Shown here piece by piece: positions 1 to 64,000 of a stretch of DNA of 64,000 bases (positions are counted from its first letter, which is position 1; the number at the start of each line of letters is the position of its first letter). The translations under genes and the position numbers were made by a program. The stretch comes from Candidatus Hydrogenedentota bacterium (lineage in GTDB: Bacteria; Hydrogenedentota; Hydrogenedentia; Hydrogenedentales; SLHB01): contig BTWA01000008.1 in the NCBI GenBank assembly GCA_045863295.1, positions 123,774 to 187,773 of the forward strand. The letters are read 5' to 3'. The notes below the pieces were generated by a model. The model saw only the letters and a program-made list of their open reading frames with translations, was not told the origin of the DNA and made no database searches.

Positions 1-435
1 GCTGGGACAACCAGGGCAATCTTAAGGTTAAGCTTCAGCCTGGACCCAATACCACTACCGCATCCTTTTTCACGCGGGGGTCTCATCAAGATGATGTCTT
101 ACGCGTTCAAGGAACGCCCGACGACATCAATGACTACGCGTCACTTGGCCATGAGGTATGGAATTATGGCTACAGCTCGATCAAGATTTCTACCAAAGAC
201 CGCAGCGTGTTGAGCTGGGACAACCAGGGCAATCTTAAGGTTAAGCTTCAGCCTGGACCCAATACCACAAGCGCATCCTTCTTTACGCGGGGTTCTCATC
301 AGGATGACGTACTGCGTCTTCAGGGCACGCCCGACGACATCAATGACTACGCGTCACTTGGCTATGAGGTGTGGAATTACGACTACAGCTCAATCAAGAT
401 TTCTACCAAAGACCGCAGAGTTTTGAGCTGGGATG
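1..435 (+). repeat. 213-bp near-identical tandem repeat (2 full copies plus start of a third)
   Basis: gctggga.. recurs at 1, 214 and 427; copies differ by scattered substitutions. Confidence 0.95.
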
Positions 436-464
436 GTAACAGCGGCAACCTAAAAGCCAGATAG
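3..464 (+). CDS. 3' end of a tandem-repeat protein (71-aa units, SmpA/BamE/BLIP-like fold suspected); 5' part lies outside the window
   Basis: Frame is open from the window edge to TAG at 462-464. Unit WDNQGNLKVKLQPGPNTT.ASFFTRGSHQDDVLR.QGTPDDINDYASLG.EVWNY.YSSIKISTKDR.VLS repeats. Confidence 0.7.
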   Translation, partial: WDNQGNLKVKLQPGPNTTTASFFTRGSHQDDVLRVQGTPDDINDYASLGHEVWNYGYSSIKISTKDRSVLSWDNQGNLKVKLQPGPNTTSASFFTRGSHQDDVLRLQGTPDDINDYASLGYEVWNYDYSSIKISTKDRRVLSWDGNSGNLKAR

Positions 465-549
465 AAGCCAGCTCAGATTTCATCGAGCCGTTCGACCATA
501 CCAAGAGGCGAAGTCCTTCACTCTAAGGCTGTGCAGGGGCGTTCTTATG

Positions 550-577
550 ATGTATCATAAAGGACGTTATGATACGC
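550..577. promoter_or_regulatory. dif/Xer-like recombination site (inverted arms around a 6-bp spacer)
   Basis: gtatcataa-aggacg-ttatgatac: perfect 9-bp inverted arms containing CATAA/TTATG as in dif, about 25 bp upstream of a tyrosine recombinase gene. Confidence 0.7.
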
Positions 578-602
578 AAAACTCACCTGGAGGACACCGG
601 AT

Positions 603-1085
603 TTGAGCACGGAACTAGTGGCACAATCGGAGGCGCTGGCGGTCACTGGATCGGGGCTATCCCTGCCCGGCATAGTGGCGGCCGCGGGCGAACAGGCTTC
701 CCAACGCTTCGTCGAATTCTTCACCTCCAAGATCCGAAATCCGAATACCCGGCGGGCCTACGCCCGCGCCGTGGCGGACTTTTGCCGGTGGTGCGAGGAC
801 CGCGGGCTGGCCCTTGAACAGCTTCAACCCGTCATGGTGGCCGCCTACATCGAGCAGCACACAGGCTCCGCCCCTACCGTGAAGCAGCACCTGGCCGCGG
901 TCCAGATGCTCTTCGATTGGCTTGTCGTTGGGCAGATCATTCCCTTGAACCCCGCCGCCGCCGTCCTGAGGCAAAAGTATATCGCGAAGTGCGACAAGAC
1001 ACACGTGCGGAATTCGGTTGAAGCCAGGCTGTTGCCCGACAGCATCGATGACTTCACTCGTCGAGAGCCTCGAACGCGGAAATAG
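603..1085 (+). pseudogene. Truncated tyrosine recombinase/integrase (N-terminal SAM-like core-binding domain only)
   Basis: RFVEFFTSKIRNPNTRRAYARAV..F..W...TVKQHLAA..MLFDWL.....NPAAAV is typical of the integrase N-terminal domain; the ORF ends before any catalytic R-H-R-Y residues. Confidence 0.8.
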
Positions 1086-1265
1086 CGATCAGCTCGTAGC
1101 GTACATGACGGCCATGGCTAAGTCCCTTCGTTACAGCTTCCAGAACTTCATGCTCAGCATGTCGCAGTTTCCAGTCGCATCTAAGGTCGTAAGATTTCGT
1201 ATTTGAAAGAAGTTCGGCCGACTCGTCGAGCGGGGGGAACAATGGATCTCGATAATCGTTCTCAA
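1054..1265 (+). pseudogene. ArdC-like (DUF1738) ssDNA-binding/antirestriction N-terminal domain remnant
   Basis: LERGNSDQLVAYMTAMAKSLRYSFQNFMLSMSQFPVASKVVRFRI*KKFGRLVERGEQWISI matches the YSxxN..Q...A..V.gF..W...GR.V..GE pattern, with TGA (1204-1206) where Trp is expected. Confidence 0.65.
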
Positions 1266-1497
1266 CTACCCCATCGTCGCCGTTACCGGTTCCGATCATG
1301 TGGAATGCTTGGATCAGGTATCCTGGCTCCCAACTCACCTATACTGCACTGGAAAGCTATCAGGGTTTTGTGGTCATTACCACGAAACCCCATGCAAACA
1401 GACGCAAGTAATGCAACGCCGTTGCACAAAACCTCAAAATATCGTAAGATTTAGCTATGAAATCTAGGCTGTGAGCTTCGGGTTCTACTGAAAGTGG

Positions 1498-1545
1498 TGC
1501 CTTACACGCAGAGGGTCGTAGGTTCGAGTCCTACACCGCCCACCA
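1498..1545 (+). pseudogene. 3' fragment of tRNA-Val(TAC): attachment-site duplication
   Basis: Anticodon loop CT-TAC-AC, T-arm GTAGG-TTCGAGT-CCTAC and acceptor 3' strand ACCGCCC-A-CCA are present; the 5' GGGCGGT strand and D-arm are absent upstream. Confidence 0.85.
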
Positions 1546-1632
1546 TTCTTTCAATACCCGCTTGGCTGCGGCAATTTGGCGCGGGGGTACGTTGGATGGG
1601 TCCGCGTTGAAAGTGCCTTTGAGCCGATGTTG

Positions 1633-4600
1633 TTACAGGTCCTGCCTTGTTCTCCTCGCGGTTTTGAGGAGGATCGCAATCGAGGCAGCAAGGATCAGCG
1701 TGAAGGTGATCCACGCGCGGGTGGTTCCACTTGCCGCCAACTCCATGGGGCCGATCGCTCCAAGGGAAATCTCCGCGTGCGATGCCAAGGCCAACACGGC
1801 GGAATGGTTCAGTTGGACCATGAAGTATTCGCGGTCCGCTTCTTGAACAATCCGCGTTGAGTCGTCTGCAAGGAGTCCGGCTACGTGCTCCACCGGGAAC
1901 CAGCCTTGGTGTCTTCCGGATTCGCTGTAGTACAGGACAACAAGCGAATTCGCGTCGACGCCTTCGGGCACGGGCAGGTAGACGGTCACGGGCTCGGCAA
2001 ACACACCGGAGGGACCCACGCGGAAGACCTCGCCCGCGATGGAACTCATGGACGGATCCATCGCTGGTGCGTCGGTCATGGCCACCATGGTCGGCGCGTC
2101 TTCGCCAGGACCGGCTCCTCCGGAGACTACGAATTCGTAGGACACCGGTGCGAGAGCGTTGCCGTCGGTCAGCGCGGCAGTGGCCGTTGCCGTGATGCGT
2201 TCGCCCATAGCGTAAGGCGATTCGGGCGTGAAGACGATCCACCCGTCGCTTTCGGTGATGGGCAGCCATGAGCCGCCTTCGGCTCGGTAGCCGAGGTCGC
2301 CTTCCATCGTCATTGAAACCGTTGCCGGATCGATGGCTGCGTCGGCGGTGATGCGAACTGCGATCGGTTGCGTGCTGTGAATGGTTGCGTCCACCTTGGC
2401 TTCCACATCCAGCGGCAGCACCTCTTCCCGCACCTCAAGTGCGATGCGCTCGATCGCGGACTTGCGGCCGGTGGATGGCGGCGGAGCGGGTATGGCGGTA
2501 TACGTCCCTTCAAAGACCAGCGATCCGCCCTGGGTCAGTTCTTTCGGGCCGTCGGGCTGATTCCATGGACTTATCCATCCGCCCACAGTGCCCCAAGTCA
2601 CCGTATACGTGCCCGGCTGCATCCCTGTCAGGTCATTGCTGCCTTGATGGACCTGAGGACCGAATGCGGCGCCGGTCTTCAGCGTGCCGTTGATTGTCCA
2701 GTTTGCACTGACTCCGTTCACACGCACCGCGATCGTGCCGGGCGGCGGGGCTGTGTAATTGCCCACGAATGTGATGGTCTGGTTGGCGGCCAGCGTCTTT
2801 TGTTCGCCTGGCGGCGTGATCAGGCCGGGCAACGGATTCCATGTTACGAAGTAGACGCCTGCGATGGAATCCAGCTGGGTCTTGTTACCGACGCCCGCCA
2901 ATGGCGATGGGCCGGTGATGGACCACGAGGCGGTGGCCGTGTTCGTCTGCACGGCTACGGTGCCTTTCAACAATGTGGTGTTGGGCATCAGAAAGAACGT
3001 GGGAAGCAGCAGCACCTGGCCCGCGGAAAGGGTGGCGATGGAGGATACGCTGAAGTATCCCGTCTTGCTTCCGGTGATGGTGTACACCTCGCCCGAAGGC
3101 ACATCGCTGAACAAGTAGTAGCCGTCGTTTCCGGTCGTGAACGGCGGCTTCGCGCCGGGCCCCGTCATGGTCACGGTGGCCCCACCCAGTGGCTGACCTG
3201 TGCTGCCATCGGTTACGACGCCATAAATGGTGCCGGCTGAACCGGGGTTACCGTTGTTCACGGAAAACGTCCGTGTTGTTGCGCTCGGCGTTTCCGCGCC
3301 TGAACTGTCCACCGCCACGACGCGCCAGGTGTAGGTCATCAAATCCTGCAGGCCACTTGCCTGCACGAAGGTTTGGTGAATGTTTTCGATGAGCACTGGG
3401 TCGCCGGTCGTGGGCGTCAATTCGACGCGGTAACTCACGGTATCGCCTGCATCGGGATCCACCGGATTGGCTGGAATCCACGCCAATACGGGCGAAGTCG
3501 ACGTCACCGCGTTGTTGCCGGGATACAGCAGCGTGGGTGCGTTGGGCGGCTGGTTGCCGGGTTTGGGCACGTAGATGTTGGTGATCAAATAGGACGCGAC
3601 TTGGCCTGTTACACCGTCTTTCAGGAAGTAGTAGACCTTGTACGTGCCCGGCGTCGACGCCATGGGAACCTGCGCATTGATGGCGCTCACCACCGTGGAC
3701 TGGTCCCACTCGAACTGCATCTTGTCGCCGGAAAGTGGCGTCTGCGTCGTGGGAGCAAGGGGACCGACCATCTGCGCTTCGCGCTGGAAATCGGTCAGGC
3801 CATCGGCGTTCTCCGGCGCATAGGCGGGAGTCTTGATCTCGATCCACGCCTTGTCGCTCGCGCCGAACGCGCGGCCGAGGGCGGCCGTTTCGGCGAAGAG
3901 GAACGCGGACGATGCTTTCGAGGGCGTGAACTGGAAGGATTGTTGCGCGTTGAACCAACTGATGCCGCCCACGGCGTTGGATTGCAGGCCGAGGATGCTT
4001 GTGGCAGCGAACAGGCCTGCATCGTCGAGGAGCGGATTCTGATCGCCGAGCGCGCTGGCGCTCTCGATGGAGGTGTATTCGATGGTGCGGTCCGAGGCGC
4101 GGTTGAAGGCCGTGAAGAACGTCAGGCCGTCGGTCAAATTGCGGAACAATTCGGAGACAAAATATTCGCCGTCGCGAATGTCGATGCCGTCGTCGGGCGT
4201 TGGATCAACGCCGCGATAGGATTTCTCCGTGGATCGTGCGCTGGTGATGACAAGTCGATTCGCTTTGCTGAGCTTGGACACGAAGCTGCCGGAGTGGCAC
4301 GCGCCGTAGATCACGAAGGTCTGCGGCGGGTTGCCCGGGAAGTAGCCGTCGAACTCATTCAATACATCGCGGAGTTGCGTGGCGCTCATCTCTTCCTGAG
4401 GTCCTGTACCGGGCACATCGAGGTGGACCTTGTCCACGCTGCCGTGACTCACGAGGATCAGGTACAGCGGCGCGCGGCTGGTTTGCACTTTGTCTTTCGC
4501 CCACTGGGTGATGGCGCTGCTTAAGGCGGTGGGAGAAGGTTGTATTTGGACGTTGTTGATGTCCCGCGCGACCTGAATGTCCGAGGGAATGGTGAGGCCG

Positions 4601-7600
4601 GTCTGGCGCAGGTAGTAAATGTCGCTCTGCGCGAATTCGCGGGCAACAAGTGCGCGGTACACGCCATCGGCAGTCACGGCGTGTTCGGGAACGCCTTCGC
4701 CGTCCGCGTTCAGACGGCCATGGACGACGATGGCGTAGCCCGCGCCCGCTTTGATTTCCAGGGTTGCGTCCGTGTCGTCGAAATCCGCTGTCGCGGCGGT
4801 CTTGAAGTTGGCGTCGCCTCGGAATTCGGCCTTGAACCGCCACACGCCTTCCTCGTCGAACAGGATGTTGCCGGCGTCGAACACGGCCTTGGTGAAGACG
4901 GCCGCGCCGCTGGCATTGGTGTTCACCATGACTTCGCCCTTGGGCTCGTTGCCGAGCGCGACGGACACGTACACCGGCTGATTTGCCAAGAGCGTTTGCA
5001 ACGCGCCGGGGAACCCCGGCACGGACATCGTTACATTCACTTCAAAGTCCGGCGCGTTGGCGAAATTGAGCAATGCCGAAGAGCGGCTCGGCGCGATGGT
5101 GAGCGTGGGTTGGGCCTTCTCCACCGCAAAGGTCATTGAATTGCTCGTCGCCGCGCTGTAGGTGGCGTCACCAGGCCAAGCGGCCGTCACGGACCACAGG
5201 CTTGTGTCCGGTGTAGCGGCATTTGGCAAGAACGAAGCGCGGTAGAATGTGCCGTCGAGCGTGCCGAACGGCACGTTCTGCGGAGAGCCGGAAGGGGGCG
5301 TTACCGCGAAGGACAAACCCGCGCTGCCGGGACTCGCCGGCGCAGGCGTAATCTGCGCGGACAAAGTCACCGGATTCCCCAACACCACCGGCTGCGGCAA
5401 CGCTCCGAAGTTGATGACATCGGATGGCAACACGCCGCCCGCCACCACGTCCACTGTGGCCGTCTGCGCGGAAGGGCCCTCGACTTCCGTGTCCTTGGGT
5501 GTGACGATGCAATACCATTGATCGCCCGGCGCGATCTGCTCCTTGGGGACCGTGCTCGTGAGGGCCGATGTGAACGTGGACCCGGCGCCAGGCGATGTAA
5601 GCGCCAACACGCCGTTCTTATACCACTCGTAGCGATACACCAACGACTCCACTTGCTCATCCACATCCGGGTCGGCGGACGGCGTCGTGATTTGGCACAC
5701 CATGCTGCTGTTCGCGCTCTGCCGATTGTTGAAGGAGGATGTGATCGATGCGGCAGGCGCGCCGGGGGGCGTGTTCAGGATCGCCACGCTGCCTGCAGCC
5801 TGTGTCGAAGAGTGCGAATACGACACCCCGTCGAAACCGCGCACCGTGCAGGTCCACGTTTCGCCTTTAACGGTCTCCAATGCAAGCAGGGCATCGGCCG
5901 TGCTTGCAGTGATGTGAATAATCTCGCGGCCTGTGTTGCTCTTCCATTTGAACTCATGTTGGTTGGCTCTTGGCGGCACAGACGGAGAAGCGGAAGGTAC
6001 AAAGACCTCGCAAGCCACAGAATCGGTCGTGCGAAAAGGTCCGGATGCAAAGACCGCATACTCAGCATTCGTTGGCGGTAGGTAACCGGACGTGCGGAAG
6101 TCCGACGGGCCGACCGTTGCCCAGTGCGGGTAGTACCAGCGTGAGTGGGCCGGGTGCGGCGGCAGCGCGTGGCCTGGCTTGATCGATAACACGCCACCGT
6201 TGTTCTGGAACTTGCTCAACGGGGCATGGAGCACGCGCACGCGCCACCTGAAACCATTGGCTTCTTCTTGTACGGTGAACGGCTCGTCATAGGGGTGGCC
6301 TGCAAAGCCGGGGAGTATCCACGTGTCTGTGGTGAAAGTGTCTGTACCTTCGAAAGGTGCGCCATACGGGATAACCTCCCATTCCAGCCGCACCGCGCTC
6401 CGCAATTCCGGCGAATCATGGGCGAGGATTTGAATGCGAAGGTCCGGCGATCGTGTCAGGATACCGGGCGTGGCCAGAAGTGTGTTAGCGTTATCACGAA
6501 GCTGGGCATTGACCAGCTTGCCTTCTGAAGTACCCAGGAAAACGAAAGCCGCGCCTTCGTCAAACTGGCCGTTTGTGTATCCCGATGCGCCGACAATCAC
6601 ATCGGCGTACCCGTCCCCGTTCAAATCCCCCGCACCAGAGACGGACCGGCCCATCCAGGCATCGGCCTGATTGGACTCCAGCACGGACGCCGCGCTCGAG
6701 GGATCGCTACCCAGAAGACCCGAGGCGGAACCGTGGAAAACGAAAGCCGCGCCCTCGTCTGTCTGGCCGTTGTCGTAGTACAGTGCCCCCACAATCACAT
6801 CCGCGTACCCGTCCCCGTTCACATCGCCCGCACCCGAGACCGAATAGCCCATATAGGAGGTTGCCTGATTTGATTCCAGCAAGGACGCTGCGCTCAAAGC
6901 ATCGCTACCCACAAGGCCTGAAGCGGAACCGTGGAAAACGAACGCCGCGCCCTCGTCGACCTGACCGATATTATAGTCAGTCGCCCCCACAATCACATCC
7001 GCGTACCCATCCCCGTTCACATCACCCGCACCCGAGACCGAACTGCCCATATATGAATTCATCTGATTGGATTCCAGCACGGATGCAGCGAACGAAGTAT
7101 CCCAGCCCACAATGCCCCAAGCAGACCCATGGAAAACAAACGCTGCGCCTTCACTAGTCTGTCCATTGTCGTAGTACGGTGCGCCAACTATTATATCCGC
7201 GTATCCATCGCCGTTTACATCTCCCGCGCCATCCACCGAAAGCCCGAACAAACCCCCGCCTTGCAAATACCATGCTACGCCGCCCACACCACCTTCGTCG
7301 TTCACAATACCCGAAGCAGAACCGAGGTAAACAACAACCAATCCTTCATAAAAAATCTCACCAAAGAAGAAGTAGTAGCCAGGTGCCCCCACAATCACGT
7401 CCGCATATCCGTCCCCGTTCACATCGCCCGCATCCGAGGCTGAATAGCCCATGCCGGCTCCTTCAAAATTGGATTCCAGCACGGATGCCGCGCTCGAAGG
7501 ATCTCTACCCACGATGCCTAAAGCCGAACCGTGAAAAACGAACGCCGCTCCTTCATTGGTATGGCCATTGTCGTAGCTCGGCGCGCCCACAATCACATCG

Positions 7601-10182
7601 GCGTACCCGTCACCGTTCACATCCCCCGCACCCGTGACCGAAGCGCCCATGAAGGCGTCGTCCTGATTGGATTCTAGCAAGGACGCCGCGCTGGCAGGAT
7701 CGCTACCCACAAGGCCCGAGGCCGAACCCAGGAACAGAAACGCCGCGCCTTCGTTGTCATGGCCATTGTCGTACTCAGGTGCTCCGACGATGATGTCCGC
7801 GTACCCATCCCCGTTCACGTCCCCCGCACCCGAGATGGAATAGCCCATACGGGCATACTCCTGATTGGATTCCAGCACGGACGCCGCGCTGGCAGGATCG
7901 CTACCCACAAGGCCCGAGGCGGAACCGTGAAAAACGAACGCCCCTCCTTCATCGTTCCGGCCATTGAAGTAGTACGGCGCGCCCACAATTACATCCGCGT
8001 ACCCGTCCCCGTTTACATCCCCCGCCCCCGAGACGGAAAAGCCCATCCGGGCACCCTCCTGAGTGGATTCCAAAACGAATGCCGCGCTCAAAGGATCGCT
8101 GCCCACAAGGCCCGAAGCAGAACCGTGGAAAACGAACGCTACGCCTCCATCATTCTGGCCATTGACGAAGATGTTCTGGCCATTGTTGTAAAGCGGCGCA
8201 CCTGCGATCACATCCGCGTACCCATCCCCGTTCACATCCCCCGCACAAGATACCGAATAGCCCATGGCGGCCTCGTTCTGTCTGGATTCCAGCACGGACG
8301 CCGCGCTAGAGGGATCGCTGCCCACAAGGCCCGAAGCAGAACCGTGGAAAACAAAAACCGCTCCTCCATCAATTATCTGGCCGTTATAGTCCTGACCTTT
8401 GTCGTACAGTGGCGCGCCCACGATCACATCCGCGTACCTGTCCCCGTTTACGTCCCCCGCACCCATGACGGAGCCGCCCAGTAAGGCTCCTTCCTGATTG
8501 GATTCCAGCACGGATGCCGCGCTCGAAGGATCGCTGCCTACTAGGCCGGAGGACGAACCGTGGAAAACAAATGCCGCGCCTTCGTCAAACTGGCCGTTTG
8601 TGTATCCCGATGCGCCGACAATCACATCGGCGTACCCGTCCCCGTTCAAATCCCCCGCAGAAGAGACGGAAATGCCCATGAAGGCATCTTCCATATTGGA
8701 TTCCAGCGCAGTTGCCGCGTTCGATGGATTGCTGCCCACAAGGCCCGAAGCAGAACCGTGGAAAACAAACGCCGCGCCTTCATCGACCTGTCCGTTGTTA
8801 TAATACAGCGAACCCACAATCACATCCGCGTAGCCGTCCCCGTTCACGTCCTCCGCACCCGAGACTGACTGGCCCATAAAAGCGTTGACCTGATTGGATT
8901 CCAGCACGGATGCCGCGCTCGAAGGATCGCTGCCTACTAGGCCGGAGGACGAACCGTGGAAAACAAATGCTGCGCCTTCGTCGTCTTGGCCGTTGTCGTA
9001 GTGCCACGCACCCACAATCACATCCGCGTAGCCGTCCCCGTTCACGTCCCCCGCCCCCGAGACTGACTGGCCCATAAAAGCGTTGACCTGATTGGATTCC
9101 AGCACGGATGCCGCACTCGAAGGATCGCTGCCTACCAGGCCCGAAATGGAACCATGAAAAACGAAAGCCGCACCTTCCCCATACTGGCCATTGTCGTATT
9201 GGGGGGCGCCTACAATCGCATCCGCGTACCCATCCCCGTTCACATCCCCCGCACCCGTGACCGAAGCGCCCATGAAGGCGTCGTCCCAATTACCCTCCGC
9301 CTGCCAGTCGCCGATTGGAGGTGGGACGTAGATGGGGTCCACTTCTATGGGATAGACGGCATCCGCATCGTGGATAGTGAACCGGGTTTCGCCATCGAGT
9401 TGGCGCAACGTGGCCGGGATTGATTTGCCGGTGGCGTCGAAGACCTCGAGTTTGGCGTATTGGAGGAGGACGTTGTTGTCCTCGTCGCGGAACGCAATGC
9501 CATTGCCGCTGTTTGCGGCCTGGGCCGATCCGCCAAATGCGCCCGCAATGACCAGCGCTCCGTCGCCCGCAGGGCGTTCTGCGATGGTGAAGCCATGCTC
9601 CAATCCGCGCTCGTCGTTGACGTACCATTCCTCAATACCGGGATGTTTATACGCGAGGCGGTTGGTGTGCGAATCGGATTCCGGCTTGACCTTTGATACC
9701 TCCCGCATGGCGCCTTCGCGGCCCCAGGCTTTGAATTGCCAGCGGATGTCCCAGTCGGGATCGCTCGTCTCCCGTTCGACAATCTGGACGCCGTCTTCGC
9801 GGAAGTAGGCCCGCAAATTCGCGGCGCGATTTGTCGCATGCAGCCCGCCGGGTTCGCCTTCGATGACGGAATTATCCTGCCAGGTGATGTTGTATTCGGC
9901 TTTACGGATACCTTCCTGGACCTGGCTCATCCACGCGGGGTCTTGTGAGGTTTCGGATGAAGGACCGGATGGGGCGGGACTGGGAACGTCGGGCCTTATG
10001 TTTGCGGGAATGGCGGCGGAGGCCGGTTCATGAGATGCCGTGCTGGTTGATGCCAGGGGTATGGGCGTGCTGGGCGATGCGTGCTTTTGCTGGTTGCGAT
10101 TGGCTTCCCAGAGAAATATCGGGCTACTCGCAGCCAGCGCAACCAGGACAATGCCCCACCGAAACAATCGCTCATTCCACAT
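1633..10182 (-). CDS. Giant membrane-anchored surface protein: N-terminal domain, 14 FG-GAP (integrin-alpha-like) repeats, Ig-like domains, clan-CD (C13/caspase-like) peptidase, FN3-like, carboxypeptidase-regulatory-like, 2 PEGA-like repeats, C-terminal anchor module + TM
   Basis: 2857-aa ORF (ATG 10182 after GAGGGG preferred over TTG 10206); 14x (G/E)D(V/L)NGD.YAD..(V/A)G; LVSHG...IYGACHSGSF dyad; hydrophobic C-terminus followed by KTARRTR. Confidence 0.9.
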   Translation of the reverse strand: MWNERLFRWGIVLVALAASSPIFLWEANRNQQKHASPSTPIPLASTSTASHEPASAAIPANIRPDVPSPAPSGPSSETSQDPAWMSQVQEGIRKAEYNITWQDNSVIEGEPGGLHATNRAANLRAYFREDGVQIVERETSDPDWDIRWQFKAWGREGAMREVSKVKPESDSHTNRLAYKHPGIEEWYVNDERGLEHGFTIAERPAGDGALVIAGAFGGSAQAANSGNGIAFRDEDNNVLLQYAKLEVFDATGKSIPATLRQLDGETRFTIHDADAVYPIEVDPIYVPPPIGDWQAEGNWDDAFMGASVTGAGDVNGDGYADAIVGAPQYDNGQYGEGAAFVFHGSISGLVGSDPSSAASVLESNQVNAFMGQSVSGAGDVNGDGYADVIVGAWHYDNGQDDEGAAFVFHGSSSGLVGSDPSSAASVLESNQVNAFMGQSVSGAEDVNGDGYADVIVGSLYYNNGQVDEGAAFVFHGSASGLVGSNPSNAATALESNMEDAFMGISVSSAGDLNGDGYADVIVGASGYTNGQFDEGAAFVFHGSSSGLVGSDPSSAASVLESNQEGALLGGSVMGAGDVNGDRYADVIVGAPLYDKGQDYNGQIIDGGAVFVFHGSASGLVGSDPSSAASVLESRQNEAAMGYSVSCAGDVNGDGYADVIAGAPLYNNGQNIFVNGQNDGGVAFVFHGSASGLVGSDPLSAAFVLESTQEGARMGFSVSGAGDVNGDGYADVIVGAPYYFNGRNDEGGAFVFHGSASGLVGSDPASAASVLESNQEYARMGYSISGAGDVNGDGYADIIVGAPEYDNGHDNEGAAFLFLGSASGLVGSDPASAASLLESNQDDAFMGASVTGAGDVNGDGYADVIVGAPSYDNGHTNEGAAFVFHGSALGIVGRDPSSAASVLESNFEGAGMGYSASDAGDVNGDGYADVIVGAPGYYFFFGEIFYEGLVVVYLGSASGIVNDEGGVGGVAWYLQGGGLFGLSVDGAGDVNGDGYADIIVGAPYYDNGQTSEGAAFVFHGSAWGIVGWDTSFAASVLESNQMNSYMGSSVSGAGDVNGDGYADVIVGATDYNIGQVDEGAAFVFHGSASGLVGSDALSAASLLESNQATSYMGYSVSGAGDVNGDGYADVIVGALYYDNGQTDEGAAFVFHGSASGLLGSDPSSAASVLESNQADAWMGRSVSGAGDLNGDGYADVIVGASGYTNGQFDEGAAFVFLGTSEGKLVNAQLRDNANTLLATPGILTRSPDLRIQILAHDSPELRSAVRLEWEVIPYGAPFEGTDTFTTDTWILPGFAGHPYDEPFTVQEEANGFRWRVRVLHAPLSKFQNNGGVLSIKPGHALPPHPAHSRWYYPHWATVGPSDFRTSGYLPPTNAEYAVFASGPFRTTDSVACEVFVPSASPSVPPRANQHEFKWKSNTGREIIHITASTADALLALETVKGETWTCTVRGFDGVSYSHSSTQAAGSVAILNTPPGAPAASITSSFNNRQSANSSMVCQITTPSADPDVDEQVESLVYRYEWYKNGVLALTSPGAGSTFTSALTSTVPKEQIAPGDQWYCIVTPKDTEVEGPSAQTATVDVVAGGVLPSDVINFGALPQPVVLGNPVTLSAQITPAPASPGSAGLSFAVTPPSGSPQNVPFGTLDGTFYRASFLPNAATPDTSLWSVTAAWPGDATYSAATSNSMTFAVEKAQPTLTIAPSRSSALLNFANAPDFEVNVTMSVPGFPGALQTLLANQPVYVSVALGNEPKGEVMVNTNASGAAVFTKAVFDAGNILFDEEGVWRFKAEFRGDANFKTAATADFDDTDATLEIKAGAGYAIVVHGRLNADGEGVPEHAVTADGVYRALVAREFAQSDIYYLRQTGLTIPSDIQVARDINNVQIQPSPTALSSAITQWAKDKVQTSRAPLYLILVSHGSVDKVHLDVPGTGPQEEMSATQLRDVLNEFDGYFPGNPPQTFVIYGACHSGSFVSKLSKANRLVITSARSTEKSYRGVDPTPDDGIDIRDGEYFVSELFRNLTDGLTFFTAFNRASDRTIEYTSIESASALGDQNPLLDDAGLFAATSILGLQSNAVGGISWFNAQQSFQFTPSKASSAFLFAETAALGRAFGASDKAWIEIKTPAYAPENADGLTDFQREAQMVGPLAPTTQTPLSGDKMQFEWDQSTVVSAINAQVPMASTPGTYKVYYFLKDGVTGQVASYLITNIYVPKPGNQPPNAPTLLYPGNNAVTSTSPVLAWIPANPVDPDAGDTVSYRVELTPTTGDPVLIENIHQTFVQASGLQDLMTYTWRVVAVDSSGAETPSATTRTFSVNNGNPGSAGTIYGVVTDGSTGQPLGGATVTMTGPGAKPPFTTGNDGYYLFSDVPSGEVYTITGSKTGYFSVSSIATLSAGQVLLLPTFFLMPNTTLLKGTVAVQTNTATASWSITGPSPLAGVGNKTQLDSIAGVYFVTWNPLPGLITPPGEQKTLAANQTITFVGNYTAPPPGTIAVRVNGVSANWTINGTLKTGAAFGPQVHQGSNDLTGMQPGTYTVTWGTVGGWISPWNQPDGPKELTQGGSLVFEGTYTAIPAPPPSTGRKSAIERIALEVREEVLPLDVEAKVDATIHSTQPIAVRITADAAIDPATVSMTMEGDLGYRAEGGSWLPITESDGWIVFTPESPYAMGERITATATAALTDGNALAPVSYEFVVSGGAGPGEDAPTMVAMTDAPAMDPSMSSIAGEVFRVGPSGVFAEPVTVYLPVPEGVDANSLVVLYYSESGRHQGWFPVEHVAGLLADDSTRIVQEADREYFMVQLNHSAVLALASHAEISLGAIGPMELAASGTTRAWITFTLILAASIAILLKTARRTRQDL
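6535..9300 (-). repeat. Intragenic FG-GAP repeat array, about 198-bp period, 14 units
   Basis: For example gactgactggcccataaaagcgttgacctgattggattccagcacggatgccgc occurs at 8863 and 9061; an identical stretch of about 85 bp occurs near 6548 and 8573. Confidence 0.9.
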
Positions 10183-10314
10183 ATGGTGAACCCCTCGTGA
10201 CTTCAACCGCTGAACTGGACATTCAGAACCGCAGCGCAGCCTTCTTTGGCTGGACTTTTAACTCTTTTTGCGAGGTCGAACCTGTTTACTTTGCGCCACG
10301 ACGTGCAGGCTTGG

Positions 10315-10330
10315 AGCAATCGGCGCGCCA
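10315..10330 (-). promoter_or_regulatory. sigma54 (-24/-12) promoter of the FG-GAP giant gene
   Basis: Minus strand TGGCGCG-CCGA-TTGCT versus consensus TGGCACG-N4-TTGCW. Confidence 0.8.
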
Positions 10331-10416
10331 ATCTTTGGACGTAGAGCTATCTTATTTGCCTGCAGTCACTTGGAAATGGAAAGCGAATTTTGCCTTGCAG
10401 CAGGAATGGCGGCAGA

Positions 10417-10433
10417 TGTTCAGTAATTGAACA
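10417..10433. promoter_or_regulatory. Putative enhancer (UAS) palindrome TGTTCA-N5-TGAACA
   Basis: TGTTCAGTAATTGAACA, 87 bp upstream of the -24 element; same motif as at 27510-27548 and 31824-31862. Confidence 0.7.
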
Positions 10434-10858
10434 CGATCTGACCCAAAAAGCCTTGGGCAATAACCGTAAGTCAATACCTTTGATTTCGTTATGACTGGTT
10501 GTTCTCAGTCGTGCTTGGTGTGTCCAGTTGAATCCAGATCTTGTACACCTACCGGCAAGCTTTCGCAAAGGCAGTGTTGAATAGAGTTGAAATTGAACTC
10601 TGCTATTTTCAATCAAATGCTCTGCTTGGGAGGTAAGTTCGAGATGCGAATGTGGATGGGATGATTCAGGCGTTGCAGCATGAGGCGGGGTTTACGCGGC
10701 GGGGTTTTGGGGGGTGGGGAGATTTGGTGGAGTGTGCGGGTTGATTACCGGATGTGAGGTCGCTTTCGATGGGGGTGTTGGCATTTGACCTGAGTCACGC
10801 TGTCGTGCCAAAGCCGTTGGTTTCGCACAAACGTACAGAGCGGGACTCAGCCCCCATT

Positions 10859-13054
10859 TTATTGCTGAGATGGTCTGGAAGCGGCCGATGGTTCGGGTTG
10901 GGTGTATACCTCCAGTTTGCCGTCGAGCGTTGTGGTCACACTGATTCGGGTCAGTTGCGTGCCTGTAAGGTGGTAGAGTCCGTCTTTGGTGCTTAGTACC
11001 ATTCCGTGATCGGTTGAGTCGATTTTGGAGATTACTTTGGGGACGTTGACGTGCTGCGCGTGATTGCTTTTGCGGTCGATTCGCCAGAGGCCCGCTGATA
11101 CATCCTCTCCTTCGGGTCTGTTTGCCGTTCCCAGCCAGATGGCGTCGCGGTCGACGTGGATCGCGGTCGTGGAATACGGTATCAGCTCATCGAGGTAGTC
11201 GACGCGATAGGTCTTGGTGTCGAGGTTGAAGTAGCCCAGTGCGCCGATGCCGGTTGTGCCCTCTCCGTCGTAAAAGGAGGTTCCGAATATGACTTCGTTT
11301 CCGTATACGGCATAGGCTCCGATGTCACATTGAATGGTATATCGATATTCCTTCTTCCCGGGTCTGGCAACCGCGGTGTACTGGGGGCGCTTCGTTTCCA
11401 GCAGGCTGTACTCTGGGGGAGGCAGTTCATGGAACGACAGGGAATCTCCTTGTATCAGGAGAATTCCCGGCGTCAGTTTGTCGTGGTCTTCCTTCATGCT
11501 CATGTCGACAACCAGCATCTTCATGCTATCCGGTTGTTGGGCGTTGATGGGCTTGGGCCGATTCTCTTCGGGCAAGAGTATTGTTTGCTGGCCGGACATT
11601 GAGGGCAGAACAATTTCAAATCCGCCGCGCGGACCGATTGATGTATCTTTCGTTGTGCGGCCGGGGGCGATTCCGATTTCCCGCGGGTTCTTTTCCAAAC
11701 GCCACGCGCCGTCTTCCAACACGCAGGCTGCGGCAGGCCCGCTAAAGACCAGCGCATTGCCGGCAATGTCGACAGCGGTTAGTCTCGGCACGGGTTGCCC
11801 GTCGATTGTCTGAATGAATTCAGGTTGCACCGAATCTGAGTCCACGGTGACCTTGAGAATTCCATGGGGAGCCGACTCTTTCCATGAGCGATCGGAAATT
11901 ACGCCGGCGCAATAGTAGGCATCTTGAAAGCGTGTGGAGGCCAAGCAGTTGAAACCCCATGGGTATTCTTTTTTGCCGATGAGTTGCTGTTGTTCGAGAT
12001 TGAAGAAGTACCTGATTTTGCCTTGTGGAATGCCGTAAAAATCGTCGGTAATGACGAATGTGGCGGAGGTATGGGTCAGATGGTCGAGGTCGTATCCATG
12101 AAGTTCGCCATAGCCTTTTTCAGTCGTGCGATATCTTGTGAGTACGTCCATAAGCAGCCAGGGCTGATTCGAGCCGGTCTTCATGGCGAACAGGCCCATG
12201 ACGGTGCGTTCTTCGGGGAGCACTTTGGTTTCCGTCCGATTCACGCTGACAGTGGCGAGCGCGTATTCGCTGGTTATGGGCGTTGTCACTATTCCTTCTG
12301 CTACTTGGGTTATGGCGGGGTCACGCGCCTGCAATGCCTTCACGAATTCCGTTTCGGGCGCCACCCAATCCTTCAGGGATCTTATTTGGCCAGTCTCAGG
12401 CGGGATATCGCGCACGCACACGCGGATCATCCAGATTTCAAATTGGCGGTGTTCCTTGTCGAATCCGTCCAGCGGCAGGGTGATTGAGTTGAAGCCGGAA
12501 GACGGATTCTCATCGATGCCGAGGCGGATGCCAGTAGAAGGATTGCATTTGAGGGCGATGAAGAACATCTCGGGCACTTCAACGGCAGGTGTGCTGAATG
12601 TATACCACGCGGGTTCCGGGCCTTTGATCGCTGTCGCAGGGAAGTCGAGGGTGAGCAGTGTTTGGCGTTTCTGATTCAGGATACGCAATTGAACTGTGTC
12701 CCGATCGTGAATGGGATGGGCGTCGCGTGACGCGAAGAGGTATACCGCTATCACATGACGCTTGGATTCCGGTGCTTCGAACTCGACTGCCGGCAACGAA
12801 TCTCCCACCTTGACCCAGTGTTCAGCGGAATCATCGTCGCGGGAGAGGATTACGGCGTCTTTGGGTGCTTGATCCGGGGGTGAGGGCATGGGCGTCCCGG
12901 TGTGCGACTCCGTTGCCGCGATGGGCGGATCGGCAGCCGGACTTACCGGAATGCAAACTGCGGCCAATGTACAGGCCACTGCAAACAGGCGCCGAACCGG
13001 GCGAGGGCCTGTCATTGAATGGCAATTTCCACGCCAGACCGCGATTGTGTTCAC
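10859..13054 (-). CDS. Hypothetical exported protein (731 aa), beta-rich, possible C-terminal propeller
   Basis: Long ORF, GAGGAG upstream of GTG, signal-like RRLFAVACTLAAVCIPVSPAA; no family recognised. Confidence 0.7.
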   Translation of the reverse strand: MNTIAVWRGNCHSMTGPRPVRRLFAVACTLAAVCIPVSPAADPPIAATESHTGTPMPSPPDQAPKDAVILSRDDDSAEHWVKVGDSLPAVEFEAPESKRHVIAVYLFASRDAHPIHDRDTVQLRILNQKRQTLLTLDFPATAIKGPEPAWYTFSTPAVEVPEMFFIALKCNPSTGIRLGIDENPSSGFNSITLPLDGFDKEHRQFEIWMIRVCVRDIPPETGQIRSLKDWVAPETEFVKALQARDPAITQVAEGIVTTPITSEYALATVSVNRTETKVLPEERTVMGLFAMKTGSNQPWLLMDVLTRYRTTEKGYGELHGYDLDHLTHTSATFVITDDFYGIPQGKIRYFFNLEQQQLIGKKEYPWGFNCLASTRFQDAYYCAGVISDRSWKESAPHGILKVTVDSDSVQPEFIQTIDGQPVPRLTAVDIAGNALVFSGPAAACVLEDGAWRLEKNPREIGIAPGRTTKDTSIGPRGGFEIVLPSMSGQQTILLPEENRPKPINAQQPDSMKMLVVDMSMKEDHDKLTPGILLIQGDSLSFHELPPPEYSLLETKRPQYTAVARPGKKEYRYTIQCDIGAYAVYGNEVIFGTSFYDGEGTTGIGALGYFNLDTKTYRVDYLDELIPYSTTAIHVDRDAIWLGTANRPEGEDVSAGLWRIDRKSNHAQHVNVPKVISKIDSTDHGMVLSTKDGLYHLTGTQLTRISVTTTLDGKLEVYTQPEPSAASRPSQQ

Positions 13055-13198
13055 GCCCCAAGTCTCCTCTTCCCATTGGAAATGCCGCCGCGATCATTTC
13101 CGAGTGACAGACAACAGGGTTGCGCGTTTACGCGCCGCATCGGTGGATTGCCTGCGCAAGGCTTTCACGCGTTCTGATCGCGGGCAGCGAGTAATGGA

Positions 13199-13440
13199 TT
13201 AATCCTTTTGCGTCGTGTTGGGTTCCTCCGCGTTTCGGATGGAATTGGCTAGGTCGCACAGGGAATGTTTTTCAAGTTGCACCATCAGGCCTTCTTTCAC
13301 GCTGAGCCAAGTACGATGCAATGGGCAGGGTTTGGCTGCGTCGCACGATTCGAGACCCAATACGCACAAATCAAACGCATGCACGCCCTCAACAGCGTGG
13401 ATCACATCCAACAGCGTAATCTTGCCGGGTGGCGCCTTTG
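13199..13440 (-). pseudogene. 5'-truncated Rrf2-family (IscR/NsrR-like) regulator
   Basis: KAPPGKITLLDVIHAVEG..FDLCVLGLESC...PCPLH..W...K..L...L...SL.DL is the Rrf2 C-terminal half with its Cys cluster; an in-frame stop lies just upstream and there is no wHTH half. Confidence 0.75.
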
Positions 13441-13461
13441 TGCTTACGGTCTACCGGTTCA

Positions 13462-15015
13462 TTAGAATCGAAGGCCGATATCCATATACAGGTAGTCGGC
13501 GTCGTCGTTTCCAGAGCCTCCGCTGAACTCTTGTCCGTAACGATGCAGGAAACTTCCGTCTTCGAGTCCTTGTCCGGTAAACAGGTGCTCCCAACCAATC
13601 TTGAAGTAAAGGTCTTCGGAATATTGGTAGTTCACCCAAAGATGAGCACTGACGCCGATCTCCTCATTTGATTCTTCGGTCCAGAAACTGAGTGCTGGTG
13701 CGATCGGAATTTGAAACGGTCCAAAGGCCGCGGCGACAGGGGCGTCAAATGCTTCGTCGACGGCGAAATAGGCTATCGTCAGTCCGCTGCTTACGGCGTC
13801 GGTAGGATGCACGACCGCACCACCGCGTGCTTGCCAGAAGTTGGACATATCCTGTCCGATCTCAAGGATCAGGCTGTATGGCTTTCCGGGAAACAAGCGG
13901 TTAAAGGACACACTGGCATCCGGCCGGAAGAACGGGTTGATCCAATCCGCAAACGAGAGAGCGCGGTTGTCTTCGCCTTCAAAGTAGGCGCCGCCGATAA
14001 AGACGCGCGGCTGCCACGCGATATCAAAGGTGTAGCCGACTTCCAGATCGCCTGCCCAGGCGTCGAATTCCGCATCGTCGTCGCCGTAGATTTGGCCGTT
14101 TGGCACGAAACCGGAGCCAATTCGGCCGGCGTCGCCAAATTGGTAGGCCACTTCAAGGTCGTAGTCGACCCGGCCGACACCTCCAAACAATCTTGCGCCG
14201 ATGGTGTGCATCTGCGTTGGGTCGTAGTTATCCAGATCCAGGAAGTTCTCTACCCATTCAATGGGAGCGGCGAAGTTTGTATCGTTCAGCCGCTGCGCAT
14301 CGCGAACAAGCAGCCAGTATGCAGAGATACTGAGCGCATCCATGGCCCGATACGTTGCGTATATTCCATAAAAGTCGGTGTCGCCGTCTTGTTCCAGCGG
14401 GCTGGTGTCGGCGAGCTTACTCCACCAAGCATCGACGTCGATCTTATCCGTGCTGTACGTCAGCCGTATCGCGTCAAATGAACGCCCCATGATCGCCGTG
14501 GTAATGTCGTCGACCAGCCACCCTTTGCCCATCTTCATTTCCTGGCGGCCAATGCGCAGGCGCAAAGGAAAGGAAAATAACTCGTTGGCCTCGATGTATG
14601 CCTGGTAGACTTCGACGTCGTTGCTGCTGACGGCACGCGAGTCGAATCCGGTCACGTAATTGGAGCGGAAGTCTTCACCCCAGATATCGAACGATTCGAG
14701 TTCGATGAAAGCCCTGACCTCGTTGGTAAAATCTGCGTTTACATTGAGGCGGGTGCGCTGTTCCACAAAACCCAGATCATTCTTTTGACTGTTCCAGTCG
14801 TACCTGCTCACCGTACCGAACGGACCGATGGCGCGGCCAGGCAGAAAAAAGTTTGGAATCTGAATTTCACCCGGTCCATTGATGGCGGAGACATAGGTGT
14901 TGTCCCAGTGTCTCGCGCGAATGCGGATCTCTCCGCCGATATCCACGTTTTGCAATTCCGCGGCCGCTGAAAACGCGAACACGACCGACAAGACTACGGC
15001 ACTGAGTTTGGACAT
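13462..15015 (-). CDS. Alginate-export-family outer-membrane beta-barrel porin
   Basis: Signal peptide MSKLSAVV..SAAA (ATG 15015 after GGGGGAG); GEIRIR, EQRTRLNVNA, YQAYI, RIGRQE, SFDAIRL motifs; C-terminal Phe. Confidence 0.85.
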   Translation of the reverse strand: MSKLSAVVLSVVFAFSAAAELQNVDIGGEIRIRARHWDNTYVSAINGPGEIQIPNFFLPGRAIGPFGTVSRYDWNSQKNDLGFVEQRTRLNVNADFTNEVRAFIELESFDIWGEDFRSNYVTGFDSRAVSSNDVEVYQAYIEANELFSFPLRLRIGRQEMKMGKGWLVDDITTAIMGRSFDAIRLTYSTDKIDVDAWWSKLADTSPLEQDGDTDFYGIYATYRAMDALSISAYWLLVRDAQRLNDTNFAAPIEWVENFLDLDNYDPTQMHTIGARLFGGVGRVDYDLEVAYQFGDAGRIGSGFVPNGQIYGDDDAEFDAWAGDLEVGYTFDIAWQPRVFIGGAYFEGEDNRALSFADWINPFFRPDASVSFNRLFPGKPYSLILEIGQDMSNFWQARGGAVVHPTDAVSSGLTIAYFAVDEAFDAPVAAAFGPFQIPIAPALSFWTEESNEEIGVSAHLWVNYQYSEDLYFKIGWEHLFTGQGLEDGSFLHRYGQEFSGGSGNDDADYLYMDIGLRF

Positions 15016-15212
15016 GATGTTTTCTCCCCCTGCTTCGTTCGAGTTCCCCTTCGAACGACTAACCCCCTCTGGTCCCCAATACTGGAGATCAATATTCATT
15101 ATTGTTACACAAATCCGTATTTACCGCAAGTCCCGAATATTTCGCTATTCATGCCGTTATTTCGACGATACCCCGGGGCCGTTTTGAGATTGCGGGACGC
15201 AGGATACGTTGT

Positions 15213-18200
15213 CTAGCTTACCCTTGATAGTCTGCGGTTTCTGGCTGAACACAGTCCCATCACGGTCATGGCTATCAGCAGAGCGAACAGGTCTCCGAAT
15301 CCGCTCATAGAGGGTACGTTTTGTTCGATTCCTACGGGGCCTACGGCTATCAAACCACCGTGGGTGAGGGACACGGCTAGATGGTCTTCGTTGAATTCGA
15401 TACCGGAAGGGCCACCTAGGAGCATGCCTTCCACCATTTCAATTGGGAACCAACCGGGATCAGAGGCGTCCGCGAGATAGCAGTAAACAGCATGCTTGGA
15501 TGGATCGTACGTTCCGGGAATCGTCACCAAGAGTGAACGTGTATCCGCCTGGGGTCCATCCGGATTTGCGAACATCGGGTTCATCATACCTTCCGGCAAC
15601 GTCACCACGCTGGCGGGATCGGGGAGTTGGTTGACGACACTAAACGTAAACGCTTGGGTTTCGATTCTCTCCTCGTTCCAGGTATTGCAGGATGCAATGA
15701 ATGTCACTTCATCGCCCAACGTCCATGATGATTCTGGCCGGATAACGACCCATCCGTCAGTGTTGTCTGTTCCTTCAATTGGTTGCCACTCGAATTCAAA
15801 CGGAAGCCCGAGTGGGGCTTGCAAATCCACCCGAATGGATTGGGTATCCAACGGAGTGCCGGCCCGTAAACGGAGTGCGATGGTTCCATCCGGGGTCAGT
15901 GCTCGCATCCGATCACCAAGCGGGACTGCAGGCAGAGCGGCTTCGAATGCGATACGACGTGTGCGATTGCCGGTGTCCGCGTCTTTGGTATCTGGTAGTT
16001 TGACGAATCCTCCGTCTGGATCGGACCATGGTCCCTTGGAGCCTCCGACACCCAGCGCCTGGACCCAATACACGGTGTTGACCTGATTGTATGTAGTTCC
16101 ACCGCCGCCGCCGCAACCGCCGCCGCCGGGTTGTGGGGTTTCGGTGGGAGGCGGAGCCTCCAAATCGTCGTAGGTGGTTCCAGTCACGTCTTTGACCTGG
16201 ACGGCTTGGCCCAGATCCCAGGAGGAGGTAGCGCGCATGATTTTGTAGCCGGTAGCATTGGGCACTGGTTGCCATGTAAGGCGAATCCGATCCACGAATT
16301 CACCGTCACTGGCGGACAGTCCAGTGGGTTTCGCCAAGGTGGCTGGCGTATACGTAATGGTGCGCGTCGCCGGTTGATTCGGCAGCACGTCGACTTCAAT
16401 GACGGGGTCGACTGACCACCCGGCCACGTCGCTCATTCTTATTGCATGCTTTCCTACGACGGTTTCGACCGTCTGGCCGGATTCCCGCCAGGGCCCGGTT
16501 GCATCGAGTTGCCACCGCGCCGTAGCCTGGATGTCCGTGGGAAGTATGTGGATGGTCAGATTGCTTTTCTGCCGAGCGTATTCGATGTCCAGGTCGGTTA
16601 TTTCCTGATTGCGCACTTCAACATTGGTCATGGGAACCGGGGTGGCCCATCCGGATACGTCTTGGAAGTTCACCGTATAGAACCCGGCGACAAGGCCGGT
16701 CAGCGCCTCTCCGCTGTTGTTCCAATTTCCACCTTCAATCTTCCATTGCGGGGCGGTTTGCGCGTTTCCTTCCAGTCGCGTCGTGATTTTTAGTGTGCCT
16801 TTGTGTTGTATGTATTGGGCAGTGCGCACGACAGGCGTATTGACTGAGACATTGATGTCTATGCTGCCGGGTGTTGTCCAATTGGCTACATCTTTAAACG
16901 CGATGCGATGTGGACCCACCGGCACGCCATTAAGCGTAGTAGCGCTGACTTGCCATTCGCCGTCGTCCAAGCGCCAGCGGGCGTCGGCGGGAAACGGTAC
17001 ATCAAGCGTGACTTGTACGGTGGCCGTGTGCGGTGTGTAAGCACCTTGAACGACTATGGGGTCCCGGCCCTCGACCGTGACTTCTTGATTGCCGGGTTTC
17101 GACCAATTCGGGACATCGCTGAACTCAACGGTGTAATCGTTGGGGCGCAGACCGCCGACGATATCGCCGTTGTTCCTCCAGTCGCCGTTCAGTATTCTCC
17201 ACTGTGCGCCGGCCAAGGCAGGATTGTCCGGAAGGACAACGCCTTGTATTGCTCCGGGGACTTCATAGTCCGCTGTCACTTCGAGCGTGTCGTTTTCTTG
17301 GACGGTAACCTGCATCGGAAGGGGCTTGAGCCAGTCTGTTACTTCCGTAAACGTGACCACATGATTTCCCACTGCCAAATCGTTCAGCAGGTGGCCGGAA
17401 TCGAATTGATCAAGACCACCGTCGAGCATCCATTTTGCGCCGAGGGGAAGCACATCTGATGGTTCAATTGTTATTTTGAGCGAGCCCGTTCGTTCCTGAT
17501 ATTCGCCTTCAATGGTCAGAGTGTCGTTGTCATTGAGTTGGACAAGAATATTTCCGGGCTTGCGCAAGTTTGCCAGCGAGATTTCATTGAAGACGACGGT
17601 ATACGATCCGGCCGGCAATGTGACTTGTTCGCCACTCATTCTCCACACAGAACCGTTGTCGATGCTCCACCTCGCACCGGCGTTGACCGCTTCTTGCGGC
17701 GACAGGTTCATGGTCAACTTACCTTGACTGTAGTGACCGCTAACCGTCGCGGGTTGATTGTGGTTGACGGCAATTGGATTGTCTTGCGGCGCGAGCCACC
17801 CCGGAACTGGCTTATACACGATTGTATAGAGACCGGTCGGCAAGGTCTGAATATCTCCACTTTGAAGCCAGGTCTGACCGCCATCGATACTCCAGCGCGC
17901 GCCCGCATCCCTCGCTGCCTGGGGCGTGATGGTGACCTCCAGTGTGCTGGTGTGTCTTTCATACTCTCCGGAGGTTTGCGTGGGTTGATTGTGAATCACT
18001 GTAACTGACACGGGATCGGGAGAACTCCAGTCCGCTACAGAATTGAACGAAACCGTATAGGGACCGGTTGGCAGCGTGATGGTTGCTCCGCTTACTTGCC
18101 ACGACTGACCGCCGTCGGCGCTCCAGCGCGCTTCCAGCAGATCCACCGGGATCGTAGTGACCTGCAGCGTGCCGGTTTGCCGTGTATAGGTGCCGCTTGC

Positions 18201-21200
18201 CGTCGAAGGCTGGTTGTGCGCAATGTCTACCGAAACATTGCTGGGAGTCGAATATCCGTCGACGGGCTTGAACGTGACGGTATAAGGTCCGGTTGGTAAC
18301 GCAACGGTTGCGGAGCCAGTGTGCCACGTCTGGCCTCCGTCCGTGCTCCACCGGGCCGCGGACAGATTGGCCGGCAAGGTGGCTACCTGTAATGTACCGG
18401 TGTGTCTTATGTACTCGGCACTTACTTGATTCGGTTGGTTATAGACGATCGTGACTGGAATGTCCGCCGGCGTAGTGTAGTCTGCAACGGGCTTGAACGA
18501 GAGTGTGTACGAACCGGTTGGCAACGTTACCGTTTCCGCTTGCGTGTGCCAGGTCTGTCCTCCATCAACGCTCCATGCGGCAGCCGCTAGGTTGAGTGGC
18601 GCGATACTGACTTGCAGTGTGCCAGTTTGGCGTACGTATTGACCCGATACCGGGGTTGGAGTTCCCGGGCTTGCGGAGACTGGCATATTGGAGGGCGTGT
18701 TCCACCCGGCTGCGGGCGAAAACGTGACGGTGTAGTTACCCACGGGGAGTTCTTCCGTGTGTCCGCTTGAGAAGGATCCGGCCCTCCCTGTGATTTGCCA
18801 TTGGGCCGTGCCCGCCAATTCCAGTGGCAAAATGTTGACCTGAATGTATCCTTTTTGTTGATACGTGACGTTGACGGGCGTCTCTATGCCCGCAGTCACA
18901 AACGCGGTTACATTTTGAGGCGTGTACCAGCCGTCGACGGGTTTGAATGAGACTGAATACTGGCCAGGGTTGAGTTGCGGCGATGGATCGCCGCTTACCC
19001 GCCAGACGTTGTCGCCTGTCTGCCAACGTGCACCCGCTGTGAGCACCTGGCTGGGCAGCATCGTTGCTCTGATCGTGCCGGTGGATGGAGTCAGGTTGAT
19101 TACACGCTGTGTGGTACCCGATTCGCTGACGGTGACGTTTAGAACCGTTTGATCGAGGTATCCTGGCGCATCTTTGATGGTAACGTTGTAAGTACCCTCT
19201 TGCAGACCGTTGAACCTGCGCGAACCGTCCGATTCTACGGGTTGCTCAGCGGCAAACAATGTTGACACGCCGGTAACGCTTACTTTCGCAACAGATACTG
19301 GTATCGAGGCTAGATTCAGCACGAATATCTCGAGTTTCCCGGTAACTGCAGGCGCCGTTGCTCGCCAAACGCGCAGTGCGTAGTCATTTCCTTCGCCGAA
19401 GTCGGCATCTTCACTACGCACTTGAGCGTAATACGTGCCGGAACTGTCCACTTGCCATGTGACGCGAGACGCGAGATCTCCGAGTCCTCGATTGTCGTTC
19501 TCCGGCAGTGCAAGCACGCCATTATCGCGATACAATCCAATCACGGTATCGCAATCGTGCCCGAGATTAGCTGTCTCCGCGGTAATGACGGTTCCGGCCT
19601 CAGCATAGAACTTGACCCAATCCAAATCGCCGGCCTGATGGAAATTATGCTGTTGATCGGGATACGCATCCACACCGATCCACTGTGCGGCCTCGATTGT
19701 GTCATCGGTCTCCCACGCGTCCATCTGGATTCCTTGCGGATGCGGTTTGACCACGCGCGTGCCAACGGGATCCGAGGCGATTCCCCGGGTGTCCACGGCG
19801 GTAATCGAAATCGTGTATGTGCCAAATGCTTCATAGCCGTCGTAGGTGAATTCGAAGTGGTCCGGCGATGTTTCGGTCAGCATGCGTTCGATAGCCGGAG
19901 CGCCATCCGGAGGCGTAATAACGGCTCGAATGTAGTCGACCGTCAGCATTGTCAAAACGTCTTCAATCCATATCGTGGCGGAAGACTCGTCTGGGCCTAG
20001 AGTAATGGTATCCGAAACGCTTCCGATTCGCGGGTTGTCACCCGCTCGCACTACATTTGTGCCGATGGAATACCGGCCGGCGTAGATACCGTCGAGACGG
20101 GCGTCATACGTACCGGATCCATCGTCATCCAGTTCGGCATTCTGACCGGAAGCAAAGCGCATGGCCTCGGCAGCGTTGGTAAAGGCCTCGCCCACGCCGC
20201 GGCCCAGTGCGGTTTCAATCCAGAAGAATGCGGAAAAACTGGTTACTCCGCCGCTTGCAAAAGTGGCGACTTCGCCCGCGCCGGTGCTGGCGATGGTAAT
20301 GCGCTTTTGCCCGGATTCGGCCTTGAGCGGCCCCAGCATGCTTCCTGAACCGCTTGCATCGCAGATTACGGTAACGGTACCCGGTATGGAGTCCTGCGCG
20401 TCATCGATCCAGCCGTCGAACACATCCCAATACAGCAAATCGTCGGCGCCTTCGTCGAGCCAGAACCCGCCGAGGGTTCCGGGGCCAATCAGATAGATGG
20501 TCAGGTCAAGCGTGTTTACCGCTCCCCACTGTTTAATGGCATTCTCCAGCGCGGTGGAGGATGGTGCGGCGTAGGCGTTGTTCACGCTGAGATCCGTTAG
20601 AAACCGTATGTCGTTCGGCGCATAGGTCTGTATGGTAAGTGCGCTGTACGCCCATTTGGAGGCCCAATCGTACGAATCCCAATCCGGCGACGCGGGATCG
20701 GCACTGTTGACAATGATGGCCTTTCGTGTCGGTGGCGCACCGACATGCACGGTGGTTGTATACGGTCCGGCTGTATTGCCGTTGCTATCCAAGGCGAAGA
20801 TATCGACTTTGTAAGCGCCTTCTTGGACGAACTGATCGTAGATTCCCTCGTAGCTTCCATCCGGCTGCAGCAGCATGTCCACTCGCGCACGATCAATGAT
20901 GGCCATGGTGGAAAAGAAAGCGCTGTAGGTTGGCGGTGTGACAATCGCCCATACACTTTCAATGCCGTCTTCGTCTTCAATATTGTCTGCCCAGATTATC
21001 GATTCGCTCACTCCGACGATGCTATGGTCGGGGTCATAGTTGCCGATGTCCGGCTCTTCCCAGTGCCTGTCAGTCCCTTTGCCAATGAAAACAGCGTTTG
21101 CGATGTCAAAGTCCGCTTGCTCGTTGTCGATGTCGTTACCATTTGCGTCCATGCGCGGGTTTTGTCCGGACCATGTCATGGCTTGTTCAGCACGGTCGAA

Positions 21201-24200
21201 CGCGGCGCCGACGGAGTCTCCGTTGAGAATCTGCATCCAAAAGAAGGTGGAAAAAGACAGCAGACCATTGGCCACAAAATTGGCGGCTTTTTCAATTCGA
21301 GTACTTGTGATAATGATCCGGCGGCCGGCATACTGCGGCAGCGACAGCGATTCCAGAAATGAGCCCGATTCGCATGCGTCATACACAATGACAAGCGTGC
21401 CGCTGATGTTGTCCTGAATGGTGTTCAGCCATGTGGCCAAATCGCTCTCGGAGAGAATTTCGTTGGATTCATTCAGCCGGAATTTGCCTGGAGCGCCGTG
21501 ATCAACCAGATACACCACCACGTTGTCGACGGCTTCCCCATTTACGGGCTCAATGGCTTTCTGGGTTAGCGAGAATTCAACTTCGGTATTGGTGGCCCAT
21601 GCGTCGATGTCGTGCGTTGCATCTCCGTCGAGGGAGAGATTGATGACCGGCGACACGGTATAGATGGCTGTGCGCACAATGCCTTGCTGCGTCATAGCCT
21701 TAAAGGCGGAACTGGCCGCCGAGGTGGTCGCCGACCAGAGGCGATTGCCTTCGTAGGGACCGCCGCCCAGAACCAGTACGGCGCGGTTGATATCCGGTTC
21801 GGGGAGCGGCGCTTGTGCACGCCGGTACTTTTGTACGCGGAAGTTGTTTGAATCTGCAATGTACAGGGAATGGCTGGAGTCTGTTGCCATTCCGCGCGGC
21901 GTGTCGAATTGTCCTAGATCAAAGCCGTAGGATCCAAATGCCTCGAGAAATCCGCCGTTGGCGTCAAAGCGTTGAATTCGGTGACCACCAACGTCCGATA
22001 CAAAGACGGATCCATCCGAAGTGACCGCCAGTCCCGCGGGTGCCTCGAAACGACCATACCCCGTTGTTCCTGTGGAAGAGTACCAGAGGCTACCCCAGCT
22101 AAACTCAAAATCTCCGTTGGCGGCAATCTTAATTACGCGTCGCCGCCCCGCATCGAGTGCGTAGAAGGATCCATCGTCAAGTACGGCCACGTCGGCGAGA
22201 GCGTAAACCTGGGCCGGGCCGTAACCCACTTCACCCCATTCATCCAACAACGCTCCGGTCACGCCGTCAAATACTTCGAAACCATCGCTGTAAATGGCAT
22301 AGACCGTATCGTCGGGCCCGGCTGAGACGGCGACCAATTCCCGGCTCACAGTCCACGTGTCTTGAAACGAGCCGTTTAGATCGAATCGCTGAATACAGTC
22401 GTTTCCGTTGTCGGCGGCAAACAGGTGGCCGCCTGAAGTAATAGCGACATCAACCAGCGCGTCAAACTCTCCTTCACCGGTGCCCTGAGTGCCAAAACTT
22501 GTCCAGATGCCGGAAGTGGAATCACGCCGCTGTATGCGCCAGTTTTCGCTGTCGGCAACGTACAGAGAGTTGTCTGAAGCGACGGCCACGCCGAGTGGTT
22601 TGCGGAATCTGCCCGGGAGAACGCCGCCCTTGCCCCATTCTTTCTTGAATGTGCCGTTCTCATGGTACTTTTGCACGGCTTGCGAATCGCCCAGTACATA
22701 TACGGATCCGGCGGAATCCACCGTCATATCTGTAAATTGATAGCCAAACGCGTTCCACGTAAGCACGACATTGCCAGCGTTGTCCAATTTACGGATTACG
22801 CCAAGATTGTCCATAACCCATACTGATCCGTCGGCGTGCGTGGACACTGCAACAAGTGTACCTGTTGTGGGCACATTCCAACTCGAGTATGGCGCACCTA
22901 CTCCGTCGAAACGCTGAATGGCGGTTCCACTTATTACGTACACGGTGCCGTCAGGGCCGACTGCGATGTCGGTTCCCGAACCGGCCCAGTAGGCAAGGAC
23001 GTCGGTCGTGTTGGCGCGGTAAATCAGGCCTCCCGCGAATATGCCGAAGCCGCTTCCGTCCGGACCGCCGGCGACGGCTGTGCCTTGCAAGTTCACGTAG
23101 CGAGTTAGGAAGGCTCCGTTTCGATCGAAAAGCCGGACATGGAACGAATCAGCCACAATTACGATGCCTTGATTCGTCACCGCGATGTCAACCGGTCCAA
23201 GAAATTCCCCTTCATCGAACCCGTATTTGCCCCAGGTGAGCAGGAATCGGCCGCTGCTGTCGGTCTTTACGACGCGGTGGTTGTCGGTGTCTGCAACGTA
23301 CACGTTGCCGTCCGAGTCGACGGCGATACCTCTCGCTGACGGTGAATACGCCGTTCCACCTGTCGGGGTATCCGGCCACATACGATCGAATTCGTACAGA
23401 ATGGAAGAAGGATCGATCGGACCGTACAGATTCAACGTTACGTATCCATCGCTGTTGTCGACAACAATGTAATACGTTTCACCCTGAATGGCCTGGAATC
23501 CGACAATTGTGATTCCTTGGGCAATTACCGTTAGTCCGCCCAATGCGTTCCCGGTAACGATGGAGATTAATGTGGAATACTGACTGCCATATGTATTGAC
23601 TTCCACTTGCCCGTCGGCGGGGGCCGTCCATCGCCACCAGATGGAATCATTCCGTTGGCCGTAGACGTAGTCGGGTTCACCGTCTTCCCCGGTTGCACCT
23701 TCTGCATTGACGACGGATTGCGCCGTTGCCCCGGAGAGCTGGATGGCATTGGCAAAGTTATCGTTGGGTGGCGGCGGCATTTCAGACCAGTTCAGCACTA
23801 TGGCGCCGACGCTGGTCCCGTAGTAGTCCTTGCTCACCCGAATGAAGTAGGTGATTCCCGACACGACATCGACAGTGACACGGCTTGCAGGCTCGGGGCG
23901 AGACGTAGAGCTTATGGGCAATTCCGTCAGTCTATCTACCGATTCTCCGGAATAGACTTCCAGAAGAGTTCCAAACTCGCTGCCTTCTGTCGTAAACGTG
24001 TACTCTCGCGTTAACGGGGCCGTCCATCGCCACCAAATAGAATAGTTGGAACTGGAGTACGTTGGTTCGTTCCATTCCGTCGTTGCACCCAGGTTGGTAC
24101 TGCTGGACTGTCCATTTGATCCGGTTATGACTATGGCGTCTTCAAATAAATCGTTTACAGGCGCGTTTGCACTCGACCAGTTCAACCGAAAATTGCCTAT

Positions 24201-27038
24201 CGCCGCATTGAAACCATCAATTGCGATAAAATAGGTGGTACCTTCCACCGCGGCAAACGTAGCCTCGCTGATTCCTACGGTGTTCGAACCTCGATTATCG
24301 TTTGCGGCGATTTGAGTCAGGGCGTCGACAGACTCGCCGGTGTAAATCGCAAGCAGAGTGTCAAAGTTGCTGCCAGTCGTATTAAACGTGACACTAGCGC
24401 TTTCGGGAGCGGTCCACTTACGCCAGACAGAACGTCCGCCGGCATTCCCTGCGTGGTTGGGTTCGCCCGTCTCTTTAGACGCATTCAAGTTTGCGCCGGA
24501 GGTCACACCCTGTAATCCACTCACGGACGTGGCGCTCGCGAAGTCGTCGCCAGTAGACACGACAGTCAGTGCCCAATCCAAAGAGACGCCGCCTCTCGCA
24601 TCGTCGTAGCCATCCACGGCAATGTAGTAGGTTTGTCCTTGCTGTGCGGTAAATGCTACTCGGCTGGTATAGTTGCTTCCAAAGTGGGCATTGTCATTTG
24701 ACGCCAAGAGCGAAAGATTATCAACAGAACTGCCGGTATATACGGCAAGCAGGGTGTCAAAGTTGGTGGAGATCGTGTAGAACGAGTAATCGCCGTCGGA
24801 CGGCGCAACCCAACTCCACCAGACAGAACGTCCGCCCGCATTGCCCGCGTGATCAGGCTCACCCGGTTCCTTGGTGGCGCTGTAATTCGTGGCGTATGCG
24901 TTGCCCGAAGCACCTGAGATGCCAATAGCGTCGGCGAAATTGTCGTTGGCCCTGCGCCATCGCAGCGTGGGAATACCCGATGCGCCATCGCGTCCGTCGA
25001 CGGCGATGAAGTACGTTGTGCCTGTCTGGGCATCAAATGTCAATTCGCTTCTATTATTGGCGGAATTGTTTGCATTATCGTTCGACGCAATTTCGCTGAG
25101 ACTATCTACGGACGCTCCTGTGTAGACTGCGAGAAGTGTGTCAAAATAGCTTCCGAATGTATCGAATAGCACCGGCATCGGCGCGCTCGGAGTCCATCGA
25201 AACCAGATGGATCTTTCACCCGAATTCGCCGCATGGTCCGGCTCACCCGCCTGCTTGGTCGCGGATGCCGTCGACCGCGTTATACTCCCAGACTCGCCGG
25301 AGATTTCTACCGCATCGTCGTAGTGGTCGTTGGACGGGCGCCAATTCAGATACAAGGGTGAATTGTACCAGGATGAAACCAAGTCGACAGCTATCCAGTA
25401 TTCCGTGCCTGCGTTTGCGTCGAATGTTACCTCGCTTTCGTAAGATCCGTTGTACGCATTGTTGTTCGAAGTGACTGGGGTCAAAGCATCCACCGACGAG
25501 CCGGTATAGACTGCAAGCAACGTATCGTCGTAGGTTCCAAAGGTATCGAACGTGATCCGAACCGGCGTCGCGGAAGCCCAACGCCACCAAAGCGACTTAC
25601 CACCGGGATGGCCGGCATGATCGGGTTCACCGGTTTCTTTAGTCGCGTAGTAGTTGTATTGTGAAGTGTTTCCTGCACTCCCTTGCAATGGCTGTGCATT
25701 GCCAAAATCGTCATTGTAGAGCGACCAGTTCAGTGTAAAGGCGCCGCCACTCCCACTGTACCGATCAAGTGCGATGAAGTACGTCGTACCGGCCACGGCA
25801 TTGAGAAAAAGACGGCTGCTGCCATATGAAGAAGCAATGGCGGACAAATCATTCACGTCGGTTCCTGTATAAACGGCCAGTAGAGTCGTGAACGTAGAAC
25901 CAACGGTGTCAAATACAAACGTAGAGTCTGAAGGCGCCTCCCAACGCCACCATACCGAGCGGCCGCCGCTGTATCCCGCATGGTTGGGCTCTCCTGCTTG
26001 CTTTGTTGCCAACGCATTCGACCCAGTCGTTTGGCCCGTCGCTCCTGTAAGGCTGATGGCGTTCGCGAAGTCGTCGTTCTCCGGCGGAGTATTGGCAAAC
26101 CATTTCAGCGTGATGGATCCCTGACTTGTTCCTGGGCCGTCAACGGCGATGTAGTAGGTGGTGCCAGTCGTTGCGTTGAAAATGATTTGGCTCTGCAAAC
26201 CAACTGCGTCGTCGTTTGCCCCAACACTGACCAGTGAATCCAGTGCGGAGCCTGTGTAAGCGGCTAGAATCGTGTTAAAGCTGCTGCCCTCGGTATTGAA
26301 AATGCATTCACCTGTAAACGGTGATGTCCATTTCCACCACGCAGATTGTGATCCTTCAGACCCGAAATGGAATGGCTCGCCCGCTTGCCTGGTCGCGGAG
26401 ATATTGGAACCCGAAATCTGTCCCGTGCTGCCGGTAATTTCGATGGCGTCGGCGAAGTTGTCATTTGCTGGCGGAGATTGTTGAAGCCAATTGAGGACAA
26501 TGCTTCCTTGGTTCGACCCGTAGCCGTCCACCGCAATGTAATAGGTCGTACCGGATACCGCCAGAAAACTGATTGCACTTTGGGTGCCTGGGCCGCTGTC
26601 ATCGTCGTTGTCCATAAGCGTGTAATCTTCGATGGACGTTCCGGTGTATGCGGCGAGAATGGTGTCGAAATTGCTCCCCGCGGTATCGAACACGACTAGA
26701 CCGCTAGCCGGAGCGGTCCACTGCCACCAGACTGAGCGACCGCCGGTGCTGCTCCAATGGAAAGGCTCGCCCACTTCGAAGGTCGCGTTTACGTTGGTGC
26801 CGGTGGTTTGACCGTTGCCGCCCACAAGGATCAGGGCTGCTGCAAGGTTGTCGTTTACGGGGGCTTGGGCACGCGCGATTGCACAGGAAAGCGCGGCAAC
26901 AAAGACCAGCGCCAATTTCCGAAGCCAATTCAGAGATGTTGCCGCACGGAACCCGTTCCCGTACGGTGACGGGTCCGCACTTGGCTGGATTGTAGTGTCT
27001 TTACGCCTACTGCAACCGTCGATGCGGAGTCTGGACAT
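15213..27038 (-). CDS. Giant membrane-anchored surface protein (3941 aa): 9 PPC-like repeats, NHL propellers, two clan-CD peptidase-like domains, PPC-like, carboxypeptidase-regulatory-like, about 12 PEGA-like repeats, FN3, C-terminal anchor module + TM
   Basis: 9x ND.F..A...G.N..AT.E.GEP.HAG..G..SVWW.W.AP...FDTLLAVYTG; NHL motifs (GIAVDSDGNVYVADTDNHRV); YLVDHG...YDACESGSF; C-terminal GDLFALLIAMTVMGLCSARNRR. Confidence 0.9.
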   Translation of the reverse strand: MSRLRIDGCSRRKDTTIQPSADPSPYGNGFRAATSLNWLRKLALVFVAALSCAIARAQAPVNDNLAAALILVGGNGQTTGTNVNATFEVGEPFHWSSTGGRSVWWQWTAPASGLVVFDTAGSNFDTILAAYTGTSIEDYTLMDNDDDSGPGTQSAISFLAVSGTTYYIAVDGYGSNQGSIVLNWLQQSPPANDNFADAIEITGSTGQISGSNISATRQAGEPFHFGSEGSQSAWWKWTSPFTGECIFNTEGSSFNTILAAYTGSALDSLVSVGANDDAVGLQSQIIFNATTGTTYYIAVDGPGTSQGSITLKWFANTPPENDDFANAISLTGATGQTTGSNALATKQAGEPNHAGYSGGRSVWWRWEAPSDSTFVFDTVGSTFTTLLAVYTGTDVNDLSAIASSYGSSRLFLNAVAGTTYFIALDRYSGSGGAFTLNWSLYNDDFGNAQPLQGSAGNTSQYNYYATKETGEPDHAGHPGGKSLWWRWASATPVRITFDTFGTYDDTLLAVYTGSSVDALTPVTSNNNAYNGSYESEVTFDANAGTEYWIAVDLVSSWYNSPLYLNWRPSNDHYDDAVEISGESGSITRSTASATKQAGEPDHAANSGERSIWFRWTPSAPMPVLFDTFGSYFDTLLAVYTGASVDSLSEIASNDNANNSANNRSELTFDAQTGTTYFIAVDGRDGASGIPTLRWRRANDNFADAIGISGASGNAYATNYSATKEPGEPDHAGNAGGRSVWWSWVAPSDGDYSFYTISTNFDTLLAVYTGSSVDNLSLLASNDNAHFGSNYTSRVAFTAQQGQTYYIAVDGYDDARGGVSLDWALTVVSTGDDFASATSVSGLQGVTSGANLNASKETGEPNHAGNAGGRSVWRKWTAPESASVTFNTTGSNFDTLLAIYTGESVDALTQIAANDNRGSNTVGISEATFAAVEGTTYFIAIDGFNAAIGNFRLNWSSANAPVNDLFEDAIVITGSNGQSSSTNLGATTEWNEPTYSSSNYSIWWRWTAPLTREYTFTTEGSEFGTLLEVYSGESVDRLTELPISSTSRPEPASRVTVDVVSGITYFIRVSKDYYGTSVGAIVLNWSEMPPPPNDNFANAIQLSGATAQSVVNAEGATGEDGEPDYVYGQRNDSIWWRWTAPADGQVEVNTYGSQYSTLISIVTGNALGGLTVIAQGITIVGFQAIQGETYYIVVDNSDGYVTLNLYGPIDPSSILYEFDRMWPDTPTGGTAYSPSARGIAVDSDGNVYVADTDNHRVVKTDSSGRFLLTWGKYGFDEGEFLGPVDIAVTNQGIVIVADSFHVRLFDRNGAFLTRYVNLQGTAVAGGPDGSGFGIFAGGLIYRANTTDVLAYWAGSGTDIAVGPDGTVYVISGTAIQRFDGVGAPYSSWNVPTTGTLVAVSTHADGSVWVMDNLGVIRKLDNAGNVVLTWNAFGYQFTDMTVDSAGSVYVLGDSQAVQKYHENGTFKKEWGKGGVLPGRFRKPLGVAVASDNSLYVADSENWRIQRRDSTSGIWTSFGTQGTGEGEFDALVDVAITSGGHLFAADNGNDCIQRFDLNGSFQDTWTVSRELVAVSAGPDDTVYAIYSDGFEVFDGVTGALLDEWGEVGYGPAQVYALADVAVLDDGSFYALDAGRRRVIKIAANGDFEFSWGSLWYSSTGTTGYGRFEAPAGLAVTSDGSVFVSDVGGHRIQRFDANGGFLEAFGSYGFDLGQFDTPRGMATDSSHSLYIADSNNFRVQKYRRAQAPLPEPDINRAVLVLGGGPYEGNRLWSATTSAASSAFKAMTQQGIVRTAIYTVSPVINLSLDGDATHDIDAWATNTEVEFSLTQKAIEPVNGEAVDNVVVYLVDHGAPGKFRLNESNEILSESDLATWLNTIQDNISGTLVIVYDACESGSFLESLSLPQYAGRRIIITSTRIEKAANFVANGLLSFSTFFWMQILNGDSVGAAFDRAEQAMTWSGQNPRMDANGNDIDNEQADFDIANAVFIGKGTDRHWEEPDIGNYDPDHSIVGVSESIIWADNIEDEDGIESVWAIVTPPTYSAFFSTMAIIDRARVDMLLQPDGSYEGIYDQFVQEGAYKVDIFALDSNGNTAGPYTTTVHVGAPPTRKAIIVNSADPASPDWDSYDWASKWAYSALTIQTYAPNDIRFLTDLSVNNAYAAPSSTALENAIKQWGAVNTLDLTIYLIGPGTLGGFWLDEGADDLLYWDVFDGWIDDAQDSIPGTVTVICDASGSGSMLGPLKAESGQKRITIASTGAGEVATFASGGVTSFSAFFWIETALGRGVGEAFTNAAEAMRFASGQNAELDDDGSGTYDARLDGIYAGRYSIGTNVVRAGDNPRIGSVSDTITLGPDESSATIWIEDVLTMLTVDYIRAVITPPDGAPAIERMLTETSPDHFEFTYDGYEAFGTYTISITAVDTRGIASDPVGTRVVKPHPQGIQMDAWETDDTIEAAQWIGVDAYPDQQHNFHQAGDLDWVKFYAEAGTVITAETANLGHDCDTVIGLYRDNGVLALPENDNRGLGDLASRVTWQVDSSGTYYAQVRSEDADFGEGNDYALRVWRATAPAVTGKLEIFVLNLASIPVSVAKVSVTGVSTLFAAEQPVESDGSRRFNGLQEGTYNVTIKDAPGYLDQTVLNVTVSESGTTQRVINLTPSTGTIRATMLPSQVLTAGARWQTGDNVWRVSGDPSPQLNPGQYSVSFKPVDGWYTPQNVTAFVTAGIETPVNVTYQQKGYIQVNILPLELAGTAQWQITGRAGSFSSGHTEELPVGNYTVTFSPAAGWNTPSNMPVSASPGTPTPVSGQYVRQTGTLQVSIAPLNLAAAAWSVDGGQTWHTQAETVTLPTGSYTLSFKPVADYTTPADIPVTIVYNQPNQVSAEYIRHTGTLQVATLPANLSAARWSTDGGQTWHTGSATVALPTGPYTVTFKPVDGYSTPSNVSVDIAHNQPSTASGTYTRQTGTLQVTTIPVDLLEARWSADGGQSWQVSGATITLPTGPYTVSFNSVADWSSPDPVSVTVIHNQPTQTSGEYERHTSTLEVTITPQAARDAGARWSIDGGQTWLQSGDIQTLPTGLYTIVYKPVPGWLAPQDNPIAVNHNQPATVSGHYSQGKLTMNLSPQEAVNAGARWSIDNGSVWRMSGEQVTLPAGSYTVVFNEISLANLRKPGNILVQLNDNDTLTIEGEYQERTGSLKITIEPSDVLPLGAKWMLDGGLDQFDSGHLLNDLAVGNHVVTFTEVTDWLKPLPMQVTVQENDTLEVTADYEVPGAIQGVVLPDNPALAGAQWRILNGDWRNNGDIVGGLRPNDYTVEFSDVPNWSKPGNQEVTVEGRDPIVVQGAYTPHTATVQVTLDVPFPADARWRLDDGEWQVSATTLNGVPVGPHRIAFKDVANWTTPGSIDINVSVNTPVVRTAQYIQHKGTLKITTRLEGNAQTAPQWKIEGGNWNNSGEALTGLVAGFYTVNFQDVSGWATPVPMTNVEVRNQEITDLDIEYARQKSNLTIHILPTDIQATARWQLDATGPWRESGQTVETVVGKHAIRMSDVAGWSVDPVIEVDVLPNQPATRTITYTPATLAKPTGLSASDGEFVDRIRLTWQPVPNATGYKIMRATSSWDLGQAVQVKDVTGTTYDDLEAPPPTETPQPGGGGCGGGGGTTYNQVNTVYWVQALGVGGSKGPWSDPDGGFVKLPDTKDADTGNRTRRIAFEAALPAVPLGDRMRALTPDGTIALRLRAGTPLDTQSIRVDLQAPLGLPFEFEWQPIEGTDNTDGWVVIRPESSWTLGDEVTFIASCNTWNEERIETQAFTFSVVNQLPDPASVVTLPEGMMNPMFANPDGPQADTRSLLVTIPGTYDPSKHAVYCYLADASDPGWFPIEMVEGMLLGGPSGIEFNEDHLAVSLTHGGLIAVGPVGIEQNVPSMSGFGDLFALLIAMTVMGLCSARNRRLSRVS

Positions 27039-27399
27039 GTCTTACCTGACTTCCCTTCTCCCCACGACGATATATTGCCTATGGTTCATTCGGTTTTCGC
27101 CGCACCTTGGCAAATCTCGAATGTCGAAAATCTAACGATCGGGATGTTTGCTGCTGATGCCGTCAGCCCGCGAACATCCCGATTGTGTACACCCGCTGTG
27201 GGTGCAAAACGTGTCATGCTCTCTTAAGTGGAGAGTATGGCTGTACCAATCCTGAGCCCGCGCCGCGTCAAATTCGCCGCATGAATCCATCCTTTCCGCT
27301 GTCTCCCAGCCCCGCATTTCTCACCGCGCCAGCGAACGGCGCAGTGAGAAACGGGAACTCACCCCAAGGCCCCATCCCGGCCAAGTGCTGAGTAGTAAA

Positions 27400-27415
27400 G
27401 GCAATTGGCGTGCCA
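27400..27415 (-). promoter_or_regulatory. sigma54 promoter of the 3941-aa gene
   Basis: Minus strand TGGCACG-CCAA-TTGCC; core matches consensus. Confidence 0.85.
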
Positions 27416-27509
27416 ATCGGCAGGAAATCTCGACACATTCATAAGTCATTGCCCCTATTTTGGTTACAAAAAGCCAAGATGTATGCCAACCTGCAATCTC
27501 ATGTGAACC

Positions 27510-27548
27510 TGTTCAGTTTCTGGACTGGATGTGTTCAACTATTGAACT
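27510..27548. promoter_or_regulatory. Tandem UAS palindromes
   Basis: TGTTCAGTTTCTGGACT (27510) and TGTTCAACTATTGAACT (27532): 22 bp apart, the first 95 bp from the -24 element. Confidence 0.75.
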
Positions 27549-27634
27549 TTTTGGGTCTGAGGTATAGGAAATGGGCAGGAAGACCACACTATTTGCTCGA
27601 ACTCCTCACCGTAGAACTAACAACCGCTGTGTGG

Positions 27635-30600
27635 TCACGTGGGTAAGGGAATTCCAATCCAGGTGGCCGATGTGAGCCGTTTTATCCACCCGAAAGTGCC
27701 CCTGTTGTTTCCGGCCCAGACCGGAACGGCGCGTAAGAGAAGTTCGTTCAAGCGGTCGATTGGTATTTGACCAAAACCGGCGCACGCGAGTGACTCTTGA
27801 AGTCCTGGCAGATCTTCTTTAGTCCAGTTGGGACTGCCTTCGCGCGAAAATGCGCGCGAAATCTCGTCGGGCGTGGCCAACCGGTCACGAGAAAGTGTGA
27901 TACTGGCCGGCACGTGGCATTCAAAGAAGGTATTCAAGAGCGTTTCGGCACGTTCAAGCGGCATGCGGGCGGCAAGCGTGTAGTCCATTTGCCACAGTCG
28001 CAATCTTCCTGAAGTCGAACCTGCCACGGCGTGACTTCCGTTGCGGGTAAAGCAAACGGAGGTTTGGGGATCTCCCGGCGCGTTAAATACGGCGGTCATT
28101 TTCCCGGTACGTGCGTCCCAAATGCGGATATCTCCACCTTCCTCCGCGGCGACTGCGTACTTGGAATCGTAGCTCAGGGCGAGTTTGTTGACATTGCCGG
28201 TTTCACCTTCGAACACGCGAGCACATGCCCATGTGCACAGATTCCAAAGGCGCAGGTCGGCCTGCTGACTCCATAGATGCCCACCGGCGGACATCATGTA
28301 CCGGCCATCTCCGCTGATTGAAAGCGATCGGATTTTACCCTTGCCACCCGACAATACGCGCACGCAGTCTCCGGTGGCAGGCGAGTACACGCGGATGGCG
28401 CCGTCGGAACAGCCCACGAGGAGGTACTTGCCGTCGGGCGTCCAGACCAGGCAGTCGGACTCGACCGATGTGCTTGTGATGGCAATGAGGCATTGCGATG
28501 TAGCGAGATCCCAGATGCACAAGTCAATTCCACCGATGGCGGCAAACCGCGGATCGGGACTCATGCAAATCGCTTCAATCTGTGCCAACGCCGAGTTGCC
28601 GGCTATCGTCCTGATGCGACGCCCGGATCTTAGCTCCCACAGGCGCACGGTTCCATCCGAGCTTCCGGAAAGGAGAAAGCGCCCGTTGGATGCAGAACAC
28701 AAGCAGGTTATGCGATCGGAATGCCCGTGTAATTCCACGATCATACGTTGCTCAAGCACATCCCAAACCGCGATTTTTCCGTCTTCACCACCGGTCGCCA
28801 GAATACGTCCATCCCCTACCGTGGCCATGCTGGTAATGGCGCCTGCGTGTTGTTCGAGGTCCGCATACTCCCAGCACCCCACGGAATCAAGGCGTGGAAG
28901 TTTGGTGTAGAGTTCGGTCCAGACACGCATGGCTGAATTGTTTCGTTCGTACCCTTTGACTTCGCGTGCCAGCCTGGCCTCTTGCCAAGCGCGTTCCCAC
29001 TCCGAATCAGCCATGGCTGATTTGACATTCGCAAGGTGTTTTTCAAAGGTAACCTGATTGGTAATGGCATCTTCGCTGCTAACGGCATGGGAAAGCATTA
29101 GCGGGGCAGGTCGAGGGTTAAGGTCTTTGGATACGCGCCAAGAGAACAGGTTTCCGGACTCGTCGCCCGAAAGGGCATACATGCCCTTTATGCACAGGTC
29201 AACGCTCGTAACGGGATCCTTGTGCCCCTCTAACGTGCAAAGGCAACGGCCGCTGCTTGTTTCCCATAGGCGTAATGCGCCGTCCGCCGATCCTGAGACC
29301 AATACTCGTGCATCAATGGAAAGGGCAATACTTTTGACGGGTTTCTGTCCGTATTGGAATGTCCTGACACATTCGACGGTATTGAGATCCCATAGTTTTA
29401 TTTGACCGTCCACACCGGACGAAGCGAGATATCGCCCGGAAGCGCACACCGACAAACCAGTTACATGGCATTCGTGCGCCAAAAAGGAAAGTGTGGTTTC
29501 TTCGGACTTCAGATCCCAGATTCGGACACTTCCGTCAATACTGCCTGAGATCACGATTCCCAATTCAGGTTGAAATGACATGCAATTCACGGATCCTCGA
29601 TGACCGCGGAGTACAGTGGCTCCGGAGACGCCTTCCACCCGCCAAAACCGCAATGCCGCGTCTTCGTGGCCCGAGACTATTATGTTTCTCGTTGTGGACA
29701 AGGCGACACACGAAACCGTGCCGCCTTTGCCGTCCATGTCGCGAATGCATTCAGCGCGGCCAATATCCCACAGGCGTACCGTGCCATCGACGCAACCAGA
29801 CAAGGCCACAGTACCGTGCCTGGACAGATAGACGGACGCAACGGACTTTCGGTGACCTTTGAGCTTTCGCACACAATTTCCGGTCTTCAAATCCCACAGC
29901 TTGACGGTATTGTCTTTGCTTCCCGAAAGCGCATACCGGCCGTTTCGACTGATTCGCGCACTGCTGACGCCGTCACGGTGCGCGGCGATAATTCGCTGTA
30001 ATCCGCGACCTTCGTCTTTTGCGGCCTCCCAGGTTTCACGCAAATACCGTGAGGCTTCGTCGTGAGATTCTCCTGTACTCTTGAATTCGCTCAACGCCGA
30101 CGAGTAGTCTCCGCGTTCCGCATGAATCATCGGCAGGACTTTGTTGACCAGTTGCCGGCCATTTTCCGAGTTTCGGACGGGATGTAGCAGATCGATCAGG
30201 TCGGTATCGGAGATTGCGCCCTTGCGCCATCGTAGTAGCCCCAGGTTGTATGTGGATTCCGCGTGCCCAGGAGCGACAAGCAAGGCTTTTTTCCACTGTT
30301 CAATGGCCTTGTCGTGTTTGCCTAGGTCCATTAGGGAGACGGCCCTGTTATTCATTCCGGTCGGAGGGTGAGTTACATCCGGGGGTTGAGCTAGCGGAAA
30401 GGCCTCATCCGCGACATCCTGGTACAATTCCTTCAGTGCCTCTGCAGGCTCCAGTATGCTTGCTGGCCTGCTTCGTACTTCGTCCTGACAACAGTGCCAG
30501 AGGACTTCAAACAGTCTTGCCGGGACAAGTGGAAGCAATGGGCCCGGTCGCTGACCCCGAATGCATTTTTCAATTGCCGTGCGGCCATCCGGCCCGTGCT

Positions 30601-31465
30601 TCCACATACGAGCGCCGCACAACATTTCGAATACGCACAATGCCCAACTCCAAATATCCGTTGCAGGAGTAAGGGGATGAACTAGCGCTTGTTCCGGGGA
30701 ACAGTATCCGGGGGACATGCCGTAAATGGACATTTCCGCACTGTCGGTCTGGCTTTCCATTTCCTCCAGTTGGGAGAACGCTTTCGCAAGGCCAAAGTCA
30801 GTGACCTTGGCGGCGCCTTCTTTGGTGAGCAATACGTTACCGGGCTTGACATCAGCATGTATCAAGCCCTTTTTGTGTGCAAACGAGAGCCCCCAAGCGA
30901 GCTGAATGGCAATGCGCAATATGCGCGCGAGGCAATCCGGACTCTCATAGAGCGATTTCGAGCGGACCGCCTGTTGCAGCGTGCCTCCTGGAACCAGTTC
31001 GGCAAAAATACGGGGCACACCGCCAAGTACGCGAACGTAGTAGCAGGTGGCCACTTGTGGATGCAGCCCGAGGTGGACCCAGTGCTCGCATTCGTGTTTG
31101 AACGCGCGCGACCGGTGTTTGTCTTTAAAGAAGCTTGCAAGTGGACTCTTTACTGCCAGCATGGTATCCCACTGGCGATGATAGACGGCATAGACCTGTC
31201 CCATTCCCCCTTTGCCAAGAACATCCCTGACTTCATAGGTATTCAGGATCAAATCTCCAACTTGCCACTCCACCTGACAGTCGAGAGGAGGGTCCGGAGA
31301 GCTTGGTTGCATGGGACAGGAGCCGTGTACAACTGTATCCGCCACGGCTTCGTTCAATGGAAACGCATGGCCACATTGCGCACAGTTACCGCCCTTCTGA
31401 GGACCGCCCTCGGCGTCTGAAGCGGCGTAACCGCACGTTGGACAGGATTGGACCGGCTTGTTCAC
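27635..31465 (-). CDS. Ser/Thr protein kinase with N-terminal Zn ribbon, TPR and about 14 WD40 repeats
   Basis: CPTC..CAQC; LGKGGMGQVY, LAVK, HADVKPGN, DFGLAK, YCSPEQ, DIWS; many (G)H...V..V...SGS.D.TV.LWD repeats. Start uncertain (GTG 31465 or 31639). Confidence 0.9.
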   Translation of the reverse strand: MNKPVQSCPTCGYAASDAEGGPQKGGNCAQCGHAFPLNEAVADTVVHGSCPMQPSSPDPPLDCQVEWQVGDLILNTYEVRDVLGKGGMGQVYAVYHRQWDTMLAVKSPLASFFKDKHRSRAFKHECEHWVHLGLHPQVATCYYVRVLGGVPRIFAELVPGGTLQQAVRSKSLYESPDCLARILRIAIQLAWGLSFAHKKGLIHADVKPGNVLLTKEGAAKVTDFGLAKAFSQLEEMESQTDSAEMSIYGMSPGYCSPEQALVHPLTPATDIWSWALCVFEMLCGARMWKHGPDGRTAIEKCIRGQRPGPLLPLVPARLFEVLWHCCQDEVRSRPASILEPAEALKELYQDVADEAFPLAQPPDVTHPPTGMNNRAVSLMDLGKHDKAIEQWKKALLVAPGHAESTYNLGLLRWRKGAISDTDLIDLLHPVRNSENGRQLVNKVLPMIHAERGDYSSALSEFKSTGESHDEASRYLRETWEAAKDEGRGLQRIIAAHRDGVSSARISRNGRYALSGSKDNTVKLWDLKTGNCVRKLKGHRKSVASVYLSRHGTVALSGCVDGTVRLWDIGRAECIRDMDGKGGTVSCVALSTTRNIIVSGHEDAALRFWRVEGVSGATVLRGHRGSVNCMSFQPELGIVISGSIDGSVRIWDLKSEETTLSFLAHECHVTGLSVCASGRYLASSGVDGQIKLWDLNTVECVRTFQYGQKPVKSIALSIDARVLVSGSADGALRLWETSSGRCLCTLEGHKDPVTSVDLCIKGMYALSGDESGNLFSWRVSKDLNPRPAPLMLSHAVSSEDAITNQVTFEKHLANVKSAMADSEWERAWQEARLAREVKGYERNNSAMRVWTELYTKLPRLDSVGCWEYADLEQHAGAITSMATVGDGRILATGGEDGKIAVWDVLEQRMIVELHGHSDRITCLCSASNGRFLLSGSSDGTVRLWELRSGRRIRTIAGNSALAQIEAICMSPDPRFAAIGGIDLCIWDLATSQCLIAITSTSVESDCLVWTPDGKYLLVGCSDGAIRVYSPATGDCVRVLSGGKGKIRSLSISGDGRYMMSAGGHLWSQQADLRLWNLCTWACARVFEGETGNVNKLALSYDSKYAVAAEEGGDIRIWDARTGKMTAVFNAPGDPQTSVCFTRNGSHAVAGSTSGRLRLWQMDYTLAARMPLERAETLLNTFFECHVPASITLSRDRLATPDEISRAFSREGSPNWTKEDLPGLQESLACAGFGQIPIDRLNELLLRAVPVWAGNNRGTFGWIKRLTSATWIGIPLPT

Positions 31466-31713
31466 GCAGAATTCCCGCACCGATACGCGCCGTCGGGCCG
31501 GATACTGGGATTGCGAAGTAACCTCTGCCTGTACAGAATCAAGGCCCGTGGGATGTTGGGCTGAGCCTGTTTGGATTCTTCCACGGTCACCGACGGGTAT
31601 GGCTGCCAAGCTGCCGTCAAAACGAATCCTCCCTATCACTTCTCAGCACGAATTAGGTCCACTTGAGATGGACGCCGTCTGGCGCACGACGGAAACCAAT
31701 AGGCACAAGAAAG

Positions 31714-31729
31714 GGCAAATCCCGTGCCA
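31714..31729 (-). promoter_or_regulatory. sigma54 promoter of the kinase-WD40 gene
   Basis: Minus strand TGGCACG-GGAT-TTGCC. Confidence 0.85.
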
Positions 31730-31823
31730 ATTCGGCCGATTGAGTCGTCACACTGTAAGTGCTTTTCAGTACAGAGCTTATCGCTTATAATGCCTATTGG
31801 CCTAAATGCATTTATAGTAGTGC

Positions 31824-31862
31824 TGTTCACTTTCTGAACACTTCATGTCCAATAAATGGACG
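31824..31862. promoter_or_regulatory. Tandem UAS palindromes
   Basis: TGTTCACTTTCTGAACA (31824) and TGTCCAATAAATGGACG (31846): 22 bp apart, the first 95 bp from the -24 element. Confidence 0.75.
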
Positions 31863-32039
31863 TGGAAGCGGTGTTCCATGCGCCCGCCGCACTCTTTAAC
31901 TATGTGCGCTAATCGTGACGCCTGAACCCACAGCAACCGACGTCCACGAAGTGAATGGATCTGAATTGTCACGCCAAGAGCTCTTAATTCTCCAGTTGAC
32001 AACTCGTCTCGATTCCACATTTTTTGTATAGTACTGCCC

Positions 32040-34229
32040 ATGGTGGTCAAAACTGGTGTAGACGGGCGAATCGGAAAGTACCGTATCGTTCGCGAACTGG
32101 GCCACGGCGGCATGGGGGTCGTTTACCTGTCGCAAGACGAGGATCTGGGCCGGCCTGTCGCGATCAAAGTGCTGCACTCGTCGATGAGCCTTGATCCGGA
32201 CTTTCGCGGCCGCTTCCGTCAAGAGGCGCGGACGATCGCTTCTCTTGTCCATCCGCATATCGTACGTATTCATTCCTTTCTAGAAATCGACGATGTAATG
32301 GTAATCGAGAGCGAGTTCGTCGAGGGGGGGTCGTTAGCGGACGTAATGACGCAACGTGGCGTCACACCACATCAAGTGGCGCGGTTTGGCGTTGAGATGC
32401 TGGAAGCGTTGATATGTTGTCATGACTTGGGAATCGTTCATCGAGATGTGAAGCCGACTAATATATTGCTCGATAGGTACGGCAGGGCCTTGCTTGCGGA
32501 TTTCGGCCTTGCAAAGATCTATTTCGATCACTTGGCGCAAGCCAACAAGAGTTCAAGCACGAGTCGACTTTTTCTTGGAACACCCCGTTATGCGGCTCCC
32601 GAAGCCTGGGACGGTACGGAACCTTCTCCGTTGTGGGATTTGTATTCCCTGGGCATGGTTATGTACGAGGCAATCTCGGGACACTGTCCTTACGATGCTT
32701 CATCGCCGTTCGCCTTATTGAAGCAAATCATGGAGCGCAAGCCGGACCCGCTGCGGGAGGTGGCGCCACACGTATCGGTCGAACTGGGCGACTTGGTCGA
32801 TTCCATGGTATCGCGAGATCCGGCAAACAGGCCACAAACCGCTAGAGCGGCGCTTGAGACTTTGCGAAACACTCAAGAATATGGATCCGCACCCACGTCA
32901 AGTTCACCGACGATTGTCCAGCCGAGGCCGCTCCGGCCGAGCACCATCGTGACGGCCGCGCACCGCGTGAGCGCAGCCTGGAAGCGGAATGCAACAGTGA
33001 TTAGTGTGCTGTTGTTCGCTGCGCTTTGCCTGGCTGTTTCCATTCAGTTACGGTTGAAACCAGGAATGGATATGGGAGCCGACAAGCTGCCGCCTCCCGA
33101 CTATCAGATCGATCTCGTACGAACAGGCATTCCAGAAGAAGAAAGCATTAACGCGTTTGCGCTTGGGCCGGCCTCTCAGTGGTTGGTCTTGGATTCGCTC
33201 GACCACGAGACATTGGCCGCGCGATCCGGAAATTGGCTATTTAAGTTCGAGCCAGGGGGCAAACTTACCGCGGTTGTAATGGCAGACGAAGAATCGCTGT
33301 GCCGCCTTGAGGCATCTGAAGATACCGATCAAGCCGTCAAATTAGACGGCTTCTGGGCCGATTATCAGGGTCTTGCGGGGGCCGTGTACCGGCATGGGAC
33401 GGCTTCCGGTACCGGCCGCTGGAACGGGGATAGAACGTCATTCACCGCTCGGCTGGAATTCACCAACGAGCAAGATAACTCGAGGTGGGAAGAAGTATTG
33501 ACCGGAACTGTCTCGCCAACTTGGACTGATACGGCGTTTCTGCTCCGCATGGAGGAACAACCCAATACCCACGCCTTGATCTACAATGAACTTGTGCCAA
33601 GGGGCAAGGAGTGGGCCGAACATCTGGAGCAATTGTTGCCCGCGATGTCCGGTATGCGCACTCAGGTTGCGATCTCGGCGGCAAACAGGCCTGACTTTCA
33701 TCCAAACGGCATGTTGGACGAAGTGTATTGGAATATGGAATCTCGAGCCCGCGACGGAGGAGTGCTTGCCGGTTATCCAATGAATGGCGCGTCGCACTTG
33801 ATATTGCGATTTGGCAATGACGGTGTCTATATTGCCGCCTATTGCCGCACAGGCGAAGGCGTGAAGTCTGAGTTTGAATGCCAGTTGACTGCGCGATATC
33901 GAGTATTCATGGATCGCCAGCCGCGCGTGACGTTATTTCACAACTCCGACGGCGAGTCCCTGGTGGAACTGATGCCCGAGGGAGGACCTGTGGGAGACTC
34001 AGAATCCTGGGCACTTGGCGATGCCTATCATGACGGAGTCTGGACGGTCGAAGGATTCGTCGCCTACTCTATACTTGGGCTGACCGGGCCGCCCGAATCC
34101 GGCCATCGTATTCGGACGAATGCCGTTATTCGCGCAGGCAAGGCATCGGACATTAAGGTGCCTGTGGCGCTTTGGGGTTACCCCGCGGTCGACCGCATAG
34201 AGCATGGCGCTATTATCGTCGTCCAATAA
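32040..34229 (+). CDS. Membrane Ser/Thr protein kinase (PknB-like kinase, TM, extracytoplasmic sensor region)
   Basis: LGHGGMGVVY, VAIK, HRDVKPTN, DFGLAK, GTPRYAAPE, DLYSLG; TM VISVLLFAALCLAVSI. Confidence 0.92.
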   Translation: MVVKTGVDGRIGKYRIVRELGHGGMGVVYLSQDEDLGRPVAIKVLHSSMSLDPDFRGRFRQEARTIASLVHPHIVRIHSFLEIDDVMVIESEFVEGGSLADVMTQRGVTPHQVARFGVEMLEALICCHDLGIVHRDVKPTNILLDRYGRALLADFGLAKIYFDHLAQANKSSSTSRLFLGTPRYAAPEAWDGTEPSPLWDLYSLGMVMYEAISGHCPYDASSPFALLKQIMERKPDPLREVAPHVSVELGDLVDSMVSRDPANRPQTARAALETLRNTQEYGSAPTSSSPTIVQPRPLRPSTIVTAAHRVSAAWKRNATVISVLLFAALCLAVSIQLRLKPGMDMGADKLPPPDYQIDLVRTGIPEEESINAFALGPASQWLVLDSLDHETLAARSGNWLFKFEPGGKLTAVVMADEESLCRLEASEDTDQAVKLDGFWADYQGLAGAVYRHGTASGTGRWNGDRTSFTARLEFTNEQDNSRWEEVLTGTVSPTWTDTAFLLRMEEQPNTHALIYNELVPRGKEWAEHLEQLLPAMSGMRTQVAISAANRPDFHPNGMLDEVYWNMESRARDGGVLAGYPMNGASHLILRFGNDGVYIAAYCRTGEGVKSEFECQLTARYRVFMDRQPRVTLFHNSDGESLVELMPEGGPVGDSESWALGDAYHDGVWTVEGFVAYSILGLTGPPESGHRIRTNAVIRAGKASDIKVPVALWGYPAVDRIEHGAIIVVQ

Positions 34230-34243
34230 GGACAACGGGGAGA

Positions 34244-36070
34244 GTGGCGTTGTACCAACTCACCGCACTAGCGGGCTTGACAAAAGGTGCGTCGTGGCAA
34301 ATCACGGCCAAGCCCCTCGTCATTGGCAGAGACAACACGTGTGACATTTCGCTAGCGGATCCTTTGGTATCACGCCGGCATTGCGAACTCTCACTGGTCG
34401 GCGATTCGCCTTTCCTGCGGGATCTCAATAGCAGCAATACAACGCTGGTCAATGGTACGCCGACCAAAAGCGGCCTGCTTACTCTTGGCGATCAAATATG
34501 CATAGGCAAAGTCGTCTTTCTTGTAACGCAGCCGAACACTGTCCATTCGGCTGTTCCTGGACAGTTGGTCGAAGAGCAGACACAGACGCTTTCAGAGGCG
34601 GACGTTGTTTACTTTGGAGATTCTAGCCGTCTTCGCCAGGTGCAAGGACCGCATACCATTGAGGATATGGTACTGCTGATCCGGCTTAACCGGACATTTA
34701 GTGAATGCGACTCCGTTCCCTGCCTGATCCGGATGTTGGATCAATCGCTGAGAGAGCGTTTTTCCCCGCAACTATGCTGGATCATGACGCAAGAGGGCAG
34801 TTCTGGCGTGCGCACGCTTCATCCGACGCACACGTATTCGAATCAAAGTGAGAGTATTCCTGAGCATTTGATTGAACTTGTAATGCAGAGCCGTCAGGGA
34901 TTGTTGGCTCCAAAGCGAATTCATCGCAAAAACGCAGTCGCATATCAGTTTTTCCTCGCCTCCCCCATCATCTGGCAGGATCAGATCACCGGCATAATCG
35001 TATTGATGTCGGATTCCCTTCATCGCATATATGACGAATCGGATTTGGAATTTCTCGTTGGCGTTACTCGAAGCATCGCCCCGGTCTTTCGTGCGCTCGA
35101 AAAGCGGGAAGAGTTGATGCGTGAAAACGAACGGCTTCAGGTGTCGCTTCATCATTCACTGGCGATCATTGGCAAGAGCAGCGCGCTCACCTCTGTTCGC
35201 ACGCTGGCTTCGAAAGTCGCGCCTACGAACCAACCTGTTCTCATCGTTGGCGAGACCGGCACGGGCAAAGAACTGCTTGCACACATGATCCACAACTTGT
35301 CGCCCCGGTATGATCGGGCGTTTGCCGTCGTGAATTGCGCAGCCATTCCGCGCGATTTGTTTGAAAGCCAATTCTTTGGACACGAGAAGGGATCGTTCAC
35401 TGGTGCCGGGGCGCGCCACATAGGACTACTGGAGGAAAGCGATCAAGGCACCCTGTTTCTGGACGAAGTGGGCGACTTAAGTCTCGACAATCAGGCGAGA
35501 ATCCTTCGCGCAGTGGAGACCGGGGTCTTTCGGCGGGTCGGCGGGAAGGAAGATATCCAATGCGACTTCCGGTTGATATCCGCGACCAACAAGAATCTTG
35601 ACGAAGCGACAAGAACTGGGTCGTTTCGCCCTGACTTGTACCATCGGTTGCGCGGCATCGAAATCAAGATACCGCCGTTGCGGGAACGCGCAGGGGATGT
35701 GCCGTTGCTTGTAGAACATTTTCTTGAGGAAGCGCGTGCGCGATTTTGCGGTGGGATCCAAGGCTTCTCCCGCGAATCAATGGAGAACCTGTGCAGCCGC
35801 GAGTGGCGTGGCAACGTGCGCGAACTTAAACAGACCGTCTTTTCGGCTGCCATTCTGGCCGATGGCCCGTTGATTGAAGTCGAACACCTGAATGTTTCCG
35901 ACAAGTGGACGGCCGACGACACGGTCCCATTAACCTTGGACGAAGCGGAAAAGCTGCACATTTCGCGCGTACTGGAAGTATGCAAGGGAAACGTCGTCGA
36001 GGCGGCCAATCTTTTGAAAGTGAGCCGGACAACCCTTTACTCGAAGATGGACAAATATGGGTTGCGTTAA
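34244..36070 (+). CDS. sigma54-dependent activator (bEBP) with FHA, GAF, AAA+ and Fis-type HTH domains
   Basis: FHA IGRD..DPLVSRRH..DLNSSNTT.VNG; GETGTGKEL, NCAA, FGHEKGSFTGA, GTLFLDEV, FRPDLYHRL, WRGNVREL; HTH AANLLKVSRTTLYSKM. Confidence 0.93.
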   Translation: MALYQLTALAGLTKGASWQITAKPLVIGRDNTCDISLADPLVSRRHCELSLVGDSPFLRDLNSSNTTLVNGTPTKSGLLTLGDQICIGKVVFLVTQPNTVHSAVPGQLVEEQTQTLSEADVVYFGDSSRLRQVQGPHTIEDMVLLIRLNRTFSECDSVPCLIRMLDQSLRERFSPQLCWIMTQEGSSGVRTLHPTHTYSNQSESIPEHLIELVMQSRQGLLAPKRIHRKNAVAYQFFLASPIIWQDQITGIIVLMSDSLHRIYDESDLEFLVGVTRSIAPVFRALEKREELMRENERLQVSLHHSLAIIGKSSALTSVRTLASKVAPTNQPVLIVGETGTGKELLAHMIHNLSPRYDRAFAVVNCAAIPRDLFESQFFGHEKGSFTGAGARHIGLLEESDQGTLFLDEVGDLSLDNQARILRAVETGVFRRVGGKEDIQCDFRLISATNKNLDEATRTGSFRPDLYHRLRGIEIKIPPLRERAGDVPLLVEHFLEEARARFCGGIQGFSRESMENLCSREWRGNVRELKQTVFSAAILADGPLIEVEHLNVSDKWTADDTVPLTLDEAEKLHISRVLEVCKGNVVEAANLLKVSRTTLYSKMDKYGLR

Positions 36071-36174
36071 CGCCCGAGTGTCGTGGCAGATGGCTTGTTC
36101 GCGCACCGGCCGGATGACTAAGTCGTAGTCTTGTCGCGCCTGTGCAAAGGAATCGCGGGAATTGAGGTGAATGC

Positions 36175-38355
36175 ATGCTCTTTCTGGAATGGCGTTCGGT
36201 CTACTCCGTTTCTGGTGCAATCCTTTTTCTGGGTTCCGCGCTCTGTTTCCAGCCCACAATAGCCCTTGCGCAAACGATACCGCCTGAATGGCAGAATCTT
36301 CATTCCGAGCCCATGGGCCTGAAGCATTGCGGTGACTTTGTCTACTTCAGCGCGGACGACGGAGTCCACGGCCGTGAACCATGGCGCACCGATGGGACGC
36401 CGGAGGGAACGGTGATGATCGCCGATCTGCAATTGGGAAGTGAGGGTTCCAACCCCGAGAATTTCGTCGAAGCTGGCCGTTGGACGGTTTTTCTGGCCAC
36501 CCGCGATTCGGCCCCCCTACTCTGGGTAACAGACGGGACGCCTGGAAACATATACACTGTGGAAGGCGAACCAGGCAGGGCAATTTGGTGTGAGCATGTG
36601 ATTGGCGCTCCATTTGGAGTCCTGGGCCATGAAGTGTACTTTCCCTCCCGAAATAACTCTGTTCAGATGTCAATGTGGATATTCGATTTGAATTCCAGGT
36701 CTCTTCGCAGATTTGAGAAGCCTTCCTTTCTACCAACCCAACTCGACTATCCAAAATACTTTGAATCGGCCGAAGATCGTATCTATTACGTATGGGGCCG
36801 CAATGACTACCACGAAGGCCAACTCTTCACGCTGAATTCCGGTGGTGACCAAGTTTTGCTGACGTCGTCACTCGGGCCTAACGTTCGGTGCGTGTTGACG
36901 TGCGTGGGAGATCGTCTCTATTTCGCGGCAAGCACCCCTGAAACTGGCATCGAAGTCTGGACTTGCGACGGAACGCCTTCGTCGACCCGTATCCTTCAGG
37001 ATATTAATCCCGGACCCGGCGAAGCGCTTAGCGTCGTTCACCCCTACGGCGCAGCCTTGGGAGATTTACTTGTATTCAGAGCGAACGACGGCATTCATGG
37101 AGACGAAATATGGGTGACCAACGGCACAAGCTCGGGGACGTTTATGCTTCGCGATGTGAACCCAGGATCTGGGTCTTCCAATTGCGGCATGCTGACGACC
37201 GTTGGAAGACTCTGTTATTTTCAGGCCAACGATGGCATTTCGGGCGCGGAGTTATGGACGACCGACGGTACGCCGGAGGGTACGCGGCTGGTGAAAGATG
37301 TTTTCCCTGGGCCGCGCGGCAGCAATCCGTTCGGGTTGCTGGGTATTGGCGACAAACTATACTTTTCCGCGGAGGATCATCTTCGAGGAGGCGAGCTGTG
37401 GCAAAGCGACGGTACCGCTGACGGAACCATGCCGGTGATCGATCTGGCGCCTGGAATTCAAGGAGGCTGGGCCAAACACAAGGCAGTGCTCAACGGCAAG
37501 ATCCTTTTTGGGGCGGGCAATCCTTCTTATGGAGTCGAACTATGGTCCAGCGATGGCACAAGCCAGGGAACAACGATACTGAAGGACATTTGGCCCGTTC
37601 GCGGCCCAAACCCATCTTCCAACCCAGACAAACTTATATCAGTCGGGAATCGGCTCTTCTTTGTCGTTAACGATGCAACTCATGGTGCGGAACTTTGGCA
37701 GAGCGATGGAACCCACGAAGGCACGGGGCTGGTAAAGGACATCTTTCCTGGAGCTACAAGTTCCAGCCCGTCGCACTTCTGCGCATTTGAAGGACTACTC
37801 TACTTCCAAGCGGATGACGGTTCCCATGGAAGCGAATTGTGGTGCAGCGATGGCACCGACAAGGGCACACGTCTGTGCGTGGACTTACGTGAAGGCAGGG
37901 ATTCCGCCAATCCGCATTCCATTACCTCCGTTGGCGAACGACTTGCCTTTGTGGCGAATGATGGAGTCAGCGGATATGAGTTGTATCGATATCCCCCGGT
38001 AAACCTGTTCGATCGGCTACTGGTCAAGGACATTCGCGCCGGTAACGACGGATCCAACCCGAAGAATCTCACGGTTCATCAGGGTAAGCTGTATTTTGTC
38101 GCGGATGACGGTATTCATGGTCAGGAACTTTGGGTCAGCAATCTTGAACCGAGCGGAACCCATATCGTGCGAGACTTACTCCCACGGCCAAAAATGCAGA
38201 GCCAAGCGCAAGCGAGTACCATTCACTTAGACTCAGGATCCGCGGTTTTGAATAATTCTTTGTTTCTACTGGGAGACCAAGACGGTGCCCTGCCCGTGAT
38301 CCTATCCCTCAAATCAAATGTCATGGAGACGTATACGGTCGGCGAAAATGAGTAA
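36175..38355 (+). CDS. ELWxxDGT-repeat (beta-propeller) exported protein
   Basis: Signal peptide; about 10 repeats of F.A.DG.HG.ELW.SDGT..GT..V.DI.PG..SS.P. Confidence 0.9.
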   Translation: MLFLEWRSVYSVSGAILFLGSALCFQPTIALAQTIPPEWQNLHSEPMGLKHCGDFVYFSADDGVHGREPWRTDGTPEGTVMIADLQLGSEGSNPENFVEAGRWTVFLATRDSAPLLWVTDGTPGNIYTVEGEPGRAIWCEHVIGAPFGVLGHEVYFPSRNNSVQMSMWIFDLNSRSLRRFEKPSFLPTQLDYPKYFESAEDRIYYVWGRNDYHEGQLFTLNSGGDQVLLTSSLGPNVRCVLTCVGDRLYFAASTPETGIEVWTCDGTPSSTRILQDINPGPGEALSVVHPYGAALGDLLVFRANDGIHGDEIWVTNGTSSGTFMLRDVNPGSGSSNCGMLTTVGRLCYFQANDGISGAELWTTDGTPEGTRLVKDVFPGPRGSNPFGLLGIGDKLYFSAEDHLRGGELWQSDGTADGTMPVIDLAPGIQGGWAKHKAVLNGKILFGAGNPSYGVELWSSDGTSQGTTILKDIWPVRGPNPSSNPDKLISVGNRLFFVVNDATHGAELWQSDGTHEGTGLVKDIFPGATSSSPSHFCAFEGLLYFQADDGSHGSELWCSDGTDKGTRLCVDLREGRDSANPHSITSVGERLAFVANDGVSGYELYRYPPVNLFDRLLVKDIRAGNDGSNPKNLTVHQGKLYFVADDGIHGQELWVSNLEPSGTHIVRDLLPRPKMQSQAQASTIHLDSGSAVLNNSLFLLGDQDGALPVILSLKSNVMETYTVGENE

Positions 38356-38438
38356 GACGCGGCCGAAAGGCGCCTCACCGATGCTTAGACGCACTCGGCC
38401 CGCAAAGGCGAAGTCTCATACGAGAATGAAACCCGGCT

Positions 38439-38822
38439 TCAAAACCCCAGGCCCATGGCATCGAGTATTCGCGAGGCCAGCAACTCCGAAGTAAACGGTT
38501 TGACAACATAGTTGGCCGCGCCCATCTTTACCGCGCGCACGATATTGTGTTTCTCGCCTTCGGTAGTGACCATCACCACCGGTATTTGCCTGAAACGTTC
38601 GTCGTTTTGAATAGCCTCTAGAGTCTGAAAGCCGTCCATTACTGGCATGTTCACATCCAACAAGATGAGTTGAATCTGCTCATAGGCATCCTGGAGCAGA
38701 TCTAGTGCTTCTCTGCCATTGGCCGCTTCCATCAACTCATAGCCGAGAGCCTCGACGGTGCCTCCCACTATCTGTCGCATCACCGCGGAATCGTCAACAC
38801 AAGTTTGGGGATTTGATGTCAA
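38439..38822 (-). CDS. CheY-like single-domain response regulator (N-terminus atypical)
   Basis: VDDSAVMR, LLDVNMPVMDG, MVTT, YVVKPF; first beta-strand reads PQTCVDD after a TTG start. Confidence 0.75.
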   Translation of the reverse strand: MTSNPQTCVDDSAVMRQIVGGTVEALGYELMEAANGREALDLLQDAYEQIQLILLDVNMPVMDGFQTLEAIQNDERFRQIPVVMVTTEGEKHNIVRAVKMGAANYVVKPFTSELLASRILDAMGLGF

Positions 38823-38988
38823 TTCACAGGGCGAATTGGTATCATGGGAACCTACTAGTATTTGTCATGCATTTGGTAATCGGCTGTACCCACCCATTGT
38901 TGGGCGGGTTTTTCATTTAGACGCGAGATTCGGACACGACCATCGCCTGCCGCGTGGTTGCGCCGGGAATTCCAAATGGGAGGTAACT

Positions 38989-39465
38989 ATGTCGGCGGAG
39001 TATGTGGTCCCGTTTCTGGCCAGCGCCAGGGAAGTGTTTCGGACGATGATTGCGACGGAGATTTCAAACGGTGAACCCCGGCTGGAATCGACCGTCGAAG
39101 GATCCAATGTCATTCTGGCAATTATCGGCATGAGCGGAGAACTTCGCGGCGCTGTTGCTGTCGCGTTTCCATACACGACTGCAATCAATATCGCCAATCA
39201 AGTCCTGGGTACCACCAAGACTGACGTAGACGCGGATGTGGTGGATGCGGTAGCCGAAGTGACCAACATGATCGCGGGCGGCGCAAAGGCCCAGTTGTCA
39301 CGCGTGGACGGCCCTCCAGTTCAGTTGGGGTTGCCGGTGGTAATTCGCGATACGCATGCGAGCCTGGACAATCTCTCGCGGTCGAAATGGGTCGTTATGC
39401 CATTCTCGAGTGGAATGGGTGAATTCACAGTACATGTAAGTTTTGAAAACCGGATTTCGAAGTAG
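38989..39465 (+). CDS. cheX: CheX-family phosphatase
   Basis: ATG after GGAGG; AIIGMSGELRG; DAVAEVTNMIAG (ExxN motif); LGLPVVI. Confidence 0.88.
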   Translation: MSAEYVVPFLASAREVFRTMIATEISNGEPRLESTVEGSNVILAIIGMSGELRGAVAVAFPYTTAINIANQVLGTTKTDVDADVVDAVAEVTNMIAGGAKAQLSRVDGPPVQLGLPVVIRDTHASLDNLSRSKWVVMPFSSGMGEFTVHVSFENRISK

Positions 39466-39502
39466 CTGAATTCCGTTTGCGAAGCAGTCAAGGGGGAAGA
39501 AA

Positions 39503-39862
39503 ATGCGTGCATTGGTAGTAGATGATTCGGCGGTCATGCGCAAAGTTTTAATCGGAGCATTGAGCCGAGCGGGAATTTCCGAAGTAGATCAAGCGGGGAA
39601 TGGTCGAGAAGCCGTGGATGCCGTGGGCAAAGGCGCGTATGACATTATTTTGATGGACTGGAACATGCCCGAAATGCCGGGTATCGATGCGGTCAAAGCT
39701 ATTCGCACGTCCGGGGTGAGCACCCCCATTGTAATGGTTACAACCGAAGCCGAAAAAGGCCGCGTCGTTGAGGCGATCCGATCCGGCGCGCAGAATTATG
39801 TAATTAAGCCGTTCGATCCAGAAACTATCGTGGGCAAGATCCGGGATGTTTTGGGAAAGTAA
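39503..39862 (+). CDS. CheY-like response regulator
   Basis: ALVVDDSAVMR, LMDWNMPEMPG, MVTTEA, YVIKPF. Confidence 0.9.
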   Translation: MRALVVDDSAVMRKVLIGALSRAGISEVDQAGNGREAVDAVGKGAYDIILMDWNMPEMPGIDAVKAIRTSGVSTPIVMVTTEAEKGRVVEAIRSGAQNYVIKPFDPETIVGKIRDVLGK

Positions 39863-39870
39863 CCCAACGA

Positions 39871-42800
39871 TTACGCCTCATGGTTAGACGCTAGGTTAAG
39901 GCGGGTAGTCTCCGCCCGGACGCGGTCACCCCTCGTAGCGACGAAGTAGAGCACTGGCAGGATAAAGAGCGTAAGTACCGTACAACTGACGACGCCGCCG
40001 ATTACGACCGTGGCCAGGGGCCGCTGCACTTCAGCACCGACACCTGTGGATAATGCCATGGGCAGAAATCCCAGGGCGTCGGTTATCGAAGTGGCCAACA
40101 CCGGGCGCAACCGTTGTTTGGCGCCTTCGATCGCGGCGTCACGCAGGTCCAACCCCTGACTTCGATAAGACCGTATGGCCGCGATCATAACCTGGCCATC
40201 CAGAACCGCGATTCCAGTCAGCGCGATAAAACCGATCGCGGCACTGACGCTGAATGGAATTCCGCGCGCATACAAACAGAGCACACCTCCAACTGCAGCA
40301 AATGGAATGCCGCTGTATACGATGAGCACATCTTTCAGGTTATTAAGACTCACATACAGGAGAAGAAACACGAGGATAAGCGCGGCCGGCACCACGGTCA
40401 TCAGCCGTCTTTGGGCCTGGCTCAAGTGCTCAAACTGGCCGCCCCAATTGATCAGGTACCCTTCAGGAAGTTCAATTTCGCGGTCGATTCGCTCCTGAGC
40501 TTCGGCCACATACGAAAGCACATCGCGATCACGCACATTGGTCTGAACACGAATTAGCCGTCGCCCCCATTCCCTGTTAATATTGGCAATCCCTTCGGTC
40601 TCGGTTACTTGAGCCACTTCGTGCAACGGCAGGGCCATACCGCCGCCCGCCGGCACCAACGTCTGCTCAAGTGACGTGCGGCTTCGCCGAAGTTCCTCGG
40701 GGAGGGTAACCGCGAGTGGAAATTTCCTCTGGCCTTCGACTACCTCGCCCACCTGTTTCGCACCCAATGCCTCAACAAATGACAGAACGGTCTCGTTTTC
40801 AATCCCAAGCCGAGACGTTGCGGCCTTATTCACGGTTACCTGGAGGGTCGGCTGGCCGGAAATCTGATCCACTGAGATATCGGCCGACCCGTTTATTCCG
40901 GTGAGGATTTGTTGTACTTGGTTGCCAAGTCTTGTCAATTCATCGAAGTTGTCGCCAATGATCTTTATTCCGATATCTGACCGGATGCCGGCCGACAGTT
41001 CGTTCATCCGCAATTCGATGGGTTGGGAGAAAACCACGTTCTGACCCGGCAGATCCCGCAACACGGTTTCGATTGCCGATACGAGTTCCGTTTGATTCGA
41101 TGCCTTTTTCCAGTCGTCGCGGGGACGCAGCGTGACAAACATATCGGTCAGTTCGATCCCCATGGGGTCCGTTGCCACCTCAGCCGTTCCAATGCGAGCC
41201 CAGACCCGGTCGATCTCGTCTGGAAACGCTTCGAGTAACAGACGTTCCATGCGCGTGTTGTAGGCGATCGACTCCTCGAGCGCGATGCCCGGAAGCCGGA
41301 TCACATTCATCACCAGCGCCCCTTCGCTGAGCTTTGGCAGGAATTCGCCCCCAAGGCGCTGTGCGACCGCTATGGTCAACGCGATCAACACGATGACCGC
41401 GCCAAGCGCTACACCGCGTATTGAGAATGTACCGCTGAGCAACGCGGCATAAAGACGTGTGAAGAAGGCCATAATCCGTCCGTCTTGCTGACCCCGCGCA
41501 TTCCCCAAGGCGAAAAACGCGAATATGGGAGACAGGAATAGCGCCAGCACCAATGCGCCGATCAACGCGAGAATAAACGTGTAGGCCATAGGCCGGAACA
41601 TCTTTCCCTCGGCGCCTTCCAATGTGAGAATGGGCAGGAAGACTATCAGTATAATCCCCATGCCGAACAAGATGGGACGAAATACCTGGCCAGCCGATCC
41701 GGCTATGGCGTCAATACGCTCATCCACCGACAGCGTACGCCCAAGCGAGAGCCGCTGCTCCCTTAAGGCACGGAGGTTTGCGTCTGTCATGATGACTGAC
41801 CCATCGACCAGAATTCCGAAGTCAATTGCGCCAAGACTAAGCAGACTGGCGGCGATCGCTGTATTGTACATTCCATATATGGCGAACAACATCGACATTG
41901 GAATCGTAATAGCGACGGCCAAGCCTGCACGCAGACTTCCCATCAGAAAAAACAGAACCAACACGACGAGTATGGCGCCGGACACCAAATTGTGCCGTAC
42001 CGTGCCGATGACATGTCCAATCAGTTCGGTTCGGTCATAGACAATGTCGACTTGTATATCGCCGGGCAACGCGCCACTCGCGCGATGGAGCGCCTCGCGC
42101 AACCCTTTGGCGACTTCAGCGCTGTTTGCTCCCAACAGCATATAGCCCAGGCCCATCACCACTTCGCCACGGCCTTGTGCCGTCACCGCGCCGTGACGAA
42201 TGGCGCTGCCAATAACCACGTCGGCCACATCGTGAATGTGAATGGGAACGCCGTCATTCGTCTGAATGACAATGCTTTGAATATCCTCCACTCCGGCCAC
42301 GCGGCCAATGCCGTGGATTAGGGAGGCTTGACCGCTTTCGACCAACATGCCCCCACCCACGTTTTGGTTACTTCGCTCCAGTGCCTCGACCACATTCGTC
42401 AATGCAAGTCCATATTCGACGAGCTTTGCAGGCTGCACGACCACATGGTATTGGCGCTCATGGCCGCCCCAAGCGTTGATCTCCGCAACTCCCGGAACCT
42501 TGATAAGCTCGGGTTTCAATACCCAATCGTGCAACGTCCGGATTTCTTCTATCGTGCGGCCCTGGTCCTCTGAACTTAGTGTGTATACGAAAATCTCTCC
42601 CAGCCCGGTCGAGATAGGTCCGAGACTCGGCGGCTCAATGCCCTCGGGCAATTCCACGGTACCAAGCCTCTCCAGGATGAATTGCCGAGCATCGTAAATA
42701 TCGGTGTCATCCGTAAATACAGCCACCACCTGCGACAAGCCGAATTTGGATACGGAGCGAACTTCCACAAGGCCGGGCAAGCCACCGAGGGAAAGCTCTA

Positions 42801-43026
42801 CCGGCAATGTAATTTGCTGCTCTATCTCTTCGCCGTTCAGTGCCGGGGCTACGGTATTGATTTGCGCTTGTACATTGGACGTATCCGGAAACGCATCGAC
42901 CGGAACCCGTGGCAAAGCCCAGACACCCAGGGCCATGCAAATGGCGGTCAATGCCAGCACCAGCCAGCGGTGCTGTAAGACCGTCCGCGTCAACCGCACC
43001 AGCGACGAGTCGTTCAACTCAGTCAT
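39871..43026 (-). CDS. czcA: CusA/CzcA-family heavy-metal efflux RND permease
   Basis: DAFPD, E.EQQIT.P.E, SLGAIDFGILVDG, EGKMFRPMA, QRLRPVL, AEVQRPLATVVIGG. Confidence 0.93.
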   Translation of the reverse strand: MTELNDSSLVRLTRTVLQHRWLVLALTAICMALGVWALPRVPVDAFPDTSNVQAQINTVAPALNGEEIEQQITLPVELSLGGLPGLVEVRSVSKFGLSQVVAVFTDDTDIYDARQFILERLGTVELPEGIEPPSLGPISTGLGEIFVYTLSSEDQGRTIEEIRTLHDWVLKPELIKVPGVAEINAWGGHERQYHVVVQPAKLVEYGLALTNVVEALERSNQNVGGGMLVESGQASLIHGIGRVAGVEDIQSIVIQTNDGVPIHIHDVADVVIGSAIRHGAVTAQGRGEVVMGLGYMLLGANSAEVAKGLREALHRASGALPGDIQVDIVYDRTELIGHVIGTVRHNLVSGAILVVLVLFFLMGSLRAGLAVAITIPMSMLFAIYGMYNTAIAASLLSLGAIDFGILVDGSVIMTDANLRALREQRLSLGRTLSVDERIDAIAGSAGQVFRPILFGMGIILIVFLPILTLEGAEGKMFRPMAYTFILALIGALVLALFLSPIFAFFALGNARGQQDGRIMAFFTRLYAALLSGTFSIRGVALGAVIVLIALTIAVAQRLGGEFLPKLSEGALVMNVIRLPGIALEESIAYNTRMERLLLEAFPDEIDRVWARIGTAEVATDPMGIELTDMFVTLRPRDDWKKASNQTELVSAIETVLRDLPGQNVVFSQPIELRMNELSAGIRSDIGIKIIGDNFDELTRLGNQVQQILTGINGSADISVDQISGQPTLQVTVNKAATSRLGIENETVLSFVEALGAKQVGEVVEGQRKFPLAVTLPEELRRSRTSLEQTLVPAGGGMALPLHEVAQVTETEGIANINREWGRRLIRVQTNVRDRDVLSYVAEAQERIDREIELPEGYLINWGGQFEHLSQAQRRLMTVVPAALILVFLLLYVSLNNLKDVLIVYSGIPFAAVGGVLCLYARGIPFSVSAAIGFIALTGIAVLDGQVMIAAIRSYRSQGLDLRDAAIEGAKQRLRPVLATSITDALGFLPMALSTGVGAEVQRPLATVVIGGVVSCTVLTLFILPVLYFVATRGDRVRAETTRLNLASNHEA

Positions 43027-44560
43027 GGGTGCACCCCGCACCCAGACGCGACTTCAAAAACTCCGACTTGACGGCAAAGCTCTGAGCGACTACGACGGGC
43101 TCTTCCGGAGACAAGCCCTCGACTATCTCCACTTCGGTTCCGTCCTCGCGACCGAGATTAACTCGTCTCACGTCGAACAAATCGGCCGCCATCTGTACGA
43201 AGACAAATGGCTTGCCGTCATACCGCTGAACAGCCTCTTTAGGAAGTCGCACGCCCTGACGCAATACCGACTCTTTAAATATTGCGGTGCCAAACATGCC
43301 GGATCTAAGCAGACCACCGGGGTTGTCAACCAGGGCGCGGGCTTCCAACGTGCGGTTGCCTTCGTTGAGAGAGGGAGACACCCAATCGATTTTACCTTCG
43401 ATTGCAATGCCGGGAAGTTCCTCAAACCTTACTTCAAATCCGGAACCAACTCGCACAGAAGCCATCAGTGCCTTGGGCACTGATAAATTGAGCGCCATTC
43501 GGCTCAGGTCCGCAATGGTGAGTATGCTTTCCTCGCGGCCCACCGCCTCGCCGCTAATGGCATGCCATTCAATTACGGTACCGCTGAACGGAGCACGCAA
43601 GGTAATGGTCGTTCCGGTATCGCGCCTTGATTGGATGGCCTTTAACTGGTCTTCAGTTATGCCCACGTCCAAAAGCCGTTGCCGTGCGGTAAATTCGGCG
43701 GTCTCGGCCTTGCGCTTCGCCGCGAGCGCGTTTTGATACTCCTGCTCGGTGGCGATGCCTTTTTCGCGCATCGACTTCTCTCGTTGGAGCGTGTTCTCCG
43801 CAAGGGCAACGTCCGCTAATGCAGTCAGGTAGGCATCTTTCGCATCTGCCAGTGCCGGAGCGGCGATCTGCACCAGTGGCTGCCCCTTTTCGACGGCCGC
43901 GCCAAGTTCAACATCCACTTGCCGTATTACACCTTCAATGAGCGGAGTAAGGTGAGCGATGCGCTTGGGATCGAAATCGATCCGGCAAAGGGCGGTGGCG
44001 CCTTCCGCACTGGAAGAAGCGCTTTGCCCGGGAACGGCGACAAGACCCGCCAGCTCAGCGGAAACCGCCGATGGCATTCGGAGTTTCAAGCCCTCGCCCG
44101 GCTGCAACTCAACAGCTCGCTGCGGCTGACAGATGGCACAATCCAACTCCAACACACCATGCTCGGGGCACATTTCGCCCGCTCCATGCGCGTGATCGTG
44201 GCTGTCTTCACCATGTTCATGGCCATGTCCCTCCTCGGCGTGCTTGTCTTCACTCTTCACGGACGTTGACGAAGTGGATCCGGGCTCCTGCGCGCTTTCC
44301 TTGTCCATGGTTGCCTGTGGCACCGTGCAACATGCATCGACCGGAGCCGTCTGCGGGACTTGGGCCACTCCCTGCGCATTGGGAGTGGCTACGTCTTCAT
44401 CCTCATGGGCATGGCCTTCGTGCGGTTCCGTCTCTGATGCCACGGCAGCTTCCAGATCGCCTGCGGGCCATGGCGCGCCGGCCAAAACGGCAACGGCAAC
44501 CATTGCGCCTGCACAAAGGCCCGCATAGTTCAAGAGAGACAATGCCTTACTCTTGCTCAT
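43019..44560 (-). CDS. czcB: RND periplasmic adaptor (CzcB/CusB-like) with His/Cys-rich N-terminus
   Basis: LRAPFSGTV, IADLS, GMFGTA, VEGL; HEGHAHE and HAEEGHGHEHGEDSHDHAH tracts; overlaps czcA start. Confidence 0.88.
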   Translation of the reverse strand: MSKSKALSLLNYAGLCAGAMVAVAVLAGAPWPAGDLEAAVASETEPHEGHAHEDEDVATPNAQGVAQVPQTAPVDACCTVPQATMDKESAQEPGSTSSTSVKSEDKHAEEGHGHEHGEDSHDHAHGAGEMCPEHGVLELDCAICQPQRAVELQPGEGLKLRMPSAVSAELAGLVAVPGQSASSSAEGATALCRIDFDPKRIAHLTPLIEGVIRQVDVELGAAVEKGQPLVQIAAPALADAKDAYLTALADVALAENTLQREKSMREKGIATEQEYQNALAAKRKAETAEFTARQRLLDVGITEDQLKAIQSRRDTGTTITLRAPFSGTVIEWHAISGEAVGREESILTIADLSRMALNLSVPKALMASVRVGSGFEVRFEELPGIAIEGKIDWVSPSLNEGNRTLEARALVDNPGGLLRSGMFGTAIFKESVLRQGVRLPKEAVQRYDGKPFVFVQMAADLFDVRRVNLGREDGTEVEIVEGLSPEEPVVVAQSFAVKSEFLKSRLGAGCTHD

Positions 44561-46103
44561 GGTTGGTATCCTCCATTTCAAACGGTGTCGCGCCGTCCGG
44601 CGCGGTTAGGTCGAGTCCGCTCAGGAAGTACAACTGAATAAGTTCCGCCTGATACCGGGCCGTTGCATCCAACAAATCAAGTCTTAACTCAATTACTTCA
44701 CGCTCGGCATCCAGGAGTTCGAATATGCGGTAGCGGCCGGCATCGTAACCCTCTTTGACAAGACGGTATGTCTTCTCCGCATTCGGCAATATGGATCCTG
44801 CGAGTGATTCGGTTTCGGCGAAAGCCGCGGAGGCAGTTGCATGGGCACCGCTTATCCGGCTACCCACATCCATCTGAGCCTGCCGTTGCTCTGCGTACGC
44901 TTTACTGACACGGCTCTCGGCCGCGCGAATCGAACCTTGGTTGCGATTGAAAATGGGGAGTTCTATGGCTGCGTCAATCACGATGCTCCAGTCCGTACCG
45001 CGGTCGGAGGATACACGGCCTCGCGTATAATCTAGGCTTGATCCATCCCACGACGCTTCCCATGAAGCGCGCGAACGCAAGGGTTGGGCGCGCAGTCCTA
45101 TGCCGAGCGTGAGATCGGGAATCCGTTTGGAGCGTTCCAGCCGGTGGATTGCCTCACGTCGCGCGATTTCCGTTTGCCATCGTGCAATATCCGGATTTCG
45201 CTCTGCTGATTCTCGCAGTTCCAGTAACGATGGCAAGGGCGGCCGTTCTTCAACAACGCCCATCGCACGATGAAAATCGGGCGTCTCGGCGCCCCATTGC
45301 AGTGACAGTGCACTTCGCACCGCATCCAGCCGGCGTGCAGCCTGGTCCACCTCCAGTAAGACGAGGTCGCGAACAGACTCCGCGCGCATCAAGTCGATAC
45401 TGGCGGCGCGTCCGCCGTCCACTTCAATTCCCACGTGATCACAGGCAGCGATGGCAATCCGGGACAATTCGGTCCAATAAGAGTGGGCTGCCTGGGCGGC
45501 AATTACATCGTTGAACAGGATTGCCGTTTCCGCAATGACCGAGGCCCGCGCCGCTTCGAAGTCCCATCGCGCCAAATCACGATCCAACTCCGCTACGCGA
45601 ACTCGCTTGGCTCGTTTGCCGCCCAGTTCAAACGCCTGGCTCACACGCAAGGTAAAGAGCGCCTCACGAAAGCCGGATGCCGGCCCTTCCTCATTCGATC
45701 TGGTCATCCCGGGTGTGATTGCAGGCAGATTCAACGTCGTTGAATTCGGATCGCCTCCATTGCCTGGAATGGGCAAATCCAGTGATTCCGTCCCCAATCC
45801 AATTGTCGAGGCCGTGGCGCGCGAAACCGGCCCTTCGCTCAAGCGAAACTCTTCAATTTCAATGCTGACCATCGGATTTGGGCGCAACCCGGCTTGCAGC
45901 ACTTCTCCGTCACGCGCCCGCGTTTCCCAGTCGAATGCTTCAAGTCTGGGGCTGAATTCCAACGCACGACGCAACGCCTCGTCGATCGACAGTTCAACAG
46001 ACGAATCGGAATTGACTGCGGCGGGTGTGTTGTCAGCCATAGCGGACAGCGATACAAGCATCGCCAACACATACACCGGCAGCGACTTGGAAACAGAGCA
46101 CAC
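44547..46103 (-). CDS. czcC: TolC-family outer-membrane efflux protein (CzcC-like)
   Basis: GTG after AGGAGG; QAGLRPNP, ELGGKRAKR, LPIFNRNQG, ELLDAER; C-B-A operon order. Confidence 0.87.
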   Translation of the reverse strand: MCSVSKSLPVYVLAMLVSLSAMADNTPAAVNSDSSVELSIDEALRRALEFSPRLEAFDWETRARDGEVLQAGLRPNPMVSIEIEEFRLSEGPVSRATASTIGLGTESLDLPIPGNGGDPNSTTLNLPAITPGMTRSNEEGPASGFREALFTLRVSQAFELGGKRAKRVRVAELDRDLARWDFEAARASVIAETAILFNDVIAAQAAHSYWTELSRIAIAACDHVGIEVDGGRAASIDLMRAESVRDLVLLEVDQAARRLDAVRSALSLQWGAETPDFHRAMGVVEERPPLPSLLELRESAERNPDIARWQTEIARREAIHRLERSKRIPDLTLGIGLRAQPLRSRASWEASWDGSSLDYTRGRVSSDRGTDWSIVIDAAIELPIFNRNQGSIRAAESRVSKAYAEQRQAQMDVGSRISGAHATASAAFAETESLAGSILPNAEKTYRLVKEGYDAGRYRIFELLDAEREVIELRLDLLDATARYQAELIQLYFLSGLDLTAPDGATPFEMEDTNHEQE

Positions 46104-46185
46104 GCGTGCATTCCTCCTGAACACAGAATCGGGGTCAAGACACGATGCGGCAGCCGGGAAGCGAAGTCCCGGCAAGAGGAGGAAT

Positions 46186-46629
46186 CTAGCGTCGAAGTAC
46201 GGAGAGTTGCGCGAGAGAAAGAGTGTGTACCAGGGGTCGCGGATAGGCTGATTCAAGTGGCACGATAGAAGGATCTGAGGACGTAGCAGCCACAGCCCAC
46301 GCAGAAGCAACAGGCACTGCGGAACGGTATTCGAATTTCTTGGCCGTTACCGCCTTTGAGGCGATACCGCAATCCAGCGAAAGTGGAATATCCAGGCAGG
46401 TGTCGCATGACGACGGCAATTGGCTATCGAGCATCTGCACGGCAACGGCCGCATCAGATTCCTCGCCAGAATCGCATCCCGAGCATGTGCCATCTTCGGC
46501 CATGCGCTCCAGATTCAATACGCCGTCCGGCTCGATGCACAACACCGTGCTCGAACCCTCCGAACACGGCAGCAGGAGCGCCGTGGCCATCATGGCTATC
46601 ACCAACATAATGTGAACAAAACGGTTCAT
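46186..46629 (-). CDS. Small Cys-rich exported protein preceding czcCBA (CzcI-like position)
   Basis: Signal-like N-terminus; VLCIEPDG...E, CSGC, CDTCLDIP, terminal VLRR. Confidence 0.65.
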   Translation of the reverse strand: MNRFVHIMLVIAMMATALLLPCSEGSSTVLCIEPDGVLNLERMAEDGTCSGCDSGEESDAAVAVQMLDSQLPSSCDTCLDIPLSLDCGIASKAVTAKKFEYRSAVPVASAWAVAATSSDPSIVPLESAYPRPLVHTLSLAQLSVLRR

Positions 46630-46876
46630 GAAGTCACCAGTTGCCTCAGCGGGAGAATAGCGGAATATCTGGCGGGCGGTCAAGAGGCCAAACCACAAAT
46701 CGATTGTTGATACTGATTTGCGACTCTCACTTCACCGGCAAAAGACTGCAAACATAGATTGTGCCATTGTGATTGAGACAATGAGAATGTAAAACCGCGT
46801 TTTGCCAGAACGTCGTATGAACTAGGCGCCTTTCATAGCTTCTAATTCATACTAGCCCCCGCTCATTGACAAGTGC

Positions 46877-49800
46877 CTATGCTTCGCAGTCCACCGTCAG
46901 TTCGTGGATGGACCACCAGAGACCGTCACTGCCTTTCTGCACAATGCGAACAAACCGGCCGTTGCGGGGCTCAAAGCTGATTTCGGTGATGGGACCACCG
47001 CCATCGCCCGCGGCCGCGGGGGTCGTGCCGCCCTCCGCGCTGTTAGACACATAGACTTCGTATTTGCGCGGATAATCGCCATTCGATCCGGTCGTGTCCA
47101 ACCGTATACACCGCACCCGGCGTTCCCAGCCCAAATCCACCTGGAACCACTGGCCGTCTCTTTGCGATTCACTTGTGGACCAACGCGTATTGGGGTCATG
47201 GTCGATGGCATTGCCTGCTTCGCCCGCATTGGCCGACGCCGTAACGGCCATCGTCACATTGTTCAGTGCATCGGCGACCAGTTCCGCCTCCGCCTTCACG
47301 GCCTCATTCGCAAGGTAGGGCTTTACGATTTCAATCACGCTGGGATGACGTACTTCCTTCAATCCGGAAAGCGCAAGCTTGATGTCGTCTGGGGACGATG
47401 CCAAGTCCAACGCCAACTTATATAAGGCGGCAGATTCCTCCGCGGACCTGTCGGAAGGACGCTTCAACAATTCGATATAGCCCCGCAATGCGGTTCGTTT
47501 CAACTCGTCGCTGCTATCTGACCTGGCAACAGTCTCCAGGCAGGAGAGCGGCGCCGGTGTGGGCCACGCGGCCATCGAACGCACTGCCGCGACCTTCACG
47601 TTGGCGTCGGTGCATTCAAGGGCCGACCGAACCGGCACAAGCGCCTGATCGGTACCAATTCCACTCAAGGAGGTGAGGAACGCAATTCGCGCTTCAGGAA
47701 GAAGATCTTCGCGTGCCAATGCCGCAGCCACCGGCTCCGCGCGCACGGTCGCATTGGAATTGCGGTTTGCAGCGGCGACAATGGCGTGGCCCGCGGCTTC
47801 CCGCGCGTTCGCGGCGGTGGCCGTAGCGAGCAACTCCACGAGGGCAGGCACATGTTCCGGCTTTGCCAGCGTCGAAAGTGCTTCAAACACAGCCGCGCTT
47901 GTCGCTGGATCGCCGTTCTTGGCCGCGCCCAGCAACGCGGGGACAGCGGTGGTTGAATTACGGCGCGCCAGACTCTGAGCTAGTTCCACACGTGCCAAAG
48001 GCGTACCTTGAGTCAATTGCGCGGCCATGGCCTCTTCCACCCCGTCCGCATTCAGGCGGTCAAGGCTGGCCCGCGCCGCTTCCGCGGTAGGGCGATCTTC
48101 GGACGCGGCACACTCGGCAAGCAGCGGAACGACCGACCCATCGCCTATCTTCCCCAAAGCCTCAATCGACGTCAGTCTCAATTCAACGTCTTCCGATTTT
48201 GTCATTTCCACGAAATTCGAAAACACATTGGGCGTGCCGTGGTCTCCCAATGCGCGTATGACCGAAGCCTGCGCATCGGGCTGGAGTCCAGACAACAAAG
48301 TGGCGTATTGGGATATATCTCCGGGTAGCGCGGCAAGTGCGGCTCCGCCCAGACGGCGCATCTCCGGATCCTGTGCTGTCAACAGTTTGGGAACCCATTC
48401 TTCCGCCTGCGCCGGATTCACTCGCATGAGCCCTTCAAACGCGGCGATTCGAATATGGGCGGGTGTGGAGTCGAGGGAACTCGTAAAATAATCTTCAAAC
48501 AGTTTCTGAGCGACCGCCTGATTGCCATCCTCGGCAAACCGGTTTGCGATGGCGAGAAGCGCTTCGTGCGCCTGCTGTTTCAGTTCGTCGGGCGTATTCG
48601 TCAATGCGGCCTTCAACGCACGTAATGCGTCGCTGCCTCCGATCTTTGACAGCGCCGCCATGGCCGCGCCCGCTACTTCATCCGGTTTTGCATCCAGATA
48701 ATGAATGAGCGCCTTCACGGCCGCGGGGTCGCGCCGTTCGCCCAGCGAATTAATGATGCCCGCCCGGGCAAGGCCGGCACACTTGGGTAGCGCCTCAATC
48801 AGCGCCGTTGTAGCCTCGGGCGAAGGGTTCCGCTCTAGTCCGTATCGAGCCACATCGCTAAGTGTGTCGTCGTGGAGAAGCTTCGCCAACGAAGGTACCG
48901 ATGCAGCCGTACCAATGCGAAAAAGCTCTTTGGCCGCCACATCTTTCGCGGCAAAGGATGCATCCGATCCCAGTATCTCCGCGATGTTGTCTTCCAGCTT
49001 GGCGCGTACCGGCTCGTTCTTCGCATACTCGCTTACTGTATCACGCAGTGCAACAACATCGGCTTCTGGCTTGCCTATGTCCCAGCTTGCAACCGCGTCC
49101 ACAAGGCTTTCGACGGCTCTCAGTTGCGCTTCAGACCGCGCCTTTTCAAAGTACTCGGGCGGCAACTGCGCGCTGGGCATGGTATCCGCTTCGAGATCGC
49201 CAAGCGCAAATTGAAGGCCGTCAAGATAGTACCGCGTGATTGTCGGATCCCAGTAGATATGCTCATTATGACCGAGCGAGCAATAATAAACGCGCCCCTT
49301 GTCATATGCGCGCACCCACGAAACGGCAAAATCGCCGTCGGTCCGCTTGATGCCCTTCTTCGTCATATCGGTCTTGTCGGTGTTCAAGGTGAGCAGAATC
49401 CGCAGCTTGTCGCGCGAATACGGCTCTTTCAATTGATAGATCTCGTCAATCACCACGTAGTCGCGATTGTGAAACACTTCAACCAGCGGATGTCCGGGAT
49501 CGTCGATGCGCACGGTGACCGTATCGCCGGCGCCCCATGGATGGCCGTCGAAGTAGCCGCCCATCATGTCGCCGTATGACGCCCAATCGTAAAAGCAGTC
49601 CGTCGCTGCATGAATGCCCGCAATCCCCTTTCCGGCGGCGACAAAGTCGAGTAGATTTTGTTGAAGCACCTTGTCCTCAAACAGGGTCATCGTCGTGTTC
49701 AACATCAGAACGCCATCGAACTGATCGAGGAAATCCTTTTTGAACGCGTTGGGATTGTCTGTGATATACGCCGAGTAGGCGCCTGTCTGTTCACCCATCG

Positions 49801-50092
49801 TCTTGATGCTGTACGAACCAATTTCAATGGACTTGTGCCGGAATCCCGCCGTCTTGGTGAACACAAGCAGCTTGCGCGGCTGTTTGGGTTGCACACGCGC
49901 CTCCGTCGGAATGGCCATTTTTACCTTTTCAATCTGATCCGCCGGCACCATTTCGTGAACAGGTATCTCGGAAACCGTCTCAGGCGGCGGCGGTGGCGGC
50001 GTCTGCTCCTGGCCGAGTGCCTGCGAACCCCCCAAACCAATGTTGAGAACTGCGATAAACCAGGCCGTATGGAAGAATCCGAATCGTTTCAT
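46877..50092 (-). CDS. Exported ThuA-like domain + HEAT repeats + F5/8 type C (discoidin) domain protein
   Basis: KLLVFTKTAGFRHKSI, GIHAATD, GGYFDGHPW, DEIY, GRVYYCSLGH; helical repeats; AIDHDPNTRWST...WFQVDLG...RFVRI. Confidence 0.88.
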   Translation of the reverse strand: MKRFGFFHTAWFIAVLNIGLGGSQALGQEQTPPPPPPETVSEIPVHEMVPADQIEKVKMAIPTEARVQPKQPRKLLVFTKTAGFRHKSIEIGSYSIKTMGEQTGAYSAYITDNPNAFKKDFLDQFDGVLMLNTTMTLFEDKVLQQNLLDFVAAGKGIAGIHAATDCFYDWASYGDMMGGYFDGHPWGAGDTVTVRIDDPGHPLVEVFHNRDYVVIDEIYQLKEPYSRDKLRILLTLNTDKTDMTKKGIKRTDGDFAVSWVRAYDKGRVYYCSLGHNEHIYWDPTITRYYLDGLQFALGDLEADTMPSAQLPPEYFEKARSEAQLRAVESLVDAVASWDIGKPEADVVALRDTVSEYAKNEPVRAKLEDNIAEILGSDASFAAKDVAAKELFRIGTAASVPSLAKLLHDDTLSDVARYGLERNPSPEATTALIEALPKCAGLARAGIINSLGERRDPAAVKALIHYLDAKPDEVAGAAMAALSKIGGSDALRALKAALTNTPDELKQQAHEALLAIANRFAEDGNQAVAQKLFEDYFTSSLDSTPAHIRIAAFEGLMRVNPAQAEEWVPKLLTAQDPEMRRLGGAALAALPGDISQYATLLSGLQPDAQASVIRALGDHGTPNVFSNFVEMTKSEDVELRLTSIEALGKIGDGSVVPLLAECAASEDRPTAEAARASLDRLNADGVEEAMAAQLTQGTPLARVELAQSLARRNSTTAVPALLGAAKNGDPATSAAVFEALSTLAKPEHVPALVELLATATAANAREAAGHAIVAAANRNSNATVRAEPVAAALAREDLLPEARIAFLTSLSGIGTDQALVPVRSALECTDANVKVAAVRSMAAWPTPAPLSCLETVARSDSSDELKRTALRGYIELLKRPSDRSAEESAALYKLALDLASSPDDIKLALSGLKEVRHPSVIEIVKPYLANEAVKAEAELVADALNNVTMAVTASANAGEAGNAIDHDPNTRWSTSESQRDGQWFQVDLGWERRVRCIRLDTTGSNGDYPRKYEVYVSNSAEGGTTPAAAGDGGGPITEISFEPRNGRFVRIVQKGSDGLWWSIHELTVDCEA

Positions 50093-50116
50093 GATATTTG
50101 TTTCCTCTGTTGTCGC

Positions 50117-51453
50117 TTAAATGCGCCAAGGGCTTCGCATTGGGCGTTGAAGCAGACGGTTCGCATCATCATCGCCGTCAAACTGCTCGGTGACCGGATC
50201 CCATTGAAGCGCACGTTTAAGCCAGTAGCATATGTTGCCAATGTGGCAGACCGTCGCCGAACGATGACCAATTTCAATGTCGCAAATGGGTTTGCGGCGG
50301 GTTTTAATGCATTCCAACCAGTTCTCATGATGCCCCGGACTGTCGTAGAGGTGGATCTCTCCAGGGCCAATGACCTCTTGGGCAATTTCGGCCGGCTCCG
50401 TCTCAAACCAGCCTCTATTCACCCGCACCTTTCCCTGGTCACCGATAAACTCGACGCCAGCATTGCCAAAAGCCCCGCCGTGATACATGACAACGCCGTT
50501 GTCGTATTTGTACGTCAAGTAAGGGTAGTCCTGACCATCCGGGGGATGGACTTCACATGGGCCGCTCCCGTCCCTATCAAGGCCCCACTGCGCAATATCG
50601 AAATGATGAGCACCCCAGTCCGTCATCATGCCCCCGGCGTAGTCGCGATAGCTCCGCCAGTTTGGCCAACCTTCGTAGGTGTGCGGCGGAGCGATGTCGG
50701 AATGATAGGGCCGGTAGGGCGCCGGCCCCAACCAGAAGTTCCAATCGAGTCCCTCCGGCACGGGTTCTTCCGGCAAATAACAGTCGACTGGCGGTCCGCC
50801 CACATTCACGTGAATGGTATGCAACTTGCCAATGCGGCCATTGCGAACCAGTTCGCATGCGATGCGGAATTCCCGGGACGATCGCTGCTGGCTGCCGGTC
50901 TGAAATACCCGGCCATAGTGGCGCGCCGCAGTGCGCATCGCCTTCCCTTCATTAATTGTGCGCGCAAGCGGCTTCTCCGAATACACGTCCTTGCCGTTTC
51001 GCATGGCCTCGATGGCCACAAGTGAATGCCAATGGTTGGGCGTTGCATTAACGACCGCATCGATATCCTGACGCGCGCACAGGTCGCGAAAGTCAGAGTA
51101 CGCGTCAATCCCTTCGTAACCGGCGTCCTTACCGAACGTCTCGGTATACGCATCGATTGCGCGCTGCTTTTGAATACCAAGCCGGACAGACTCCACATCG
51201 CAGAGGGCAACCACCTGCACTTCCCGGTTGGACAGGAAACTGCCATGATGCCCCCCCATCATCTTCCCCATGCCAACCAGCCCGAGGGTAATGCGATCAC
51301 TGGGGGCTGTATGCCCATCGGCCCCCAAGGCCGACGCGGGAATGATGTATGGAAATCCGGCAACCCCGGCCAGAGCGGCCGCGCCTTGTTTGAGAAAGGT
51401 CCGGCGCGTTTGGCGGCGGGTCGACCCCTAGAGGCGTAACGTGGCAAATCCAT
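50117..51453 (-). CDS. Tat-exported Gfo/Idh/MocA oxidoreductase with an apparent frameshift in the signal-peptide region
   Basis: LVGMG, ALCDV, ATPNHWH, KDVYSEKP, QTGSQQRS, DWGAHHFD; RRTFLK Tat motif in frame upstream; the RBS-preceded ATG (51453) is out of frame. Confidence 0.85.
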
Positions 51454-51864
51454 CGCGGCTGACTCCTGTTGCGAGCGACGGCACGGGGAGGTCGCGGACG
51501 CCGCCTGTTCTCTGGCCCAAGGTTGCGAACGACTTTACTCGGTCAGCCGGTCGGGTACAAGCTTGGCTTAGCGTCGGAAGATTCCGTTTCCCCTTCTATG
51601 CGCATGGGGAGGTAGTGATTACTATCTGCTCAGCACAACCATATAACCATATGAATTGATTGGGCTTAATAGAGATCGCCCATTCAGGCGCCAGTATTTG
51701 AGATCCCCACAAATCCGGGATTTGACTTCGCGGGGAATCAGGCGGGATAATTTGAGTCTGTGTGCGGAGCGGGTTCCCGCTTGGCGTGAATAAACCCCGA
51801 TGAGCTTCGTCTATCATTCGACGGACAACCGCGAAACGTGTTTTCGCGAATTTCAGGAGGAAGT

Positions 51865-52542
51865 ATGAAGCGTTTGCGTTGGACAGTGAATGCGGCCTTG
51901 GCGGGCGCGGCGGCATTCGGTTTTGGTTACGCCCTACCGGTGATTGCTCAGGATGAGGCAGAGGTTAAGATTGAGTTGCCGGCGCCCGTGTTTGGCGGCA
52001 CCCCGTTGGACTACTTCAGCGACAATCTCGAAGAACGTTCCTACAAGCCCCGGGAACCCTTCAAAGCGCCTGCCGGCACGGAGTTGCTTTCCAAGGGCAA
52101 GCCGGTCACCTGCAGCACGCAGACGAACTTTGGCAAGCTGGAACAGATTACCGATGGTGACAAGGAAGCCTACGACAGCAGCCTGGTTGAAGTGAAGAAG
52201 GGTGCTCAATGGGTTCAAATTGACCTTGGCAAGACCGCGGAAGTTCACGGCGTCGTCGTATGGCACTACCATGCGGCAGAGCGCGTGTACTTTGACACTA
52301 TCGTCAAGGTATCGGACGACCCCAATTTCGAGAAAGACGCCACGACGATTTACAATAACGATCACGACAATTCAGCAGGTCTTGGCGTGGGCGAAGACAA
52401 GGAATACATTGAAACGTACGAAGGCCGCCTGATTAAGGGCAAAGCCGCCAAAGGCCGCTATGTACGCTTGTACACGAATGGCAACACAACCGACGATGCC
52501 AACCACTACCTCGAAGTGGAAGTGTTCGGCAAGCCGCTGTAA
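51865..52542 (+). CDS. Exported discoidin/F5-8 type C-like protein (paralog 1)
   Basis: ATG after AGGAGG; signal peptide; SKGKPVT, ITDGDKE, WVQIDLG, GRYVRLY, EVEVFG. Confidence 0.85.
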   Translation: MKRLRWTVNAALAGAAAFGFGYALPVIAQDEAEVKIELPAPVFGGTPLDYFSDNLEERSYKPREPFKAPAGTELLSKGKPVTCSTQTNFGKLEQITDGDKEAYDSSLVEVKKGAQWVQIDLGKTAEVHGVVVWHYHAAERVYFDTIVKVSDDPNFEKDATTIYNNDHDNSAGLGVGEDKEYIETYEGRLIKGKAAKGRYVRLYTNGNTTDDANHYLEVEVFGKPL

Positions 52543-52563
52543 TCGAATACAGTAAGCGCCACG

Positions 52564-52604
52564 AGCCCTGCGCCGGATTCGCCCGGCGCGGGGCTTTTTG
52601 TTTT
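52564..52604 (+). terminator. Intrinsic terminator
   Basis: agccctgcgccgg-attcgc-ccggcgcggggct followed by ttttgtttt, just after the stop at 52542. Confidence 0.85.
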
Positions 52605-52684
52605 CGGGCAACGGCGTTGGGGAACGGGTGTAAGATACATGGTGGCAAGTCATCGACACTGAATCGCCGGGAGAGCCAAAATCG

Positions 52685-53143
52685 ATGGATTGGCTAAAGA
52701 GCCCTCGTGCCATTGTGGTTGTGGCGCTGGTCCTGATTATCGCCGTGCCCACGTTGATATGGCGGACTGAGGCAAGGCGGGCCAAACCTGAATTTGTCAG
52801 CGCTGTCAACGCGGGCCAGGTGCATAATGTCCCCATAGGCCTCAAGGAGAAAACGTGGACAAGCGCGGAAACCGCCACTGTACAGCTGAAAAAGGTCCCC
52901 ATTGGCCGGGGCAGGCGGCAGGCACTTGCACGGTTGTTTAACCCTGGGGTCGTCGTGCCGGGCGACAATTTCGACATGCAGGCAACTATGATGGATAATG
53001 AGACCGGAATTCGGCATGTGTTCGGAAGAATGCGAACGGATCCACACCACTGGATTTGGTACGGCATACATCCGGACTCCATGGAGTTGCATATTCGGTT
53101 GCGGCAGGAAGAAGTTGAAGCGATAAAAAGCCTGAGTAAGTAA
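52685..53143 (+). CDS. Hypothetical protein with N-terminal membrane anchor
   Basis: GGGAG RBS; AIVVVALVLIIAV; fills the gap between the two paralogs. Confidence 0.65.
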   Translation: MDWLKSPRAIVVVALVLIIAVPTLIWRTEARRAKPEFVSAVNAGQVHNVPIGLKEKTWTSAETATVQLKKVPIGRGRRQALARLFNPGVVVPGDNFDMQATMMDNETGIRHVFGRMRTDPHHWIWYGIHPDSMELHIRLRQEEVEAIKSLSK

Positions 53144-53157
53144 CGGAGGTTACCCCT

Positions 53158-53811
53158 ATGAAGCGCAGAATAGTGGTGGGTATGGTGTCCGCTGTCCTTG
53201 CCGTTTTAGGCTATGCAGATGAAAAGGTGGAAGTTGCGATTGATCTGCCCGATCCGGTTATTGGGGGCACACCGCTTTCCTACGAAAACGAGAATCTCGA
53301 ACCCCCGGACTTCAAACTACGCGAGCCGTTCATGGCCCCGGATGGCACGGCGTTAGTGTCAAAAGGCGCACCCGTCACCGCCAGCACAAAACCTTCTTTC
53401 GGCACATTGGAACAAATTACGGATGGCGACAAGGAGGCTGTAAATGGAAACCTAGTGGGTCTAAAGAAAGGCCCTCAGTGGGTTCAGCTCGATTTGGGTA
53501 AGACTATCGAAATGTACGGTATTCTGATTTGGCACTTTCATGAGTATGAGCGCGTGTATTTCGATGTGGTTGTGCAAATATCGGACGATCCAACGTTCGA
53601 AAAGTCAGTGTCCACCGTTTATAACAGCGACAACGACAATTCAGCGGGACTGGGCGAGGGAAAAGACAAACTGTACATCGAAAAGTTTGAAGGCAGGTTG
53701 ATCAAACTGGACGGAACAAAAGGCCGGTATGTCCGGCTTTATTCCAATGGAAACACCACCGACGACGACAACCATTATCTCGAGGTAGAAGTATATGGCA
53801 AGGCGCCATGA
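53158..53811 (+). CDS. Exported discoidin/F5-8 type C-like protein (paralog 2)
   Basis: Collinear and highly similar to 51865-52542 (GGTPL, ITDGDKEA, ERVYFD, NSAGLG.G.DK.YIE..EGRLI). Confidence 0.85.
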   Translation: MKRRIVVGMVSAVLAVLGYADEKVEVAIDLPDPVIGGTPLSYENENLEPPDFKLREPFMAPDGTALVSKGAPVTASTKPSFGTLEQITDGDKEAVNGNLVGLKKGPQWVQLDLGKTIEMYGILIWHFHEYERVYFDVVVQISDDPTFEKSVSTVYNSDNDNSAGLGEGKDKLYIEKFEGRLIKLDGTKGRYVRLYSNGNTTDDDNHYLEVEVYGKAP

Positions 53812-53874
53812 CATCACGTTCTATGACTTGGAGGTGAAACCGGGGTCCAGCCGGCAATACGTCTCCCTACCCAT

Positions 53875-55449
53875 ATGAAAAGCGCTGCCTTCTGGATAAC
53901 AATGAGTGCAATGGTAGTTGTCGCCGCTGCATTTCGTCTTGTAGACCTGAACGGGAAGCCCATGCACGGGGACGAAGCCAATCAGGCATACAAGGCTGGA
54001 GTGCTCTACGATACCGGCGTGTATGAATACGATCCGCATGAGCACCACGGCCCCACCCTCTACTTTGGCACGTTGCCATTCTTGAAGTATGCGGGCAACA
54101 GCAGCGTCGATGCCGACGCGCAAACGTATCGAGTGTTGCCCGCACTGTTCGGTATCGGCTTGGTTGCGATTCTAGTCCTCCTCAAAGACGCCATTGGCCC
54201 ATGGCCCGCCGTCTGGTCTGCGGCACTGACCGCGATGTCCCCCGCACTCACGTACTACAGCCGGTACTACATCCAGGAAGTGCTTCTCGTGTTCTTCACA
54301 CTCATGGCGTTGGCCTCGGCATGGCGGTATTGCCATAGGCCGAACTGGGGCTGGGCCGTATTGACGGGAGTCGCCGTGGGCCTGATGCACGCCACCAAGG
54401 AAACATGCCTGCTGTCGTTTGCCGCAATGGCTGGAGGCGCGGCTATGACCTGGGTGTGGGGTCGAGCGGTCCGTTCACGTGGGCAAAGTGAGCAGACACG
54501 GCAAGGCGACGAAAGAAGGCCGCCCCTGGCGCTATCGCACGTAACCGCGGCAGGCCTGGCTGCCGTTTTGGTATCTGTACTCTTGTTCACGTCGTTCTTC
54601 ACGCACGCACGAGGTCCGCTGGATTCCGTCTTGACCTATGCCACCTACCTCAATCGCGCCGGCGGCGAAGGCAGCGCTGCCCTCCATGACAAACCCTGGT
54701 ATTACTACCTTCAACTGCTGGCATTCACAAAGAGAGCGCCCGGGCCATGGTGGAGCGAAGGTCTCATACTCACGCTTGCGGTGACCGGATCCGTCGCCAC
54801 GCTTTGCAAGCGGGGCGACTACCCAGCGCTGAAATTCCAGCGGCTTCTCGTTTTCTACACCATTCTGCTGACCGCCGCCTATTGCCTGATCGCGTATAAG
54901 ACGCCGTGGTCAATGCTCAGCTTCTATCACGGGATGATTCTCCTTGCTGGAATCGGCGCGGCAACGCTGGCCGGCCTGTTCAAACACCGCATGGCGCAGG
55001 CCATCGTCGTGCTGTTCATCGGGTCCGGAGTAGTACAACTCGGGGCGCAAAACTATCGTGCCAGTTTTGAGTACGCGGCGGATGTCCGCAATCCATATGT
55101 CTACGCGCACACGTCAACGGCCTTCATGCGGTTACCTCAGCGCATGCTCGATCTGGCTGCGGTCCATTCGAATGGCACGCGAATGCGAATTCTTGTCATC
55201 GCCGCCAATAATGACTACTGGCCGCTTCCCTGGTATCTGCGCGCATTTGAGAACACAGGCTACTTCGGCGAGATGCCTCAGGCGTTGGATGCGGATGTGA
55301 TTATTGCGTCTCCTCCTTTTAACGTGGATATCGGCAGAATGGCAGGGGATGAATATCAATCTGAAGTGCACGGATTGCGGCCTAAGGTATTGCTACAGGT
55401 TTTTATACGCCGGCCGCTGTGGAATGCATTTATGGAGACTCGGAAATAA
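53875..55449 (+). CDS. TIGR03663/Agl23-like polytopic membrane protein (PMT/ArnT-like GT-C fold)
   Basis: MHGDEA, YEYDP.EHHGPTLY, YYSRYYIQE, ATKE, YKTPW, YWPLPWYLR; multiple TM segments. Confidence 0.75.
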   Translation: MKSAAFWITMSAMVVVAAAFRLVDLNGKPMHGDEANQAYKAGVLYDTGVYEYDPHEHHGPTLYFGTLPFLKYAGNSSVDADAQTYRVLPALFGIGLVAILVLLKDAIGPWPAVWSAALTAMSPALTYYSRYYIQEVLLVFFTLMALASAWRYCHRPNWGWAVLTGVAVGLMHATKETCLLSFAAMAGGAAMTWVWGRAVRSRGQSEQTRQGDERRPPLALSHVTAAGLAAVLVSVLLFTSFFTHARGPLDSVLTYATYLNRAGGEGSAALHDKPWYYYLQLLAFTKRAPGPWWSEGLILTLAVTGSVATLCKRGDYPALKFQRLLVFYTILLTAAYCLIAYKTPWSMLSFYHGMILLAGIGAATLAGLFKHRMAQAIVVLFIGSGVVQLGAQNYRASFEYAADVRNPYVYAHTSTAFMRLPQRMLDLAAVHSNGTRMRILVIAANNDYWPLPWYLRAFENTGYFGEMPQALDADVIIASPPFNVDIGRMAGDEYQSEVHGLRPKVLLQVFIRRPLWNAFMETRK

Positions 55450-55450
55450 T

Positions 55451-57561
<2,111 letters not shown>

Positions 57562-57623
57562 TCAACTGATATTCTTCATCTCTCGCCTTGGCGAAAAACC
57601 TCAAGGAAATGGAGTACAACCCC

Positions 57624-58190
57624 ATGTCAATGCCCGTAAAGTTTATTTCCACGGAAATTCCAGCTGTTCTGGAAGTGCACTGTGGAGTCGCGGGCGATGA
57701 TCGTGGGTTCTTTTCTGAAATCTATTCCGAGAAGACGTGGACCGAAGTCGGATACGCAATGAGATTCGTCCAGGACAACATCAGCCAATCCGTCAAGGGC
57801 ACGCTTCGCGGACTTCACTATCAGAACAAACCCCATGCACAAGGAAAACTGATTCGCGTCATGCGGGGCTCCATATACGACGTTGCGGTGGACATTCGGA
57901 AGGGATCGCCCACGTTTGGCAAATGGGTAGGCCGTGAAATGTCGGCAAAAAATAAAATGGCGATGTGGGTGCCCGAAGGGTTTGCTCACGGCTTTATCGC
58001 ACTCGAAGATGAGACGCTCATCATGTACAAATGCACGGACTTCTATGCGCCGCAATCCCAGCATACCATTCTCTGGAATGACCCCAAAGTCAATATTCAG
58101 TGGCCCATGGAACCGCTTGTTTTGTCGGAGAAAGACGCTGTGGCCCCAGTTCTGGACGAGGCGGACTATAATTTCGTTTACAGCGCGTGA
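57624..58190 (+). CDS. rfbC: dTDP-4-dehydrorhamnose 3,5-epimerase
   Basis: DDRGFFSE, FVQDN.S.S..GTLRGLHYQ, DVAVDIR.GSPTFGKW, PEGFAHGF, YK, WNDP. Confidence 0.94.
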   Translation: MSMPVKFISTEIPAVLEVHCGVAGDDRGFFSEIYSEKTWTEVGYAMRFVQDNISQSVKGTLRGLHYQNKPHAQGKLIRVMRGSIYDVAVDIRKGSPTFGKWVGREMSAKNKMAMWVPEGFAHGFIALEDETLIMYKCTDFYAPQSQHTILWNDPKVNIQWPMEPLVLSEKDAVAPVLDEADYNFVYSA

Positions 58191-59119
58191 TCGCCGTACC
58201 ACGCCACTGTCCGGCGCAAACCTTCTTGCAGATCAACCGGGGGTTGGTAGCCCAAGGCACGTCGTGCTTTCTCAATGGACGCCATCGAATGCATGACCTC
58301 GCCCAATCTGGGCGCTCGATATTCAATCGGCATGCCGGCTCCCGTTAGCTTCTGCAACGTCTCCACCAATTCGTTTACGGTAATCCCACCCCCGCACCCC
58401 ACATTGTACACGCAACCAGCTGCTTCAATAGGCGCTTCACAAGCCCGCAGATTGGCATGCACCACATTGTCCACATATGTAAAATCGCGGGACTGCGTGC
58501 CGTCGCCAAATACAATGGGCGAGCGGCCTTCCCGCATCGCCAGAATGAATTTGGGGATCGCTGCCGCGTAGGCGGAACCGGGATCCTGGCGCGGCCCAAA
58601 CACATTGAAGTAGCGCAACGAAATGGTCTCAAGGCCGTAAAGCCGGAAAAATGTCGATGCGTACATTTCCGCGGCGGCCTTGGTGATGGCATATGGAGAC
58701 AGTGGATTCAGCGGCAAATCCTCCGACTTCGGCAATACGGGCGTATCGCCGTATACGGATGAAGACGATGCCAGCACCACGCGTTTGACACCGGCATCTC
58801 TCGCAGCAACCAGTACGTTTAGGGTCCCCACTACGTTTGCCTGATTCGAAGCAACGGGGTCGGAAACGGATCGCGGCACGGACGGCAATGCGGCCTCATG
58901 CAGCACGTAGTCCGCATCCTTGCATGCGCGGGCACACAGAATAGGATCAGTTATTGATCCCTGCATGACAGTCAAATCGCCGTTCAGATGCGATATGTTT
59001 TCCAGCCGCCCGGTGGAACAATCGTCCAACACCACGACGGTCCCGCCTCGTTCGAGGATGGCCTCGACAAGATTCGACCCGATGAAGCCAGCGCCGCCGG
59101 TAACGGTAAAACGAGTCAT
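58178..59119 (-). CDS. NAD-dependent epimerase (UDP-GlcNAc/Glc 4-epimerase, WbpP-like)
   Basis: TGGAGFIGSNL, HEAALPSVPRS, SPYAITK, LRYFNVFGPRQDP, SRDFTYV. Confidence 0.88.
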   Translation of the reverse strand: MTRFTVTGGAGFIGSNLVEAILERGGTVVVLDDCSTGRLENISHLNGDLTVMQGSITDPILCARACKDADYVLHEAALPSVPRSVSDPVASNQANVVGTLNVLVAARDAGVKRVVLASSSSVYGDTPVLPKSEDLPLNPLSPYAITKAAAEMYASTFFRLYGLETISLRYFNVFGPRQDPGSAYAAAIPKFILAMREGRSPIVFGDGTQSRDFTYVDNVVHANLRACEAPIEAAGCVYNVGCGGGITVNELVETLQKLTGAGMPIEYRAPRLGEVMHSMASIEKARRALGYQPPVDLQEGLRRTVAWYGDHAL

Positions 59120-59171
59120 GCAATTCCCTCAGGTCTATACTGGTACTGAATCCCAAGCTCCATGACGCACG

Positions 59172-60125
59172 TCATCCCATGGTTGCCTTGTACCAATCGA
59201 CAAACCGGGCAATTCCCTCGTCCATATCTACTTGCGGATTGTACCCCAAAAGTCTCCGGGCCTTGTCGACATTGGCATAGGTAATCGCCACGTCCCCGGG
59301 CTGCATTGGCTGACTGTCAATTACCGCTTCTTTGCCCACATGTTTGGATATCAGCCGGATCAGATGCCGCAATGAGGTCGTGGTACTTTCTCCCAAATTA
59401 AAAATCTCGTAACGAAACGGCGTGTCGACGGCCCGAATCACGCCGTCAATGCAATCGTCAATGTAGGTATAATCCCGCTGCGTCGATCCGTCGCCAAACA
59501 TGGGCACGGGCCGCCCTTCGTGGATAAGCCGCGTAAAATGGTGAATAGCCATGTCCGGCCGCTGCCGCGGGCCGTACACGGTGAAGAATCGCAGCATCGC
59601 GACATTCATGCCGTACGTGTGGCTGTAGACATGACCCATCAGTTCGTTCATCCGCTTGGTGGCGGCATAGGGGCTGATGGGCTGACTCACATCCTGGCCT
59701 TCGTCGAAGGGCACGCAAGTAAGCGCTCCGTATACGGAACTGCTCGACGCCCAGACCAAATGAGAAGGCGGAAAACGCCGGCAAGCGTCCAATACGTGTT
59801 GCGATCCCACAACATTTACCCTGTGATACAGATTGGGGTCCTGCAACGACGGTCGTACGCCCGCCCGGGCGGCCAAATGAACTACCACATCCGGTTTGGC
59901 CGTTTCGAATACGCGAAGCACCATGGACTCATCGCAGATGTCGCCCTCGATGAGTTGAAAACGTGGATTCGCCTGCGCTGAAATTATATTTCGACGCTTT
60001 AGGGCAGGGTCGTAGTAATCATTGAACTCGTCAATCCCAACCACGGCATCGCCGCGATCCAGAAGCCGATCCGCCAGCGAAGACCCAATGAATCCGGCCA
60101 CCCCGGTTATAAGTATACGCTTCAT
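59172..60125 (-). CDS. UDP-glucuronate 4-epimerase-like SDR
   Basis: HLAARAGVR.S, PISPYAATK, LRFFTVYGPRQRPDMA, RDYTYIDD, MQPGDV. Confidence 0.88.
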   Translation of the reverse strand: MKRILITGVAGFIGSSLADRLLDRGDAVVGIDEFNDYYDPALKRRNIISAQANPRFQLIEGDICDESMVLRVFETAKPDVVVHLAARAGVRPSLQDPNLYHRVNVVGSQHVLDACRRFPPSHLVWASSSSVYGALTCVPFDEGQDVSQPISPYAATKRMNELMGHVYSHTYGMNVAMLRFFTVYGPRQRPDMAIHHFTRLIHEGRPVPMFGDGSTQRDYTYIDDCIDGVIRAVDTPFRYEIFNLGESTTTSLRHLIRLISKHVGKEAVIDSQPMQPGDVAITYANVDKARRLLGYNPQVDMDEGIARFVDWYKATMG

Positions 60126-60317
60126 CTATTTTGCCCCACGCAGGTCCGAAAGTCGCATAGTCTAACGAATGCAGACCCTCAGTTCGAGGAATCCAACCCG
60201 TAGACCATTCGAATCGATTTTTCCGACTGGACGGTGTACGAGCATGCCACTTTGCATCGCGCTCGTGTCAAGTCTAGAATCGAACCTGGTAAACCGTGAA
60301 GGCAGGGAGCAAAGCGA

Positions 60318-61283
60318 ATGCGGGTATTGGTAACCGGAGCGGGTGGTTTCATCGGCCACCATCTGGTAAACGAGTTGAAAAAGCGCGGACACTGGGTGCG
60401 TGGCGTCGACATCAAAGCACCGGAGTTCGAGACTTCGCCGGCCGACGAATTCGAATTGCTCGACCTGCGAAAAGCCGACAATTGTCTGGTCGCCACCCGT
60501 GGCGGTCTGGATCGCATTTACCACCTTGCGTCGGACATGGGCGGCATCGCTTTCATCGAGAACTTCAAGGCGCAAATCATGCGCAACAATACACTCATCA
60601 ACATGCACATTATCGAAGCCGCCCGGCTGAACGGCGCCGGACGGTTCCTTTTCTCTTCCAGTGCGTGTGTATACCCCGGCTATAAACAAAAGGAAGCCGA
60701 CGTCACTCCGTTAAAGGAATCCGATGCCTATCCCGCCGATCCCGAAGATGGATACGGATGGGAGAAGCTCTTCATGGAGCGGCAATGCCGGCATTACCGG
60801 CAAGACTACGGCCTTGAAACCCGCATCGTGCGGTTTCACAACATCTACGGCCCGTTGGGCACCTATGACGGCGGCCGCGAGAAATCGCCCGCCGCGGTCT
60901 GCCGAAAAGTCGCGCAGGCGCACGACGGCGGCGAAATTGAAATCTGGGGAGACGGCGAACAGACACGAAGTTACTGCTATATTGACGATTGCATCGAAGG
61001 AATCATCCGCCTCATGGAATCCGATCACCTCGACCCACTTAACATCGGCACCGACCGGCTTGTCACCATCAACCAACTCGTGGACATTGTCTCTGCCATC
61101 GCCGGCAAGACCCTGCGCAAACGCCACGAATTGGACCGTCCATTGGGTGTGCGCGGCCGCAATAGCGACAATTCACTTGTCAGATATGTGCTGAAATGGG
61201 AGCCGCAAGTCAGCCTCGAAGACGGGTTAAGGAACACATACGAGTGGATTGGAACGGAGCTCGAAAAAGCTGCGCGCATCTAA
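60318..61283 (+). CDS. GDP-mannose 3,5-epimerase-like SDR
   Basis: LASDMGG, SSSACVYP, DAYPADPEDGYGWEKL, RFHNIYGP.G..DGGREKSPAA.CRK, GVRGRNSDN. Confidence 0.88.
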   Translation: MRVLVTGAGGFIGHHLVNELKKRGHWVRGVDIKAPEFETSPADEFELLDLRKADNCLVATRGGLDRIYHLASDMGGIAFIENFKAQIMRNNTLINMHIIEAARLNGAGRFLFSSSACVYPGYKQKEADVTPLKESDAYPADPEDGYGWEKLFMERQCRHYRQDYGLETRIVRFHNIYGPLGTYDGGREKSPAAVCRKVAQAHDGGEIEIWGDGEQTRSYCYIDDCIEGIIRLMESDHLDPLNIGTDRLVTINQLVDIVSAIAGKTLRKRHELDRPLGVRGRNSDNSLVRYVLKWEPQVSLEDGLRNTYEWIGTELEKAARI

Positions 61284-61429
61284 ACGGGTGTTTGATTCAG
61301 CACAATGCCGCTGCCCCTCGGACGTGAACCCGGGGTACACGCTCGACCACGCCACGTGCCGCCGCAATCGACAGACGAAAGCGGTTAACAATTCGTCTAC
61401 AATGCATTCGCCTGTTTGTCGATCGTGCT

Positions 61430-63499
61430 TTACGATCCCAAGTCGATGGGCGCCCCTCCGGGACCTGACAAACGAGCCATGAAATTCCAACCCCCTGCTC
61501 CCTGGCTGATTCGCAGCAAGATGGTATTGACACCTTCCTTGAGCTCAACGTTCACGACATCCTGATCGAGCGCGGCACCCCGGTCCACGTTGTTGTCATG
61601 AACCATCTTTCCATTCACCCAGGCACGCACTCCGTCGTCCGAACCAATTCGAAGTTGCGCGGCTTGAGCCTTGGCCGATGGCACTTCGGCATAGGCATAT
61701 GCAAACGATCGATCGCGTTGTCCAATTGTTCCAATGAGATCGACCAGCGCCATGGAGTTGTCCGCATTCACGGACTTCCATGCAAGCACAACATCCGCTG
61801 ATTTGATCTCCTTGGCCAAGTCTACCGAGGGCTCGCCGATAAACGCCTTATCCCAATCGGCCTGCTCTGCCCAATCAAACGGTCCGATCACTTTCCATTC
61901 CCGAATAAAACCCATTGCGGCCTGGGCAGCGGCGTTGTTCTGCATGGTCTGCAACTGCGCCGTAATTTGCTGCAACAGTTCCGGCGTCGGTTCGAGTTGC
62001 GTTGCCAGTTGAAGTGCTTCGACGGCCTTGTCGCCCTGTTCTTCCTTCGCAAGCACGCCGGAAATGGCTAACAAGGCCGGAATCGATGTTGCTTTCAGCC
62101 CGGCATCGCTGCTCGCCGCCTTGACGAGGTCGTACGCCCCACTGACAGGAAACTGCGTGATCCCCTGCAGCGCCTGCGACTTCTGATCCGGAGTCGCGGC
62201 CAGTTCGAAAGCGGTCTTATACACTTGACCCGCGCCGCCCGCATTGCCCATTCTACCCATCGATTGAGCAAGCTTGATGATCGTCTCAATGGAAACCGCC
62301 TTGGCATCCCCTTCTGCCTTCTGCGCTGCTTCAATCAATGCGGGCATCGCCTCGATCCGGCCGGCAGCGATCAGACCGGCCTGCGCCGTGTCATGCAGCG
62401 TTGGCTCGGAGTTTCCCAACTCGGTCAGCAACACGCCAATCAACGGTTCGTCCTGCCGGCGGGCACACATCTCCAATATACGAATTTTTGACGTGTGCGA
62501 TAGTCCCGGGTAGGCGGCGGCAATAGCCACAGCCCCGGCATGACCTCTCATGGATTCCAGGGACGGCGTCAACGCGTCCTCCAATTCGGGATTGTCGGTT
62601 GCCGCCTGAACCAGCACCGGCACTTCCCGCTCGTCGCCATACTTTCCCAGTCCCATCATCGCCCCTGCCTTAACAACGGGGTTAGGCGCATTCGCAAGCA
62701 AATCATGGTAGACGTTCATGGCCACTTGGTGTCTGCCGCCTTTGATCACAATGGCCGCCGTCAACTTTAACAAGGCGTCGTACGCCTCAAACGACGTCTT
62801 GTCGATCGCCTGCGCAATAACAGCTTTGTAGTCGCCGATAAGAGCCGCGTCGCCAGTCCACGCCGTGGCTCGAATCGCCGAGGATCGGACAGCGGGGTCG
62901 CTGTGGGTATATAGCGCGCGTATGCCGGGTAGGCTGTCGTAGTCGCGGAGTTTCTCCAACGAATCAAGCACGCTGTACACGAGCGAAGCGTCGTCCGATC
63001 GTAGCGCCTCGCGCAGAACTCCCCGAGCCTCCGTGGTGCCGGCAAGAAATAGTGTATCGCGCACGCGTTCACGGATGGCAATGTCGTTAAGCAATGTACC
63101 CAAAGGCCGCATGTCGAACCCTTCGGGCGCAACGATAGCCAGCAATTCCAGCACCGTTACCGTAACAAACTCGGGTTTACCCACACCGAGTTCCGCCATC
63201 AATGCAGTGGCTATCTGAGATCGCTCGCCGGTAGGGGCGCCGGGCTTGGCCGCCTCATTGCAGATGTCTTCCAGCACCCGCTTGGCAGACCAGGAGATGC
63301 GCGGTTCCGCATTCGACAACAACGGCAAGAGGAGCGGCACCGGCGTCGCACCTTCCCGTGGCAATAATTGGCGGGCACGAACTTGTGCGGGCGTATCCGG
63401 CTGCTGCAAATCAGAAACCAGGTTTTGGACCGCGTCCGCACCGGCCAACGCTACCAACGCCAGCGATGTAAAAGCAGTGAAAACGATGTGCCTGAACAT
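61430..63499 (-). CDS. Exported HEAT-repeat protein with C-terminal beta-sandwich (PA14-like, GSDDG motif)
   Basis: Signal MFRHIV..LAGA; helical repeats; W.VIGPF, AYAY, GSDDGVRAWVNG, LKEGVNTILL, GGWNF. Confidence 0.82.
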   Translation of the reverse strand: MFRHIVFTAFTSLALVALAGADAVQNLVSDLQQPDTPAQVRARQLLPREGATPVPLLLPLLSNAEPRISWSAKRVLEDICNEAAKPGAPTGERSQIATALMAELGVGKPEFVTVTVLELLAIVAPEGFDMRPLGTLLNDIAIRERVRDTLFLAGTTEARGVLREALRSDDASLVYSVLDSLEKLRDYDSLPGIRALYTHSDPAVRSSAIRATAWTGDAALIGDYKAVIAQAIDKTSFEAYDALLKLTAAIVIKGGRHQVAMNVYHDLLANAPNPVVKAGAMMGLGKYGDEREVPVLVQAATDNPELEDALTPSLESMRGHAGAVAIAAAYPGLSHTSKIRILEMCARRQDEPLIGVLLTELGNSEPTLHDTAQAGLIAAGRIEAMPALIEAAQKAEGDAKAVSIETIIKLAQSMGRMGNAGGAGQVYKTAFELAATPDQKSQALQGITQFPVSGAYDLVKAASSDAGLKATSIPALLAISGVLAKEEQGDKAVEALQLATQLEPTPELLQQITAQLQTMQNNAAAQAAMGFIREWKVIGPFDWAEQADWDKAFIGEPSVDLAKEIKSADVVLAWKSVNADNSMALVDLIGTIGQRDRSFAYAYAEVPSAKAQAAQLRIGSDDGVRAWVNGKMVHDNNVDRGAALDQDVVNVELKEGVNTILLRISQGAGGWNFMARLSGPGGAPIDLGS

Positions 63500-63519
63500 G
63501 ACTTTTCCCCTTTCCCGGA

Positions 63520-64000
63520 CTACAGATGCCACGGCGCGCGATACGGCCGGGTCAGGTAACGGTTTGCAGCGTCATCGCCAATGAACTTCTCGGCTTCGCC
63601 GTCCCAATTCAGCTTGCGGCGCGTTTTCAGTGCGATGCCGGCAAGCAGCACGCAAGCCGTGGATCGAAATCCCTGTTCGATATCTGCGGCGGGCTTCTTG
63701 CGATGCCGCACGCAATCGAAGAAATTGTTGTGATGATCGTCGTTTGCCCAGGAAAGCTCCGGGGGCCCCACCCACTCGGTCTGGCCGCTCTTGTCGATTA
63801 CTTCATAGGAAATCCGGTTCACACGCACGATCCCGTCCGTTCCGTTGAACTGAATTCCATAGTCGCGGTTGCCGTGGAGGCTGTTGTGCCGCTGTTCCCA
63901 CGTCACTGTGCACCCTTCATACTCCATAATGGCTTCGATGGTCTCGTAATTCTCGCCCCCGGTATTGCCGCGATACTGACCGCCCACCGCCTGAATGTTC
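63520..64000 (-). CDS. C-terminal part of a Gfo/Idh/MocA oxidoreductase (start outside the window)
   Basis: GI.F.GTDG, HHNNFFDCVR.RKKP.ADIE.G.RS, RKLNWD...E.F.GDD.AN.YL.RPYR.PW; resembles the C-terminus of the 50117 ORF. Confidence 0.85.
   Translation of the reverse strand, partial: NIQAVGGQYRGNTGGENYETIEAIMEYEGCTVTWEQRHNSLHGNRDYGIQFNGTDGIVRVNRISYEVIDKSGQTEWVGPPELSWANDDHHNNFFDCVRHRKKPAADIEQGFRSTACVLLAGIALKTRRKLNWDGEAEKFIGDDAANRYLTRPYRAPWHL

Follow-up and report, generated by a model that had tools for sequence, protein, structure and literature searches.

A candidate sigma-54 regulon linking a receptor kinase and an FHA-domain activator to giant legumain-like surface proteins in a Candidatus Hydrogenedentota bacterium

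Genes and protein features of the locus

The locus occupies positions 1633-38355 of the 64-kb stretch of DNA analyzed here (the window) and contains five genes on the minus strand, g1 to g5, and three divergent genes on the plus strand, g6 to g8. Gene g1 (1633-10206, minus strand) encodes a 2857-aa surface protein with an N-terminal membrane anchor, FG-GAP propellers (14 matched stretches), fn3 and CarboxypepD_reg domains, and a Peptidase_C13 match of 26 bits (cut-off 22.8). The legumain-like C13 domain (aa 1914-1999, nt 4210-4467) carries the motifs LILVSHGS and VIYGACHSGSF, and the protein ends in a domain shared with g4, a TM helix and a basic tail. The g4 product (15213-27038, minus strand; 3941 aa) is likewise a surface protein. 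It has a signal peptide, about nine PPC-like repeats, an NHL propeller and the C-terminal anchor in common with g1, with profile matches to PPC, NHL and Peptidase_C13 (39 bits). Judged by its motifs, YLVDHGAP and VYDACESGSF, one C13 domain of g4 (aa 1832-1902, nt 21333-21545) looks active; a second C13-like domain (aa ~2178-2340) is degenerate, its His and Cys replaced. The legumain His/Cys dyad is thus kept in both giants, and about 17 such legumain-like giant surface proteins are encoded in the genome.

Between the giants lie g3 (13462-15099, minus strand), an Alginate_exp-type outer-membrane β-barrel with six more tblastn matches in the rest of the genome (44-53% identity), and g2 (10859-13054, minus strand), a secreted 731-aa protein that matched no family in the profile search. 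Strand and spacing make g2 the likely last gene of a g4-g3-g2 transcription unit. Gene g5 (27635-31639, minus strand) encodes a 1334-aa cytoplasmic kinase with Pkinase and WD40 matches. A Cys4, zinc-ribbon-like N-terminus precedes a non-RD Hanks kinase domain (HADVKPGN, DFG), a TPR-like middle region and two WD40 propellers.

On the plus strand, g6 (32040-34229; 729 aa) is a receptor Hanks kinase (Pkinase) with intact VAIK, HRDVKPTN, DFG and APE motifs, a single TM helix and an ectodomain of 390 aa. The C-terminal half of the ectodomain is predicted to form a β-sandwich (model pLDDT 77.9, pTM 0.76) for which the best solved-structure matches are CBM9 modules (1i82_A, E 8e-7, target TM 0.67), and it accordingly models as a CBM9-like sugar-binding fold. 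The g7 product (34172-36070) is an enhancer-binding protein (bEBP) composed of FHA, GAF, Sigma54_activat (AAA+) and HTH_8 domains. Its FHA domain has the expected residues (GR...SRRH...N), the recognition helix reads SRTTLYSK, and the sigma-54 contact loop is GSFTGA instead of GAFTGA. Gene g8 (36175-38355) encodes a secreted ELWxxDGT repeat protein (TIGR04534, 553 bits against a cut-off of 65, nine matched stretches) and is likely the sensor partner of g6. These profile matches agree with the preliminary description, which had recognized two giants and a kinase-TPR-WD40 gene on the minus strand, and a divergent cluster of membrane kinase, FHA-GAF-AAA-Fis activator and ELWxxDGT propeller.

Promoters and candidate upstream activating sequences

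Scans for the sigma-54 promoter motif TGGCAC-N5-TTGC and the palindrome TGTTCA-N5-TGAACA (family form TGTYCA-N5-TGRACA) bear out the proposal that g1, g4 and g5 each have a sigma-54-type promoter with a palindrome upstream, the distances being 96-126 bp. P1, ahead of g1 (10316-10330, minus strand; TGGCGC-GCCGA-TTGC, one mismatch), is preceded by an exact TGTTCA-N5-TGAACA palindrome at 10417-10433, a candidate upstream activating sequence (UAS) centered 96 bp upstream of the -24 GG. P4, ahead of g4 (27401-27415, minus strand; TGGCAC-GCCAA-TTGC, exact), has a candidate tandem UAS at 27510-27548 that consists, in minus-strand reading, of AGTCCAGAAACTGAACA (27510-27526, two mismatches, centered 104 bp upstream of the -24 GG) and AGTTCAATAGTTGAACA (27532-27548, one mismatch, 126 bp). 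The same geometry recurs at P5, ahead of g5 (31715-31729, minus strand; TGGCAC-GGGAT-TTGC, exact). Here the candidate tandem UAS lies in the divergent g5/g6 gap (31824-31862) and pairs the exact palindrome TGTTCAGAAAGTGAACA (31824-31840, 104 bp) with CGTCCATTTATTGGACA (31846-31862, 126 bp), which is of the CGTCCA-N5-TGGACA type.

A sigma-70-like element, TTTTCA-17-TATAAT (31763-31791, plus strand, 10/12), is a candidate promoter of g6-g7-g8. Because the UAS sits between this element and g6, autoregulation of g6-g7-g8 is possible. Upstream of g1, g4 and g5, the minus strand yielded no match to a sigma-70-like consensus. The ~350-nt leader that separates P4 from the start codon of g4 (27039-27390, minus strand) is strongly structured (z = -3.4, with equally good folding in 0 of 100 shuffles) and has no match in Rfam.

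Co-occurrence of the motifs and further predicted targets

Neither motif is enriched in the window taken alone. The palindrome (≤2 mismatches) has five matches against 2.3 expected, a count reached in 11 of 100 shuffles, and the sigma-54 motif has six against 6.1 expected. At this scale, the -24/-12 matches and palindromes could be chance or relict features, the genes being read from other, sigma-70-type promoters; planctomycete sigma-70 promoters, moreover, may not fit the consensus used in our scan, and of the listed sequencing runs none is recorded as RNA. The genome-wide scan proposed in the preliminary description gives a different picture. Only three exact palindromes exist in the 6.3-Mb genome, and of the 16 with at most one mismatch, five are followed, 40-250 bp downstream, by a sigma-54 motif in the correct orientation; 119 palindromes with permuted half-sites have a mean of 0.20 and a maximum of two so placed. 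The pairing is far beyond chance genome-wide. Furthermore, the distance from the -24 GG to the proximal palindrome is 96-116 bp across promoters, and tandem sites 22 bp apart occur at four of them, with proximal offsets of 104-116 bp: P4, P5 and two promoters on other contigs, C18 (107 and 129 bp) and C7 (116 and 138 bp). Every site is intergenic and oriented toward a gene. Given this regularity, we regard chance or relict matches as very improbable.

With a relaxed palindrome, a site lies upstream of 11 of 424 sigma-54 motifs, and the control downstream windows hold six palindromes; of all these sites, we find just the tandem and the exact ones convincing. On C18 the sites lie in front of a kinase-TPR gene; on C7, in front of a small stand-alone Fis-like ORF. 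Two more genes are probable outputs, one for a kinase-WD40 protein (C5) and one for a C35 surface protein that shares its N-terminal domain with g4 and its C-terminal domain with g1. Three of the 29 Pkinase matches in the genome and three members of one surface-protein family stand behind such sites. Among 31 ORFs that share the terminal (mostly C-terminal) domains of the giants, site and promoter occur together only at g1, g4 and C35. We note one exact sigma-54 motif accompanied by a relaxed palindrome with one mismatch at C14:58816.

Homologous loci and the identity of the activator

The genome encodes rpoN and about 25 bEBPs (Sigma54_activat genes), and the palindrome might be read by one of these other than g7, in a regulon that is real but next to which g6-g7-g8 lie by coincidence in a kinase-rich genome. 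Candidates are the genome's second FHA activator, on contig C3, a full-length g7 paralogue with 41% identity, and the roughly 23 others. The recognition helix of the C3 paralogue differs from that of g7, however (RAT), and neither a palindrome site nor a sigma-54 promoter was found at its locus. In addition, one tandem UAS of the regulon falls inside the g5/g6 divergent gap, only 180-220 bp from g6.

Comparison with other genomes also bears on this question. A search of all 54 genomes of the family returned no relative of g7 above 45% identity, the best being 45%. In a quick and poorly resolved tree of the 40 FHA activators, g7 has no close orthologue as its neighbor, which speaks for another reader of the sites. 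On the other hand, homologous activators in three other genera have a palindrome of the same type directly beside their own gene. At locus L045 (genome G013), two TGTTC-type palindromes and a sigma-54 promoter begin 20 bp past the stop codon of the homologous module activator, and L038 and L031 are arranged similarly. Paralogues with other recognition helices (L027, L040, L042) have GTCCA-N5-TGGAC sites in the same position. Where a GTYC-N7-GRAC site lies no more than 400 bp from the gene (six loci), the helix RTT (g7, L045, L031) goes with TGTTC sites and RST (3/3) with GTCC sites. The correlation is not strict: promoters of the present genome mix TGTTCA and TGTCCA half-sites, as a different reader might also allow, and L051, with the RTT helix, has no site nearby. 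In four relatives, 15 of 25 palindromes (≤1 mismatch) were inspected and a sigma-54 motif was seen at only two, both at L045. Taken together, we consider a reader other than g7 unlikely.

The identity of the input is a separate matter. A kinase-domain match is present in the fetched stretch (up to ~9 kb on each side) at 19 of the 40 FHA-activator loci, and two more have only the kinase ectodomain part, at the stretch edge. Activator, g6-type kinase and ELWxxDGT protein occur together at 13 loci. Homologues of the C13 regions, g2, g3 and the g5 N-terminus were found within ~9 kb at none of the 40. Synteny, a check proposed in the preliminary description, was thus seen for the signaling module and not seen for its targets in the distant relatives compared (45% identity to g7 at best). 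Since 27 of the loci lack the module, g7 might drive the promoters but take its main input from something other than g6. Its FHA domain would then respond to a different kinase among the 29 (g5, for instance, as feed-forward), or the input would be a small ligand sensed by the GAF domain that separates FHA from AAA+, with g6 and g8 a separate signaling pair sharing the operon. Such a pair exists on C14, where no FHA activator was matched alongside, and the regulon itself encodes three kinases. Against this stand the 13 loci, in which the three genes stay together despite shuffled order and four of which have a kinase ORF that itself runs into ELWxxDGT repeats, and the overlapping reading frames of g6 and g7 (34172-34229), an arrangement suggestive of translational coupling. 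We find a different input a shade less plausible even than a different reader of the palindrome.

Proposed mechanism

On balance, and with moderate confidence, we favor a model in which P1, P4 and P5 are switched on together by g7, itself controlled by g6; both the kinase-to-FHA control and the binding of the palindrome by g7 are what we infer from sequence. An outside cue, probably a glycan, would be read by the g6 ectodomain together with secreted g8, and g6 would autophosphorylate on threonine. Docking of the g7 FHA domain on the phosphothreonine would relieve inhibition of the AAA+ ring, and g7 would assemble on the tandem sites ~104 and 126 bp upstream to open the sigma-54 promoters. The predicted outputs are g1, g4-g3-g2 and g5 in the window, and the C18 kinase-TPR gene and the small C7 Fis-like ORF elsewhere. 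If the model is correct, the cell deploys two giant legumain-like surface proteases along with a second tier of cytoplasmic kinases. The interpretation first put forward for this DNA is thus supported in part: it retains its architecture, now with a fixed promoter geometry, an rpoN gene and a recurring module; co-conservation of the targets was not seen at the 40 loci, and its novelty was overstated as regards the regulatory logic.

Comparison with known systems

FHA-domain sigma-54 activators were reportedly described in Pirellula sp. strain 1 by Studholme and Dixon in 2004 (FEMS Microbiol Lett 230:215) and in Myxococcus xanthus by Jelsbak, Givskov and Kaiser in 2005 (PNAS 102:3010). To our knowledge, signaling from a kinase to such an activator has long been proposed and barely tested. 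In these proteins, as in g7, FHA stands at the N-terminus of an AAA+ sigma-54 activator, where a receiver domain would otherwise be, and a Hanks-type kinase is the proposed input. The present system differs in its readable candidate motif, its defined promoter set, a dedicated receptor kinase, itself paired with an ELWxxDGT protein, and a GAF domain between FHA and AAA+. It is predicted to act on genes for giant legumain-like surface proteins and additional kinases rather than on developmental genes.

The UASs of NtrC/NifA-type activators are dyad-symmetric, lie ~100-150 bp upstream of a GG-N10-GC promoter and often form same-face tandem pairs. The candidate sites resemble them in symmetry, distance and tandem arrangement, but have a TGTYCA half-site with a 5-bp spacer, and the putative activator is not a response regulator. 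The threonine-phosphorylation pathway of the Pseudomonas aeruginosa H1-T6SS (PpkA/Fha1/TagR) likewise combines a membrane Hanks kinase and its periplasmic partner with an FHA protein as reader of the phosphothreonine. What that pathway controls is the assembly of a secretion machine, at the post-translational level; in the present system the FHA domain belongs to a transcription activator, and an ELWxxDGT repeat protein is the likely partner. In Mycobacterium tuberculosis, PknH-EmbR also couples a receptor Ser/Thr kinase to control of an FHA-bearing transcription factor, but EmbR is a SARP/OmpR-type sigma-70 activator without AAA+ domain, sigma-54 or distant UAS. EmbR is listed among kinase substrates in a table of PMC6213207.

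As for the outputs, the hydrophobic strand-His-Gly and Ala-Cys-x-Ser-Gly motifs align with the catalytic dyad found in the legumains of plants and mammals (asparaginyl endopeptidase, C13, clan CD). Here, in contrast, the predicted C13 domain is embedded in membrane-anchored proteins of 2857 and 3941 aa with propellers and Ig-like domains, and in g4 it is followed by the degenerate copy. The remark in the preliminary description that no described pathway with this combination was recognized is too strong for the regulatory logic, given the FHA activators of 2004-2005; the new part is the outputs and the ELWxxDGT partner.

Organization of the locus

Eight genes, g1 to g8, lie between window positions 1633 and 38355. 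Five are on the minus strand: g1 (2857 aa, with FG-GAP x14, Peptidase_C13, fn3 and CarboxypepD_reg), g2 (731 aa, without a family match), g3 (545 aa, an Alginate_exp porin), g4 (3941 aa, with PPC, NHL and Peptidase_C13) and g5 (1334 aa, with Pkinase and WD40). The plus strand carries the receptor kinase gene g6 (729 aa, Pkinase), the activator gene g7 (632 aa, with FHA, GAF, Sigma54_activat, AAA_lid and HTH_8) and g8 (726 aa), which encodes a secreted ELWxxDGT repeat protein. For g2, the ESM Atlas yields scores below 0.8 and TM values below 0.4, with a weak hint of a propeller, and neither g2 nor the small ORFs described below have a Pfam match over cut-off at E up to 1.

The surroundings comprise an integrase N-terminal SAM-like fragment (603-1085, +), a CheX-like protein just 3' of g8 (38758-39465, +), an AcrB/HlyD/OEP efflux operon (39871-46310, -), a ThuA-HEAT-F5/8C protein (46877-50092, -) and a PMT-type glycosyltransferase with four sugar-nucleotide epimerase/dehydratase genes (53875-60125). 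No PP2C phosphatase was found within the window, and Rfam returned no match over its whole length. The source assembly (G000) comprises 6.3 Mb in 88 contigs and is 96% complete; DNA of this stretch is found in bioreactor and sludge metagenomes. The DUF1559/SBP_bac_10 family, a marker of planctomycetes, has 25 matches in G000 versus none in 14 control genomes, which makes a planctomycete source probable.

Sigma-54-type promoters with a common upstream palindrome

Sigma-54-type promoters were identified by a pattern scan and by reading upstream regions for GG and GC elements 10 nt apart (TGGCAC-N5-TTGC). Those preceding g1, g4 and g5 (P1, P4 and P5) are all intergenic, and each points toward its gene. 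P4 (TGGCACGCCAATTGC, 27401-27415, -) and P5 (TGGCACGGGATTTGC, 31715-31729, -) are exact, and P1 (TGGCGCGCCGATTGC, 10316-10330, -) has one mismatch. All three have the palindrome TGTYCA-N5-TGRACA upstream. P1 has a single dyad, TGTTCA-N5-TGAACA, at 10417-10433 (96 bp from the promoter). P4 has two, at 27510-27526 and 27532-27548, and so does P5, with TGTTCAGAAAGTGAACA at 31824-31840 and CGTCCATTTATTGGACA at 31846-31862; in both cases the distances are 104 and 126 bp. A single rpoN is present in the genome: a 485-aa open frame on contig C34 matches Sigma54_DBD with E = 2e-63.

Neither element is enriched within the window alone, where 11 of 100 shuffles reach the palindrome count and 54 of 100 reach the sigma-54 motif count. 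Across the whole of G000 there are three exact palindromes, two of them within the window, and 16 with no more than one mismatch. Five of these 16 have a correctly oriented sigma-54 motif (one mismatch allowed) 40-250 bp downstream, whereas the other 119 half-site permutations average 0.20 and never exceed 2. The preliminary description had claimed that three genes combine a sigma-54 promoter with a common palindrome and had proposed a genome-wide scan for the pair; the claim is borne out, and the scan recovers the three window promoters plus two further sites at no more than one mismatch. The site at C18:44531 precedes an 875-aa kinase-TPR gene, with dyads at 107 and 129 bp. The site at C7:7567, with dyads at 116 and 138 bp, lies before a 73-aa ORF whose Fis-type HTH is degenerate; sugar-nucleotide genes begin about 750 bp farther downstream. 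The tandem dyads at P4, P5, C18 and C7 are spaced by exactly 22 bp.

Two more promoters carry sites with two mismatches. One, on C5, precedes a 1442-aa kinase-WD40 gene, and the other, on C35, precedes a 1261-aa secreted protein that joins the N-terminal 'PVND...NAT.E.GEP' domain of g4 to the C-terminal domain of g1. From the motif counts, about three such two-mismatch co-occurrences are expected by chance, and we accept C5 and C35 as regulon members only for the nature of their targets. A promoter-side scan of 424 sigma-54 motifs, with the dyad relaxed to GTYCA-N5-TGRAC (no more than one mismatch, 75-150 bp upstream), is weakly enriched overall, with 11 promoters having a site versus 6 dyads in control windows. 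Its other hits, on C4 (a flagellar rod gene), C19, C22 and C33, are therefore treated as chance; a possible exception is C14:58728, before a third C13 surface protein (2142 aa). Two other candidates were rejected: C12:64296 lies within an ORF, and C1:123230 has a poor motif 240 bp away. These promoters probably form one sigma-54 regulon.

The same upstream regions have two additional features. A sigma-70-like TTTTCA-17-TATAAT element is located at 31763-31791 (+), 5' of the tandem dyads and of g6. Because the dyads stand between this element and g6, an activator bound to them would sit downstream of the sigma-70-like promoter, making autoregulation possible. Separately, the g4 leader of about 350 nt (27039-27390, -) folds with an MFE of -135.8 kcal/mol (z = -3.4; 0 of 100 shuffles as stable) and contains a 16-bp perfect hairpin; it has no Rfam match.

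The g7 activator and its predicted binding site

The signaling parts of the locus look functional as judged by their motifs. For g7, the AAA+ domain (PF00158, 210 bits) has the Walker A motif GETGTGKE, and its sigma-54 contact loop, GSFTGA, differs from GAFTGA by one conservative change. The FHA domain (PF00498, 64 bits) has the phosphothreonine-binding residues ('IGRD', 'SRRH' and 'NSSNTTLVNG'), and HTH_8 scores 45 bits. G000 contains about 25 Sigma54_activat genes, any of which might in principle read the sites, among them a second FHA activator on C3. Four lines, which are suggestive but thin, point to g7 as the putative activator of these promoters: position, relatives, other paralogues and the recognition helix.

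As to position, the tandem dyads of P5 lie in the divergent gap between g5 and g6. For the relatives, we collected 40 full-length g7 homologues from 25 genomes, including the C3 copy, with up to about 9 kb of sequence on each side. In locus L045 (genome G013), two TGTTC-type dyads and a sigma-54 promoter start 20 bp past the activator stop codon; L038 has TGTTCA-N5-TTTACA twice plus a promoter, and L031 has TGTTCG-N5-AGAACA. Other paralogues show a like layout with different half-sites, namely GTCCA-N5-TGGAC in L027, L040 and L042, and TTCCCA-N3-TGGGAA in L033. When loci with a GTYC-N7-GRAC dyad no more than 400 bp from the gene are compared, the helix 'RTT' (L045, L031 and also g7) pairs with TGTTC, and 'RST' (L027, L040 and L042) pairs with GTCC. 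This pattern spans six loci, the promoters of G000 itself mix half-sites, and L051 has an 'RTT' helix but no site. From the dyads beside homologous genes and this helix/half-site correlation, we infer that the g7 HTH would bind the upstream dyad. The C3 paralogue has the helix 'RAT', and no dyad or promoter of its own was found on inspection of its locus. In this part of C3 (13019-16177), a 1232-aa kinase gene comes no more than about 60 nt after the second FHA activator.

The receptor kinase and its probable ELWxxDGT partner

The g6 kinase domain (Pkinase, 161 bits) has all Hanks motifs ('VAIKVL', 'HRDVKPTNILL', 'ADFGLAK' and 'RYAAPE'), and the protein has one TM helix. Its reading frame overlaps that of g7 at 34172-34229. 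Given the linkage of such genes at this and related loci and established knowledge of FHA domains, the kinase may control g7 through phosphothreonine.

The ectodomain of g6 is a conserved family (alignment A1); Pfam gives no hit to it, even when E values up to 1 are allowed. Its AlphaFold model (pLDDT 77.9, pTM 0.76) has two β-sandwich domains. The best solved Foldseek matches to the C-terminal half are CBM9 domains (1i82_A, E = 8e-7, target TM 0.67, then 7nwn, E = 1e-6, and 7nwo); DOMON-like haem subunits also match the model (2ivf_C and 7b04_C). Since there is no Pfam match, we describe the modeled fold of this half as CBM9-like and not as a member of the CBM9 family. The g8 protein has an N-terminal signal peptide and matches TIGR04534 over nine stretches with 553 bits (cut-off 65). 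To our knowledge, the ELWxxDGT family has no known function.

A kinase-domain match is present in the fetched stretch of 19 of the 40 FHA activator loci, and tblastn finds the ectodomain only, at the stretch edge, in two more. The preliminary description had called for synteny in related genomes. This holds for the module of g6-type kinase, ELWxxDGT protein and FHA activator, which recurs in 13 of the 40 loci with varying gene order (the window's order is kept in L051, L060 and L062), but not for the outputs: within the fetched flanks, none of the 40 has a homologue of g2, of g3, of the C13 regions or of the N-terminal part of g5. In four of the 13 (L061, L063, L064 and L065), the kinase ORF runs on into ELWxxDGT repeats, without the g6-type ectodomain. 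These fusions argue that the repeat protein belongs to the sensor. The predicted complex of the g6 ectodomain with g8 scores 0.00, below the mark, and speaks neither for nor against such a pairing. A search for related loci with the full-length kinase alignment was of no use for synteny, as it returned 79 generic-kinase loci from many phyla through the kinase domain only. A second kinase and ELWxxDGT pair lies at C14:89743-94226, where no FHA activator was matched beside it.

No g7 relative above 45% identity was found in all 54 genomes of the family searched. This search gave seven new loci; of the six scanned, none has the 'RTT' helix, and two have TTCGCA-N3-TGCGAA, a different dyad, along with a sigma-54 promoter. 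The relatives' genomes G005, G010, G011 and G013 contain 25 palindromes with no more than one mismatch; among the 15 inspected, only the two of L045 have a sigma-54 motif. In G005 (L159), a site that is almost identical stands 35 bp away from a start codon and has no promoter. In a quick tree of the 40 FHA activators, with 20 of 37 inner branches open, the module-type activators are not monophyletic and no g7 orthologue was identified.

Giant legumain-like proteins and further kinases

Peptidase_C13 is matched by g4 with 39.2 bits and by g1 with 26.0 bits (gathering cut-off 22.8). The g4 motifs 'DHGAPGK' and 'DACESGS' align with 'NHGAPGK' and 'EACNAGS' of 6idv_A, although this PDB match is weak (E = 0.035). 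With 'SHGS' and 'GACHSGSF' in g1, and 'DHGAPGK' and 'DACESGSF' in g4, both proteins keep the clan-CD His/Cys dyad in legumain register and are predicted proteases. A second C13-like domain of g4 (aa ~2178-2340, window ~20019-20507, -) has the His and Cys replaced ('LIGPGT' and 'CDASGSGS'). Many G000 paralogues likewise have a strong and a weak C13 match in tandem, an arrangement that looks like an active/pseudo-protease pair.

Both giants have a signal or anchor sequence at the start; at the other end they share a domain that is followed by a TM helix and a basic tail. This tail is reminiscent of a sorting signal, but no known CTERM model matched it; for the C-terminal domain, Pfam at E up to 1 gave no match over cut-off. 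The terminal domain set, mostly C-terminal, marks 31 large ORFs in G000, about 17 of them with C13, on contigs C3, C9, C14, C23, C25, C31, C37, C38, C41, C50, C51, C64, C67 and others. Only g1, g4, C35 and possibly C14:58816 have both site and promoter, and the regulon therefore selects a subset of the family.

The g5 product, a cytoplasmic kinase of the non-RD type, combines a Cys4 N-terminus with a TPR-like region and two WD40 propellers. Three of the 29 kinase-domain matches in G000 (g5, C18 and C5) stand behind such sites, so induction would raise a second tier of kinases.

Small ORFs beside FHA activator genes

In several genera, a dyad and sigma-54 promoter drive small ORFs beside FHA activator genes (L029:11236-11702, L034:11179-11379, L049:11113-11580, L036:6072-6564, L045:5026-5510(-), L038:11085-11273 and L040:5168-5398). 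The small ORFs of G000 are at C7:7777-7995 (= L001:478-696) and C59 ~19867-20040(-). Type A, found at six of the listed loci, is a stand-alone Fis/HTH_8-like protein of 63-95 aa; one matches the HTH of g7 (E = 1e-5) and scores 19.5 bits against Pfam HTH_8, under the cut-off. Type B, found at five loci, has 60-100 aa and the motif 'R.(W/L)W(L/M)T(T/W)F..Y.V'. The two types occur together in four. In G000, the A-type ORF lies behind the tandem site on C7, and the B-type ORF on C59 has no obvious sigma-54 promoter. These small proteins may be feedback modulators.

Interpretation and comparison with known systems

The regulon interpretation of the preliminary description survives in part. The promoter set and a neighboring activator with intact motifs are there, but the target genes are not found within about 9 kb of the relatives' activators. 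We give a slight edge to the full mechanism, in which the kinase acts on the FHA activator and the activator on the sigma-54 promoters, with the kinase step as its less certain part. A more detailed joint reading, which we regard as rather doubtful, is an outside-in cascade of a planctomycete type: the CBM9-like glycan sensor of g6, with the secreted ELWxxDGT protein as co-sensor, would activate the FHA-GAF sigma-54 activator, whose outputs would be giant legumain-like surface proteases and second-tier cytoplasmic WD40/TPR kinases, with T or S in the recognition helix pairing with T or C in the half-site. If true, two tiers of kinases would be coupled to sigma-54 in the manner of a eukaryotic cascade, and the DNA code would be readable.

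Genome analysis brought FHA-domain sigma-54 activators to light some twenty years ago. The logic of a Hanks kinase acting on such an activator was reportedly set out from genome analysis by Studholme and Dixon in 2004 for Pirellula sp. strain 1, and is said to have been described in the same way by Jelsbak et al. in 2005 for Myxococcus xanthus. In the literature searched, no FHA sigma-54 activator has its kinase, DNA site and target promoters all named, and 'ELWxxDGT' appears in no paper. A survey of predicted sigma-54 regulons from 2025 (PMC12316311) names Planctomycetia 24 times and 'FHA' not once, and Ser/Thr kinases do not come up in the passages available from it.

At the present locus, all the parts are gathered on some 37 kb: a receptor kinase whose sensor is modeled as a sugar-binding type, a secreted partner, the activator and an inferred 17-bp site, with at least five promoters of identical geometry. 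This makes the Hanks kinase-FHA-sigma-54 idea directly testable by reconstitution; as the source organism is uncultured, the tests must be heterologous. The locus also gives a first entry point into how the giant legumain-like surface proteins are regulated. The suggestion that no described pathway has this combination needs to be narrowed, since the kinase/FHA/sigma-54 scheme had already been proposed; what is new here is the named site, its tandem geometry, the ELWxxDGT plus CBM9-like sensor and the protease-plus-kinase outputs.

Follow-up and report, generated by a model that had tools for sequence, protein, structure and literature searches.

The window analysed here is a stretch of 64,000 nucleotides from contig BTWA01000008.1 of a Candidatus Hydrogenedentota bacterium. 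It holds three sigma54 promoters with upstream palindromes, their predicted target genes, and a three-gene module built around a kinase and a sigma54 activator:

1633-10206, minus strand: target 1, a 2857-aa exported protein with FG-GAP repeats and a C13-peptidase-like stretch
10315-10330, minus strand: sigma54 -24/-12 core of promoter 1, TGGCGCGCCGATTGCT
10348-10372, minus strand: YAA-N19-TTR element of promoter 1, one mismatch, between core and enhancer
10417-10433: enhancer palindrome of promoter 1, perfect, 86 bases upstream of its core
10467-10491, minus strand: perfect YAA-N19-TTR element of promoter 1, in an unusual position upstream of the enhancer
10531-10547: weak second enhancer-like site of promoter 1, 200 bases upstream of its core
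13462-15099, minus strand: outer membrane protein of the alginate-export family
15213-27038, minus strand: target 2, a 3941-aa exported protein with PPC, NHL repeats and a C13-peptidase-like stretch
27400-27415, minus strand: sigma54 core of promoter 2, TGGCACGCCAATTGCC
27442-27466, minus strand: YAA-N19-TTR element of promoter 2
27510-27526: proximal enhancer site of promoter 2, two mismatches
27532-27548: distal enhancer site of promoter 2, one mismatch, after a 22-bp step
27635-31639, minus strand: target 3, a Ser/Thr kinase with WD40 propellers
31714-31729, minus strand: sigma54 core of promoter 3, divergent from the kinase-activator genes, TGGCACGGGATTTGCC
31756-31780, minus strand: YAA-N19-TTR element of promoter 3, at offset -51 as in promoter 2
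31824-31840: proximal enhancer site of promoter 3, perfect
31846-31862: distal enhancer site of promoter 3, TGTCCA type, three mismatches to TGTTCA
32040-34229, plus strand: receptor-type Hanks Ser/Thr kinase with intact catalytic motifs and one transmembrane helix near residue 317
34172-36070, plus strand: FHA-GAF-AAA-Fis-HTH sigma54 activator, the likely binder, with loop GSFTGA and recognition helix SRTTLYSK at 36023
36175-38355, plus strand: ELWxxDGT-repeat propeller protein, third gene of the module, above the TIGR04534 cut-off

The original prediction, made from the letters alone, had placed three sigma54 cores at 10315, 27400 and 31714 and palindromes starting at 10417, 27510, 27532, 31824 and 31846; all were found there, the cores on the minus strand. 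These are the only strict sigma54 cores in the window, and each has GG at -24, GC at -12, fixed spacing and an intergenic location. The palindrome had been given as TGTTCA-N5-TGAACA. Its shape stands, but base 4 is not fixed as T: the window's ten half-sites have seven T and three C, the motif reads TGT(T/C)CA-N5-TG(A/G)ACA, and 31846-31862 is a good palindrome when scored as TGTCCA type. A LexA-type box, TGTTC-N4-GAACA, was considered and rejected on its spacer, which is N7 in the window's sites. The single architecture proposed for all three promoters describes promoters 2 and 3 well. In both, 94 intervening bases separate the proximal site from the core (the predicted 95-bp offset), the second site follows 22 bp further, and the sequence between the elements differs, as had been noted. 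Promoter 1 fits less well, with a single strong site at another distance (86 bases) and phase; no partner was found at +22 of 10417-10433, and the weak site at 10531-10547 scores 11.2 against 20.9.

The original prediction did not include the YAA-N19-TTR element between enhancer and core, which resembles the IHF consensus and may be an IHF-type site. It occurs in 31 of 49 promoters against 3.8 expected, with enrichment at spacer 19 only, and the genome encodes three IHF/HU proteins.

Throughout the genome, a site with at most one mismatch lies 70-160 bp upstream of three of the 27 perfect cores, and these are the three promoters described here. By comparison, 7 of 4857 intergenic 90-bp windows contain such a site; the resulting P of about 9e-6 is post hoc because the motif was derived from these very sites. 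The objection that the motif might be equally frequent in random intergenic DNA does not hold, because a matrix derived only from sites outside the window places these promoters at the top of 2590 candidates. In a motif-blind scan of this genome, the motif was common to the top 4 of 407 cores. Outside the window the genome holds three further candidate targets, among them a mini Fis-like protein, and the single PF04552 match (E 2e-63) identifies one rpoN gene. Strict patterns were also run on 135 genomes: a single site plus core matched in 4 of them, and the tandem TGTTCA pattern, which also misses the known site of locus L077, matched in this genome only, and is therefore unusable as a test of other genomes with a T86 activator (Thr86, Fis numbering).

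The putative activator carries a sigma54-type AAA domain (PF00158, E 2.5e-62) with Walker A (GETGTGKE), Walker B (LFLDE) and arginine fingers (FRPDLYHRL), an N-terminal FHA domain (PF00498, E 1e-17) and a Fis-type HTH (PF02954, E 7e-12). It starts about 70 bases later than the open reading frame, since the gene on record encodes 608 aa. Its loop, GSFTGA, keeps the F and T of GAFTGA and is shared by 5 of the genome's 25 activators; among 137 family members, 2 have GSFTGA versus 104 with GAFTGA. A GSFTGA loop can be active, but the variant's rarity in the family weighs against our reading. Of 31 aligned rows, 30-31 keep the FHA-domain residues that bind phosphothreonine (G-R, S-R-x-H and N). Only this activator among the 25, of which two have an FHA-GAF arrangement, has high-scoring promoters within 10 kb, with scores of 36.9 and 35.8 where no other activator exceeds 20.5, so the uncharacterised bEBP to which the motif had been ascribed now has a likely identity. 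The name NifA, which JGI gives to relatives, was rejected (TIGR01817, 283 against a cut-off of 529 bits).

The kinase and activator reading frames touch or overlap. The outer domain of the kinase, modelled with a pLDDT of 86, matches CBM9 structures (E 1e-6), and the ELWxxDGT protein is likely an outer co-sensor, although this is among the least certain points of our reading; a literature search on ELWxxDGT found nothing.

The C-termini of targets 1 and 2 both have a hydrophobic segment and a basic tail. The true start of target 1 is probably the ATG near 10182. Target 2 has a leader of roughly 360 nt; a scan of 26800-27700 for sigma70 promoters and terminators found none, an Rfam scan of the window gave no match at the gathering score, and one of the candidate RNA in relatives gave nothing credible. 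The outer membrane protein at 13462-15099 is possibly co-transcribed with target 2. In target 3, a transmembrane segment was looked for and none was found. We rejected the idea that the giant proteins as a family form a sigma54 regulon: of 26 rows, 5 have a core with at most one mismatch, and in 4 it lies upstream of the ORF.

The same tandem promoter architecture was found at 47 of 136 activator loci in Hydrogenedentota, namely the window and 46 relatives, and was absent from the fetched stretch at the other 89. A motif-blind tandem-palindrome scan of activator loci gave scores of at least 22 for 45 of 280 cores, versus 0 of 277 control stretches further upstream. The negative control was a set of 52 loci from a related-locus search on named genomes, which had found only generic activators belonging to other phyla; in this set 0 of 257 cores carried the motif. 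Sites in the family are spaced 21-24 bp apart, most commonly 23 (29 of 49), and their distances to the core cluster at 82-84, 91-98 and 102-111 bases. The best period of these distances is about 12, not 10.5, in a test that kin inflate, and we therefore make no claim of helical phasing beyond the clustering. The set of kinase, ELWxxDGT protein and activator recurs at 26 of the 136 loci, and its gene order varies. Linkage to the kinase is not universal, because the fetched stretches show no such promoter at the 89 loci and no matched kinase or propeller gene at 90.

The family also allowed us to relate the letters of the sites to the protein that would read them. The Fis-type dimer shape originally suggested for the palindrome agrees, in its 17-bp geometry, with the Fis-DNA contacts in the accessible text of Hancock et al. 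(2016, PMC4784862), where Arg85 reads G at +/-7, with T at +/-8 and an AT-rich centre; the last 50 residues of the activator align ungapped to Fis 48-97. E. coli Fis, by the same text, differs in having Gly86 and in reading mostly DNA shape, whereas in the window's family the bases at +/-5 and +/-3 change with residues 86 and 90. Half-site bases track the recognition-helix residues R/K85, S/T86 and R90 (Fis numbering). The rules were fixed in writing before the held-out loci were fetched, and they held in 26 of 28 loci for residue 85, 26 of 27 for residue 86 and 19 of 28 for residue 90. Two of the held-out R85 loci have T at base 2. C at base 6 was present in all 14 held-out R90 loci and in 0 of 14 others; the expectation of A6 in the absence of R90 was wrong at 9 of 28 loci, where E90 and some other residues give G. 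T at base 4 accounts for 12 of 20 half-sites in five other T86 loci and for 2 of 156 in 38 S86 loci; T86 is also the residue of the window's activator. For T86 and for V86 there were two held-out loci each: those with T86 satisfied the rule only by a tie, 2 of 4 half-sites agreeing, and of those with V86 one did not satisfy it. On an approximate tree that leaves out the HTH, independent contrasts ran in the predicted direction or showed no difference, almost never the reverse; after this correction for kinship they comprise 3, 4, 3 and 6 pairs, with a median p of 0.25, and no residue-base combination is significant by itself.

Among mini Fis-like proteins, position 85 is R in 1 of 17 and position 87 is T in 2 of 17, compared with R/K at 85 in 125 of 128 activators and T at 87 in 122 of 128; position 87 is instead acidic in 8 of 17. 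At a dimer-helix position, 11 of 17 have R/K where 102 of 105 activators have E. The candidate target on contig C7 is a divergent member without the DNA-contact residues. Such a protein might pair with the activator's DNA-binding domain and be unable to read DNA, the mode of the Id proteins of eukaryotic bHLH factors; a literature search on dominant-negative Fis-like inhibitors returned nothing relevant. Extended to Hydrogenedentota at large, this would give sugar-sensing kinase/FHA-activator/sigma54 switches, insulated by a three-residue code and each shut off by a self-induced mini-Fis partner that does not read DNA, a picture that we offer as speculation and think unlikely.

For the window itself, we are fairly confident that the neighbouring activator is the likely binder of the palindromes and would switch on the two giant surface proteins and the second kinase once the adjacent membrane kinase is triggered. 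That kinase would be triggered from outside, probably by a carbohydrate-type signal, and its phosphothreonine might dock on the FHA domain as the on-switch; this docking and the ligand of the CBM9-like domain are among the least certain points. Two activator dimers would bind sites about two helical turns apart, Arg85, Thr86 and Ser90 (Fis numbering) specifying G2, T/C4 and A6. An IHF/HU-type protein may bend the DNA at YAA-N19-TTR, and the AAA ring would remodel the sigma54 holoenzyme.

The signal could instead enter through the GAF domain that the activator carries, as a small ligand, or through one of the genome's other large kinases, two of which are candidate targets, leaving the CBM9-like kinase as a co-regulated neighbour only. 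The 90 loci without a matched kinase or propeller gene favour this; the conserved phosphothreonine-binding residues, the touching reading frames and the recurrence of the three-gene module in more than one order speak against it, and we regard it as possible, if rather unlikely. That the sites are enhancers read mainly by another activator seems improbable to us. The most plausible such reader is the second FHA-GAF protein, on contig C3, whose helix SRATLYN has R85, T87, L88 and Y89 in common with the window's activator and which could share its sites; the half-sites TGTACT, TGATCA and TGACCA, present among the candidate regulon promoters, could mean overlapping specificity. However, the best promoter score within 10 kb is 12.3 for this paralogue and 20.5 for the 23 other activators, and in relatives a T at base 4 accompanies T86, where the paralogue has A86. 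Its own motif was looked for and not found.

Two further readings deny that the palindromes are enhancers of a dedicated activator. They could be sites of a Fis-like nucleoid protein or a repressor overlying sigma54 promoters, as their geometry equals that of a Fis site, 7 of the 17 best matrix matches in the genome are called coding (8 of the 18 checked once C18 is added), and one intergenic match (C14) has no core nearby. Yet across the phylum the letters of the sites change together with the helix of the activator beside them, the distances from the core cluster as for looped enhancers, and the palindromes lie too far upstream to block the core, making this very improbable. The identical offsets of promoters 2 and 3 (94, 22, -51) could also mean that both come from a single promoter that was copied. 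An origin by chance or local duplication is nevertheless scarcely credible and largely refuted, given that the sequence between the elements differs and that the architecture returns at 46 other loci and at three further places in the genome.

A link between FHA-bearing sigma54 activators and Ser/Thr kinases has been proposed. Myxococcus xanthus has enhancer-binding proteins of this kind, reportedly described by Jelsbak, Givskov and Kaiser in 2005. The likeness lies in the domains and extends to the Myxococcus-type hallmarks of a neighbouring Hanks kinase with intact catalytic motifs and FHA phosphothreonine residues. The window's module differs in its FHA-GAF input, CBM9-like receptor kinase, ELWxxDGT protein and phylum, and in that a predicted binding motif can be given for it, along with target promoters and residue-base rules.

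The PEP-CTERM system PrsK/PrsR offers another comparison. According to the accessible text of Haft et al. (2006, PMC1569441), it pairs a membrane kinase with a Fis-type activator, a 17-nt motif, sometimes repeated, lies upstream of the sigma54 core, and the surface targets end in a membrane segment and basic tail, all as in the window. In PrsR, however, a receiver domain stands in place of FHA-GAF, its partner is a histidine kinase and not a Hanks kinase, and the motif, which ends in TTTACA, has a spacer of 63 nt on average, versus 86-94 in the window. Identity with PrsK/PrsR was rejected: the activator scores 307 on TIGR02915 against a cut-off of 503, the window's motif does not match the TTTACA box, and a PEP-CTERM profile search of the window's targets gave no match. 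The accessible text of Nie et al. (2019, PMC6615313) describes TGT-N10-12-ACA enhancer motifs for Clostridiales activators, NifA and FhlA, sharing with the window the motif shape, multiple sites and an activator gene beside its targets, and reports that motif similarity follows DNA-binding-domain similarity; that text contains neither the word FHA nor a residue-level code. The accessible text of PMC11407668 has nothing on such a code, and PMC12316311 and PMC3162934 have no occurrence of "FHA", although supplements may hold motif tables. The accessible literature on Hydrogenedentes and sigma54 yielded no FHA activator.

Ser/Thr kinase input to sigma54 transcription has been proposed since 2005, but we know of no worked-out case that comprises an activator with its kinase, sites and targets. 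Candidates for each of the four are present at this locus and could be reconstituted in E. coli. The promoter design, a sigma54 core with upstream activator sites, is textbook, and the new part is the residue-base code together with the mini-Fis targets. The code amounts to predicted, easily testable DNA-reading rules for a little-studied kinase-linked switch. Because it predicts how single changes would retarget a sigma54 activator, it can help to forecast the regulons of bacteria that have not been cultured and to design orthogonal switches. The mini-Fis targets, in turn, suggest an undescribed feedback on these activators.

The three sigma54 cores (10315-10330, 27400-27415 and 31714-31729; promoters 1, 2 and 3) and the five palindromes lay where the original prediction had placed them, all read on the minus strand, with a long minus-strand ORF downstream of each core. 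The single architecture proposed for them held for promoters 2 and 3, which have identical spacing (the first site lies 94 bases from the core, the second 22 bp further on) and also share a further element at -51. It was less true of promoter 1, which has a single perfect site at 86 and a weak second site at 200. The perfect palindrome has three copies in the 6.3-Mb genome, two of them inside the window. Sites with at most one mismatch stand upstream of 3 of the 27 perfect cores in the genome, all three being the window promoters; the background, in a post hoc comparison, was 7 of 4857 intergenic windows. About 360 nt separate core 2 from the first ATG of its 3941-aa gene, and this leader (27039-27399) contains a GC-rich hairpin near 27320-27350; searches of it for ORFs, terminators and Rfam families gave nothing convincing.

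The three promoters would drive two giant exported proteins, each with a C-terminal anchor, and a WD40 kinase. Divergent from promoter 3 are three genes:

32040-34229, plus strand: Hanks kinase with one membrane helix
34172-36070, plus strand: FHA-GAF-AAA-Fis-HTH activator
36175-38355, plus strand: ELWxxDGT propeller

The kinase's outer domain had no match in Pfam; its predicted model (pLDDT 86) matches CBM9 structures, to which Atlas likewise pointed. A weak third enhancer-like site (31941-31957) scores 10.6; it lies 83 bp before the start of the kinase and may serve autoregulation. The genome also encodes RpoN, three IHF/HU genes and 25 activators. The giant proteins (1633-10206 and 15213-27038) belong to a large paralogous family of 26 ORFs in this genome, with a common C-terminal domain of about 280 aa, a membrane segment and a basic tail, no PEP motif and, in many members, a C13-peptidase-like stretch; the C-terminal part is possibly a lineage-specific surface-sorting signal. 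Just beyond the end of the 2857-aa gene lies a SAM-like integrase N-terminal fragment (603-1085). Elsewhere in the window (39871-46310 and 53875-60125) are CusA/B/C-like RND efflux genes and a nucleotide-sugar epimerase/dehydratase cluster with a PMT-type glycosyltransferase, whose products might glycosylate the surface proteins.

Proteins of relatives carry the names Candidatus Hydrogenedentes or Hydrogenedentota. Among the phylum's 135 genomes, at least 87 have the FHA-GAF family (about 190 matches, of which all but 43 were listed). We took 140 loci; 136 loci, the window included, contain a full activator. A motif-blind scan, which fixed no base and required a pair of similar 17-bp palindromes spaced 21-24 bp, scored at least 22 at 45 of 280 cores and at none of 277 control stretches. 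With the cut-off set to 21.5 and one AT-rich match in locus L164 removed, it gave 49 tandem-palindrome promoters in 47 loci and found none in the other 89 of the 136. None of the 257 cores around 52 unrelated activators carried the motif. Of the 25 activators encoded in the genome, the window's is the only one with promoters of this kind inside 10 kb. Binding of this activator to the palindromes is strongly suggested. In L052 and L060 (genus g45) the FHA-GAF part is an ORF of its own (about 310-330 aa), with the AAA domain not in frame. Other sigma54 cores of the genome (C35:54782, C5:142798, C14:58728 and C12:64470) carry variant sites such as TGTAAA and TGTACA and precede a large kinase or further anchored proteins; they could belong to the second FHA-GAF activator, on contig C3.

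Between enhancer and core, 31 of the 49 promoters carry a YAA-N19-TTR element that the original prediction did not describe, against 3.8 in shuffles; of the spacers between 10 and 27, only 19 gave this pattern. In promoter 1 a copy with one mismatch occupies the usual position, and a perfect copy lies upstream of the enhancer. The element's position and length would suit an IHF/HU bending site.

27442-27466: YAA-N19-TTR, promoter 2
31756-31780: YAA-N19-TTR, promoter 3

The Fis-type HTH shape suggested for the palindromes agrees with the Fis contacts described in PMC4784862: Arg85 reading G at +/-7, a contact to T at +/-8, and the need for an AT-rich centre. On the Fis alignment, the activator's last helix reads S84 R85 T86 T87 L88 Y89 S90 K91. 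Three rules linking residues to half-site bases were noted from the first 60 loci, and 80 more were fetched afterwards, 28 with sites forming the held-out set. Base 2 (R85 with G, K85 with T) was predicted correctly in 26 of 28 loci. Base 4 (S, T or V86 with C, T or A) was predicted correctly in 26 of 27, 23 of them S, with both T86 loci and one V86 locus being ties and the other V86 locus failing. C at base 6 occurred in 14/14 R90 loci versus 0/14 others. The corollary, A at base 6 whenever residue 90 is not R, broke down in 9 of 28, since E90 and certain other residues go with G. T stands at base 4 in 12 of 20 half-sites from five other T86 loci versus 2 of 156 in S86 loci; the window's activator has T86, and its half-sites have seven T and three C. 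Kinship matters for these counts, ten K85/R90 loci being one genus: independent pairs numbered 3, 4, 3 and 6, with the predicted direction in 2.7, 2.9, 3.0 and 3.5 and the opposite in 0 to 0.1, no single contrast being significant. As background and not as a test, the NtrC helix and site agree with the same rules.

With a regulon matrix built without the window's sites, tandem scores reached 22 at 4 of 2590 genome cores (promoters 2 and 3, C7:7712 and C18:44433) and at none in controls. Allowing three core mismatches brought in C28:28327, at a score of 31.9, and a match on C10 that is doubtful. In relatives, the recurrent predicted targets were mini Fis-like proteins, a 60-aa family, kinases and exported proteins of large size, and terminated transcripts without an ORF.

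C18:44433: candidate target, upstream of a Ser/Thr kinase, a CsgG-like gene and a FadL-like gene
C28:28327: candidate target, upstream of a probable lipoprotein and an anchored protein
C7:7712: candidate target, upstream of a 72-aa Fis-like mini protein with no Pfam match of its own
L229:3781-3996: the contig C7 mini Fis-like protein, in the window's genome
L077:5256-5474; L195, L222, L054, L044, L050, L037, L217 and others: mini Fis-like proteins (alignment A4)
L077:5026-5211; L189, L034 and others: 60-aa family (alignment A5)
C59:19864-20007 and C4 near 193000: 60-aa family in the window's genome
L048:3885-4185; L175:6544-6845; L214, L215, L176, L058; also L178, L180, L190: ORF-free transcripts

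The mini proteins, stand-alone Fis-like HTH proteins of 60-90 aa directly after enhancer-sigma54 promoters, gave 20 matches in 19 loci (two on the wrong segment or weak), and 12 of 17 match HTH_8. They lack R85 and T87 and have Arg/Lys for the dimer-helix Glu, which would suit a dominant-negative partner, a candidate feedback inhibitor of the activator. The 60-aa family, a predicted target in 23 loci, has an invariant Thr within T-x-S-R and no match in Pfam. It occurs in 88 of 135 genomes, many without the activator, and forms 397 clusters in a large library; the copy on C4 comes with a sigma54 core of its own. It is possibly a kinase substrate or FHA ligand. The ORF-free transcripts (250-310 nt), predicted to start from the activator's divergent sigma54 promoter, have conserved hairpins with compensatory changes at 10 of 41 pairs, mostly in the terminator. 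Rfam gave no match for them, and they are candidates for a new small RNA.

The promoter design of sites plus sigma54 core is standard, and FHA activators are reportedly known from Myxococcus. TGT-N10-12-ACA motifs are common among activators according to PMC6615313. The closest functional parallel is the PEP-CTERM box, as described in PMC1569441, but activator type, motif and sorting signal all differ from it. Literature searches, most subscription papers aside, turned up no comparable motif, code or module.

Alongside the observed sites, genes and site-residue co-variation, the most likely overall chain would run from kinase to sigma54 opening. The kinase step is proposed because the FHA residues are conserved and the three-gene module recurs in 26 of 136 loci, but 90 loci have no matched kinase or propeller nearby. 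An outer signal would cause the kinase to dimerise and phosphorylate threonine, and FHA docking would then free the AAA domain. An AAA ring would assemble on the paired sites, the DNA would bend at YAA-N19-TTR, and the sigma54 promoter would be opened, so that surface proteins and further kinases would be made.
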